This document shows, in pieces, positions 1-64,000 of a stretch of DNA of 64,000 nt (positions within the stretch are counted from its first letter, which is position 1; the number at the start of each line of letters is the position of its first letter). The notes beneath the pieces were generated by a model. It made no database searches, was not told where the DNA came from, and saw only the letters and a list, made by a program, of their open reading frames with translations. The position numbers and the translations under genes were made by a program. This DNA is from Centroscyllium fabricii (taxonomy: Eukaryota): assembly GCA_051313645.2 (NCBI GenBank), contig JBNRSN020000025.1:69688001-69752000 (forward strand). The letters are read 5' to 3'.

Positions 1-448
1 AAACCCGTGAAAAGTAAACCAATATTCCAACAATTCCCATCACAAAGCAGCTGAAGCACAAATGCTGGTTAATCTCCCAAACTTGACACACAACTCCCTT
101 TCACACCAAACAATTGTATAATGAATTCGATAAGCAACCTGTACACATTGCCTCTGCAGCAATTCTGTTTGGGGCATAGCTGATAGCACGCAAATCAGCA
201 TTTGGAAAACAGCACAATACACCAGGTAAACAAATCAGTATACAAACTCCAGAACCATATTTTGTTAAAATACATACACACATCCAACAATTTTTCACTC
301 CAAATTCACTTTCTTAGTCCATTCCATAATTTCTCCTTCAGGTTGCCTGCCAGCACTTGTTAGTCAGCCGGGCAGTGGAGTCCGAGTTAGGAACCGCCCC
401 ACCAGCTCCAACATTGGCAAAAGTATGACTGGAGTGCGTTGTCTAAAG

Positions 449-853
449 CAGCGGTCCCCAACCTTTTTTGTGCCGCGGACCATTTTGAGCTAGCCAATTT
501 TTTCACGGACCGGGTGGGTGCTGGCAGGATTTTTTTCACTGAGCAGGGGGGGGGGGGGGGTGCCGGGGGGGTTTTTTTGACGGACCGGGGGGGGGGGGGG
601 GGTGCTGGCGAGGGTTTTTTTGACGGACCGGGGGTGGGGGGGGTGCTGGCGAGGTTTTTTTTTTGACAGACGGGGGGGGGGGGGGGGGGGTGCTGGTGGG
701 GGTTTTTCACGGACCTGGGGGGGGGGGGGGGGAGGTGCTGGCGGGTGTTTTTTCGCGGACCGGGGGGGGGGAACATTCCTTCTGCGGCTGCAGCCTGGTA
801 AAAATGTTCCACGGCCCGGTACCTGGTCGCGGCCCGGCGGTTGGGGACCCCTG
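449..853. mobile_element. hAT/Charlie (MER1-like) non-autonomous DNA transposon with internal poly-G tandem units
   Basis: TIRs CAGCGGTCCCCAACC...GGTTGGGGACCCCTG. Near-identical 8-bp flanks gtctaaag (441-448) and gtctaaaa (854-861). Interior repeats ttttt(c/g)acggacc-G(n)-tgctggc. Confidence 0.8.
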
Positions 854-954
854 GTCTAAAATAATCACCAATCCCAAGCATCTTGCACAAAGGCAAAAGC
901 CTTTCCAGTATCCAGTAGCTAAGAGGCAATGCATGATTGGACAGCATAGTGATT

Positions 955-1339
955 TACACAGAAACAAAGATAGGAGCAGGAGTAGGCCATTCGGCCCTGC
1001 GAGCCTGCTCCGCCATTTTGATGAGATCATGGCTGATCATCCAAACCCAGCACCACCGCTGCCACCCCCCCCCCCCCACCATCCCCCGACACCCCCAACT
1101 CCAAGAACTATGTCTCACACACATACTCATGGGCAATTTTTAGTATCTCCAATTCCAATTCACCTAACCTGCATGCCTTTGGGTGGTGGGAGGAAACCGG
1201 AGTACCCGGAGGAAACCCACACGAACACGGGAAGAACATGCAAACTCCACGCAGAGCAGTCCCAGGCCAAGCAGGATTCGAACCCAGGAGCTCCTTATTG
1301 CGAGGCAGCAGTGCTAACCACTGCGCCACCATGTCGTCC
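955..1339 (-). mobile_element. tRNA-derived V-SINE (HE1-like)
   Basis: Reverse strand has a tRNA-like head (tggcgcagtggttagc...gggttcgaatcc), the V-domain gtggagtttgcatgtt...ggtttcctccgggtactccggtttcctcccac, and a CR1-like 3' tail (gccgaatggcctactcctgctcctat). Confidence 0.85.
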
Positions 1340-1646
1340 TTCATTTACATTCTCTCACCTTTGTCTAGTTATGTTTCTAACAATTCACAAAACAATCAAA
1401 TCCTACACCAGATTACAAATACTCAAATTCTATCCATTTTAAAACTTCTGTTCAAATTGAAATTACCCTTTAGTTACGGTTTATTAAGCGTTAGATCTGT
1501 ATAATCTCATCTGCTACAATCATTCACACCTCTCATACAGTTTACTGTTAGTCTTCTAAATTAAGGCAAGGAAAAACAGCAGGTTGCTTTGCTCTTGTTT
1601 ATATTGTATTTGATAGTCAAAGTTCCCACATAGTGCGAATCTGTTA

Positions 1647-2065
1647 CAGGTTGGGTACCATTAATCCGGCACCCGAGAAACCGGCAGCTTCAGACGCCCG
1701 GCAATGATTCCGACTGCCCTGCGCATGCGCAAAATGGCCACCACGCGTGGCTGCGCATGCCCGGGCCTCCCCAACTGGACTGCGCATGCGCAACATGGCC
1801 ACCGCGCTTGGCTACGCATGCCCGGGCCTCCCCGAACGACTGATGCTTCGGCGAGCGCATAGCATTCAAAATTTAGCAATGGCCATTTTGAATGATCTGT
1901 GCATGCGCCGCCAAACCACGAGCGCATGCGCAGACCATTCAAAATTTTGCGGCGGCCATTTTGAACGGTCTGCATACACGCCGCCGAAGCTTCAATCATT
2001 CGCCATTTTCAAAAATTCGGCACGGTCCTGGCCTCAACCGTGCCGGATTAACGAAGCTCAACCTG
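1647..2065. mobile_element. TA-target MITE, CAGGTTG-TIR family (copy 1)
   Basis: Termini ta|CAGGTTGGGTACCATTAATCCGGCA...TGCCGGATTAACGAAGCTCAACCTG. Multiple GCGCATGCGC and AAAATGGC motifs. Confidence 0.8.
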
Positions 2066-2387
2066 TGCTGGTCCTCAAAGGCTATGAATCAACCACCAGA
2101 CCAGTGTTGGGAAAGTTCACACTTAACAAGAGCTAGCTCAAAGTTCAGTTCAATCATTTTAAAATGAACTAGTTCAAGTTCATAGTTCATAATTTTGAAT
2201 TTTGAACTTAAGTTCGCAGCTCAAAAATGAACTAGTTCAAAGTTCGTTTTTTTTTCCTTTTCTTCTAATGCGCTGCCCCGAGCTATTATTTTTCAATAGA
2301 ACATCCTCAATGCAAATTATGAAGCAGGAGGAACAAATATCCGATATAGAGAACTGTCTGTATGTATATACACAGGCTGAGTATATA

Positions 2388-2755
2388 GGGCGGCACGGTG
2401 GCACAGTGCTTAGCACTGGAGACCCGGGTTCAAATCCAGCCTTGGGTACTATCTGTGTGGAGTTTGCACATTCTCCCCGTGTCTGCGTGGGTTTCCTCCG
2501 GGTGCTCCGGTTTCCTCCCACAGTCCAAAGATGTGCAGGGTTAGGTTGATTGGCCATGATAAACTGACCCTTAGTGTTAGGGGGATTGAATATATGGGAA
2601 TAGGGTGGGATATGTGTCAGTGCAGGCTCGATAGGGATCGAGGGATAATGGGGAGAGGGCAGGGGCGGGTTACAGGGTTTGGATGATCAGCCATGATCTC
2701 ATTGAATGGTGGAGCAGGCTTGAAGGGCTGAATGGCCGACTCCTGCTCCTATCTT
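2388..2755 (+). mobile_element. tRNA-derived V-SINE (HE1-like)
   Basis: ggcggcacggtggcacagtg head, V-domain and CR1-like tail. Near-identical to 48498-48893 in reverse. Confidence 0.85.
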
Positions 2756-2767
2756 TCTAAATATGAG

Positions 2768-2967
2768 NNNNNNNNNNNNNNNNNNNNNNNNNNNNNNNNN
2801 NNNNNNNNNNNNNNNNNNNNNNNNNNNNNNNNNNNNNNNNNNNNNNNNNNNNNNNNNNNNNNNNNNNNNNNNNNNNNNNNNNNNNNNNNNNNNNNNNNNN
2901 NNNNNNNNNNNNNNNNNNNNNNNNNNNNNNNNNNNNNNNNNNNNNNNNNNNNNNNNNNNNNNNNNNN
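2768..2967. other. assembly gap (200 N)
   Basis: Run of N. Confidence 1.
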
Positions 2968-3490
2968 GTACCCAGTAACAAGACTGACATTAACTGCAAG
3001 CAAAGTTTTTAAAAAGGGACAGCGGCAAAGGACCCAAAGTGAATGGTTAATACTGTATTGGAAGAAACATTGCAGAACTTTCGGCAATACAATAGAAACT
3101 ATTTATAACAATGGTTAGAACAGAAGGTCCCTCACTGTGAAGTTGCAGGCAGGTACAAACTATCCCTCGTGTATCAGGGGAGGGGGGGGGAAATTCAGAT
3201 CAGTGATGTTGATCACGAGCCAGCATTCATTCCATTGGGCAACTGCACTGCTGATTCCTGCATTGCTGATTGCAGTTTACCCTCAACCCCAGCATCATCT
3301 TATACAAGAGGATACCTCCACTCTGCGATTCAAAATGCCATATTCACTTTTACAACATAATTAGAAAATTCCATCTGTGAACATGTACAACAGTGCACAC
3401 ACAGACAGAACTGAACTCATGTGATGCAAGACTGGACATTCATTTTCTTTTACTGGACTCCACCAGATCTCTAGTGGTTGCAGTACAGTA

Positions 3491-3840
3491 CAGGTCCACA
3501 ATCCCTTATCCGAAACCCTTGGGGCCAGATGTGTTTCAGAATTCGTAAATTTTCGGATTTCAGAACGGTAGGGGTATCTGCAGCTCTTTTTGACATTTTC
3601 AGTGAAATTAAACTCAAAATCACAAAAACAACCAAAAATATCAAGAGAGCGCCAGAAGCACGTGTGACTGGTAGCAGCGCTGAGACACAACTGAAGCCTC
3701 ACACCTGCGTGGGTCGAGCGTCGGCCGGGTCATGTTTGACGCAACTCGGGTCATGTGGTGCACGAGTGACGCTCCACGAAAAAACTCAGTTTTCAGAGCT
3801 TTTCAAATTTCGGAATTGCAGATAAGGGGTTGTGGACCTG
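3491..3840. mobile_element. Tigger4/MER46-like (pogo) MITE
   Basis: ta|CAGGTCCACAATCCCTTATCCGAAA...TTGCAGATAAGGGGTTGTGGACCTG|ta. TIR and TA duplication typical of Tigger elements. Confidence 0.75.
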
Positions 3841-5747
3841 TACTTATCGCAGTTTACCGCACAGAAGGCTCTTCAACACATCCTGTCTTTGCCGGCTCTT
3901 TATTAGAGCAATCCAAAACTAATTTCATTGCCTTGCTCTCTTCCCCAGAGCCCTTAAAAGATGATTCAGCTACTCCCTGTGGCAAAGCATTCCGTGCCTC
4001 ACACTCAGTAGAAAATGTTAAATTGCTGACGTCTCACCACTGACTCCTAGTCTTTCCCTAGTCACCCTATCAAAATCCTTCATACTTGCAAAACATCTTT
4101 TTTTATCTCCTTAGTCTTCTCTGCCCCAGTAAAATTAGTCCATGGAACTCAAGACTCTCCTCGGATCTGGTTTCTCATCCCTGGTATCATTCTGGTTATC
4201 TATTCTGTATGCTCCCTATAGCTTTAATGCCCTTTCTATTATGGGGTGTCTACCTTTGCACATAGTACTCGAACTGTGACCAAAGCATAGACTTGTACAA
4301 ATTTATTATAATCTGTTCATTCTTGTACTCTGTCCCCTTATTTATAAAACCCAACATGTCATTGGCCTTTTTATAGTTTTATCTACCTAGATTTGCAAGG
4401 AATTACATATTTAGATCTCGATGTCTCTGTTCCCTCACAGCTTTCAGCACATTTCCATTCAGTTTATGTTCCAATTTCTTGTTTTTCCTGCTAAAGTGCA
4501 TCACCTCTCATGCATCTTTAAACACTCATTAATTATGGATTCTAAGAGTTATAGTGGGGTCTTTGCAATTTGATCAAACATGGCCATGATGTCTTCCATG
4601 TCTTGTAATACACTTTTCCCATCATTTTAGTCCAATTCAAAACTTTGTGCATAAATATACTACTTTACTAATGATTTTAATCCTTCATCTCACATTTCTA
4701 CAAAATGTTCATCTCTTCTGATAAGTGAAGCTTTGTGATTGTAAACCAGTAACTAGGTCAGCATGGTTCCCAGGTTGGGAGCATTACCGTGAATACACAA
4801 ATCATTGTGATGGACTGTACCACAAAGAGCAGTAGTTTCCTACACACGCTACTAATCTGGTCTAGTCGAGCGCTGAAGCTGGTTAAATTATTCATCTGAC
4901 ATTAAAAACAAAGTCACATAGATCATTTTATAAAGCCTCGCTTACCTAAAAACCAAAGATTAACCAAAAACCATCATGAGGCAGAAGGCTCGGTTTGAAA
5001 TGAACGTGGACATTAAGGTTTACTCATATTTCTCAGAACCTCTTGCCAACTTTCATCCCTGAAGGCACCGACACTTTGCCAGGGAATGATTCCATTGGTG
5101 GCAATTGCCCTTTGGTATCTCACCCAAGCAATCATTATTTATGTATGAACGTGGACAGTGAGTATCGGCAGGCAATTTGGTCATAAGGGATGTCATAACT
5201 TAGCCCAATCCTGTCCTCAACCAAAATCCACACACGTGCACTTTCAGGAGGGATGACTGCAGTGATCAGAGCAGAAACCATTGCCCATTTCCTCCTCCCT
5301 AACCCATGGATTTTGAGGCCAATTTTGGGTACTATTCTCTTGGGTACAATCAGGACGGACCAAGGATTGAACCTGGAACCTTTGTGGTCTACATGGCTCC
5401 ATTAAACACTAGATTATGCTATTGGGGGAGCCTTCAAAGATTAATGAAAATAATTCCCTCCCCCGGCCTCAGAAATCAGATTTCAGTATCAGTCGAGTTA
5501 TATCCATCCCTCTGTCTATTTTTGCTTTCTGTAGTAATGGAAAAAAAAAATCAATACATGAATGATAATACAAAGATCAATATAACTGGATAACCAGGTT
5601 AATAACTTAATTCACCAAATTTTATTGGGGTTTGAATGTTAGCTATAGCAAAACTAAAACTCCCAGATGTTTGTCACTCCACTGGCATAATATGCAAGCA
5701 CAAAAGCTTTAAATACTCTCTCTTTAGTAATATCACAACTGCTAATA

Positions 5748-6568
5748 CAGATTGAGCACCGGTAATCCGGTAACCATTAAGCCGGCAGCTTCAGTTGTCG
5801 GCATAATTTGCCCCGACTGCCCTGCGCATGTGCAAAATGGCCGCCGCAATTGATGCTTCGGCGAATGATCGGCACATGCGTCGCCGAACGGCGAGCGCAT
5901 GCGCAGATCATTCAAAACGGTCGCCGGAAGTTTTGAATGATCTGCGCATGCATGGCTCCAAGAAGAGCACGGAAAGGTAAAAGGGGCCGTTGTGTTAAAG
6001 CCGGGCGGAGAGTTTGAAGAATGAGGAGACGGAGCCGCTGGACTGACCGCCTGGGCTTGAAAGGACTCCTCGGGCGCGCCCCTGAGCCCAGTTCTCTTTA
6101 AAGGGGTCGCGCGGCGCTGCCTGGCTTCAAATGTCCCGGGTCCCCGCAATCCCGCCGCAAGCTCTTCACTGCCGGCAAACCGGGCGCAGCCCCGCCACCC
6201 CTTCCCCCCGGGGGCGGCAGCCAGTTTGCTGCTGTACTTTGTGCCGGCTCTCTGTCCCGGGTCTGGACTTTGCACCGATTCCATGGGCTTCGGCCCCGCT
6301 CAGTTAGAAATCTCTGCTCAGAGTCGCGGGGAGAGAGAAAGGAACCAGGCATTTGGTTAAAAAGTGGTGTGCCTCATTTTAATTTTTAAAAAGTACATGA
6401 GTTTCGAATTCTTCAGAACTTCGGCGGCCATTTCTAATGTTATGCGCATGCGCGTGGCCATTTTGAATGGTGCGCGCATGCGCACTGGCCGGCTTCAGCC
6501 TTCTGGTTTTTTCGGTATACCGGCGCAGGTCTAGTGCCACCCGTGCCAGTATAACGGTGCGCAACCTG
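5748..6568. mobile_element. TA-target MITE, CAGGTTG-TIR family (copy 2) with unique GC-rich cargo
   Basis: ta|CAGATTGAGCACCGGTAATCCGG...ATAACGGTGCGCAACCTG|ta. Arms resemble the other copies. Centre ~5960-6400 is not shared with them. Confidence 0.75.
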
Positions 6569-6729
6569 TACTCAAATAGAAAATTGTGAAGACAATTGGG
6601 AAACTTTCATCAAACCTAGAAAAAACGTGCCATATTTCTTGGTTATTTTCATGACGTTACACACGTTAAAAAAAATTTTTTCATAAAGAACTGATAGTAT
6701 ACAGACAGTCTTATTCAATGCAAACCTAC

Positions 6730-7478
6730 CATACACAATCTCTGGGGGGGTTTTGGAGTTTAATTGTTGTGATTCATTTTCCTCTACCTCTTTCTCCTCC
6801 ACTTCAGCAGATTCCTTGCTTTCCACATCTTGATCTTTGTCATCACTAACAGGAGCTTCCTCACTGTCCTCTTCCTCTGCTGGGACTTCCAGGCTGGTGC
6901 AAACAGCAACAGGGGAAGGTGGCATCTCCACCGTTGCTTCTGTCCGAAGCATATCTGCAATCTCCACATTAGCAGATAATGGAGGAAGGTCTTGTGATAC
7001 ACTTTCTAAGGTGCTTTGTGTTTCTTCCTGTCCTACAATGCCATTTATATCTTTAATTGTATTAACAGTAGCAGGCACTGTGATTTCATCAGCTGGAGTA
7101 ACAATCACTTCTACAGGTAGATCTTCACTGGCCTGCTCTTCTTGTTTATCATCTTCCACCTCCGTATGCAAACATAAGTTAGGTGCAGGGTTCTGCTCTT
7201 CTTTGGGAATGGATGGCCCAGACTCCTCAGCAGAATCCAAAGCTGGGAAAACAGAAACTACCAGTGAGTTGCTAGAAGCAGGTTCCGCCGTTGCCGCCTC
7301 TTCCCTTCCTCCTCCTTCTCCTCTGCCTCCTCCTCCTCCTCTTCTTCTTCCTCCACTTGTAAAGGGACAGGATCAGGATCAGGAGGTTCTCCGTCAATCT
7401 CTTTCTTTTCTATAACAGTTTCCGATCTGATGTCCGGTGAAGCACTTTTCACCACTGGTTCCTGCTTTGGTTTCTCTT
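6730..7478 (-). CDS. EIF4G3: EIF4G3 large acidic exon (EEKPKQEPVVKSASP...LNSKTPPEIVY) with an apparent 1-nt frameshift near 7303
   Basis: Acceptor tttttgctctcacag|AA and donor TATG|gtaggt. Ends match human eIF4G3 EEKPKPDPVLKSPSP and SQNLNS. Length 749 nt; 750 is needed for phase 1-1. Split across ORFs 7258..7521 and 6572..7240. Confidence 0.88.
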
Positions 7479-7977
7479 CTGTGAGAGCAAAAAGGAAGCG
7501 CATTTTAGTATCTATACCCATTGTTTACAAAAATCAATAGTTTATGCAATTATATATTTAATCCTTATTGTAAACAAAATATAAGCTAGTTACATTGTAA
7601 CGCAAAATACTTGACAGTTATTACAGGCCACTCACTGGAAACCTCTCCAGGAACATAACACAGAAATATAGCAATGGAGGGAGTAAAAACCATTCAGCTC
7701 CCCAGGTCTCAGTTGCTGATCCTGATCAGACCATAGAAATATTTTGGTTTCTAAAATTGAAGTTCAATTAATAACTTTGCTCTTATCGCAGTCTGAACCA
7801 CTGACATATTTATTGTGATGCCAACTAGGAAAATGCACAATTATTGTTTTGGCTAGTTTAATGAATTAAATTAATTTAATACAATAAAAAACACCTTTTA
7901 AATGAAATAAAGCTTTCCACATTCACTTTTAAGACTACATGCTCATCTTTAAAGTACCAAACAGTGCTAGAATGTAA

Positions 7978-8154
7978 AATAACACAACAGAAAATGCTGG
8001 AACAACTCAGCAGGCCAGGCCGCATCCGTGGAGAGAGAAACTGAGTTAACGTTTCGGGTTCTGGACCCTTGAACCCGAAACGTTAACTCAGTTTTTCTCT
8101 CCACGGATGCGGCCTGGCCTGCTGAGTTGTTCCAGCATTTTCTGTTGTGTTATT
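7978..8154. repeat. Near-perfect inverted repeat (84-bp arms, 9-nt loop), probably Penelope-like-element derived
   Basis: 7978-8061 is the reverse complement of 8071-8154 with one mismatch. A related fragment lies at 29452-29542. Confidence 0.85.
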
Positions 8155-8479
8155 CAGATTTCCAGCACCCACAGTATTTTGCTATTATATTAGTGCTATA
8201 ATCTATGCAGTTTGTACTCAGATCAGGACCGTGAAAGTGACGGGCTCCGAACACAGGGAATGAAATGAACTGCCCTGTTACCTTCCAAGAATCACTTCTT
8301 GAAAACGACAACCTATATAAGCGAATCCTAAAGACTATTACCCTTGAAGAGTTGCTATAATGGGTTCTCATGTCTCTTCTTTAAGGTACTCCCTCACCTG
8401 AAGCATTGCTAAATAATTCTGGCCAAAGCACAATAAAACAATTATTGATTATGTAGTTTTGTCTAGAACTTTAGATTAG

Positions 8480-11400
8480 CGATGGAAAAGGACAAGGAGC
8501 AATCTAGAGTAAAACGACTTAATTGAGGAGTGCCAATTCAGTGGGTTGAGAACGGATCTGGCCCGGGTAAACTGGAATCAAAGACTGGCAGGCAAACTGT
8601 AATCAAACAATGGCTGCCTTTAAAGAGGAGTTGGTTCGGGTAGAGTCGAGGTACTTTCCCAAGGGGGGGGGGGGGGGGGGGGGGGGAGGGAGGTGGAGCA
8701 ACCAAAGTCAGAGCTCCCTGGATGACAAAAGAGTGAGCAAGATGAAGCAGAAAAAGGGGGGCGTATGACAGATATCAAGTTGAGAATACAAGTGAGAACC
8801 AGGCTGAATATAGAAAGTTCAGAGGGGAGGTGAAAAGGAAATAAGAGGGGCAAAGAGAAAGGATGAGAATAGATTGGCAGCGAACATAAAAGGGAATCCA
8901 AAAGTCTTCTATAGGCATATACATAGTAAACGGGTAGTAAGAGGAGGGGTGGGGCCAATTAGGGATCAAAATGGAGACCTAGGTATGAGGCAGAGGCATG
9001 GCTAAGGTACTAAATGAATACTTTGCCTCTGCCTTTACCAAGTCAGAACGTTCAAGAAGCATTTGGATGAGCACTTGAAATGCCACAGCATACAAGGCTG
9101 CAGACCAAATGCGGGAAAATGGGATTAGTATAGACTGGGATGATGGGCGGCATGGACGCGATGGGCCGAAGTGCCTCTTTCTGTGCTGTATTACTCTATG
9201 ACTCTATGTTGCCCTAAGTCACAGCGAAAGAGGAGGTAGGTGAACTACTGGATGGGCTAATAATTGATAAAAGAGGAGGTTCTAGAAAGGCTGGCTGTAC
9301 TTCAAGTAGATAATTCACCAGGACCGGATGGGATGCATCCTAGGATGTAAAGGTGGAAGCTGCGGAGGTACTGGCCATTATCTTCCAATCCTCCTTAGAT
9401 ACTTGGTGCCAGAGGACTGGAGAATTGCAAATGTTACAGCCTTGTTCAAAAAAGGGTGCAAGGATAAACCCAGAAACTACAGGCCAGTCAGTTTAACCTT
9501 GGTGGTGAGGAAGCTTTTAGAAACGATAATCAGGGACAAATTAACAGTCACTTGGACAAGTGTGGATTAATTAAGGAAAGCTAGCACAGATTTGTTAAAG
9601 GCAAATCGTGTTTAACTAACTTGATTTGAGTTTTTGATGAGGCAACGGAGAAGGTTGATGAAGGCAATGCGGTTGATGTGGTGTTCAAGGACATCCAAAA
9701 GGCATTTAATAAAGTGCCACAGAATAGGCTTGCCAGCAAAGTTGAAACCCATGGAATAAAAGGGACAGTGGCAACATGGATACGAAATTGGCTGAGTGAC
9801 CGGAAACAAGAGAATAGTGGTGAATGGTTGTTTTTCGGACTGAGGAAGGTATACAGTGGTGTTCCCCAGGGCCGGTACGAAGACCACTGCTTTTCTTGAC
9901 ATACATTAATGACTTGGATATACAGGGCACAATTTCAAATTCGCAGATGCCAGAAATCTTGGAAGTATAGTGAACAGTTGAGGAGGATAGTGATTGACTT
10001 CAAGAGGACAGAGACAAGCTGGTGGAATGGGTGGACATGTGGCAGATGAAATTTAATGCAGAAAAGTGTGAAGTTATATATCTTGGTAGGAAGAACGAGA
10101 AGCAATATAAACTAAAGGGTACAATCCTAAAGGGGATGCAGGAACAGAAAGATCTGGGGTATGTGTGTACAAATTGGTTGAAGGTGACAGGGCAGGTTGA
10201 GAAAGCGATTTAAAAAGTTTACGGGAGACTGGGCTTTATAAATAGAGGCATTGAGTACAAAAGCAAGGAAGTTAAAACACTGGTTCAGCCTCAACTGGAC
10301 TATTGTGTCCAATTCTGGGCACTCCATTTTAGGAAGGATGTGAAGGCCTTAAGCCCCGCTTTCACTGAGGCTACGAATATGGCGATCGTCCCGAATCTGA
10401 AATTTGTCTGGTTCGTAGATAATTCTCAAACGTTTCTTGCAGTTCTTAAATGATTCTTAGTTGATTCTTAGTTGATTCGTAAACATTCGTACAGTTCACG
10501 TGAGTTCGTCGATCCGGCACGAATGTTTTTGCTTGTCAAAAACTTTCGTGGGAGGGTGCACGAATTTCAAATTCGTACATGCATCGTAAACACTTCGTGA
10601 ACCTTCTGATCATTAGTAACCGCTTCGTATCGTTCGTACCGCTTCGTAATCGCTTCTTCTGCATTCTGGCCTATTCTTGGGCATTCGTGACTCCCTCAAA
10701 TTCGTGGACCCACGCCGAATACATCACGAAACAGGCACGAATGTCCACGAATCAAGTACGAATCGGTCGTAGTGGATTCGTACAATAATTCGGCACATTC
10801 GTAAGTGAGTCGTACCTTATTCCTTAAATTCTTACCTGATTCTTTGAATTCGTACTTGTTTCTTAAACCATTCTTGACGTTAGCCACGAATCATTCGTAA
10901 CAAATTCGTAACAGCTTCGTACCTCCTCCCGAATCTCCACGAAATTTCTCATTTTTTGCCGAATCTCCACGAATTTCGATTCGGGACGATTCGGCATATT
11001 CGTAGCCTCAGTGAAAAGGGGGCTTAAGAGAGGCTGCAGAAAAGATTAACAAGAATGGTTCCAGGGATGAGGGACTTCAGTTACGTGGATAGACTGGAGA
11101 AGCTGGGGTTGTTCTCCTTAGAGCAGAGAAGGTTGAGAGAAGATGTGATAGAGGTGGTCAAAATTATGAGGGGTCTGGACAGAGTAGATCGAGAGAAACT
11201 GTTCCCAATGGCGGAAGGAGTGAGAAACAGAGGACACAGTTTTAAGGTGATTGGCAAAAGAACCAAAGGCGACGTGAGGAAAAACCTTTTTACACAGCGA
11301 GTGGTTAGGATCTGGAATGCACTGCCCGAGAGGGTGGCGGAGGCAGATTCAATCTCAGCTTTCAAAAGGGGAATTGGATAAACACCTGAAGGAAAAAAAA

Positions 11401-11495
11401 TTGCAGGGCTACGGGGAAAGGGCAGGGGATGGGACTAGCTGAAGTGCTCTGGCACAGGCTCGAGGAGCCTCCCTCTGTGCTGTAATCATTCTATA
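8480..11495 (+). mobile_element. Degraded CR1 LINE ORF2 and 3' end, interrupted by a nested CR1 3' fragment (~9045-9207) and a MITE (10352-11024)
   Basis: RT fragments VPEDWRIANVTALFKKG..NYRPVSLT, DIQKAFNKVP, WQMKFNAEKC, LEKLGLFSLEQRRLR. Many frameshifts. Confidence 0.9.
10352..11024. mobile_element. PIF/Harbinger-like MITE nested in CR1
   Basis: ~46-bp TIRs AGCCCCGCTTTCACTGAGGCTACGAATATG...CATATTCGTAGCCTCAGTGAAAAGGGGGCT, flanked by TTA/TAA. Removing the element and one triplet restores the CR1 frame AAG GCC TTA GAG AGG. Confidence 0.75.
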
Positions 11496-11814
11496 TGATA
11501 AAGCACTGCAGCCTTTGAGTTACAGATGGTACCCAAAGCCCGAGTTACTCTTTACAATCTGAGGTATAATTTTCAGAATCCTTGAGGAATTTTTTAATAC
11601 TGCATTCAAAAGTAAGTATTTGCACACTGTGACACACACTGAGAATGACACTATGTTTGGTATGGTATTTCACAGCAGCGAGTTCAGATCCAGTGGAAGC
11701 TGCACGATTGAATAAGCTGACACTTAAGCAAACAGCCTTGGACACATTTCAATGCAATATTGCTAATTTTCTACAGCCTTACAGTTTTATCAAAAAATTT
11801 AGTCTCGGAGCGGC

Positions 11815-14800
11815 TACAGAAGCTTTTGGAGGGGGAGGGCGAACAGCCAGTTGTCGTGGTGCACATAGGCACCAACGATATAGGTAAAAAACGGGATAGG
11901 TCCTAAAAGAAGAATATAGGGAGTTAGGAGGTAAATTTAAAAATAGGACCTCAACGGTAGTAATCTCAGGATTGCTACCAGTGCCACGTGCTAGTCAGAG
12001 TAGAAATAGGAGGATATTACAAATGAATATGTGGCAAGAGGAATGGTGCCAGGGGGAGAGATTCAAATTCCTTGCACATTGGAACCGGTTCTGGGGGAGG
12101 TGGGACCAGTACAAACGGGATGGTCTGCACCAAGGCAGGGCCGGGACCGATGTCCTAGGGGGGAGTGTTTGCTAGTGCTGTTGGGGAGGATTTAAACTAA
12201 AGCGGCAGGGGGTTGGGAACCTGAGCAGGGAGACGGGAACCTGAGCAGGGAGACAGAAGAGAGGGAAACAAGAATAAAAGCAAAAGACAGAAAGGAGACA
12301 AGCAAAATTAGAAGGCAGAGAAATCAAAGGGTTAAATCAAACATGGTCACAGGAGATAATAATTCATATAGGTCTGAGAGCGTGGAAAGAACAAGCCTGA
12401 AGGCTTTGCGTCTTATTGCAAGGAGCATTCAGAACAACACAGATGAATTAGCTGCGGAAATAGAGGTAAACAAAGACGATTTGATTGGGATTACTGAAAC
12501 ATGGCTCCAGGGTGGCCAAGGCTGGGAACTCAATATCCAGGGGTATTCAATATTTAGGAAGGATAGGCAAAAAAGGGAGGGAGGTGGGGTAGCATTGCTG
12601 GTTAAAGAGGGGATTAACACAATTGAAAGGAAGGATATTAACTCTGATGATGCGGAATTTGTATGGGTAGTAGGAAGGGGCAGAAAACGTTAGTGGGAGT
12701 GGTATATAGACCTCCAAACAGTAATACGGAGGTTGGGGAAGGCATTAAAAGGGAAATTAGAGAAGCATGCAGTAAGGGCACAGTTGTCATCATGGGTGAC
12801 TAATTTACATATAGATTGGGCTAGTCAAATTAGTAAAAATACTGAGGAGGAGGAATTCATTGAGTGTATACGAGACGGTTTCCTGGACCAATATGTCGAG
12901 GAACCAACTCGGGATCAGGCCATCTTAGACTGGGTATCATGCAATGAGAAAGGATTAATTAGCAATCTTGTTGTGCGAGGCCCCTTGGGTCAGAGTGATC
13001 ATAATATGATCGAATTCTCACTTAAGATGGAGAGTGAAGCAATTGACTCAGAGACTAAGGTCCTGAATTTAAGTAAAGGGAACTGTGATACTTAAGAGGG
13101 GGAAAATAGATTATGAAAGTAAGCCTGCAGCGAACATAAAAACTGACTATAAAAGCTTTTATAGATATATTAAGAGGAAAATATTGGTGAAATCAAGCGT
13201 CGGTCCCTTGCAGTCCGAATCAGGGGAATATATAATGGGGAACAAGGAAATGGCAGACCAATTAAATACATATTTTGGTTCTGTCTTCACAAAGGAGGAC
13301 ACAAATAACCTCCCAGAGATGTCGGGAAACATAGGGACTAATGAGAGGGAGGAACTGATAGAAATCAGTATTTGTAGGGATATGGTGTTGGGGAAGTTGA
13401 AGGGATTATAGGCCGACAAATCCCCAGGGCCTGATAATCTACATCCTAGGGTACTTAAGGAAGTGGCCCTGGAGATAGCAGATGCATTGCTGATCATCTT
13501 CCAGAACTCGACAGACTCTGAAACAGTACCCATGGATTGGAGGGTGGCTAATGTTCCCCCTCTATTCAAAAAAGGGGGTAGAGAAAAAGCGGGGAATTAT
13601 AGACCAGTAAGCCTGACATCAGTAGTGGGGAAAATGCTAGAGTCCATTATTAAAGATGTAATAGCAGTACACTTGAAAAACAGTGACGGGATCGGACAGA
13701 GTCAACATGGATTTACAAAAGGTAAATCGTGCTTGACTAATCGACTGGAATTTTTTGAGGATGTTACTGGTAAAATAGATAGGGGAGAACTAGTAGACGT
13801 GGTGTATTTGGACTTTCAGAAAGCTTTCGACAAGGTCCCTCATAAGAGATTAGCGTGCAAAATTAAGGTTCATGGGATTGGGGGCAAGGTATTGACTTGG
13901 AGAGAGAACTGGTTGGCAGATAGAAAACAGAGTTGGAATAAATGGGTCGTTTTCCGAGTGGCGGGCAGTGACTAGTGGGGTACCGCAAGGATCAATCCTA
14001 GGACCCCAGCTGTTCACAATATATATTAATGATCTGGACGAGGGAATTGGATGTAATATCTCCAAATTTGCAGATGACACAAAGCTGGGTGGGAGGGTAT
14101 GCTGTGAGAAGGATGTTGAGAAACTCCAATGCAATTTGGACAGATTGGGCAGATACATGGCAAATGCACTATAATGTGGATAAATGTGAGATTATCCACT
14201 TTGGTGGCAAAAACAGGAGGGCAGATTATTATTTGAATGGCAATAGATTGGGAGATGGGGAAGTGCAAAGAGACCTGGGTGTTCTTGTGCACCAGTCACT
14301 GAAGGTAAGCATGCAGGTGCAACAGGCGGTAAAGAAGGCAAATGGTATGTTGGCCTTCGTAGCAAGAGGGTTCGAATAGAAGAACAAGGATGTCTTGCTG
14401 CAGCTCTACAGGACCTTGGTGAGACGACACTTTGAGTATTGTGTGCAGTTCTGGTCGCCTCATCTGAGGAAGGATGTTCTTGCCATTGAAGGAGTGCAGC
14501 AAAGATTCACCAGGCTGATACCTGGGATGGCAGGAATGACGTATGGAGAGAGATTGAGTTGATTGGGCTTATACTCACTGGAGTTCAGACGATTGAGAGG
14601 GGATCTCATCGAAACCTGTAAAATTTTGTCAGGCCTGGACAGACTGGAGGCAGGAATGATGTTCCCGATGGTCAGGAAGTCCAGAACCAGGGGCCATAGT
14701 CTGAGGATAAGGGGAAAGCCATTTAGGACTGAGATGAGAGAGAACTTCTTCACCCAGAGAGTGGTGAACCTGTGGAATTCTCTGCCAGAGGGTGGCGGAG

Positions 14801-14968
14801 GCCGGTTCATTAAATATATTCAAGAAAGAGTTGGATATATTTCTTCAGGCTGAAGGGATCAAGGGATACGGGGAGAAGGCAGGGACAGGGCACTGAATCT
14901 GAAAGAGATCTAATTGAATGGCGGAGCAGGCTCGAAGGGCCGAATGGCCTACTCCTATCTTCTATGTT
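11815..14968 (+). mobile_element. CR1 LINE with ORF1 esterase-domain remnant, APE endonuclease, RT and 3' tail; internally deleted and frameshifted
   Basis: ORF1 LLPVPRAS..WGRWDQYKRDGLH. APE DLIGITETWL..GGGVALLVK, SDHNMIEF. RT YLDFQKAFDKVPH, GVPQGSILGPQLF, SKFADDTKL. Tail gccgaatggcctactcct. Confidence 0.92.
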
Positions 14969-15254
14969 TAAAGGTCATGGCTATGGCTGCAACTTTAACA
15001 AAATTAGATGTCACTGTAAAATGATCAGACGTCACACATTCACAAAACTACAGCTGCGTAGGGCTTAGACAACCGAAGGCACAGTCTCCAATGGTGGGGC
15101 GAAGAGCAGGGTGGATGCACAAAGAGAAACAGCAGTTCTTGAAAGGTTGTAAAAAATGAACTCACTGTATGATATGGATTTACATTCTGAAAACACTCAA
15201 AAGAGCCTGTACTTTCTTAAAGGTGATACTGCTGTACAATATGCTTCCCTGCAT

Positions 15255-15715
15255 TCAACAACTTGCATTTACACAGCACCTTTAACATAGGAAAAGATCT
15301 CAAGGTGCTTCAGGGGAACGTAATAGCATAAATTGATACCAAGCCAAAGATATCATATTAGGTGGGGTGACTAAAAGCTTGGACAAAGAGGTAGGTTTTA
15401 AGGAGGGCCTTAAAGGAAAGGTTTAGTGAGGGAATTACAGAGCTGAGGGCCTGTACAGCTGAAGGCACAGCCGTCAATGGTGGGGCAAAGGGAATGGTGG
15501 ATGCACAAGAGGCCAGAGTTGCAGGAAGGTAGAGTTATTGAAGGGTTGTAGGGCTGAAGGTTGTTAAAGATAGAGGAGCAAAGGCCATGGAAAGATTTGA
15601 ATACGAGGATGAGAATGTTAAATTTAAGGCATTGGTGGACCAAAAGCCACATTGGTCAGTAAGCACAGGGGTAATGGGTGCACAGGATTTGATGCAGGTA
15701 AGGTGAGCCACATTC
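15255..15715 (-). mobile_element. L2-type LINE 3' fragment
   Basis: Minus-strand translation WLLVHQCLKFNILILVFKSFHGL...AFSCTGPQLCNSL resembles the L2 ORF2 C-terminus. Tail ...aaatgcaagtt. Confidence 0.6.
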
Positions 15716-15786
15716 CAAAGTCCCACAATAAAGGTGAGTTAATATACCACAGATTATGGTAATTAGCCACAGGATTTATTTTTCTG

Positions 15787-16245
15787 TCAGCTGTGGCTCA
15801 GTGGGTTGTACCTTCACCTGAGTCAGAAGGTTGCGGCTTCAAGTCCCACTCCAGAGACTTGAGCACAAAAACTAGGCCAATACTCCAGTGCAATACTGAG
15901 GAAGTGCTGCACTGTCGGAGGTGCCGTCTTTCAGAGGAGACATTAAACCGAGGCCCTGTCTGCCCTCTCCGGTGGACATAAAAAATCCTATGGCCCTATT
16001 TTGAAGAGGAGCAGGGGGGTTAGCCACGGTATCCTGGCCAATATTTATCGCTCAATCAACATCACTAAAACAGATTATCTGGTCATTATCTCATTGCTGT
16101 TTGTGGGACCTTGCTGTGCGAAAATTGGCTGCTGCGTTTCCTACATTACAACAGTGACTACACGTCAAAAAGTACTTAACTGGCTGCAAAGCGCTTTGGG
16201 ACGTCCGGTGGTTGTGAAAGGTGCTATATAAATGCAAGTCTTTAT
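15787..16245 (+). mobile_element. Deu-domain SINE (SacSINE1/AmnSINE-like)
   Basis: tRNA-like head, Deu core gtgctgcactgtcggaggtgccgtcttt...taaaccgaggccctgtctgccctctc, and L2-type tail aaagcgctttggg...gctatataaatgcaagt. Confidence 0.8.
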
Positions 16246-16318
16246 TTCTTTTTTTCCAACAATTTCTTAAGCACTCTTTGGAGGTACTACTTCATCTAGT
16301 AAAAAGTCATATGCTATA

Positions 16319-16589
16319 CAGGTCCAGCACCGTTAATCCAGACACCGTTAATCGAGAAACTTCAGTCGTCCGGCACGAATCCGGCCTCTCCCCGACTGGT
16401 CTGTGCATGCGCAGCGGCCATTTTGAATGGCTGCACATGTGCGGCGGCCATTTTGAATGGTTTGCACATGTGCGGCGGCCATTTTGAATGGTCTGCGCAT
16501 GTGCTCGCCAAAGCTTCAGTCGTTCGGATTTTTCACTAGTCCAGCACTGGCCTAGTCCCGACGGTGCCGGATTAACGGTGTCGGACCTG
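16319..16589. mobile_element. TA-target MITE (copy 3, short CAGGTCC subfamily)
   Basis: ta|CAGGTCCAGCACCGTTAATCC...GGATTAACGGTGTCGGACCTG|ta. Three tandem gcggccattttgaatgg units. Reverse homolog of 36244-37039. Confidence 0.8.
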
Positions 16590-17346
16590 TACCATAAAAC
16601 TGCCAGTCCACATGCCTGGCCAGAATGAAGGCCTTACTCCAAAGCATCAATTGCTAGAAGAAAACTTTTTTAAATTCTAAAAGACTTTTGCATACTTATT
16701 AACTAACCCCTTTGAAGCGCAGTAGCAAATGCAAAGGTGAGCAAGAACTGACGTGTACAAAATCAGCCAAGAAGAGGGTTGGGCTTTCAGCAGACATGAC
16801 AGCAAACATTTGGCAACTCTGTTTGAATTGATATTTGATCAATTTGAAGCACACTCCATCGATGTCTGATCATTATGTTCACAGGACTCAGCACGACTAC
16901 TTCAATGTCTTGCACAACTAAACATTTTGAATTCCATGATTTAAAAACTGTATTTAAGTTCATACTTGCAGTAGTCTTCATTCAAGAATATCATGTCACA
17001 AAGCACAATTCATACCACTATCAGTACAAGGACTTACTTCAACACTTGAAATAAACGTGCAACATTAGTTTAAAATAAACCGATGCTTTCTCTACTGCAC
17101 AGCAAAGGTTGTGATAAAGCATTTAACATTAGGATATTCAATTTTCATTGTGCAACAGGTTGAACTACCAGCAAAACTGCCACTTCTCCATGCATAAGTC
17201 AGTCAATTACAGAACTTGTCCCCAGAAATGTAAACAGACACTTGTGTAAAGGTGCACAGGAGTAGTGCTAAAGTTAAATTATACGATTTTTGTTTTATTA
17301 TGCAATAAATACTTAATTCTGCTTTTGAGCTTTGTTAGTTCCATAC

Positions 17347-17385
17347 CTGCTTTCAGTTTTGTAATAGCAGCTTCAGTTCGCCCCA
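17347..17385 (-). CDS. EIF4G3: Candidate 39-nt in-frame cassette exon of EIF4G3 (VGRTEAAITKLKA)
   Basis: Acceptor tttctatttatttcag| and donor GCAG|gtatgg. Symmetric phase 1, with no stop in the host frame. Confidence 0.5.
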
Positions 17386-18792
17386 CTGAAATAAATAGAA
17401 ACATTTTATGGCGTGTACCATGCCCGAACCTGTAATTCTATGAAATGCTACCTTGTATTTGATTGAAGTTTACTGGCCCCTCTATAAAAAGCATTGCGTA
17501 TAGAACCCCAGAAGTTTAAAACAGGGTCAGTTAAAATTACTTCAATTAAACCAAACTTTCAAAGAATAACTTCACACCTAGTTTAGTGACTTAAATATGA
17601 ATCTGTTCACTTGCTCTTCACTCTTGTATGCACGTGGTGAAAGTTAACCAAAACATTCATTAAAATGTTTTTACCCCCCAAGAAACATAAACAGTACATT
17701 TCACTTGTAGAATGATAAAATTAACTGTATGCAGTACAACATTGAAGACAATCAAACACCAATTACTAAAACATACATATAATTCTTCTCTCCTCCACAA
17801 CCACCCCTGCCTCAATGCGGCAAATTGCCAGTTTGAGTACATATTACTATTCTTAATTCAAGGTTGCTTTATTAAATTACCTGACAATTCAATTTTTTTT
17901 ACATTGCATTATGCACATTGCTCAATTCAAATTACTGGATAACCCAATTTGAAAGTAAAAATTATATTCAAATCATAAGTACATTGTAAACTCAAGCAAC
18001 TCACTCAAACAGGAGTCGATTGCAAACAAAATACAAGCCAGTTCATTCAAGCCAATTGAATCATGTTAATGCCACACAGCCCCTACTCTCTTCCCTGTCC
18101 TCTGCCAATATTATCGACCTTTCTATTATGAGATGGGCAACACGGAGGAATATCAAGATACTGATTCCCTCAAACTAGCCTATATTTAAAATGAGAGAAA
18201 TGCAGAAGTTCTTCCAATATTAAACACATCACTAAATTATATAATCTTGGACCAAAGCAGCTGCCAAAACAAATTTTCTACAATCTCTAAATCCAATTCA
18301 AAATTTGCTGGAGGTAAATTTTATTTTGATTACAATCTTTGCAGTAAAACTATGACAATATTAAATTGCCCGCCATAGAATTCAACTGCCATATAAAAAA
18401 CAATTGCCATCTCACCTGGTTTGAGCCGGAGGTGGGGAGTGGGAATAACTGGGGACACTGCCCCTTTAAGAAATTCACACTGTACTGCCATTATCTTGGC
18501 TCAGGTGATTTTTCCCATTCCACTGTATACAAGGCCTTGTTGTGCCACACATCATACTTACTTGACCAGAGTGGGCTCTATAATGTTTAATAACATGTCC
18601 CACACCGGTTGTAAGTTTTTTTTTAGGTTTACAATGATGTGATAAAATCCTGTCTGCTGGAAACGTTGCAGGAAGGAGCTCTTACCAATCACGCTCTCAA
18701 ATGGGGCAAAGTCTGAGGAGATCTGTCTTCACAGACAGCTATTCCATAAACATGGGAACAAACATGAGGCAATGGGACTATATTGTGCTGGT

Positions 18793-18961
18793 CAATGTTC
18801 CCTGTAAGCTGTGTTTTGTTCTGCGTGGCCTGCTTCTTTCAATGCGCGGTCCCTCTAAGTTTCTGCGCACGTGCGGGACTTCCAATGTAAAAGCTCGTGA
18901 GCGGCCTGCGCGGGGCCTTGCAGGTTACTGCGTGCACTCACACAGCTTAGAGGGAACACTG
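18793..18961. mobile_element. Short hAT MITE
   Basis: TIRs CAATGTTCCCTGTAAGCTG...CAGCTTAGAGGGAACACTG. Perfect 8-bp TSD GTGCTGGT. Confidence 0.8.
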
Positions 18962-19571
18962 GTGCTGGTAATGCACTCCCTTCTATATTAAACCTCTCTG
19001 TGAAAACTGATTGATGGTTGAAGCTAGTCCTCTGGGGGCCACTGCCTGGGTCATGTGAGAGTTACCATCCTTGCAATTCTCCTCTGAAATGATGGGCATA
19101 CCCTTCTCTGATTCTTTCTGCTAATCATACGATGATAGTAACTCTTAACAGGTACAACTACCTTACCAAGGACTGAAGAAACCCAACTAAGTTTACTACC
19201 TGCTTACAGAAACATATAATTATAAAAAATGTACGTCAGGCATCATGGGAACTAGTCAATGCAAAGTCTTGAAAGTGACGGGCACAAAGCTTCTTTCATC
19301 TGGAATGTAAATTAAGCGAAATTCATAAGGCAAACTGAAGATTACACTTTTAAGAAAAACTTCAGTCTAACCCTAACAAAAGACTTCACATGGGCATCTT
19401 TTAACTGCAATCTACCTGACTGAAATACATGATCTTCAAAATGAAATAAAGTGCTCTTTTCATCCATTCCCCCACCGGACGATCAGCTCGCAAAAACCAA
19501 CATAGCTATACCTCCCCTAGTTACCAGTCAAAACATTGCAACAGTATATACCAGAGAAGAACTGAACAAAC

Positions 19572-19659
19572 CTTGCTTGAAGTCCACACTTGGTGCCATG
19601 TGAGCATTTTCCACAGTTCCAAAAACTGGTCCATGATCTGCAACCTGACTGGGCAGCTG
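19572..19659 (-). CDS. EIF4G3: EIF4G3 exon (QLPSQVADHGPVFGTVENAHMAPSVDFKQ)
   Basis: Acceptor cccag|CAG (NAGNAG) and donor CAAG|gtttgt. 88 nt, phase 0 to 1. Matches human QLPSQVPEHSPVVYGTVESAH. Confidence 0.9.
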
Positions 19660-20853
19660 CTGGGATTTGAGGTACAACAGGTGAGGATAATGAGGGTGCG
19701 GACACAAAAACTAGCACATGGAACACGCAACAGAGAGGAAAATAAGCAAAAAGGTTTTCCATAAAATTCCACAGTAGGACAATAAGTTTAGGAACAAAAA
19801 GCAAAACCAAAAAGAAGAGATGGAGTAAGCAGGAATGAGAAGGAAAAGAAAACAGGATTACCATTAACAGCAAGGATAGACAACAGACAGAACTCGAATA
19901 CATTCTCTGTGTTCCCTCTAAGAGTCCTTTTTCATCGATTGAGGACTGGCCAATTTCTCGCAATAAAACAAGTTCTATTTATCGTTTTCCCTCCCTTTCA
20001 TTAACCCTTTCTGGAAAGTCTGAGCCAGATGGTCGCTGACGACATCAGTTTATTGCTGATCATTCGTGAAGGTTTTCGATCGAAAAACATTGTAGCAGAA
20101 GCATAACCAGAAAGTAAATTTAACGATTTCTGAGAGTAATTTTTTTTAAAAAGACAAGCAGTTAACTTATATGTTAATTTTAAAGAGTTTGGTTGTTAAT
20201 AACTTTAATTTTATAGTCATTATACACTAATGCCTGTATCTCTAAATACTAGCACTCATTCTGGTTCGTTGATTCTGAATAGATTTAATTGACCTAATTT
20301 TTACAAATTGGTCAACAGATCAATAAAATACTACAGCTTCATTTTTTGAGTTGGTGAATTAGGGGAGTAACAAATCAAGTATTCAGCTGTTTTACTCTTT
20401 ACATATATTAAAATAACACTGCTTTTTACAGGTGACAGTAGACAGCACTCTCTAATCCGATTTAAAATTTACTAAAAATATACTTGTCAATTTCTGAGAT
20501 CTGCTCACAAGCCTCTACCAATATAACTGTCAGGAAAATGGCCAACTATCATAACAGGGAGGGGGGGGGTGGAAAGAGAGAGAGAGAACCGGGAAGAGAA
20601 AGAGAAAGGGGCAGCTTCTTTTTCTGCGCCAACCTTCATTTTTCACTTCCCCACAAGAGAGATTTAAAGACTAAGTCTGTAAAATTAAAGAACATGAACT
20701 GGTAGCTCATTACTTCCTGGGCCAGTTCTTGGAGCTCCATCACTGCACCTCTACCACGTAGCCAAGACCACCATTTTCAATTTATACCGCTCCGTGACAC
20801 ACAGCAGAATCGAGTGCGAGTTCCACCCGACCCGTGGGCCGAACATCAACTGG

Positions 20854-20999
20854 CAGGTACCGGCGAGCGCATGTGCAGAGCATTGAAAATTTTGCGTCGG
20901 CCATTTTGAATGTTCTGCGCATGCGCCGCCGTGACTTCAATAATTCGCCGTTTTCAACAATCTGGTCCCGGCCCTGCCGGATTAATGAACTTCAACCTG
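20854..20999. mobile_element. Partial TA-target MITE (copy 4, one arm)
   Basis: ...GCCGGATTAATGAACTTCAACCTG|ta, with gccattttgaa and gcgcatgcgc motifs. Left boundary approximate. Confidence 0.65.
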
Positions 21000-22474
21000 T
21001 AGTTGTACATACCAACCAACCATTGAGTCTCGTCAAATCACTCTAGCTGACAAGGATGGGCCATGATTGCAACCCTATTGAGATATGATACAGCAAAAAA
21101 AAAATTAAGTACTCTCTATAGCAAGGAGGATATATTCAGATCTAAAAATAACTACTCTTTTAAACAGGTAATATGAACAGAAACAAATGGTAAGAAAGGG
21201 AACACTGACATGCAAGTGTATTGGTTTAGAAGATCAGAGAACGTTGAGGCCCACCTGGTCACTCTAGGAGCAGAGGATCAAACTCACAACCAGCGGGTCA
21301 AAGTTTGAACAGCTTCAAATCGTATGGACGCTCATTAGTAAAGTTGTTTTAGTTGTTTAAAGAGTGCTGGATGAAGCATTTCATTCCAACAAGGAAACGC
21401 TAAAGGGCAGTCTCATCCTGCAAATACTACTACACCATCTCTTATCCAACAAAAGAGCACTGATGACTGAGACACATCTGTGGTCCAAAGTTGGTGGCAA
21501 TACTGGGCAAACTATTGCAAAACATTGTTTTTTATATTTAAGACAACTACAACAGGCGATTGAAATACTCCAGTTATTCCGGCAGCAACCTGAACATTGG
21601 ATGCATTAAATTGCAATTAGGTCTACCGAATTACATAGGACTTCCACTGCCAAAGGGTACCACCTGGATGAAAACGCTTCATATACATAACTAAAAGCCG
21701 ACAAAAATCAGGCCCTGGCACTAAAATTCATCTGTTCACAATTATTGATGTGAAATGATTCTTTTTTTTTTTTTTTTTAATTCATTTGTAATCGGAATTT
21801 ATCTTAGAGGGAACATGATACATCATACACATTAGAAGACAGACAAGTATTTAAAGTTCAGTACAACATGAAACACAGACAACACTTCAAACAAGATGTG
21901 CAAGCATACATTTCAGAAAGTTTTACTTCAGCAAATCTTCACATTTTATTTTAAATCTCAATAATTACATTGTACAGCAGCTATAATATGCAATATCAAA
22001 CTGTGGTAATTCAGTTTAATTCAGAACTAGAGTAAGCACGCGTGTTGTGTTTACATTGTGGGTTTGTATCCTTTCCATTTTGTACCACTTTACTGCACCA
22101 GATAAATGAGGGAACTGACGACCATATGAAGTCATTACATGTCACATGGCCACCGCGAGCTACATTCATTTTGGAACCGATAGTCAAGCTCCCCCGGCAG
22201 GATTTGGTTAGTTTACTTATTTGCATTTCGAGAACACAAACCAGAACAAAACAAAAATGGTGCATAAAATGTGTAAAATTAGATGGCAATGAAGTTCAAA
22301 ACTTAAACTCAAAGTTAAATGCATAATCACTCAGGTGCTTTTGAAACTCTGAATACGCAGATGCTATATTACCAGTTCTACTCAATGTAAATTTGTGAAA
22401 GAATTTATAAAGATTTTAAAACGAGGAAAAAAATTGTCACATTTGCTTTCAACTTAGGCCTTGAGTTTTAAGTA

Positions 22475-25336
22475 CAGGTTGAGCACCGGTAATCGGGCAC
22501 CTGATGGTCCAGCAAATTCAGTGGCCCGGCACGAATCGAAACCGGTGCTCTTCAGTTTGTGGAGCAGCTGCTCGGCGGCGCCGCCATTTCCCGCGAAGGG
22601 TGGGCGAGCACCGAAGACGTTGAGCGTTTGGGTTTCTGGTTTTTCAGTTCTTGTAAGTGTTCTATCCCCGGGCTCCTTCGCGGGGAGTGTTCGACCCGCG
22701 CGCTCCGGGCCCCGGGGAGTGTTCGACCCGCGCGCTCCGGGCCCCGGGGAGTGTTCGACCCGCGCGCTCCGGGCCCCGGGGAGTGTTCGACCCGCGCGCT
22801 CCGGGCCCCGGGGAGTGTTCGACCCGCGCGCTCCGGGCCCCGGGGAGTGTTCGACCCGCGCGCTCCGGGCCCCGGGGAGTGTTCGACCCGCGCGCTCCGG
22901 GCCCCGGGGAGTGTTCGACCCGCGCGCTCCGGGCCCCGGGGAGTGTTCGACCCGCGCGCTCCGGGCCCCGGGGAGTGTTCGACCCGCGCGCTCCGGGCCC
23001 CGGGGAGTGTTCGACCCGCGCGCTCCGGGCCCCGGGGAGTGTTCGACCCGCGCGCTCCGGGCCCCGGGGAGTGTTCGACCCGCGCGCTCCGGGCCCCGGG
23101 GAGTGTTCGACCCGCGCGCTCCGGGCCCCGGGGAGTGTTCGACCCGCGCGCTCCGGGCCCCGGGGAGTGTTCGACCCGCGCGCTCCGGGCCCCGGGGAGT
23201 GTTCGACCCGCGCGCTCCGGGCCCCGGGGAGTGTTCGACCCGCGCGCTCCGGGCCCCGGGGAGTGTTCGACCCGCGCGCTCCGGGCCCCGGGGAGTGTTC
23301 GACCCGCGCGCTCCGGGCCCCGGGGAGTGTTCGACCCGCGCGCTCCGGGCCCCGGGGAGTGTTCGACCCGCGCGCTCCGGGCCCCGGGGAGTGTTCGACC
23401 CGCGCGCTCCGGGCCCCGGGGAGTGTTCGACCCGCGCGCTCCGGGCCCCGGGGAGTGTTCGACCCGCGCGCTCCGGGCCCCGGGGAGTGTTCGACCCGCG
23501 CGCTCCGGGCCCCGGGGAGTGTTCGACCCGCGCGCTCCGGGCCCCGGGGAGTGTTCGACCCGCGCGCTCCGGGCCCCGGGGAGTGTTCGACCCGCGCGCT
23601 CCGGGCCCCGGGGAGTGTTCGACCCGCGCGCTCCGGGCCCCGGGGAGTGTTCGACCCGCGCGCTCCGGGCCCCGGGGAGTGTTCGACCCGCGCGCTCCGG
23701 GCCCCGGGGAGTGTTCGACCCGCGCGCTCCGGGCCCCGGGGAGTGTTCGACCCGCGCGCTCCGGGCCCCGGGGAGTGTTCGACCCGCGCGCTCCGGGCCC
23801 CGGGGAGTGTTCGACCCGCGCGCTCCGGGCCCCGGGGAGTGTTCGACCCGCGCGCTCCGGGCCCCGGGGAGTGTTCGACCCGCGCGCTCCGGGCCCCGGG
23901 GAGTGTTCGACCCGCGCGCTCCGGGCCCCGGGGAGTGTTCGACCCGCGCGCTCCGGGCCCCGGGGAGTGTTCGACCCGCGCGCTCCGGGCCCCGGGGAGT
24001 GTTCGACCCGCGCGCTCCGGGCCCCGGGGAGTGTTCGACCCGCGCGCTCCGGGCCCCGGGGAGTGTTCGACCCGCGCGCTCCGGGCCCCGGGGAGTGTTC
24101 GACCCGCGCGCTCCGGGCCCCGGGGAGTGTTCGACCCGCGCGCTCCGGGCCCCGGGGAGTGTTCGACCCGCGCGCTCCGGGCCCCGGGGAGTGTTCGACC
24201 CGCGCGCTCCGGGCCCCGGGGAGTGTTCGACCCGCGCGCTCCGGGCCCCGGGGAGTGTTCGACCCGCGCGCTCCGGGCCCCGGGGAGTGTTCGACCCGCG
24301 CGCTCCGGGCCCCGGGGAGTGTTCGACCCGCGCGCTCCGGGCCCCGGGGAGTGTTCGACCCGCGCGCTCCGGGCCCCGGGGAGTGTTCGACCCGCGCGCT
24401 CCGGGCCCCGGGGAGTGTTCGACCCGCGCGCTCCGGGCCCCGGGGAGTGTTCGACCCGCGCGCTCCGGGCCCCGGGGAGTGTTCGACCCGCGCGCTCCGG
24501 GCCCCGGGGAGTGTTCGACCCGCGCGCTCCGGGCCCCGGGGAGTGTTCGACCCGCGCGCTCCGGGCCCCGGGGAGTGTTCGACCCGCGCGCTCCGGGCCC
24601 CGGGGAGTGTTCGACCCGCGCGCTCCGGGCCCCGGGGAGTGTTCGACCCGCGCGCTCCGGGCACCGGGGAGTGTTCCACCGCGCGCTCCGGGCACCGGGG
24701 AGTGTTCCACCGCGCGCTCCGGGCCCCGGGGAGTGTTCCACCGCGCGCTCCGGGCCCCGGGGAGTGTTCCACCGCGCGCTCCGGGCCCCGGGGAGTGTTC
24801 CACCGCGCGCTCCGGGCCCCGGGGAGTGTTCCACCGCGCGCTCCGGGCCCCGGGGAGTGTTCCACCGCGCGCTCCGGGTCCCGGGGAGTGTTCCACCGCG
24901 CGCTCCGGGCCCCGGGGAGTGTTCCACCGCGCGCTCCGGGCCCCGGGGAGTGTTCCACCGCGCGCTCCGGGCCCCGGGGAGTGTTCGACCCGCGCGCTCC
25001 GGGCCCCGGGGAGTGTTCGACCCGCGCGCTCCGGGCCCCGGGGAGTGTTCGACCCGCGCGCTCTGGGCCCCGGGGAGTGTTCTACCGTGGGCTCCATGGA
25101 GTGTTCTACCGCGCGATGCGGGCCCCGGGGAGTGTTCTACTGCGCGCTCCGGGGAGTGTTCTACCACGTGCTCTGGGCCCTGGGGAGTGTTCTACCGATC
25201 GCTCCGGGCACCGGGGAGTGTTCTACCGCGCGCTCCCCCGAACCTTCAGTGGTTCAGAATTTTCAGTGGTTCAGAATTTTCAGTGGTCCGGCACCAGTCC
25301 GGTCCAGAGGGCGCCGTATTAACGGTGCTCAACCTG
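22475..25336. mobile_element. TA-target MITE (copy 5) inflated by an internal minisatellite
   Basis: ta|CAGGTTGAGCACCGGTAATC...ATTAACGGTGCTCAACCTG|ta. Arms are collinear with 50600-50897. Confidence 0.88.
22681..25236. repeat. GC-rich minisatellite, 32-bp unit cggggagtgttcgacccgcgcgctccgggccc, about 80 units
   Basis: Exact 32-bp period (15 units per 480 bp) to ~24660, then 31-bp variants. 26 of 32 bases are G/C, with 6 CpG per unit. Confidence 0.98.
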
Positions 25337-26906
25337 TACCATATATCAGATATTTTATTATTTATATTTTTCACCTTTTCATACATACTAACCCAATGTA
25401 AAATCACAATTCTTCGGATTCTTTCACTGGATGTACCCCACACCAAATCACTTGCCCTAACTATGGCCACAAGTCAACCTTTTTAGACTGGTATATGTCA
25501 CAGAACCCCTTTCTGTGTGCACATTGGTGCTTAAGCTTGCTCTAAAAAAAATCTGCAGTCAATTGGAGATTGCAACACAATACCGTACCAATGGGATCAG
25601 TCCATTTTAATAATCAATTAAATGGACATACAATTCAGGAAATGCATCAAAATCTTGCCGGAAACTATTAGATCAAGATAAAATAAGCTATGTACAGTAA
25701 TTAATAATGACAGTTTCTCTCAAACTGTAGTAAGTAAACAGATCTCCTTTGTACTTAGAAAAAAATCTTCCCACTTTCAGTTTTACTGCTCTGGCCAGCT
25801 GGAGCACAATGATCTTTCCTGGTACTGCATATTCTTCGTGTTCAACATTCCAATAGTAACGCACTAAAGAGCTAGAATCCCTAAATGATGTTTACTCTAA
25901 AACTAAAAGTGGAACCTCAATTGCTGTGCTGTCTTTATCTGTGTTAGATTATGTGCAAGAATTTTCCTTTTTAAAATGTTTGGACTAAAGGCTTGGCAAT
26001 AATGCTCCTCCTGTCAGCGAGATCAGCTGGCACCTCAGCGGTTGCTCCACCAGCTGATCTGGCAGCTCGTGACTCCAGCCATCAGTCTGGTCTCAGACTC
26101 TAGAAAACTAGCCAAAAACACTAAAGGCTGTATTTGCTCACCTTCAGTGAATCTGTCAGCACCATACCAGAGCACGGTGGGAGAGTGCACGTTGGCTCGC
26201 ATGCTCACCGCTGGAGCTGGGGTTGGTGGTTTGGCTGTCTGTCTCGGGTCTATTGCAGGACTCACGGGCAGGAGGGAGCCGAGAGCCCGTTTGAAGCTGT
26301 TTTGTCAACGAAAGCAACAGAGGCAGGGCTGGCAGGGAGGACCGAGGCAGGTGGGTGGGGGAAGCGGCTCATTCAAATGTCAACAGAAATCAACAGTGCC
26401 GTTTGGAGACTCATCTGGCAAAAGATCCTCCTCCCCATTATGGGAGAAAATTGAGATTCCCCCTCTATAATTCGCTGCTGCCTGGGATGCAATCGCCATG
26501 TGCCTATCTTTTGGAAAGGTTGCAAATGATCACAAGAGATGGGGTGGAGATGACCTTTCGGCACATCCTTCCACAACACTAACCTTTCCACCTTCTCATC
26601 GCAGCACTTAACTATTTCTTAAATGAAACCAGTATCTTGGCTGCACCCACTCTTGCCCAGCTGTTGACCACCTTTTGAAAGAAGGATTTTAACATCTGTC
26701 CTAAATTTGCCCTGCATAGCCCTGAGCCAGATGGATCAGAGTATTGTTTGGAGTTTACTTCCACTATGCTGTTAAGCATCTTGTATACCTTGGTAACAGT
26801 CCCCTCTGATACATATTACATAGAATGGACCTAAAATTCTATACAACTGCCAATTTTTAGCAAACAGCTAGTTTATACTGGATGCTGTTTAGTTAGTTCT
26901 AACTAC

Positions 26907-27032
26907 CTGAGGTGGAGTGGGCGTGGAGCTCGGCCTCACTACAGGTGGTGTAGGGTTTCTGCTTCCCCCTCCTCCAGACATTATTTCTTCGGTGATGTCC
27001 TTGCCTCCCTGGTTTGGATCACGGATTCTAAT
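26907..27032 (-). CDS. EIF4G3: EIF4G3 exon with the PABP-binding motif ([42 protein letters not shown])
   Basis: Acceptor tctcttctgcag| and donor CAG|gtagtt. 126 nt, phase 0-0. Nearly identical to the eIF4G PABP-binding segment, with the eIF4G3-type [10 protein letters not shown]. Confidence 0.97.
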
Positions 27033-28861
27033 CTGCAGAAGAGAAACCAACGCAGCATTAAACCGTTACAGCCCTGACCATCATATGCAACACTTTCATG
27101 TTTAGACTTTCTGTAGGACACTGAAATGTTTCCTTGATCTAGAACATCGACAGATATCGTAAACAAAGAGCGGTAGAAATACAATAATTTCTCCGGCATC
27201 CCAGAGTTTTACTATTAAAAATATTGTTTTAGTGTGGAACTTCAATTTCTTCCAATGTTAATAGTGTGAGGCACAACAGTTTCAACACCTTAAGCACACA
27301 GACTATACAAGGAAGATGAAACTGCACTGCTGAGCAAGTAGAACCATAAATTAACAGGGGCAGTATACAGGCCTGCAATGTAACTAGATTAACTTTCTCC
27401 AATGGAGCTTCAGGTCAATTGGAGATGAGTAAAATCTAATACCCTGACTTTGACAAATGCCATGGTATTATCATATGAGAGGCTGGCAGAACTAGCTTTG
27501 TTATTAATATAAACTTAGTGCATTGTGCTCTGTGTAAATGTAAAGCTGAGGCAAGGAGGGTTGAAGATGGCCACCCAGCTCTTGCATGTCTGGCTTCAAG
27601 GAGGTGGCCTTTGTCCAAGGTTTCCAAACAGTATCAGCGTGTTAATTAAGCCAGGAAGGCTTTGTGAGAGCGAGAGTGAGAAAAAAAAGCGAGCAAGAAC
27701 GAGCATGCATGAGAGACAATGAACTACAAAAGCAGATGAAACAGGGTGGTCCAAAACCAAAAGCGAGCGTTGGCGGGTGCTCCAGACCTGGTCGAGTCTT
27801 TCGCCACATTCACTCGGGAGCACAGCGTACTTTTAAAAGATCAGGCCATTTACTGCTGTCACTGTACATACGCACGTGTTCTCTATGTGTCCTACTTGTT
27901 TAATTTCTGGAAATATATTTAGTTAATTCGAAATCTAATCCCAGCTCTAATGCGGTGTGTTGATATGCTGGAAATGCTTGAAGGAAAATAAAACGCAGCA
28001 GGCACTAGTGATCTAGGATTGAGAGTCCGAAAGGATATGAGGTCTTTGCGGTGGCAGAAACCTGCAGAGTTGCAGCTTCTGGTTCACTGATGGTGTACAG
28101 TGCTTACGCAAAGTGCGGCGAGACAGTTGCAAGAGAGAGCAGCTCAATACAATACCACAAAATTACGTCAGACTGGTGTCAGCAAATTCTCCCGTCACAT
28201 TTTGACTTCTGGAGAGCTGCGTACCAACCAAGCATGGTTGTGCACCTGTGGTGCGCCTTCTAGCCTGGCAAAATCTGTCACCATCTAAAGAGTTCTCCCA
28301 ATTTGAATTCCAATTTTCAAATTAAAAAAAAGATAGAATAAAAAATTACATGTAGAGCAAAATTCATAATCTCTCAAATCCCCATCTGCACTGCCATTTA
28401 TGGGATGTGAAAACTCTTCACATTCACTGGATTGGACCCCGACTCCAACCTCAGAGACCCCTGCAGCCGCAGTATTCAGATCAATGGGACAATAATAGGA
28501 CAAAAATAACATTGATGGAGCTCCAAACAACCTTGCAGCATTAAGTAATCAGCAGCAGGCGGACACAGACACCTGGAACAAGGTACAGCTCATTTTATTC
28601 CAGAACCAAGTGTATGACTGCAAAGCGGTACTATCTTGACAATCACTCCCAGTGTAATAATGTGCACATTTTCAGAGTGCCCAAAGGATCAAGATGGCAA
28701 GAATTTGGTCTCCTTTTCCAGATAACTTTTACTTTGACCTCTGGATGTGTCCACAGACTGAGCGGGCCCAACCTACCCCTAAACCGAAAGATCTTAAGAG
28801 ACAAGAGTGTTCATATTGTAACTCTTCTCGATTCATGTTCTGTATTGAGCAGTGTTTTTAA

Positions 28862-30185
28862 GAACATCAAAAATAGCAGGAGTCGGCCATTCAGCCCTAC
28901 GAGCCTGCTCCGCCATTCAATGAGATCATGGCTGATCTTCTGCCTCAACTCCATTCACCGGCCCGGTCGCCATATCCCTTGATGCCCTTACTAGTCAGAA
29001 ATCTATCGACTTCTGTTTTGAATATACTCAATGACTGAGCCTCCACAGCCCTCTGGGGTAGAGAATTCCAAAGATTCACCACCTTGTGTGTGAAGAAATT
29101 TCTTCTCACCTCAGTCCTGAATGGCCGACCCTTTATCCTGAGGCTGTGGTCCCTGGTTCTAGACTCCCCACCAAGGGAAACATTCTCCCAGCATCCATCC
29201 TAACAAGCCCTGTAATAATTTTGTATGCTTCAATGAGATCCCCTCTTATTCTTCTGAATTCGAGCGAATACAGGCCTAGTTTACTCAATCTCTTCTGATA
29301 CAACAGTCCCGCCATCCCAGGAATCAATCTCGTGAACCTTTGTTGCACTCCATCTATGGCAAGTATATCCTTCCTTAGGTAAGGAGATCAAAATTGTACA
29401 AAGTACTCCAGGTGTGGTCTCACCAAGGCCCTATGTAATTGGAAATAACCGGAAAATGCTGGCAAAACTCATTAGGCCAGGCAACATCTGTGAAGAGAAA
29501 TATAAAGTCGACGTTTCCAGCATCTGCAGTATTTTGCTATCCTATATAATTGGAGTAAGACTTCTTTACTCCTGTACTCAAATCCTCTTGTAATGAAGGT
29601 CAGCATACCATTTGCCTTCCGAATGACTTCCTGCACCTGCACATTCACTTTCAGTGACTCAGTACAAGGACACCCAGGTCCCTTTGAGCATCTGCATTCC
29701 CCAATCTTTCACCATTTATGAAATACTCTGCCTTTCTGTTTTTTCTACCAAAGTGGAAAATTTCACATTTATCCACATTATATTCCATCTGCCATGTTCT
29801 CACCCACTCAGAGCCTGTTGAGATCCCCTTGAAGCCTCTTCACAACTGACACTGCCAACTAGCTTTGTATCATCAGCAAATTTGGAAATGTTACATTTAG
29901 TCCCCTCATCCAAATCATTGATCTAGATTGTGAATAGCTGGGGCCCAAGCACAGCCTGTCATCCTGAAAAAGACCCGTTTATCGCTACTCTTTGTTTTCT
30001 GTCTGTTAACCAATTCTCAATCCATGCTGGTATATTACCTCCAATTCCATGTGCCCTAATTTTGTTCACCAATTTTGTTCACCAACCTCTTGTGTGGGAC
30101 CTTATCGAAGGCCTTCTGAAAATCCAGATACATCACATTTGTCGACTCCACCAGTTACAACCTCAAAGAACTCCAATAGGTTTGT
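28862..30185 (-). mobile_element. Degraded CR1 LINE 3' portion
   Basis: Minus-strand QQRFTRLIPGMAGL..LGLYSLEFRRIRGDLIE. CR1 tail at the left end. Confidence 0.88.
29446..29541. mobile_element. Short Penelope-like fragment nested in CR1
   Basis: aaaatgctggcaaaactc...gacgtttccagcatctgcagtattttgct is homologous to the 7978-8185 region. Flanked by ctat(g/a)taattgga direct repeats. Confidence 0.55.
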
Positions 30186-30308
30186 CATTTGCTCTCAGGG
30201 TGTGGGTGACACTGGTAAGGCTGGCATTTATTGCCCATCTGTAACTGACTTGAGAAGGTGATGGTGAGCCTTCTCCTTGAAATGCTGTTGACCCTGTGGT
30301 CATGGTGT

Positions 30309-30883
30309 TACTACAGGCATCTCAAAGCACTGGAGAGGCACCAGCAAAGCTGCCTCCGCAAGATTCTGCAAATACATTGGCAGGGTGGGCGCACCAACGT
30401 CAGTGTTCTTGCTCAGGCCATCATCCGCAGCATCGAAGCTTTGACCACGCTCGAACAGCTCCGACAGACGCATCACATCGTCCGCATGCCCGATACGAGA
30501 CTCCCAAAACAAGTGCTCTACTCGGAGTGCCGACACGGCGAGAGAGACCCAGGTGGGCAGAGGAAACGTTTCAAGGACACCCTCAAAGCCTCCTTGAAAA
30601 AGTCCAACATCCCCACCGACACCTAGGAATCCCTGGCCCAAGACCGTACAAAGTGGAGGAGAAGCATCGGGGAAGGCCTCGAGTCTCTTCGCCGGGAGCA
30701 AGCGGAAGCCAAGTGCAAGGAGCGTATGTCAACCCAAGCACCCCACCCACCTGCCGCTTCAAACACCGTCTTCCCCACCGGTGACAGAGACTGTAGGTCC
30801 CGCATTGGACTCGTCAGTCACCCGACAACTCATTTTTAATGTGGAAGCAAGTCATCCTCGGTTCCGAGGGACTGCCTAAGAGA
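30309..30883 (+). mobile_element. RTE-clade LINE 3' fragment
   Basis: RHLKALERHQQSCLRKILQIHWQ..HIVRMPDTRLPKQVLYSE..GGQRKRFKDTLKASLK is typical of the RTE/BovB ORF C-terminus. Confidence 0.85.
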
Positions 30884-32427
30884 CAATGGTAATAGGTAGG
30901 GAATTCCAGGCTATTCACACAGCAATGAGAAAGGAATGGCAATATGAGCCCAAGTCAGGAGAGTGAGAGAATTGGAAAATAATTTTTGCTGACCGTGTTC
31001 TCACAGTATTGCTGCTCTTGTCTTTCTCACTTGAAGGTGGTCACAAGGGAGGGACTTTAGTGAGTTGCTGTAGTGCATCCTGTAGATAGTTTGTACTGCA
31101 TCCTGTAGATAGTTTGTACTGCAGCCACAGTGTGCCAGTGTTGGAGGGGTGGATCTCAAGTACATTAGCAGGGGCACCAGTCAAGTGAATTGCTCTGCCT
31201 GGATGATGTTGAGCTTCTCACGTGCTGTTGCAGCAGTACCCATCCATTGAATATTACAACTTACTCCCGATTAGTCTTGTGGATGGTAGAGGGTTTGAGG
31301 GTTCAGGAGGTTGGCCACTCGTCGCAGAGTACCCAGCCTCTGTCCTGCTCTTGTAGCCATCGTGCTGATATGGCTGGTCCAGTTAAGCTTCTGGTCAATG
31401 ACCGATGGTGGGGGCACTGAGGATCAGGGGAGATGGCTGGGCTTTTGCTTGTTTGAGATGGTTATTATCTGGCATTAATGTGGTGCAAATGTCCTGCTGT
31501 AGGCTGGTGTGGGCAGCTTCATTATCAGGAGAGAGAGAAGAGCAAATCTGCAGAGAAATCACAGAGCTGTGCAAGAACTATAGAGTGGTGATATTGGGGG
31601 GCTTTAATTACCCAAATATCGACTGGGATAAGGTTAGAGTAAAGGCAAAGGAAGGGGAGGAATTTCTGAAGTTTGTTCAGGGGAACTTCCTTGGCCAATA
31701 TGTTCTTGGCCCAAATAGGAAGGAGGCATTGCTGAATCTGGTGCTGGGGAATGAGGTGGGCCAAGTATCTGTGGGAGTACACTTGGGCAAGAGTGACCAC
31801 TCGTATCATAAGGTTTAGATTAGTAATGGAGAAGAACAAAGAACAATCTAAAGTAGAACTTCTAAATTGGAAGAGGGTTAACTTCAATGGGATGAGAGGG
31901 GATCTAGTCAGGGTAAAATGGAACCAAAGATTGACAGGGAAAACTGTAATGGAACAATGGGTGATGTTTAAGGTACAGGCTAGGTATATTCCAACAAGAT
32001 GGAAAGGTAGGGGAACCAAAGCCAGGGCTCCTTGGATGATGAGAGATAGAGAATACGATGAAGCAACAAAAGAGGGTGTCTGATGCATGTCAGGTGAATT
32101 CTTCAAGTGAGAACCAGGCCAAATACAAGTTGCGAGGGGAAGTGAAGAGGAAAATAAGACTGGCAAAGAGAGAATATGAAAATAGAATGGCAGTTAACAT
32201 AAAAGGGAACCCAAAAATCTTCTTCCGGCATGTAAATCGTAAGCGGGTAGTAAGAAGCGAGGTGGGGTCTATTAGAGGCGCAGGGCAAAGGTAGAATACA
32301 ACGAGAACTTTGCATCGGTGTTTACTAGGGAAGAGAATGCTGACAAAATATCAGTAGAAGCGGAGATGGTAGAGGTAATGGATGGGGTGAAAATTGATAA
32401 GATGTACTGGAAAGGCTGGATATGCTG

Positions 32428-32710
32428 AGAAACATAGAAGATAGGAGCAGGAGTCGGCCCCTCGAGCCTGCTCCACCATTCAATGCGATCATGGCTGATC
32501 ATCCAAACCCAGTACCCTGTCCCTGCCTTGTCCCCATATCCCTTGATCCCTATCGAGCCTGCACCGACATATATCGCACCCTATCCCCGTAACCCCACAT
32601 ATTCAATCCCCCTAACACTAAGGGTCAATTTATCATGGCTAATCAACCTAACCCGCACATCTTTGGACTGTGGGAGGAAACCGGAGCACCCGGAGGAAAC
32701 CCACGCAGAC
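32428..32710 (-). mobile_element. Truncated V-SINE (HE1-like)
   Basis: Near-identical to 48498-48790; lacks the tRNA head. Confidence 0.8.
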
Positions 32711-32724
32711 GTCTTAGAGTGGAT

Positions 32725-33322
32725 GGGGGAAAATTTTGGTTGCATTGTGCCTCCCGTTAGCACCCAAGAGGACAATAACGGGGCGCAAAGCAATTAGCAC
32801 TTGTGTGCGGCGGCGCCGCCCACGTCTCCCGCGAAATTCAGCGGCAGGTTAGCGGCTGCGCTAACCGGTAGCACCCCGCACCGCCGCCGATGACATCATC
32901 ACTGTGCGCAGTGCCCCGCTCGTAATCTTCGGGAGCGCCGACTTACTGCCAGAAGTTATGTCTGACGGGGTCGGGGGGCCTACCTGCGGCCGGGGAGGCA
33001 TTATTTAAAGGTGAGGTGCGGGGCAGCTATTTTTGTTGCTGATCGCCTGCCAGCGCACCCATCGCCGGCCTCCTGAACTGCCGCACCCCACCCCCAGCGG
33101 AGTGCCGGCTATGCTCCATGAGCCTGGCACTTCTTGAGTGCCGGGCTCTTTTTCCGGCACTCCCAATCGCCGGGGCCTGCAATACCGCGGCACGTAAGGC
33201 CGCGATATTCCCTCGCAGCGCCCCAAGGGGGATGCGGGGCGCTTCCAATAGTGCCCCACTTACCTCTTGGAGTGCTACCACTCAATTTCTGTCGCGGGGG
33301 GGCGCTACTTAATCTTTAGCCC
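32725..33322. mobile_element. GC-rich non-autonomous element inserted in CR1 (probable MITE)
   Basis: Interrupts CR1 at gtggat|aagtc. Imperfect inverted ends GGGGGAAAATTTT...CTTTAGCCCC. Confidence 0.45.
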
Positions 33323-34483
33323 CATAAGTCTAAGCACATCCAGCCTTGCTTGCATCCCAGGTTGCGATGGGAAGTGGGGGTGGAGATAGCGGAAGTGCTT
33401 GCCATAATCTTCCAATCTTCCCTAGATATGGGAGAGGTGCCAGAAGATTGGAAAGTGGCAAATCTGACACCTTTGTTCAAGAAAGGGTGCAAGAACAATC
33501 CTAGTAACTACAGGCCGATCAGTTTAACACCAGTGGTGGGTAAGGTTTTAGAAACAATAATCCTGGAAAAGTTACGTTAATTAAGGAGAGCCAGCACAGA
33601 TTTGTAAAAGGCAGATCGTGTTTGACTAATCTAATTGAATTTTTTGGTGAAGTAACAGAGAGTTAATGAAGGGAATGCAGTGGATGTTGTCTACATGGAT
33701 TTGAAGGAAGTGTTTGACAAAGTACCACATCAAAGGCTGGTTAACAAAATTGAGACTTGTGGAATAGGAAGGTCAGTATCAGCTTGGATAAGAAATTGGC
33801 TTCAGGACAGAAAACAGCAAGTCGTGGTAAATGGTTGTTTTTCAGACTGGAGGATGGTAGACAGTGGTGTTCCCCAAGGGTCAGTGCTAGGACCACTGCT
33901 TTTTTGATATAATGACTTGGATGTTGGAATACAGAGTAACATTTCAAAATTTGCCAATATCATCAAACAGTGAGGAGGATACCAATCGACTGCAACAGGA
34001 CATAGAAAGGCTAGCAGAATGGGCAGACAAGTGGCAGATGGAATTTAATACAGAGAAGTGTGAGGTGATGCATTTTGGCAGAAGGGAGAGAGAGGCAATA
34101 TACACTTAACGGCACTGTTATAAAGAGTGTGCAGGGACGGAGGGAGCCGGGGGTCCATGTGCATAGATCTTTGAAGGTGGCAGGACAGATTGAGAGAGTA
34201 CTAGCAAAGCATATGGGATCTTGGGATTCATAAATAGAGGGATTGAGAGCAAAAGCAGGGAAGTTATGCTGAACCTTTATAAAGCTCTGGTTAGGTTAGA
34301 GTATTGTGTCCAGTTCTGGTCACCACACTTCAGGAAGGATGTGAAGGTCCTCGAGAGGGTGCAGAGGAGATTTACCAGAATGGTTCCAGGGATGAGGGAT
34401 TTTAGCTACACGGTTAGGTTGGAGAAGTTGGGGTTGTTCTCCTTGGAGCAAAGGAGGTTGAGGGGTGATTTGATAGAGGTGTA

Positions 34484-35003
34484 CAGGTTGAGCACCGTTA
34501 ATCCGGCACGGGCGGGACCAGGCCCGTGCCGGGAAAGTGAAAATCCCAAACGATTGAAGCTTCGGCGAGCGCAGACCATTCAAAATGGCCGCCGCGAAAG
34601 GCTGGTGGCCATTTTGAGTGGTCTGCGCATGCACTTATCGTTCGGGGAGTCCCGGACCGCGTTCAGCGAGTCCCGGCACAGCAGCGTTCGAGGAGTCCCG
34701 GCCCAGCCCGCACTCGAGGAGTGGAATCCTGGCCCAGCCCGCGTTCGAGGAGTCCCAGCCTAGCCCGCATTCGAGGAGTCCCGGCCTAGCCCGCATTCGA
34801 GGAGTCTCGGCCTAGCCCGCATTCGAGGAGTCCCAGCCCGCAATCGGGGAGTCCATTGTGAATGATCTGCGCATGCGCAGATCATTCGCTGAAGCATCAA
34901 TCGCGGCAGCCATTTTGCGCATGCGCGGGGCAGTCGTGGAAATTATTGCCGGACGTTCGAAGTTGTCGGTTTTTCGGGTAACGAATTAACGGTGCTCAAC
35001 CTG
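34484..35003. mobile_element. TA-target MITE (copy 6) with a 26-bp internal minisatellite, nested in CR1
   Basis: Splits the CR1 sequence gaggtgTA|caagattatg with a duplicated TA. TIRs CAGGTTGAGCACCGTTAAT. About 7-8 units of cattcgaggagtcccggcctagcccg. Confidence 0.9.
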
Positions 35004-35724
35004 TACAAGATTATGACGGGTTTGAATCAGGTAGGCAGAGAAAGGCTGTTCCCATTAGTTGATGATACAAGGACTAGGGGACACAGATTTAAGGTTTTGA
35101 GCAAGAGACACAGGGGGTGATGTGAGGAAGAACTTTTTTACGCAGCGAGTGATAATGACCTGGAACTCGCTCCCAACAAGGGTGGTGGAAGTGGAGACAA
35201 CCAATGATTTGAAAAGGAAATTGGATAGGCAATTGAGGGAAATAAACTTGCAGGGCTACGGGGATAGAGCAGGGGAATGGGATTGACTGGATTGCTCGAC
35301 AGAGAGCCGGCACGGACTCGATGGGCCAAATGGCCTCCTTCTGAGGAGTAATTACTCTGACTCAGAGTTATGAATAGAACGGAGCATTGGAATAGTAAGG
35401 GGACAGCCCTGTCTGTTGCTCTTTTGATAAAAGGAAGATCATTGCTGCTGACAATGCTGCTCTGAAGAAATTCTGCAGTGATGTTCTGGGGCTGCAATGA
35501 ATAGCCTCTGACAACCACCCCCATTTTCCTCTGTCAGGTATGGCTAGCCACTGGAGAGTTTTGATCCCCCGACAGTGTTACTGGGGCTCATTGGTGCCAT
35601 ACTAGGTTGAATTCTATCCTGATGTTGAGGGCAGCTATTCTCACTTCTCCTCTGTCATTCAGCTTTTGCACCCGTGTCTAGATGAAGGGTATGATGAGAT
35701 CAGAAGCAAACTAACTGACAGAAC

Positions 35725-36143
35725 GGCACGGTAGCACAGTGGTTAGCACTGTCGCCACACAGCGCTAGAGACCCGGGTTCAAATCCAGCCTCGGGTACTA
35801 TCTGTGTGGAGTTTGCACATTCTCCCCATGTCTGCGTGGGTTTCCTCCGGGTGCTCCGGTTTCCTCTCACAGTCCAAAGATGTGCGGGTTAGGTTGATTG
35901 GCCAGGATAAATTGACCCTCAGTGTTAGGGGGAATGAATATCTGGGGGTTACGGGGATAGGGTGGCGGGGATAGGGTGGGATATGTGGTAGTTCTTAGAA
36001 TTGGGGGGTGTCGGGAGATATGGGAAGAGGGTAGGTGGGGGGGGTGCTGGGTTTGGATGATCAGCCATGATCTCATTGAATGGCGGAGCAGGCTCGAAGG
36101 GCCGAATGGCCTACTCCTGCTCCTATCTTCTATGTTTCTATGT
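35725..36143 (+). mobile_element. tRNA-derived V-SINE (HE1-like)
   Basis: ggcacggtagcacagtggttagc head, V-domain and CR1-like tail. Confidence 0.85.
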
Positions 36144-36243
36144 TAACCCAAACTGACCACGAGTGAGCAGATTAGCGAGTAGGAGTCATTTTATGGGGCA
36201 GGTTATGGGGCTATTGAAGACTTCTTCCATCACTTTACTGATA

Positions 36244-37039
36244 CAGGACCGACACCGTTAATCCGGCACCGTCGGGACCAGGCCGAAGCTTCGGCGAGCG
36301 CATGTGCAGACCATTCAAAATGGCCGCCGTACAGGCGCAAACCATTCAAAATGGCCGCCGCGCATTTACCCCGGGTTTAGAGTTAATGTGGAGATATATT
36401 GATATTTAGTGATATTTACCTCAGGTTTTCCAATAATTTTGAATAATTTGAGTATTTTTACCTCCCGTCGCTCACCAAGCCCGAGATGAATTTTTCCATC
36501 TGATGCCCGGCCACCATTTTGGGTGAGACTGCCCGCCCACCTCGGCCTTGGCTAGTCATAGCAGGCGCTGCCCACTCCCGTTAACTGAGAGCGGCCTGGG
36601 CTGGCATAAAGCTGGGGGGGGGGGGCGGGCTTCGAGTGTCATGCGGCCATTGGGAAGCCGAGGTTGGATTTGGAGGTGTGTGTCTGACGGCCATCTTCGT
36701 ATAGGGAACGTATGTACTCTTGGTGAGCGTGGCAGGTGGTGAGCCGGCCATCTTTGTAAAGGGAAGGGCGAATTGCGTTATGATGGTAACCCAACCAAAC
36801 GTTGACGTACTTTGACAGAATGGCATGCAAAGCGACGGCAGCCATCTTGGTAAAGGCGCCCGAAGCCTGGAAGGAAAAGGAAAACATGCGATTCCGCAGC
36901 GCCTTTCACCACCTCAGGCTGGCCAAAAGCGCTCGACAGCCAATGCGCATGCGCATACCAGTCGGGGAGAGTCCCGGATTTGTGCCGGACAACTGAAGTT
37001 TCCGGATTAACGGTGTCCAGATTAACAGCGCCGGACCTG
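36244..37039. mobile_element. TA-target MITE (copy 7) with ~570 bp of extra internal sequence
   Basis: ta|CAGGACCGACACCGTTAATCC...AGATTAACAGCGCCGGACCTG|ta. Arms match 16319-16589 reversed. Confidence 0.8.
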
Positions 37040-37900
37040 TAATTGGAAAGTAGCTGATGGGTCGGTAATTGGCTGGGTTATACTTATCCTGATCATCACA
37101 GGTAGGACATAGTGGGGCAATCTTCCCCACTGTCGGGTACATGTCAGCACCACAGCTAGGGCTAGTGTGCACAATTCTTCAGCGCGACAGCCAAGATGTT
37201 GTCAGGGTCCATAGCCTTTCCTGTGTCCCGTTCACTCATTTGCATCTTGATACCATACAGAATGAACTGAATTGGCTTGACATTGGCATCGATGATGCCT
37301 CAAGAGATGGCCGAGCAAGTTCGTCCATTTGGTACTTTTGTCTGAAGATACTTGCGAACACTTCAGCTTTGTTTCTTACACTCACATGCGGCGGGGCTCC
37401 ACCATGGTTGAGAATGAGGATGCTTATGAGGCTTCCCTCTCCTGTAAGTTGGCTGTGGGACCACGTAACTCTGACTATAGCCGACTGCTTGGTGTTTAAT
37501 GTGCAGGTAGCCCTGTGTGGTAGCTTTAGTAAGATTGTACCTTATTCTAAGTTATGTCTGGTGTTGCTCCTGGTATGCCCTTCAACACTATGTTGAACCA
37601 GGCCTGGTCTCATGGCTCGATGGTGATGGAGTGAGTGACGTGCTGGAACATGACATTACAGATTGTGGCGGTATATAATTCTGCTGCTGATGGCCTACAG
37701 TCCTCATGGATGCCCAGTCCTGGGTGGCTAGATCTGTCCTTGTCTGTCCCACTTAGAATGGTGGTTAAATGCTGCACTAAAATGATGGCGGATGCCTGTG
37801 GGAATATTTCCAAGATGTAAAATCAACTGCACCAAAACAGAGGTGGTGGGGGTCGCTCGTCAGATAGGCTAATTTTATTAGCTATCTGGGTGCACAGGTT

Positions 37901-38355
37901 CAGGTTGAAGTTCGTTAATCCGGCACGGGCGGGACCAGGCCCGTACCGGACAAGTGAAAATCCCGAACGATTGAAGTTACAGCGAGCGCATGCGCAGACC
38001 ATTCAAAATGGCTGCCGCGAAAGGCCGGCAGCCATTTTGAGTGGTCTGCGCAGATGTTTGGGGAGACCTGGCTCGGGGAGGCTCGCAGCGGCCAGGCTCG
38101 GGGAAGCTCGCAGCGGCCAGGCTCGGGGAAGCTCGCAGCGGCCAGGCTCGGGGAGGCTCGCAGCGGCCAGGCTCGGCTCGGCCATTTTGAATGATCTGCG
38201 CATGCGCTCGTCGTTCGGCGGCGCATGCGCAGATCATTCACCGAAGCATCGATCGCGGTGGCCATTTTGCGCATGCGCAGGGCAGTCGGGCAAATTATTG
38301 CCGGACGTTCGAAGTTGCCGGTTTTTCGGGTGCCGGATTAACGAACTTCAACCTG
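37901..38355. mobile_element. TA-target MITE (copy 8) with a 25-bp internal minisatellite
   Basis: TIRs CAGGTTGAAGTTCGTTAATCCGGCA...TGCCGGATTAACGAACTTCAACCTG|ta. About 4 units of ggctcgggga(g/a)gctcgcagcggcca. Confidence 0.88.
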
Positions 38356-38854
38356 TACTAACTAACTTCCACCACGTAGGTCAGTACAACATCCCACCTC
38401 TCCCTGAAATCGATAGATACTTAGCTGGATTCAATGCTTTTCCCCTTCCTTCATGAATACTGACATTAGTACCAAAATGAATGCCCTGCTGAGGTGATTA
38501 TACTTCTTTTAAATGTTCCCAATTTGTGGGCAGGAGCCAGCAGACTCAGCACTGCCATGATTGAGCAGCTTCGACTATATTAGTAAAAAAAAAAGGCACG
38601 TTTCTTGAATGAAATTGGAGATGGGACTACAAGGCAATTGGATGCTTTCAAATTGACAGATTTAGCCTATATAAACTGCACATTAAAACCTCATTTACAC
38701 ATTCAACACCAGGCACATAACTAAATGGCAGAATAATTTTCCCAACGACATGTCTAGATAGTTCCTATTTGCGAGTTATGAATTAAACCTGAATTCCACT
38801 CATCTACACACAGTCAGTGTGGCCTACAGAAAGCAGCACAGGAACTTGCCATAC

Positions 38855-38955
38855 CGTTTTCTTCTCCCTCTTTGTTGGAGGCGGTGGTTGTTGTTGTGTA
38901 GGCACTATCAAAGGTGCAGACGGCGAATACACAGGCTGACTGTAATAGGATGGCG
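38855..38955 (-). CDS. EIF4G3: EIF4G3 exon (APSYYSQPVYSPSAPLIVPTQQQPPPPTKREKKT)
   Basis: Acceptor tttctctttcaccag| and donor ACG|gtatgg. 101 nt, phase 1 to 0. Matches human SQPVYQSAPIIVPTQQQPPPAKREKKT. Confidence 0.96.
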
Positions 38956-41256
38956 CTGGTGAAAGAGAAAGCACATTAGAGTTCATCACCTTTGCTCTGC
39001 AATCTTGGTGGAAGGAAGCTTTATGGACTTTCTAAATTTCAAATGCTTTAAAGTTTTACAGTGACAAAATGAGGCACATTTTGGCTTATAAGTTATCACT
39101 AGCAATTCAACTGCAGGCACAGTCCCCATGATGCAGAGAGCTCAGAAGTTTCCTCACAGCTAGATGACACTGAAATCAAACATGCAATGCGGAGACATCT
39201 GCTGTCAATGTAGATAAGGGGCACAAGAGCAGAATGCTGTGGATTGTGATCAGGATCAGGGCGCCCCCCCCCCGCAAGGCTTTGTGATTAAATAGGCATG
39301 GAAACTAGGCTGGATTTATTTGGTACCCCGTGGTATTTCTTCCATTCTTACCCTGGCGGTACTGCTGTTTCTTGGGTTGCTATTGTTTTGTCTTTGCTCC
39401 AAATATTCAATTACAAACTTTTGGCTGGGCCAGTGTGGCACATGTTCCGGGTGGGGCAGTGCAAAAGATGGAGCGGTTTCACCGCTAGGGGGGCAGCACG
39501 GGTAAAACTGCAGTCATAACTTCTGAACTGATGAATGAGGAAAAAGAGTAAAGGGCAGTAATTTTTGGTCAGTGTCTCCCCAATACGAATGTACGGTTAT
39601 ATAGTTGTAAAAGTCTATTTTTAATTACAAATTTGGCTCCTGGTGGTGCTGACTGGTGCGTTGATGACCTGACTGGCAGACTATAGGTTGGCGAGGCGCT
39701 GACTGATGGCTGGGGGGTAGCTGTGGCAGGTAGGCGGGACAGCTGCAGGTTATGCCTGCGCCTGCTCTCACCCAGGGCTGCAAGTTTGCAGTTCAAATGC
39801 CATTCTCTGAACTTGTGTGCCAAAAGACAAAACTGCTACTGTCACACTTTTAAAAACATAAAATGTGTGTGTGACCACCACTTGGTAACGAGCTGCAGGT
39901 TCTACATTCTCTTGCTGCATAATTTGGTGGGGCCAGTCACAGAAATTGGCTTTGGGGCCCTGAGTGTAATGTATAAAATGCAAGATAAGACGATAAAAGC
40001 TCTATTTTTTAGACTGAAGAGCCCAAAGTGTGAGTGAAGCAGTCGTAGCAACTGTACAAAATGATGGGTGAGAAACATCTACAGTGCGGGATACAGGACA
40101 TGCCAGCGGGATTAATCTGCACAACGGGATATGGGGAAAGAAAGCTGATAGAAAAAGGATCACGAGGGGAAATACGGAACCCCATTTCTGAACATAGATC
40201 AATGCTTCTCTCCTTTCTAATTCGTTTTTTTCCTGCATTCACCAAACATTTTAAGTAAAACCGTACTTAATTTTCACCACAATCACAGTTCACCAAAAAT
40301 AATCCTGCACAATCACACTGCAGCAAAAGCATTGGAGATAGCCACCATTACCCATTTTCCTCCCGGGAAGCACCGTGGGCCATTTTTCCATGTTGAATGC
40401 AAGTCGTTGTTGTATCTTTCTTCCTGCAACTATCTGCTCATTTCCCATAACAAGTATTTTATTTTCTCTCTCTCTATCCAACTCTTTGCCTTCCCTCATT
40501 CACAGCCATTATTAAACCAGGAGAAGAGGTCAGCTTATACTGCAGGCTCGCCAGACTATTGCAGATGAAGTTGTAACAGTGGATGTGAAGCATGTCCCAA
40601 TAATAACAAAGAAATGCCCAAAATGATCCACTGAGAAATGGAAAAAATTCCCCACTTGGATTAGCAGGGTCACCTCAGTCAAGGTTCAGATCAGAGTTCC
40701 CAGCATTACAGGCATCACTGACCTCCCTCTACAGCTCACTACGAATCACAGCCTTTTTATTTTCTATTAAATTGCAATTACTAACCACCATCATGTGTGA
40801 GGGTACTATACTTCCACATTTGCAAGGATGCACGTGCACATCAAATCAAAAGCTGCTGTGTATGTTACGATGCGGACACTAAGCCAGTGTTCATTATTTC
40901 AACAGTAATTGCACGCAGGGAGAATGGCCTCATCAGTGGCTGCACATAACTGATCACCTTCACACAATGATGCAACTTACAGGATTTTCTAAACCCTGGC
41001 ACCTAGCCATATCGGCTCATTCTTTGCAAGTCTGACCTTTGAACCGCCCGGACAGGACCAGCTGATGCACAGCAATGTATTCTCACAGATATCAGCTCAG
41101 AGCCAGGCATTGTGCCAGAAATACAGCACTACAGCTTTAGACAATCCCCTCCATGCTAATTCAGCACTTTCACCCTTCCAGATCGTACCCTTGTCCACCC
41201 TCATTGTAGAGCCTAAAATTACAGCTAAAAAGAATATTCAACCCAAGTGTGAATTA

Positions 41257-42838
41257 CTCGCGTCAAGTGGGTAAATCCCCAGGCCCCGACGAGATGTATC
41301 CCAGGCTGCTGTGTGAGGCAAAGGAGGAGATTGCAGGGGCTCTGACACAAATTTTCAGAACCTCTCTGGCCACAGGGGGTGTGCCAAAGGACTGGAGAAC
41401 AGCTAACATAGTACCATTGTTCAAAAAGGGTAGTAGGGATAAACCAGGGAACTATAGACCAGTGAGCCTAACATCAGTGGTAGAATTTTTTCCAATAATT
41501 TCCCTGAGGGACAAAATTAGTCTCCACTTGGAGAGGCAAGGATTAATCAAGGACAGTCAGCATGGCTTTGTCAAGGGGAGATCAGATCTGACCAATTTGA
41601 TTGAATTCTGAGAGGGGGTGACTAGGTGTGTGGATGAGGGTAGTGCAGTGGGTGTGGTATGCATGGATTTCAGTAAGGCTTTTGACAAAGTCCCGGATTA
41701 GGAGGCTGGTCAAGAAGGTAAGAGCCCATGGGATTCAGGGCACCTTGGCACATTAAGCCAGTTTTGAATCCAGTGGCAGGGGGCAGAGGGTGATGGTCGA
41801 AGGATGTTTTTGTGACTGGAAGCCTGTGTCCAGTGGTGTACCGCAGGGATCGGTGCTGGGTCCCTTGTTGTTTGTAGTCTGCATTAATGATATAGATATG
41901 AATGTAAAAGGTATGATCAGTAAGTTCGCAGATAACATGAAAATTGGTGGGGTGGTAGATAGTGAGGAGGGAAGCCTCAGTCTGCAGGATGATAAAGATG
42001 GGTTGGTTAGATGCGCAGAACAGTGGCAAATGGAATTTAACCCTGAAAAGTGTGAGGTGGTGCATTTTGGGAGGACTAACAAGGCAAGGGAATACACAAT
42101 GAATGGTAGGACCCTAGGAAAGACAGACGATCAGAGGGACCTTGGTGTGCATGTACATAGATCCCTGAAGGCAGCAGGACAGGTAGATAAGGTGGTTAAA
42201 AAGGTATATGGAATACTTGCCTTCATTAGCCGAGGCATAGAATATAAGAGCAGGGAGGTTATGATGGAGCTGTACAAAATGCTAGTTAGGCCACAGCTGG
42301 AGTACTGTGTGCAGTTCTGGTCGCCACACTATAGGAAGGATGTGATTGCTTTGGAGAGGGTGCAGAGGAGATTCATCAGGATGTTACCTGGGCTGGAGCG
42401 CTTCAGCCCTGAAGAAAGACTGGACAGGCTGGGGTTGTTTTCCTTAGAGCAGAGAAGGCTGAGGGGTGACCTGATTGAGGTGTACAAAATTGAGGGTCAT
42501 AGATAGGGTAAATAGAAAGGAACTTTTTCCCTTTGGTAGAGGGGTCAATAACTAGAGGGCATAGTTTCAAGGTAAAGGGCAGGAGGTTTAGAGGGGATTT
42601 GAGGAAGAACTTTTTCACCCAGAGGGTGGCTGGAATCTGGAACTCACTGCCTGAAAGGGTGGTAGAGGCAGGAACCCTCACAACATTCAAGAAGCATTTA
42701 GATGAGCATTTGAAATGCCATAGCATACAAGGCTACAGACCAAATGCAGGAAAATGGGATTAGAAGAGACTGGGCTTGATGGACGACACGAACAAGATGG
42801 GCCGAAGGGCCTCTTTCTGTGCTGTATAACTCTATGAC
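41257..42838 (+). mobile_element. 5'-truncated CR1 LINE
   Basis: KSPGPDEMYPRLL, GVPQGSVLGPLLF, SKFAD, RPQLEYCVQFWSP. Tail ctctatgactc. Confidence 0.92.
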
Positions 42839-42843
42839 TCGTT

Positions 42844-43763
42844 GGGATCAATTTTCCTGAAGGTGTGGGAAATGGGTGGGATCCCCACTGATCACTATCT
42901 TCCCACTTTCTGAAGGGTGTGGAAGTCCCACGCAATTTTGACTTAATTGGCCAATTAAGTCCCCAAGTGTGGGATGACCCTGGCAATTGATGGATTTTAC
43001 ATAGAAAGTGGGTGGGCTTTGCACTGTGTCAGCAGCAGAGCCGATGATAGGCAGCTGTAGTGATAGGCAGCTGTAGTGATAGGCTTGGTGTTTCTCTTTG
43101 TGGTTTCAGGGCATTATGATGTCTTAATGCAATGTCAACAGATGAAACTACAAACCTAAGAGCAACAGATGAAACTACAAACCTAAGAGCGACAGCTTTA
43201 ACTAGGCGGGCTCTGTTTGTGGTTTCAGTGGAATGTAAACAGAAACTGAACCACTGGATGATTGACAGTAGCTTCACAGGCAAGCTCGCAGCACGTTCTC
43301 TGAGAGTCACTGGGACACAGCTGGCAGGTAAATGATTTAAAGGTTTTTGGCCACTGAAGTTTAGCACCCTTGGGAGACAGCTACACATCCAGCATGTCAG
43401 AGGTTAGCAAGCCGTTCTGTGGCTGCTGTTTCCATGCCTTGAAGGTAGCAGTCACCAAGCCGATTGGGTGTCCACCAGCTTTCAACGGCAGTGTTCCCAC
43501 CAGGCGGGTTATGGGTGGGAAGAGGCTCAAAATAGCAAGGGACCCTTAAAATGGCATTACTGATGCCAATTAAGGGCCCCTAATGAGCCAAACGAGCATC
43601 TCCGCCGATGCCGGGCGGGACTGAGGCGGGCCGATCGGACTCGCCGTGTGAAATTGACAAGCGAGCGGGAAGGCGGCGGGAGGAGTCGCGGACCCCCATT
43701 TCTTCTATTTTCGTTGCAGGCCCGCCCGAAAACCTGCCTCACGGCCTGATGAAAATTGATCCC
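42844..43763. mobile_element. Non-autonomous TIR element inserted in the CR1 tail
   Basis: Perfect 13-bp inverted ends GGGATCAATTTTC...GAAAATTGATCCC. The CR1 tail repeat tatgactc occurs on both sides. Confidence 0.6.
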
Positions 43764-45354
43764 TATGACTCTATAATGGTTTTGTTTTCACAAAAAGTAG
43801 TTTATTAATCTTCAAAAGTGACACTTGTAAAAACAGATATTTTCAGGTTTGTCCAAAAGGCTGTGAGTGAACATAATACACCATATGGTAGAGCCAAATA
43901 GACCAGGAAAGCCCCATGCTGATTCCTGGTCTTTGCTAAGTTGGCCAACCTCAATGAAGGCAGCAGCGGGGCATTTGGCTTTTCTGTCTCCAGGTTGTCG
44001 CGACAAAGGCAGGGTGGGGTAGCAGATAAAGGCAGGGAAAAAATAATCCTGCTCCCGACTGCTATCCTGCTGATACTTCCTATCTGGTCTCGTGTGAAAA
44101 ATAGCTACTCGAGTGTGGTACGAAAGAGTTGCTAGTGTTTGCGGAACTATACCCTTATAGAAAAGTCACCATCTCCAAGACGAAAGGAGAAAATCTGGAA
44201 GAGGGAGGGTGGGGGAACTAAATTGCATCTACAAATTTCAAATTGGTTGGCATTTTTCTCAGTGACACCCACTTTACACTTAAAAGATAAACCCGGCAGA
44301 CAGATCAAGGAAATATTTACACACAACTGCCCAAGAGATCTGCAGTTTCTGCATTCTTTTCTCTTCTGAGAGATAAATGGTTTCAGGTCTTCATTCTCAG
44401 TGACAAAGTCCTTCGTTGCCATCGGCTACAGGACTATCAACAAGTGCCTCAACAGGAAGTCTGCAAATCAGCATCTTTCCCAGTCCTGGAATGCCAATTG
44501 GGATACTCCTAGCAGGAAGCATTCAGTACTGACCAGATGTGGCTGTGTATTCAGCCAGTTTGATCTTCATCTGATTAACAGTCGGGACCAGAAGGATCCT
44601 CTGGAGCCACTCACTGACAGCTCACAGCTGACATCAGTTGATCCACTCTGTTGTGAAGCGACCGTGAAATCCCAAGGTTTTGCTCAGGAGGAATTATGCT
44701 AGAACATAATGAGGTTTCTGTAATTTTGTGAATTTTGGGTAAGGAAGTGGGAGAATAATTAATTTATGTTGCCAGTACCGTTCCTCTCCGATCACCATTC
44801 CTGAAAATGTTACAAACAGCATTTAGCATCGTAACTTCATAAAGCAACTAGTTCAGGCCATTTGAACTGCAGGTTTTGCATATATATTGTGTCAGGGTGA
44901 ATATATATCCATGTGATGTAGAGCTGCAGTGTTGCAGTCACTTTAGCTGCATCACAGAACCAGAACAGCCTCACTTCAACCAATCAAATTACAGAGACCA
45001 AGATTCCTCAAATCCGCAACGTCAACCCATCAGATTCCACAACCACTGTTGTTGTGCCATTACGGATTGGCTGTTTTCATGATAGAAACAGCCAATCACA
45101 TTTCACAAAAAAACGATTGCAGTGGCAATACAGCTGCCATGACAGCTCCTCACGCACCCCGCTATGTAATCCTAAAAGCAAACGTGTGTTCTAGCCTGGC
45201 TTGGGCAACAGCACGGTCACCGGCCGACGAGAAAGTCGCGGGCTCGTACTCCACGTCAGAAGTTTGAGCCCACATTCCAGCGCAGCCATCAGTGAGTACT
45301 GCACTGTTGAAGCTACTGTCTTAGGGATGAGACTTTAAACCAAGGCCCATGTAG

Positions 45355-45700
45355 GATACAGTAGTGTAGTGATTAGGTTACTGGACTAGTAATCCAGAGA
45401 ATGAAAGTTCAAATCCTGCCACAGCATTGAGATTTTGAATTCAGTTTAAAAAAAACTTGGAAATAAAAATAAATGCTGGTACAGGTATCAGTAAAAGTGA
45501 CCATGAAGCTGTCAGATTGTATGAAAACCCAACTGGTTCACGAGTGCCCTTTAGGGAAGGAAATCTGCCATCCTTACCCAGTTTGCCTATATGTGACTCC
45601 AGTCCCACACAAATGTGGTTGATTCTTAACTGCCCTCTGAAGTGGCCGAGCGAGCTACTCAGCTGTAAAAAAACACTGCAAAGAATATCGAGGCTAACAC
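45355..45700 (+). mobile_element. tRNA-derived SINE, second family (related copies ~51700-52030 on + and ~63300-63570 on -)
   Basis: tRNA-like head with gttcaaatcc. Shared core ccctttagggaaggaaatctgccatccttaccc...tatatgtgactccag. Confidence 0.65.
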
Positions 45701-46608
45701 CAGACGGACCACTGGGCTGTGACCTAGGCATCAAATCAGGACTTAAAGGCACACCCGGCCCGCTGATTCAGTGCCACCCCATATCCCACCTTAGGCTGTC
45801 CTCTCCTTACATCCCGAAATTCGCCTTGACTCAGAGTGACAAACCCACTGCCCCTGGACTCAGACCAAACTGGAAGGAAAGAACGATCGGCAGCCACAAG
45901 GAACAAGAAAAAAGTAAAAATCAAACTAAACGAGAAAAAGAATGTTGACAAAAACCTGAAGAAGGGAGGAGAGAGGAAGGTAAGAGAGGAAAGAAAGCAG
46001 GAAGAAGGAATGAAAAAGGGGGCACACTCAGGTATCCACGTGATACCTACAGCAAAATATTCTGGAACGGATTGAAGCACTGAGACGAACAGCCTTACAG
46101 AAAATATTTCAGATCCCTCCAATTCCTGCAACACTTCGATTGGTCCTGAAAATAGCAAATCTACATAAACATTCTTTGGCAAACAATTTTATCTTACTAG
46201 GAGTCCACTGTTTAAGAAATGAAATAATTGAATGCAAGTTAAATGCTATAAAACAACTTCCTCACTGCATCTCCTGCACATTTTATTGCTTTTTCTGGTA
46301 CCAGAATAGTCAACCGAAGAGAAACTGAACTAAAACTGATAGCAAAGAAAGAATGATACAATGCAAGCGGGGAAAAACATTTCTGAACAAAATTACAAAG
46401 CTGCTGCTAATTGTGTGTAAAAAGTTTACATTAATAGTGATCCAAGCTATTCTGTTACAAGTTACATGGTGAAAGATTTAGAAAAGCCAAGGTTTGGAGT
46501 AAAGTGCCCTGGGGGGCCTAACGTGCTGTGACTTGAAAGGATGAAATACACTTTCACCAATACAATTGCCCAAACTCCACCTTTCTGTCCAGTAGGGACA
46601 GGCCAAGC

Positions 46609-46883
46609 GTGGGCCAGGGCTCGGCGAGATAGCTTCCTCGAGTCTACCCGCTCTCACTGCCTGGTGGGCCAGGGCTCGGCGAGATAGCTTCCTCGAGTCT
46701 ACCCGCTCTCACTGCCTGGTGGGCCAGGGCTCGGCGAGGTAGCTTCCTCGAGTCTACCCGCTCTCACTGCCTGGTGGGCCAGGGCTCGGCGAGATAGCTT
46801 CCTCGAGTCTACCCGCTCTCACTGCCTGGTGGGCCAGGGCTCGGCGAGATAGCTTCCTCGAGTCTACCCGCTCTCACTGCCTG
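46609..46883. repeat. Tandem repeat, 5 x 55 bp
   Basis: Unit gtgggccagggctcggcgagatagcttcctcgagtctacccgctctcactgcctg starts at 46609, 46664, 46719, 46774 and 46829. One substitution overall. Confidence 0.95.
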
Positions 46884-47110
46884 GAGGTGATATCAACAGC
46901 AGTGTCGGCAGAAGCTAGAAGCAGGTCACCCGCCTGTTTTTTCACTTGGAATCACAAGTGGTGAAGAAGAGAAAGGGAAAATTATACGACTATATATATA
47001 TATTTTGATGAAACCCTACAATGTTTTTCCTCAAGAATTTGCTTAAAATATACATGCCTATCTATAAATATATATATTAAAAAAAGAAAGCGACTGTTTT
47101 TTAAACTCAC

Positions 47111-47164
47111 CACACAGTGGCTGAACTCCTGATTGGGGCCACCCTCTGCGCCTTGTTTCTGAGG
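47111..47164 (-). CDS. EIF4G3: Candidate 54-nt in-frame cassette exon of EIF4G3 (ASETRRRGWPQSGVQPLC)
   Basis: Acceptor ttctgtttcatgcctag| and consensus donor GTG|gtgagt. Open in the phase-1 host frame. Confidence 0.45.
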
Positions 47165-47626
47165 CTAGGCATGAAACAGAACATAAATTTGTTTAGCCTC
47201 GGGTCCCAACACTCCCTGTTGCTCATTGCTTAGCCAAGGCTAAGCAAAGAAAGATCACATTTCAGCACCTGGCCTTGGAAATGTGGCAAGAGTGGCAGTG
47301 ATGATTCCAGCAACTATCGGGTGAATCTTTTTTTAAATAGCATTAAAAAAAAAATCGATTGCTTATATTTCAGACAAATATTCAAAGATCAGATAATTAT
47401 CCCCCTTCTGCTGTCTTAGTTTAAAGTTTGACCATGGTACTGGCACAGGCCTGGGATCCGGGTGTCTATCTGCCCATCTGTCCTCAGTCCAGGAATTGTG
47501 TTGGATCCAGGGAAACTGGGCAGGGGCGTCCAGGGCGGGGTAAGGGGAAGAGAGGAAGTAACTTGAAAATAGGGAGTAAACAGCAGAAATCAGGAAGAGG
47601 CTGGTTGATTTGGAATAAGTGTATAA

Positions 47627-47758
47627 TATGACCATATAATAAGTGGATGGTATACTATGACCATATAATAAGTGGATGGTATACTATGACCATATAATAA
47701 GTGGATGGTATACTATGACCATATAATAAGTGGATGGTATACTATGACCATATAATAA
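47627..47758. repeat. Tandem repeat, ~4.5 x 29 bp
   Basis: Unit tatgaccatataataagtggatggtatac. Confidence 0.92.
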
Positions 47759-48497
47759 GGGGGTCAGATGTCGAAGGCAGGCATCACGGCCACCGGACTT
47801 GCATTATGGTAATGATAGCATCACTTTGCATAATAGAAGTCCAAAATTAAAACAGGACTACATGAACTTTTGCAATGGACATAACACCAATTATCTATTA
47901 TTCTGCACACCCCTTCGATACTTTTTGAATTTCTAGATGATTCTCAAGAGGCAGGAATAACAGAATTGTACTTTTGTCATCAATTAAGTGATTATAGTTG
48001 TGCGAAAATACACTTTCTTGTTCTGGACTAGTTACAGTGCAGATCTGTAAAGTAAAGTTTTGAACAGGATTGTATTTTGTTGGTTGAGATCAAGACCTCA
48101 GGGTTTTTCTCACCTCTGCCACCTGTCAGGAGTTGGATACGAGTACTGCTGGGGAGCTAGGACTATTGTCTTTACTTCACTGTAGGAAACGACCTGCTAC
48201 TTTCCCGGGTGGAGGATCGCAGACTGAACTACTTCTACCAATGTCTGGCAAGCAGTGTGTGTCTCAAGCATCATGCAGATGTGAGCCATGTGCAAAAAGT
48301 AACCAGAGGAAGCTTTGGCAAGCTCCACATGGTTCAGGTGGATGCAGGCCTGCAGCTTCCCCGCTCTGCCACTGGTAGCACACCAAACAGCATCAGAGAA
48401 CCATGTTTCTTTGGGCTCAGTGAGCTGCCACTAGGTCTCCATCTAGCTCTTAGTGAAGATTTTTTCCAGAAATAGCAAATACAGGAGTGACAGTTTA

Positions 48498-48893
48498 ACA
48501 TAGAAACATAGAAGATATGAGCAGGAGTAGGCCATTCGGCCCTTCGAGTCTGCTCCGCCATTCAATGAGATCATGGCTGATCATCCAAACCCAGTACCCC
48601 GCCCCTGCCCTCTCCCCATATCCCTCGATCCCTATCGAGCCTGCACCGACACATATCCCACCCTATCACCGTAACCCCACATATTCAATCCCCCTAACAC
48701 TAAGGGTCAATTTATCATGGCCAATCAACCTAACCTGCACATCTTTGGACTGTGGGAGGAAACCGGAGCACCCGGAGGAAACCCACGCAGACACGGGGAG
48801 AATGTGCAAACTCCACACAGATAGTACCCGAGGCCGGATTTGAACCCGGGTCTCCAGTGCTGTGAGACAACAGTGCTAACCACTGTGCCGCCC
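48498..48893 (-). mobile_element. tRNA-derived V-SINE (HE1-like), full length
   Basis: Reverse strand shows the tRNA head gggcggcacagtggttagcac, V-domain and CR1-like tail. Confidence 0.88.
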
Positions 48894-49872
48894 ACTGCTT
48901 TCCGGGGACTACAGAAGCTACCTGCCTGACTAGTATGGAGGCTTCTCTTGCAACAGTGGCTACTCTCAATTGGTCATATTGTCATTTCAACATTTTTGAT
49001 TAAACTAGTTTATCAAGTTGCACAATACACAACAGTCTTATTGTTTTACATTTGGCCTAAATTGGCAGAAATGTACGATGAAACCTGCGTAACCCTTGGG
49101 TTAATGAATTAGAGTGGGAAGGTGTACAAACGTTTCCAGTAGCTCTTCCAGGGCACAGCTGGGCTCTGGGGCTGCTAGCTAGGTCTCACAACACTTTTCA
49201 CTTTTACCTTGTATCTGAGGTTGGCCTGGTTGTATCAATCTTAGTTTTCTATTGCGGGCTTTCGATTGGCCAAAAAAAAAAACCTTTCCTTCAAAGCACT
49301 TTTCAGCCTTTGAAGGTTGCTTCCATCTCCTTAAATATTTAAAGAGAGTTAGGAAAGATAGATAAGTTAGATTAAATAGCGGGGGAGAGGTCAGAGATTA
49401 GAGAAGAGCATGACAGTGTAAGCAGAAATCGTGCTTAATTAAAATTATATGCAGCAAATGCTGATTTGGCATTTTGAGGATTAATATTACATTAATTGCT
49501 CTGCTCCCAACATTTGACTAGCTTTATTAGTGAAATGTGTGTTTGTTTTACCCCTCAGTATCTCAAGGTGAACCAGTGATTGCTGGGAGACCGGGATTTC
49601 CCTGGAGCTGCTGTTAGTTGTAGGATTATTAGGTCTTGGACCAATTCTCCATCCAAGTATCAATGAACATTTGAGTGTGGACCCAAATTAGTTTCAGGTT
49701 CTCCATCTCCGCATAAAACATGTGGGAAAATCAACTAAATGTGCTTTAAAATTTAATAAAACCTCAAAGTAGCTAAAGCTAAGGCATACACTATTCTACA
49801 TTTCAGCTTAAATATACAAGAACATTTATGAATGCACAGAAAACAGGACTATTTTATATGGCTCGGATGGCT

Positions 49873-50246
49873 GGGACGACATGGTGGCGCAGTGGTTAGC
49901 ACTGCTGCCTCGCAATAAGGAGCTCCTGGGTTCGAATCCTGCTTGGTCTGGGACCTCTGCGTGGAGTTTGCATGTTTTCCCCGTGTTCGTGTGGGTTTCC
50001 TCCGGGTACTCCGGTTTCCTCCCACCACCCAAAGACATGCAGGTTAGGTGAATTGGAGATACTAAAAATTGCCCATGAGTATGTGTGTGAGATATAGTTC
50101 TTAGAGTTGGGGGTGTCGGGGAATATGGGGAGAGGGTAGGAGGGGGGTGCTGGGTTTGGATGATCAGCCATGATCTCGTCAAAATGGCGGAGCATGCTCG
50201 AAGGGCCAAATGGCCTACTCCTGCTCCTACCTTCTGTGTTTCTGTG
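49873..50246 (+). mobile_element. tRNA-derived V-SINE (same subfamily as 955-1339)
   Basis: gggacgacatggtggcgcagtggttagcactgctgcctcgc head, V-domain and tail. Confidence 0.88.
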
Positions 50247-50599
50247 AACTACATGATATATGCATCTTCTAAAAAAACAAATGGAAATGATTTGAATACT
50301 GTAATCTGATTTTGGTCTTCAGCTGACTCACAAGCAGTTCAAATGTTTTACTTGTCACCTCAGCCTTTCTGCTGTTACAATATTGAAAGTCAGAGGGTAT
50401 TTATTAATTACTCGCTCTGGAGAATTTTTGTGAACTTATTTCCTAATCCTCTCAATAACTTGGCAGTGATTCGGTCACAAGCACTCCGCTAGCGTGGGCA
50501 TCCCACGTTGGGCACACTGGGCAGCGGTGTAAGCACAGACAGCTGATGTTGGCAAAAAGACCCAACACTGAATAAAATCAGCCTGCGAAATTCATAACA

Positions 50600-50897
50600 C
50601 AGGTTGAGCACCGGTAATCCGGCACCCAATGGTCCGGCAGCTTCAGTGGTCCGGCATGATTGGAAACCGGTGATGGGTGAGCAAGCGGCAAAGGCGTCGG
50701 GCGTTTGGGTTTCTGTTTTTTTAGGTTTGGTAAGTGTTCTGTCCCCGGGCTCCCTCCCGGGGAATGTTCTACCGTGCACTCCGGGGCCCGGGGAGTGTTC
50801 TACCGCGCGCTCCCACCGAATCTTCAGTGGTTCGGAATTTTCAGTGGTCCGGCACCGGCCTGGTCCCGAGGGTGCCGGATTAATGGTGCTCAACCTG
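50600..50897. mobile_element. TA-target MITE (copy 9), unexpanded relative of copy 5
   Basis: CAGGTTGAGCACCGGTAATCC...GGATTAATGGTGCTCAACCTG|ta. Contains only two gggga(a/g)tgttctaccg units. Confidence 0.88.
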
Positions 50898-52377
50898 TAT
50901 AGATCATTTAAAAATTGAACACCTTGACATGATTTAATGCAACTGCTTGAATGAGAACATCTACCTGTAACCTTAAATGACTTAACTGCCTGGTCATCAC
51001 TCACAGGTAGGTAGCCGTTATTCTTCACATTGTTCACTAAAAGTGCTGTTGAGGAACCAGACTAGACTCGGTGGTTTACTCAAAATTAATCATCAAACAA
51101 CAGCAGACGGCATAACTCACAAGCAGCAACGAGACTTGTAAGTGATTCTACCTTGTTATGCATCACTGTCAGCCTTTAGATTGCTTGTGCAATTGGAATA
51201 TATCAGCTGGAAGCAATGTAGCAGAAGTCAATCATTACGTTTACTGAACTATGACAAATGGCACTGTAGCTTTTTAAATATTCTACAGAAACTGAATAAA
51301 TTATCTTCAGAAGGCTACAGAATATGCAATTTAAAATCTTGTGTACAAATTACATGTCTTTACAGCAGGTCTTTATTAGCAGTGTCATTAAGTGTGGCAA
51401 CACCGCTGATAAAAACCTGCTGGGTAGTGTAATTTGCACACCGAATTTTAAATTGCATTTGCTCTCCAATCCTTTGAAGGTAATGTTCGGATTGCAAAAG
51501 TAATCTAAAAGATATGTACTGCTACTAAAATGCTTAGGAAAAATAGCACTTGAACCAACATGGTTTAATGATGCCCCAATAATGCTGCTTGTGCAAGTCG
51601 CACATTGCTCTCACCAGTACCACTAGTGAAAGACATGTAATCACTAGTACTTCACCACAGTGGTACAACTCAAAATCCTTGCTGCAGGCTCTCGATGGGT
51701 ACGGTACTGGATTAACGACCTAGAAGTTGTGAATTCAAATCACACCATGGCAAATTATGAAACTGAATTAAATAAATCTGGTAATTTGTAGGCTGGCACC
51801 AGAAAAAAAAAAACTGACCAGTGAAAGCTGCTGAATGTTTGTAAAGATCTAACTGGTCCACTGCTATACCAAGGCTGCTGTACATGTGACTCCAGTCTTG
51901 TGCTAAGCGGTTGACATTCAAAGCCCTCTGAAATGGCCATGCGCAAAAAGGTTGTAGAAAGCCCATATTTAGGATAACTAGGGATGGCAATAAATGCGGC
52001 CTCAGCGGCACTCTCCAACCCACAGAACAAATAAAAATCCAATTTTAGAAGGGCAAAATCTACAGCTCACGTCAAGGAAGAAGTGCAGTCCATGTTAATT
52101 TTACAAAGGCAGAACAACAATCGGTCTTGCTCCAGGCTTTCATATTCCCAATACAAAGTTGGCGTGGCACAGTTACAAATAAGTGTTTTTGAGATGCATT
52201 CAATATTCAACTTGGTTCACAGCAAACTAAGATTTTCAAACAATAATTGGGATACACTGAAATGCAAAAACACGTTTAAAGGTAATAAATTGAATGAGTC
52301 AGAAATAAAAGCAGAGTATTCATTCTGTTCCTATTTAAAAGATAAAACTCTCAAGTAGTTAGTGGCTTAACACTTAC

Positions 52378-52486
52378 CATATGTAGTGAAGTCACCGGGA
52401 CCCGGTCCCGAATAGAACGGACCAGGAGGTGGCTGGACAGAATACTGCTGAGGGGGCCCCATGTATGGAGCTGCACTGGGGCGGAA
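52378..52486 (-). CDS. EIF4G3: EIF4G3 exon (FRPSAAPYMGPPQQYSVQPPPGPFYSGPGPGDFTTY)
   Basis: Acceptor ttttgtgacag| and donor TATG|gtaagt. 109 nt, phase 0 to 1. Matches human YRHSGPPYVGPPQQYPVQPPGPGPFYPGPGPGDF. Confidence 0.96.
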
Positions 52487-54010
52487 CTGTCACAAAAGCA
52501 AAAAACAAAATTAGTTTTTGTGCAAGTCATTCTTTCCCAACAAAACTTTAAATTCTACAGTTCTGGAATACACATTCAAACTGATTTTCTTGAAAAACGA
52601 ATTGTAACGTTACTTGAAACAACTGCAGGCCTACTGTCTGGTACCATAAGTCTGTTATGTCTCTTTGCAACAGCCCTATCCACTCGATAAGAACATTTTC
52701 AAACCAAAGTCCACTAATCTACAAATGGTATAACAAAGGCCTTAAGCTAAAGACAGACGATAGGTTTCAGATCACTGTTAGCACAGATTCAACCACCAGA
52801 ATTAGCTGCTTCACCAGTAATTTGCAACCAGTTGTTATTTCTCAAAGATTCCACGAGGTGGCTTAACTCAAAGCTGAGCATCATTTCATGAAAGGGGAGG
52901 GGACTGAGGCTCAATTTACCAGCAGAATAAACCTCAATAGCCAATTGACAGATTATAAAATTGTGAAAATTCTTGCACATCATGCCTTTCTGACATAAGG
53001 GGCACATCAAACAAAATTTCTTCTGTTTTTAACAGAAGCCAGTTAGGAAATCAACTAAACATTCCTTGCTTTTAGGTATTCTGGAATAAACCAAACTGTA
53101 TAATAAAACAATATGTACTGTGCCAAAGTTTTTAATAGTCAATTCCTGTTATATAACTACTCATTTTTCCACAATAGGTATGTCACTTGTCAGGAATTCA
53201 TAGTCATTTTATGATGATTTTTTCTGAATGCTTTTAATTCAGTAAAATACGACTCAATGTTTCACATTACTTTTAATCAACTGCAGCTTGATGCACGGTT
53301 GATAACTGAAGTCACATTCAGGTGACAGTATACAAGTTCAACTTTTAGAAAAGCCTTGCTGAAAGAGAGAGACTTTATTAAAGACATGAAAACAGTGTGA
53401 AAAGAAACAAAACCATGCAAAATAAACGATGCCGGGATACTAATTGACTGAAATACTGTCAATGATACGGAGAGAAGAAACGGAGGTACTTGTGCCACAA
53501 CCATAACATCTGTGCAGTGGGGAAGGAGGGAAACAGCGCGTGAACGGACCTTTTTACAATTGGACAGCTCCTAGCAGTATTCTTTTGTTTGGACGGCTAT
53601 CTGTTCATTTGTGACCATTGAGAAACAACTGACATTTTATCAAGAAAATGGCTTGGATTAAGAATTCACCCAAGTTCATACAAGGCCAGTACGTTTTGCA
53701 CTCCAGGAATCTCATCAATATTCGCCCCTCCTTTGCCATCTACAAGGATACTTTCTTGCCATCGGTGCGGCGACCGGACTCCACAGCTTTGCCTAAGTCA
53801 CACTCAACTAGTTGGTTCGAGAGCAGCGAAGTCAAGTTACCTCTACTTATCACATTCCAGGTCACCGTAACTGCAACCTGCAACCATCATGTGGGAGGAC
53901 ACAGTGGAGGGGGATGTTTAGGCCAACAATAAAATACACATCCGTAGCACAATGTGCTTGCGCACTAAGGCATTCCAATACTGGAAACAGAGTACCATGT
54001 GTTTTTTATA

Positions 54011-54570
54011 CAGGAAACTCTCGTTTAAACGGCACCTAAATATCCAGAATTCTCCATTAACCGACAAAATTCAGGAGTAGGTTCAGGTACGTTTTACTGT
54101 ATATTAGTGGCCGTGTAACTGGGGTTCCTGCACCTGTGGCCGTGTAACCGGGGTTTCTGCACCTGTGGCCGTGTAACCGGGGTTCCTGCACCTGTGGCCG
54201 TGTAACCGGGGTTCCTGCACAAGTGGTCGTGTAACCGGGGTTCCTGCACAAGTGGCCGTGTAACCGGGGTTCCTGCACCTGTGGCCGTGTAACCAGGGTT
54301 CCTGCACCTGTGGCCGTGTAACCGGGGTTCCTGGATCTGTGGCCGTGTAACCGGGACTCCTGCACAAGTGGCCGTGTAACCGGGGTTCCTGGATCTGTGG
54401 CCATGTAACCGGGGCTCCTGCACCTGTGGCCATGTAACCGGGGCTCCTGCACCTGTGGCCGTGTAACATGGCTCTCGTACCTTGGTAGGTATACATCTTC
54501 GTTATCCGGAATTTTTAATCAACCGGCACCATCCCGATCTCGTAGGTGCCGGATACCAAAGAGTTTCCTG
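54011..54570. mobile_element. TA-target Tigger-like MITE enclosing a 29-bp minisatellite (~12 units, 54107-54467)
   Basis: ta|CAGGAAACTCT...AGAGTTTCCTG|ta. Unit gtggccgtgtaaccggggttcctgcacct. Confidence 0.85.
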
Positions 54571-55105
54571 TATTATGAAGTGCATCATAAATGTGTAATA
54601 ATTCTATGTGGGGGAAGAAATAATCACTAGAGAAAAAATATTTTAAGAATGTGGTATGGTTACTCACACAAAGGAATAATTTTGAAGAAACGGCAATGAA
54701 AAAAAAACCCTTCATTGAATACCTTCAGATATTCTCAGATACATTGTCTGCACCCTTTAAACAGGTTCAATATAGTTTTGCTCGATACTAGTACAATAAT
54801 TTACATATATATATATTTCAAAAACAAAACAAGTACATCATTTGTGCACTTTTATGAAAATAAAGCCCACTCTTAATTCAAAGTCGGTCAGTTCAAAATT
54901 TTGGATAATTCTTTTTTTAAGTGCAAAATATGACTGAATTATCAGGAACAGACTATAAAGTGCAACATCCCAGCTGTGCAGTGGAGAAAGGAACACGTTT
55001 GACTAAAAGCACTGGCACCCCACTCTGCAAACGGACGTGGGGCTAACTGTAAAGATTACCATTACTTCTGGCTCAGATGATGAACAGCAGCCACTCTTCT
55101 CTTAC

Positions 55106-55291
55106 CGGGTTAGTGATATAATACGGAGCCTGAGGGGCTGGGGGGTATGGCACAGGTGGGTTCATCATTATTATGGGCCCTTGGCTGGGCGGATAGACTG
55201 CTGCCGTTGCAGTCTGTGTTCCTGGGCGCATGGAAGGATTGTTATTCGGTATGCTAGGTCTAGTTGGCTGCATCGGTGGTCTTTGAAAAAA
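55106..55291 (-). CDS. EIF4G3: EIF4G3 exon (FFQRPPMQPTRPSIPNNNPSMRPGTQTATAAVY...YYITNP)
   Basis: Acceptor ttcttttctgcag| and donor CCG|gtaaga. 186 nt, phase 0-0. Matches human FFQRPQIQPPRATIPNSSPSIRPGAQTPTAVY. Confidence 0.96.
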
Positions 55292-56094
55292 CTGCAGAAA
55301 AGAACAAAATGATAAATGTCAACAAACCTCCCTCAATGTGTATTACATATCATGCACCACACCTTTCCAAACCAAACTTTAAAAAAAATCATCAGTGAAA
55401 GAGAAAATGATTTCCATTCATGCGCTGCACTCAAGTAAAAAAAAAACTCAATTCATGGAAATATGCTGGCAGCACTACCCTTGGACTGGTCACTTCCCCC
55501 AGCTGTGGTGATGGGTTCCAGCCCCAAGGGCAGCAGACACACCAAGACCTGGATCAGCATTTGCACTGAGTTATGCAGCACTTGGTGGCAAATGCTCACC
55601 ACTGGCAAACTCGGCCATTCGGAGGGCCTTGCCCTGCAGGAGCACAGATCCCCTCAGCTAGTCAGAGGAACTGGACCACCTGCTGCTCTCCCATGATAAA
55701 CCAGGGCACATCTACATCCATTCATTCATCCATTCAAAAAATCACATTAATGGCAGAACAAGTTTACGATTAATTCTAAATAGGTTGGCACTTGACTTTT
55801 TAATGTTTATTTTGATGAATTTCCAATCAACATCATAACAATGGGTCTGTAAAGGGCAATTTCCTTTCATTCTTCAAAAGCAATTAACAGCTTGTAGATC
55901 TGTGAAGTCAAAGACTTCAATTTTAAACATTTCTAAGGTAACTTGTAATATAACTGATCTGCACAGATCTATGCACAAATTGGATGGCTGAAATATGCCT
56001 CCAAAGCGTGAAAACAATAATTCTATTAACGCTGCCATATGACCCGCTGACCCATTTTCAGTATTTAGCAAAGTTACTTATCAGTTGATATTAC

Positions 56095-56115
56095 CTGGAT
56101 AGGTCTGAATCCTCC
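56095..56115 (-). CDS. EIF4G3: EIF4G3 21-nt neuronal microexon (GGFRPIQ)
   Basis: ttgttgaag|GGAGGATTCAGACCTATCCAG|gtaata. Peptide matches the mammalian eIF4G3 microexon as I recall it, in the expected position upstream of the FFQRP exon. Confidence 0.93.
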
Positions 56116-58935
56116 CTTCAACAATGAAGCGATCAAAGTAGCAGAAAAGAGAGAAAGCCAATGGAACAGCTTATAGATCAGTAGGAAGAGTCATGCTGTA
56201 CATGCATTCAGTGCAACAGCCAATGATTTTTCACATCTAAGAGACCTGTTAAAGTTTCTCTCTCCCTCTAGTACAAGGCAAACCTAAATGACCCAGACTG
56301 ATGCATTTCACATTTTTAGCCGTGCAGTATACAATTTACAGCATACTTAGAAAGGCACAGAACCACCATTCTGCATCAGTGAGAGGAACCAATCCCACTT
56401 GGCTGCACATTGGGGTCGGTGGCCATGGAACGACCAGGAGTACTTCCAATAGTAATCGTGAAATAATACTGCACTTCCTTTTAAAAAATTTATTCTATGA
56501 TTGTCCACAATAGGGTGGAAAATCATTGGCTCCAAATATAGCTTCATTATACTGGAGAAGGCATTTTAGTTCTTCCTGCTAACCAGTAGTTTAAATGAAC
56601 AAGATCTGTGCCCAGTAACGTATCAGAACATGAAGGTGAACAACAATATCACTGTTTGACTGGAAAAAATGATCACAAGGAGCGTGCCTTTAGGCAAGAC
56701 AAATATTTAATCATAGATCAAGACATTCACTGTGGCATGGTTTGACAACAGATTACTATTAGTTCAGACAAACTAGCTCTGCTGTCTCTTTGGAGGACAG
56801 TACGTTCCAACTGATGTAGGTTAAGATTTTCTATTGAAAAGAGGTGGGGCTGTTTTGTATTCGATACGGTTTCCTATTTCACTCATTATTTCTTCTTCCC
56901 TATTCAACAAGAAAGAACTATCGTCACTTCCTGAAGGATTTTAACTTCAAATCTCAGCTTGGAGCTGGCTCTTTCTTGTGAAAGAAATACTGTTGGACCC
57001 AGCTCTATTGCTGAAGTCCAGACTGGGACCCAATTCAGTAAACTGGGTGCACTGAAATTATAGCAATTAGATGAGCTGATTGCCGCCTTGTCTGAGTCTC
57101 AATGCTCTCAAAGGTAGGTTTCATCATTGACCAGCACTTAAACTTTAATTGGGAGCGTATGAAGTGCTGGCGTTCTGTCTCGCTCCACCTGCTTGCCCGT
57201 GGAGGAAATTGCCACCTAGAACAGCAACCAGCTGGTCTTGTAGTCAAGATGCGTTCCACTCCACTCACTGGCACTTCAATCTTAAATGCTGTTGGTGAGC
57301 GGAGCTCGTCTCTTCACCCCACGATAAGTTGATTATACCAGCAGCTGGTAATTTCCTCCATCGTCAGGATAAGTGGACAGAAGCAGATCAGTGGCAATTC
57401 ACAGAAAAAATGTGCTATTGGGTGGAGAGACCTGGAGGGCGCGCACACTTTCAGGAGCACTGTACTCAAATGCTCAGTCGGGTATTTGAATTGGCCTTCA
57501 GTAAATCCAATGTTTAAGTAGGTTGGGGTGTGACACTGGCGAGACCGAAAACATCAGCAATAAAAATGACAAATTTATTTATAATAAAGTTATTCTTTAA
57601 AAAAAATAAAAAAATCTTCAAAAGCATTTGTATTACATATAGTAAGTTGCTTGTATAAAGGAAATAGTTTTGTCTGGGATTTCAGTGATACATAAAATGG
57701 CAGACTTGTGAAGATTTCATGCAGCTGTACTGTGGGTGTCTCAACCCCTGGCAATAAAATTATAGATTATGTCCTCCGCTCAAATATGAGTAATGTCTGA
57801 AGAGAGCATGCCGAGTTCTAAAACACTAGGGTGGCGAAGTGCTCATGGTTTCAGCTCTGTCACTGCTGGTGAGAGCATTTCGATAAGTTAATGCCGGTGC
57901 ACAAAAAGCATATTTGCACAGCATTGAAGCACAGCGGCTGGAGTGTAATACTTGTTACCGTGTACTGGTACCAATGTGCAAAGTAAGCCCAGTGACGAGT
58001 GACATCACATCAGTGGCTGGACTTCAAGGCAACAGGGTCACAATTAGTCAGGCTACGTTGGAAACATGAAACTTCTTGAAGCCCATTCTCAAAAGATTAA
58101 ACTTGGATTCAACTGCAAAACTATTTGCTTTTTGTTGTGGGTTTAAACATAGCATTCCAACTCTTGATTACTTTACAGTCTTTACTTTGTAGTTCTGATT
58201 AGTAATAGTGCAGCTTATCTACCACAGGGACCACGAGCAGCTAATTAACAGCATGTGTTAGACACAAGTAGAAGTGTCAAATTGAGGGTTTGGACCAACA
58301 GCAGAAAGATGAATCCAATCTAAACGGTTAAGAAATGTTATCAGTTGGTGACATCCTGAATTGTGGAGCGGCAGCACTAAATTCATGCCTAACAATTCTG
58401 TATGGAAGAAGTTCATCATCTCAACTGGACTACCAAGGAGACAGAGGATTCAACCAGAGAAATAATCAAGGGGCAAATCGCCCGGGGATACACATGCACT
58501 CCCCACAGAGGCACATCGACGGAGGTCTGGGGGCAGGTCACTCGTTTGCCTCCTTCACTAGGGACTGGTGTATAGCAAAGGGGTGTGAGGCGAGAGAGAC
58601 AGGTTAAAGTATTAACGACGTGCGAGGATGGGAGCAAAAATAATTCATGACAAATTGTTAAGTTTTGGACCAATCCAGAACTTATGAACAGCTTTGGAAC
58701 TAAAGAACATTGCAGAACCAATGTAACGAAAGTGATAATCTTAGGATGTTTTTATAACACATTCAGTTTCATTATTAGAATGGAGATCGAGTACCCTAAA
58801 TTTGATATCCCTGGTTGATACAAAAGAACCTCCTTAAAGGAGATAACTTTTTTCCACGTTCCTAATAAACCTAAATAGGCCAGAGCAGTGAGAGGAGATA
58901 TTCACTCCTGTATTTTTTGTTCTTTTATCATTCCC

Positions 58936-59208
58936 CACAGCGCTAGGGGCCCGGGTTCAAATCCGGCCTCGGGTACTATCTGTGTGGAGTTTGCACATTC
59001 TCCCCGTGTCTGCGTGGGTTTCCTCCCGGGGGCTCCGGTTTCCTCCCACAGTCCAAAGATGTGCGGGTTAGGTTGATTGGCCAGGATAAATTGACCCTTA
59101 GTGTTAGGGGGATTGAATATGCGGGGGTTACAGGGATAGGGTGGGATATGTGTCGGTGCAGGCTCGGTGGGCCGAAATGGCCTCTATCTGCACTGTAGGG
59201 ATTCTATG
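58936..59208 (+). mobile_element. V-SINE, 5'-clipped, with an alternative 3' tail
   Basis: V-domain as in the other copies; tail gggccgaaatggcctctatctgcactgtagggattctatg. Confidence 0.8.
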
Positions 59209-59239
59209 ATCACCGGTTTCATCAAATTGGTCAGCGAAC

Positions 59240-59750
59240 AGGTTTACGGGAACAATGAACATGCACTTAGAACAGATTTATTTAATAACTGCATACTGGT
59301 AGGGTAACAAGGTATATTATGCTGCAACAAATCCACTGACCACTGCAGATTCAGCTTTGGGCTTAGTTGCAACTTGGTGTCAGAGAAAAGGAAGACTGGC
59401 AAATTCACTGGGAGGATAAAGCTCACAGACTAATTAAGTTTCAGATAATGTGTTGCCATGACTTTCATACAAATGAAAAGTGAAGTCAACTAATTTAAAT
59501 ATTATGTACTGTCTGAGGAGAGAGACTCCGTCTTCCTCTATATGCAAGGAAACGAGCTGTTCCAAGTACAGCCAGGAAATCCAGTGATCATTATCACTGT
59601 AGAAAAAAGGTTTACAGGAACAATGAACAAGCACTTAAAACAGATCCATTTAATAACTGCATACTGGTAGGGTAACAAGGTACATTATGAAGCATAAATC
59701 CATTGACCACTGCAGATTCAACTTTGGGCTTAGCTGCAACTTGATGTCAG
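59240..59750. repeat. Local direct duplication of ~143 bp (59240-59383 and 59608-59750)
   Basis: Both copies read aggtttac.ggaacaatgaaca.gcactta...gaccactgcagattca.ctttgggcttag.tgcaacttg.tgtcag. Confidence 0.85.
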
Positions 59751-60477
59751 CATATCTGTACTTGTTTAATATTGAAGAGAAACATGGAGGCAAGATGCCA
59801 ACATTTTTACATTGCTGCTCATCACAAGTGATTATATACTCCAGTGTAAGTGCCAAATTTGAACATGCGGCATATCTGGAGACTTAACACATACTGCACC
59901 CAGATCATGACGGGACAGCTTGCTTTTTTCCTGGTTGCACAGATGCAATGCAGGACAAATCTCAGATTTATTGTTATTCCAACCTGCAATGTCCTGCATG
60001 GACACTGCATCGAAACTCACCCAGATGGTTGTGAACTGGGTGATAATGACTGCCCATCAGCGAGTTGAGTCAGTTACTAAAGTAAGTTACCAAGAAAGTA
60101 AGAAATGCCTCACTATAGCAGAAGGATATTTTGGGGAAGGCAGGGTAACTCAACTGCGGTTTAATTCCCCTCCTTAACAACACAGACACGTAGCTGCAGT
60201 TATGCTGGTAATGTTCTCATTTGGATTTCCAGACAATGAGCTGGCTCAAGCCCGGCTCACGTGACACCACCACACGCCAGCTTCGGAACGCGGCGACATC
60301 AGCATGCAGCGGCCTCCGGCAGCGATGGGGAGCCGGGCGCCGAGTTTTGGCTGTGCTGCGTCCTGCAGAAGGCGGCAACAGCTCATTTTCTGGGCCTGGG
60401 ATTCACGATCGGCATCGGGGTGGTCACTAAGCCAGGATCCAGTGAGTATATGCTGGGGGAAAGGGAAGCCCAGCCCC

Positions 60478-60572
60478 GACAGCAGCCATTTTGAATTGTC
60501 TGCGCATGCGCCGGGCAGTCGGGAAAATATCTGCCAAACGATGAAGCTGCCGGTTTAACGAACTTCAACCCG
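60478..60572. mobile_element. Partial TA-target MITE (copy 10, one arm)
   Basis: gcagccattttgaa..tctgcgcatgcgccgggcagtcggg...ttaacgaacttcaacccg. Confidence 0.6.
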
Positions 60573-61854
60573 TGGTAGGATTTGGACAATACAGTGAATT
60601 GCTCAAGTATGAATTAGTGTGAAATGACAACAGGTTTCACTTAACAATGTCATCTATTGCCTTGAAGAAACATGGAATGGACAGAGCAGCACATTGTTGC
60701 TGCGTCACTGAGTTTCAGGCAGTAGGTTTGTGCCTGGAGTCTCAGTTTCCAATTCAAATCCTACCATCTCAAGGAGGACCCAAATGGCTAAGTACCTCCC
60801 ACCCCCACTCGATAGAAGGGGGCATAAAAAGCACAACACTGGAAAGTTGGTATTGAAAACAAAATCTTAAGTTGCTGGTCTGGGAACAGATTACTACATA
60901 AGGGAAGGGGGGAGCTTTAGAAGGGAAAAAAACGTTCAATAAAATGGCGGTACAGCATTTTGCATTAAAAGTAAAATCACTCGTATGCTTTTTACGAAGT
61001 AGGAACTCAGATTCCAGCTACTTGTAGGCACAGCTCATGTAATGCAGCAGAAGGGCAGGAAAAATCTTCACAAAAAGCTGGGTGAGAATTACAGATATTA
61101 AAAAGGGTCTGGAGAAAGAGAAATGGTAAACCTGTCATTACTGTCTCTCGGGGTTACGTGAACTCAATCTACAATACCTCAACCGCGTGGCACAAGTTTA
61201 GATCACTGACAGGCAGGCACCCAGACTGGATAGGCAGCTGCAAGGGATATTTATTTATCATACATGATAAATAAAAAAAATATACACATAAAGATTATAT
61301 TTTTAAAGTAATCGTTATGCTTGCCAAAAAAGATGTTTTCTTAAATTGAAGTGATACTCAAAAAGAAATCAATATAGTGATAAACATGCGTAACTATTCT
61401 TTAGGCAACATTGCATTTGAAAAAGGCGATACTGACCTTCCGTATATTTTTCACCTGTTCTGTGCTATGTTTGGCTATTATGTTTCCGTGGATCAGCTTT
61501 TGGGCTTAGACAATTTTTGAAAACCGAATGTACCTGTTGAAAAATGTCAGTACACTAGGGTAGCTACAGAACCAGTACTATGAAAACATTAACATCTGAA
61601 ACTTAACCTGCAAGGAGGATCACAGGACACCACTCACCCAACACGTGGGGACGACATCATAACTCAACAACAGCAGTCATGGGATTCATCCTCAGTCATT
61701 AGATAAAAGTGGTATCTTGAACGTCCCAGTACGAGATTCCATCCATTAGAATGGAGAAACTTCTCTACCCCTGCCCCACTTTGTGGGTAGTCTATAACTG
61801 ACTGTATAAACACAATGAATATTTGTGTGAAGGAATGGCTAAGAAATAATATCC

Positions 61855-62730
61855 CAGTCTGCAGGACGATTTAGATGGGTTGGTCAGATGGGCACAACAG
61901 TGGCAAATGGAATTTAACCCTGAAAAGTGTGAGGTGATGCATTTTGGAAGGACTAACAAGGCAAGGGAATACACAATGAATGGTAAGACCCTAGAAAAGA
62001 CAGAGGATCAGAGGGACCTTGGGGTGCATGTACATAGATCCCTGAAGGCAGCAGGACAGGTAGATAAGGTGGTTAAAAAGGCATATGGGATACTTGCCGT
62101 CATTAGCCGAGGAACAGAATATAAGAGCAGGGAGGTTATGATGGAGCTGTACAAAACGCTAGTTAGGCCACAGCTGGAGTACTGTGTGCAGTTCTGGTCA
62201 CCACACTATAGGAAGGATGTGATTGCTTTGGAGAGGGTGCAGAGGAGATTCATCAGGATGTTACCTGGGCTGGAGCGTTTCAGCTATGAAGAAAGACTGG
62301 ACAGGCTGGGGTTGTTTTCCTTGGAGCAGAGAAGGCTGAGGGGGGGACCTGATTGAGGTGTACAAAATTATGAGGGGCATAGATAGGGTAGAGAGAAAGG
62401 AACTTATTCCCTTAGTAGAGGGGTCAATAACCAGGGGCCATAGTTTCAAGGTTAGGGGCAGGAGGTTTAGAGGGGACTTGAGTAAGAACTTTTTCACCCA
62501 GAGGGTGATTGGAATCTGGAACTCACTGCCTGAAAGGGTGGTAGAGGCAGGGACCCTCACAACATTCAAGAAGCATTTAGCTGAGCACTTGAAATGCCAT
62601 AGCATACAAGGCTACGGACCAAATGCAGGAAAATGGGATTAGAATAGACAGGGCTTGATGGCCGGCGCAGACACGATGGGCCGAAGGGCCTCTTTCTGTG
62701 CTGTATAACTCTGTGGCTCTCTGTGACTCT
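61855..62730 (+). mobile_element. 5'-truncated CR1 LINE (same subfamily as 41257-42838)
   Basis: WQMEFNPEKCEVMHFG...RPQLEYCVQFWSP...FFTQRVIGIWNSLP. Highly similar to 41980-42838. Confidence 0.92.
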
Positions 62731-63573
62731 GAGTATTATGCTGGTCATTGCTATCCTATGAACGTTTAACGTGGACATATGAAATTCCTCTGTACGTTAA
62801 AGGAGGAATTAAACAGTTTAGTTAACGCTCATTAAAAGAGTGGACAAAGGAATTTGATACAAACTCATGAAGAGTTTTTAAGATTGCACGACGTGATTCC
62901 CAGGCTGAAATGTCTACGGTGCAACTGTCTAATACTGTAAACACATATCACAGAAATCGTCTTGTGCATTAATCTAACCTGCTGTGAAGGTCTGAAAGTT
63001 TAAAATGACAAAAAAAATGTTGCGTAGTCAAATTAGTGCAAACTGCTGCCCTGAGGAGAGGGTTGGACACTTGGGCCTTCAGAGTGGCTGAAAATTGAAG
63101 TCAATGTTTCCTTTTCCCTTTTTGGGCCACTTGCTGCTGCACGTCTTGAATACAGGAGGGGAGGACAATCTGAGCCCGATGAACATCAGCACCACACTGG
63201 ATCAGCATTTGAAGGTGCAATAAGTCGCCCGCAAAATAAAACTTGAAAAAATATAACAGGATTTAAGCGCTTCACCATAGGAAATATTTTTGAATCGTCA
63301 GGAATGTGGGCATCACTGGCAAGGCCGTGGTTTATTGCCCATCTCCAGTTATGCTGAGAAGGTGGTGGGTCTTCTTTTTGAACTGGTGGTAACAGTTTGA
63401 TACGGCTGAGTGGTCACTTCAAAGGGTAGTTAAAAGTCAATCACATTGGCGTGCAACTGGAGTCACATATAGGCCAGACTGGGTAAGGATGGCGAGTTTC
63501 CTTCCCGAAAGGATTCGTTAAACAGTTGGGTATTTTCAACATACCAACAAATTCATGGTCACTTTTACTGATA

Positions 63574-64000
63574 CAGGTTGAGCACCGTTAATCCGTTAGC
63601 CAAACAACCGGCAGCTTCGAACGTCCGGCAATAATTTCCCCCACTGCGCCGCGCATGCGCAAAATGGCCACCACGATTGATGCTTCGACGAATGATCTGC
63701 GCATGCTCCGCCGAACGGCAAGCGCATGCGCAGATCATTCACAATGGTCTCTCCGAGCTGATAGCGGGCTGGGCCGGGATTCCCCGAACGCGGGCTGGGC
63801 CGGGATTCCCCGAACGCGGGCTGGGCCGGGATTCCCCGAACGCGGGCTGGGACCATCCGAACGATACAGGGCCGGGACTTGCCGAACAATAAGCGCATGC
63901 GCAGACCACTCGTGACTGGCCGCCGGCCTTCCACCGAAGCTTCAATCGTTCGGGATTTTCACTTTCCCGGCACGGGCCTGGTCCCGCCCATGCCGGATTA
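63574..64000. mobile_element. TA-target MITE (copy 11) with a 26-bp internal repeat, running off the window end
   Basis: ta|CAGGTTGAGCACCGTTAATCC. Reverse homolog of copy 6, with ~3 units of cgggctgggccgggattccccgaacg. Confidence 0.85.

Follow-up and report, generated by a model that had tools for sequence, protein, structure and literature searches.

We analysed a 64,000-nt stretch of the Centroscyllium fabricii genome (GCA_051313645.2, JBNRSN020000025.1:69,688,001-69,752,000, forward strand), hereafter the window. It covers part of an EIF4G3-like gene and holds nine complete and two partial TA-flanked, non-coding elements of Tigger (pogo) type, every one of them intronic (Table 1).

Table 1. 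Genes and elements of the window, numbered from its first nucleotide
Feature	Position	Strand	Description
EIF4G3-like host gene	6731..55294	-	exon edge at 6731, spliced at 6730 in contigs of relatives
EIF4G3-like coding exons	~55294-55100, 52486-52376, 47174-47109, 27032-26907, 19662-19573, 7482-6731	-	
Copy 1	1647..2065	+	complete A to B; TA left, TG right; duplicated NRF1/YY1-like modules, no foreign centre
Copy 2	5748..6568	+	complete, TA/TA; 470-nt GC-rich centre, ~5952-6421
Copy 3	16319..16589	+	complete, TA/TA; 31-nt YY1-like + NRF1-like unit x3.5
Copy 4	20787..20999	+	B-end fragment, TA right; partial centre of the subfamily at L147:370-1101
Copy 5	22475..25336	+	complete, TA/TA; motif-less backbone; 32-nt unit expanded to ~81 copies (22681-25236)
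Copy 6	34484..35003	-	complete, TA/TA; NRF1/YY1-like arms flank 26-nt repeat centre
Copy 7	36244..37039	-	complete, TA/TA; 581-nt centre (36363-36943) with several YY1-like sites, CCAAT and GC boxes
Copy 8	37901..38355	-	complete, TT/TA; four NRF1-like sites, 25-nt repeat centre
Copy 9	50600..50897	+	complete, CA/TA; motif-less backbone, no cargo; ends 90-96% identical to spliced-cargo copy at L116:8170-8632
Tigger-derived element	54010..54570	+	non-coding derivative of the coding Tigger family; own TA-flanked ends; 29-nt satellite (54107-54467)
Copy 10	60234..60572	-	A-end fragment with centre; subfamily of copy 4
Copy 11	63574..64000	+	complete, TA/TA; ends 15 nt past the window; 26-nt repeat centre

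Family anatomy and a candidate transposase

Complete copies have two distinct ends, A and B, with a common terminal inverted repeat (TIR) of ~25 nt, inside the 40-nt limit for a short TIR, and window elements measure 271-821 nt apart from one satellite-expanded copy. TA adjoins 15 of the 18 ends of the nine complete copies (both sides in six) and 86 of the 108 ends of 54 paired copies across 464 kb of the gene region, as expected of a TA target-site duplication. An empty orthologous site for copy 2 was found in two runs of one relative, which join 5745 to 6569 and lack the element, retaining one TA. A Pfam scan of 150 centre frames found no transposase domain, consistent with miniature inverted-repeat elements (MITEs) free of coding remnants, and we ruled out retrotransposition of whole elements because TA stands at both ends and tails are absent. 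Internal satellites and modular arms are further features of the family.

The MITE anatomy and modularity described in an earlier note on this DNA are upheld. Its count of about 11 TA-flanked elements agrees with 11 family pieces at or near the starts that it listed, but two of these are incomplete and were misplaced: there is no terminus at 20854, copy 4 being a B-end fragment, and copy 10, said to start at 60478, is a minus-strand fragment that comprises the A end. The Tigger-derived element in Table 1 was absent from that list.

Genome-wide, a 24-nt pattern of TA plus TIR gave 60,230 exact matches and a control pattern none; we put the copy number at no less than 30,000 and roughly at 200,000. 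Both end types were present at 89 of 90 loci from three subfamilies. Arbitrarily placed stretches totalling 200 kb contained five clear A ends, and the 54 paired copies per 464 kb of the EIF4G3-like gene region represent about four times the density of that sample. Copies show no orientation bias within the gene (31:23, p=0.34), and 13 of the 54 have a motif-less backbone.

When 150 of 1,715 DDE_1 candidates were scored, the best 30 loci, which we fetched, all proved to be one Jerky-like coding family with HTH_Tnp_Tc5 and DDE_1 domains and a DD32D signature. The 5′ end of this family aligns to MITE end A (49.5) and its 3′ end to end B (59.5), against maxima of 36.5 and 38 in 300 shuffles, and crossed pairs gave no alignment; 30 loci from a second Jerky-like query were used only to define the family's own ends. 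Non-CpG divergence is 2.8% in the coding family versus 2.9-3.0% in two MITE subfamilies. On sequence grounds, a Jerky-clade transposase is likely to mobilise the MITEs in trans; since the outermost ~12 TIR nucleotides of the coding family are different, we infer this partner from homology of the ends. That difference, and the scoring of just 150 of the 1,715 candidates, would also fit a sister Tigger family with exact MITE termini, unsampled or lost, that spawned and moved the MITEs. We regard such a sister as possible but doubtful: the Jerky-like family matches the MITEs in age and, end by end, in sequence, and the remaining coding families encountered have unrelated termini. No coding element with the exact MITE outer TIR appeared among the 30 top DDE_1, 20 long-frame and 30 HTH_Tnp_Tc5 loci; the coding loci screened fell into three multicopy families plus a frame that seems to be solitary (L043), and MITE termini were absent from all of them. 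Two candidates for such an element (L020 and L027) turned out to be MITE arms joined to a broken Tigger.

Accounts of Tigger families and their MITEs (Gao et al. 2020, PMC7386202; PMC9219625) describe the same TA duplication, short TIR and CAG start, and the coding family resembles them in its HTH_Tnp_Tc5 and DDE_1 domains, its DD32D signature, inside the DD29-36D range of coding Tigger elements, and its Jerky-like relatives, JRK itself being derived from Tigger (PMC7386202). The shark MITE departs from the elements described there in its NRF1/YY1-like arms, cargo and internal satellites, and from the coding family in its outer TIR. Our literature search, mostly outside subscription journals, found no published description of the motif-bearing family or its shark context.

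Arm motifs and CpG decay

Exact GCGCATGCGC 10-mers occur 18 times in the window, all inside copies, against a mean of 0.035 (maximum 2) in 200 dinucleotide shuffles of the copies, and YY1-like 10-mers number 12 against a shuffle mean of 0.2. The NRF1/YY1 clusters that the earlier note saw in most copies are thus present and enriched, but the full NRF1 12-mer occurs only five times, and 19 of 20 YY1-like sites read AANATGGCC, leaving a single one in the AANATGGCG form that had been given as the consensus. Copies 5 and 9, where the earlier note found the motifs largely lacking, have a motif-less backbone; copy 3 is likewise devoid of exact NRF1 10-mers, its sites having undergone CpG transitions. 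The sites are descendants of shared ancestral modules rather than independent sites, and these modules probably arose by early capture or in-place duplication and were passed on by descent. One intact NRF1+YY1-like site has 15,180 copies in the genome.

CpG is retained in a CpG-poor intron, as first reported, with observed/expected ratios of 1.06 inside copies and 0.42 outside. Across the genome, CpGs of NRF1 sites show transitions at 9.7% per position, 7.5 times the 1.3% at the motif's non-CpG positions and no slower than terminal CpGs (8.3%); the average over copies is compatible with a protected minority. In two aligned subfamilies, NRF1 CpGs decayed at 8.2% versus 9.4% for other CpGs (p=0.28) and YY1 CpGs faster, at 18%, and no conservation was detected at non-CpG motif positions (p=0.64 and 0.17). 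Median non-CpG divergence in these subfamilies is ~3%, a value biased downward by the choice of best-scoring matches, and fits the young age offered in the earlier note as another explanation for retained CpG. Because NRF1-site CpGs decay so much faster than non-CpG positions and no slower than terminal CpGs, the copies are young and likely methylated, with motif CpGs that receive no protection.

Decay after insertion says nothing about selection on donors, and the motifs may instead have served the element, with NRF1 and YY1 opening or tethering donor copies in a transiently hypomethylated germline, raising transposition or capture and being selected among source elements. The modules do recur in both arms, in tandem and inverted, in many subfamilies, and tandem YY1-like sites are found in unrelated repeats of this genome as well. 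We nevertheless consider this unlikely: the motif-less backbone gave 13 of the 54 local copies and at least 680 copies of a spliced-cargo subfamily, so the motifs are dispensable for amplification.

Host-gene cargos and their acquisition

Among the centre frames examined (150 of 187), the Pfam scan gave one convincing match, to a MAM domain (E 1e-5); three weak matches (E 0.01-0.09) were taken as chance. The matching cargo is 80% and 68% identical to shark apical endosomal glycoproteins and derives from a MAMDC4-like gene on C825. Its 145 nt join 61 nt of one exon directly to 84 nt of the following exon; the 26,475-nt GT-AG intron that separates them in the host gene is precisely missing, and the cargo consensus differs from the host gene at three positions. 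The junction is intact in 29 of 30 copies and has 680 exact matches genome-wide; right flanks were distinct in all 29 cargo copies compared, 20 of which have TA at both ends. Within 80 kb around the host exons only the cargo part aligns to the element, and this locus lacks element ends. This subfamily shares its backbone with copies 5 and 9.

Because a 26-kb intron is precisely absent, the cargo was likely copied from messenger RNA. It ends within coding exons and meets the arms through short microhomologies, and it has neither a poly(A) or LINE tail nor a target duplication of its own, unlike a LINE-type retrocopy inserted into a transposon. The piece may instead have been captured as DNA from an older processed pseudogene, now either lost or absent from the assembly; Thomas et al. 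(PMC4224331) report that bat Helitrons took up existing retrogenes. At one of the three cargo-host differences the cargo keeps an Ile shared with two other sharks, so that it predates those host changes. Such an origin seems improbable, as two neighbouring gene parts, the exon that follows the cargo on its 3′ side and the 5′ half of the exon in which it begins, are single-copy in the genome, and a strict protein search of the genome, which can miss some copies, found no multi-exon intronless MAMDC4-like match. We favour copying from mRNA: a break was likely patched with cDNA, judging from the junctions, and the patched element then transposed en masse.

A second subfamily carries ~150 nt of CENPW, comprising the 5′ region and 27 codons and stopping inside exon 1 ~10 nt before the donor site. 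Exon 2 of the host gene lies at G000:C1:428.97 Mb with exon 1 10.7 kb upstream, and no family A or B ends occur in 10 kb around exon 1; of the 19 other matches in this search, 18 align to the element. Over 154 aligned columns, cargo and host show 12 differences and, in addition, a 5-nt gap. This exceeds the 5% between copies and consensus, so capture predates the burst or involved a divergent allele.

CENPW and MAMDC4-like DNA are the two host sources located for about 20 centre types; the copies bearing these two cargos sit elsewhere in the EIF4G3-like gene, beyond the window, and no source was located for a window centre. Not all centres are gene pieces; several consist of tandem repeats or nested insertions. 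The copy 2 and copy 7 centres define multicopy subfamilies with 2,142 and 219 candidate loci. Thirty loci searched for copy 7 were family copies only, four of them with a single end detected, and a pattern excluding the junction matched an internal tandem unit. Thirty loci for copy 2 yielded no source, although one (L207) had no end within the scanned range; contigs of a relative hold a homolog of this centre without arms, and a pattern taken from them had no match in the genome. Searches with two further centres returned family copies only.

Taking the evidence together, we are confident, short of certainty, in the following account: a non-coding, cut-and-paste family of Tigger (pogo) type, likely moved in trans by a Jerky-clade transposase, acquired host-gene cargos, one of them spliced and likely mRNA-derived, and its motifs decay as methylated passengers. 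Either following excision or at the GC-rich modules (inverted and tandem), a break would open within a copy and be patched from another template through microhomologies of 3-4 nt. For cargos that keep an exon-intron border the template would be genomic DNA or pre-mRNA, and for the spliced cargo a reverse-transcribed mRNA fragment. A repaired copy retaining both ends could then found a subfamily numbering in the hundreds to thousands, whose members would be methylated in the germline and decay neutrally. That the family routinely mends internal breaks with reverse-transcribed host RNA and promoter DNA, amplifying each patch thousandfold, is a tentative extension to which we give a little less than even weight. 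If true, vertebrate TIR transposons would duplicate gene fragments from RNA to DNA on the scale of plant Pack-MULEs and leave a fossil record of shark germline transcription.

Gene capture by animal cut-and-paste elements has been described as rare, mostly single-copy and DNA-templated. The main text of Tan et al. 2021 (PMC8277862), which does not use the word 'shark' and mentions a Pack-Tigger1 case, surveys 100 animals and gives four multicopy Pack-TIRs (1.4%), with a three-copy example, to which its supplements may add cases; intronless cargo from multi-exon parents was discarded. Pack-TIRs in that text, most of all multicopy ones (Pack-hAT-N8_XT with the CAPSL 5′ UTR, Ssk-FB4), share with our family host sequence of a few hundred nucleotides between TIR ends, breakpoint microhomology and re-transposition with distinct flanks. 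The features of a multicopy Pack-TIR, namely non-TE host sequence between the ends, an end-free parental locus and re-transposition, are all seen in the shark sequences. Unlike those examples, shark MITE subfamilies reach at least 680 copies, and the MAMDC4-like cargo, spanning a spliced junction, departs from DNA-level copying. Bat Helitrons (Thomas et al. 2014, PMC4224331) likewise amplified promoters and 5′ gene ends taken from 15 genes (4,690 copies), as well as intronless mRNA copies. They are rolling-circle elements, and the retrogenes nested in them (118 copies) show poly(A) and LINE-1 target duplications of their own, whereas the shark MITE moves by cut-and-paste, and the spliced piece lies inside it, is cut short on both sides and bears neither hallmark. 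Repair of double-strand breaks by reverse-transcription products (Ono et al. 2015, PMC4516963) also yields partial spliced mRNA pieces without poly(A) and with 1-5 nt microhomologies, as single events at CRISPR breaks in mouse zygotes; in the shark the patch would lie inside a mobile element that amplified it. A search on spliced cargo in TIR elements, conducted mostly outside subscription journals, yielded only these Helitron, Pack-TIR and repair precedents.

The shark family is a vertebrate case in which gene pieces have multiplied into the hundreds or thousands, one of them having passed splicing, and it provides a large natural dataset on whether RNA templates mend germline breaks and which genes are captured. 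With a single parent locus and numerous dated copies per subfamily, it also allows direct measurement of neutral rates and of methylation-driven decay in a lineage that evolves slowly.

The motifs as a proposed portable promoter

The earlier note had suggested a possible portable promoter or CpG-island cassette that may spread binding-site clusters or use host factors to avoid silencing. On this reading, inserted copies would stay unmethylated, bind NRF1 and YY1 and act as promoters or enhancers genome-wide. The motif enrichment, the CpG ratio inside copies and the many intact sites are in keeping with this, and some centres do contain promoter-proximal host DNA, from CENPW. A relative's run, guessed to be RNA, gave 2,143 contig records on copy 2, mostly on its arms, which intronic read-through or DNA would explain equally well. 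Methylation blocks NRF1 binding. We consider the proposal very unlikely and the escape from silencing unsupported, since motif CpGs decay neutrally, which the note itself had named as counting against its idea, the remaining motif positions are not conserved, nearly all YY1-like sites deviate from the stated consensus, and the window copies are all intronic without strand bias. As a caution, motif clusters in young GC-rich repeats are no evidence for regulatory function. Genuine exons and promoters copied in such numbers could also mislead read mapping and annotation in shark genomes.

Copies in the EIF4G3-like gene and their abundance

The window spans 69,688,001-69,752,000 of G000:C767. Six EIF4G3-like exons were mapped in the window, and the introns hold every copy of the family there; the closest proteins to the coding exon listed in the table are cartilaginous-fish ones, and on this basis the host is treated as a shark. 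The copies listed in the earlier note are real as nine complete copies and two pieces, copies 4 and 10 being fragments with limits other than those it gave. Complete copies are bounded by two end types, A and B, which share a ~25-nt TIR and differ in inner sequence. TA was found at 15 of the 18 ends of these copies, and at 86 of 108 ends when the 54 paired copies of the surrounding 464 kb were considered. Copy 2 and one TA are absent at a join in a related species, which is a clean empty site.

Features in and around the window
Feature	Sequence	Position	Description
Empty site for copy 2	window	5745 joined to 6569	contigs of two runs, one related species
EIF4G3-like coding exon	window	6731-7294	minus strand; 71-79% match to shark EIF4G3-like proteins
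Fold-back	window	7964-8168	98-nt arms, 9-nt loop; its repeat also lies within one centre type
AT-rich yet CpG-rich element	window	10353-11023	670 nt; ~35-nt inverted ends; TAA flanks; inside LINE remnant; presumably akin to a PIF/Harbinger-type MITE, which it resembles
Internal satellite of copy 5	window	22681-25236	~81 nearly identical 32-nt units
Coding-Tigger deletion derivative	window	54010-54570	internal 29-nt satellite
Copy with spliced cargo	L116	8170-8632	141 kb upstream of window
Copy with CENPW cargo	L148	8918-9406	179 kb downstream of window
EIF4G3 region	G000:C767	69,488,001-69,952,000	54 paired copies in 464 kb, ~4x density of 200-kb sample

An exact 24-nt terminal pattern gave 60,230 matches in the 7.2-Gb genome (control, 0), which puts the copy number at 30,000 or more. 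A sample of 20 stretches of 10 kb, placed arbitrarily, contained five clear A ends; extrapolation from these gives, with a wide error, ~180,000-200,000.

All 30 of the top DDE_1 loci retrieved belonged to the dominant coding pogo family, which is Jerky-like and, because it is DD32D, is assigned to Tigger following the scheme of PMC7386202. Its 5' end aligned with end A and its 3' end with end B above 300 shuffles, while no crossed pairing of these ends did so, and its divergence, 2.8%, matched the 2.9-3.0% of the MITE subfamilies. Mobilization of the MITEs in trans by the coding family is likely; we put it no higher because its outer TIR is unlike that of the MITEs and none of the coding loci screened carried MITE termini. 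A second coding Tigger family (L044-L046), with open frames of 505-619 aa, lay inside zinc-finger repeat arrays, and at two loci (L020 and L027) a MITE A arm was fused, at a nearly identical position in both, to Tigger catalytic-region sequence, and neither locus had a B arm.

Contigs of one relative (C) were rich in the family, and those of two others (A and B) gave no coverage over the arms, despite ~96-97% identity of all three in the EIF4G3 exon; this suggests a burst restricted to a lineage.

Captured host-gene sequence

The copy downstream of the window contains the start of a CENP-W-like frame. A Pfam-family search identified host CENPW exon 2 (E 8e-9); of 19 further matches, all weak, 18 aligned to the element. 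The first host exon was found another 10.7 kb upstream, in a stretch free of family ends, and continues to a GT donor. The cargo holds 27 codons preceded by ~70 nt of 5' sequence and ends ~10 nt before the donor. Beyond a 5-nt gap, it differs from the host in 12 of 154 aligned columns.

The upstream copy, which shares its backbone with copies 5 and 9 of the window, carries a MAM-domain piece (E 1.1e-5) with 80% and 68% identity to shark apical endosomal glycoprotein. Its host gene, named MAMDC4-like in this analysis, was located on contig C825. The cargo consists of the final 61 nt of one host exon and the initial 84 nt of the next, which are separate in the host and here meet exactly as splicing of the intervening 26,475-nt GT-AG intron would join them. 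The junction was kept in 29 of 30 copies. The cargo consensus of the 30 has 3 differences from the host over 145 positions, and individual copies diverge from that consensus by 1.6%; flanks were distinct in 29 of 29, with TA at both ends in 20. Genome-wide, a 28-nt junction-spanning pattern gave 680 exact matches, and a protein search gave 1,530 candidates. Inspection of the spliced cargo revealed no poly(A) and no target duplication of its own, and 3-4 nt shared with the backbone at each border. The host exon after the cargo is single-copy, as is the 5' half of the exon that supplied the first part of the cargo, so that no retrocopy parent is visible.

At the level of sequence comparison, TA insertion, capture from two located host genes, one spliced cargo, re-transposition and neutral CpG-type decay are established. 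A break within a copy would have been filled through template switching at microhomologies, as PMC8277862 proposes for Pack-TIRs. The spliced cargo was likely templated by a cDNA fragment, by analogy with the RT-product-mediated break repair in mouse zygotes described in PMC4516963. CR1/L2-type reverse transcriptase remnants are plentiful in the window, and an enzyme of this type is a candidate for the cDNA synthesis.

In the way it operates, the family resembles plant Pack-type elements. It also works like bat Helitrons (PMC4224331), although Helitron retrogenes have LINE-1 hallmarks and the spliced cargo here does not. The DNA-type cargo agrees with the testable criteria for animal Pack-TIRs. 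As far as the available text goes, the survey of those elements (PMC8277862) recorded four multicopy cases in 100 genomes, with an example of 3 copies, and filtered out intronless cargo; the present family differs in copy number and in its intronless cargo. No description of the family, and no TIR element with a spliced cargo at high copy number, was found in the literature searched, a scope outside which lay Dfam, Repbase, the PMC8277862 supplements and most subscription papers.

Centres between the arms

A centre with at least 90 nt outside the commonest modules was present in 38 of 54 local copies. Tandem repeats make up part of these centres, the copy 5 satellite among them. An upstream copy of 1,315 nt showed comparable unit expansion, so the backbone of copy 5 seeds satellites.

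Searches with the centres of copies 2 and 7 gave 2,142 and 219 candidates, and two further centres gave 453 and 451, all of these being search candidates rather than copy numbers. In a relative without any contig over the arms, a 349-nt contig matches 132 nt of the copy 2 centre with 21 differences, suggesting host DNA that predates the family as the origin of this centre; its host source was looked for in this genome and not found. Several centres (L326, L133, L209 and L027) have a GC-rich stretch followed by splice-donor-like sequence, resembling a first exon-intron border; no host sources were located for them.

Motif content and CpG decay

The earlier note proposed that motif-bearing arms form a portable promoter or CpG-island cassette; its observation was largely right, and the promoter reading is unsupported. 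All 18 exact NRF1-like 10-mers of the window lie inside copies (shuffle mean, 0.035), as do 110 of 119 in the 464 kb. The YY1 consensus it named fits only 1 of 20 YY1-like sites, most being AANATGGCC.

Decay was measured in alignments of two subfamilies (25 and 27 copies, query copies left out, as were 4 of 30 and 2 of 30 loci missing an end). CpG transitions amounted to 9.4% outside motifs, 8.2% at NRF1-like sites (p=0.28 versus outside) and 18.1% at YY1-like sites, with non-CpG transitions at 1.2-1.8% and no extra conservation of non-CpG motif positions (p=0.64 and 0.17). As the aligned copies were top-scoring matches, the test was repeated genome-wide on one arm site, which had 15,180 intact matches, 22,836 with transitions permitted at its 4 CpG positions and 15,995 with transitions permitted at 4 non-CpG positions, or 9.7% versus 1.3% per position. 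A terminal control pattern (10,797 and 15,248 matches) gave 8.3%, and unselected copies, 33 of 55 of which aligned, had CpG transitions at 8 of 132 positions. Motif CpGs show no protection on average, and the pattern is the one expected if young GC-rich insertions are methylated in the germline.

Because of this decay, the motif-less backbone of 13 of the 54 local copies and the unbiased orientation of copies in the EIF4G3-like gene (31:23), a portable promoter finds no support at the family level. Exaptation of individual copies as promoters may still hold at the level of the single copy. Unrelated repeats in four arbitrarily chosen stretches (L092, L093, L097 and L098) carried tandem YY1-like sites spaced 36-60 nt, and such clusters are common among the repeats of this genome.
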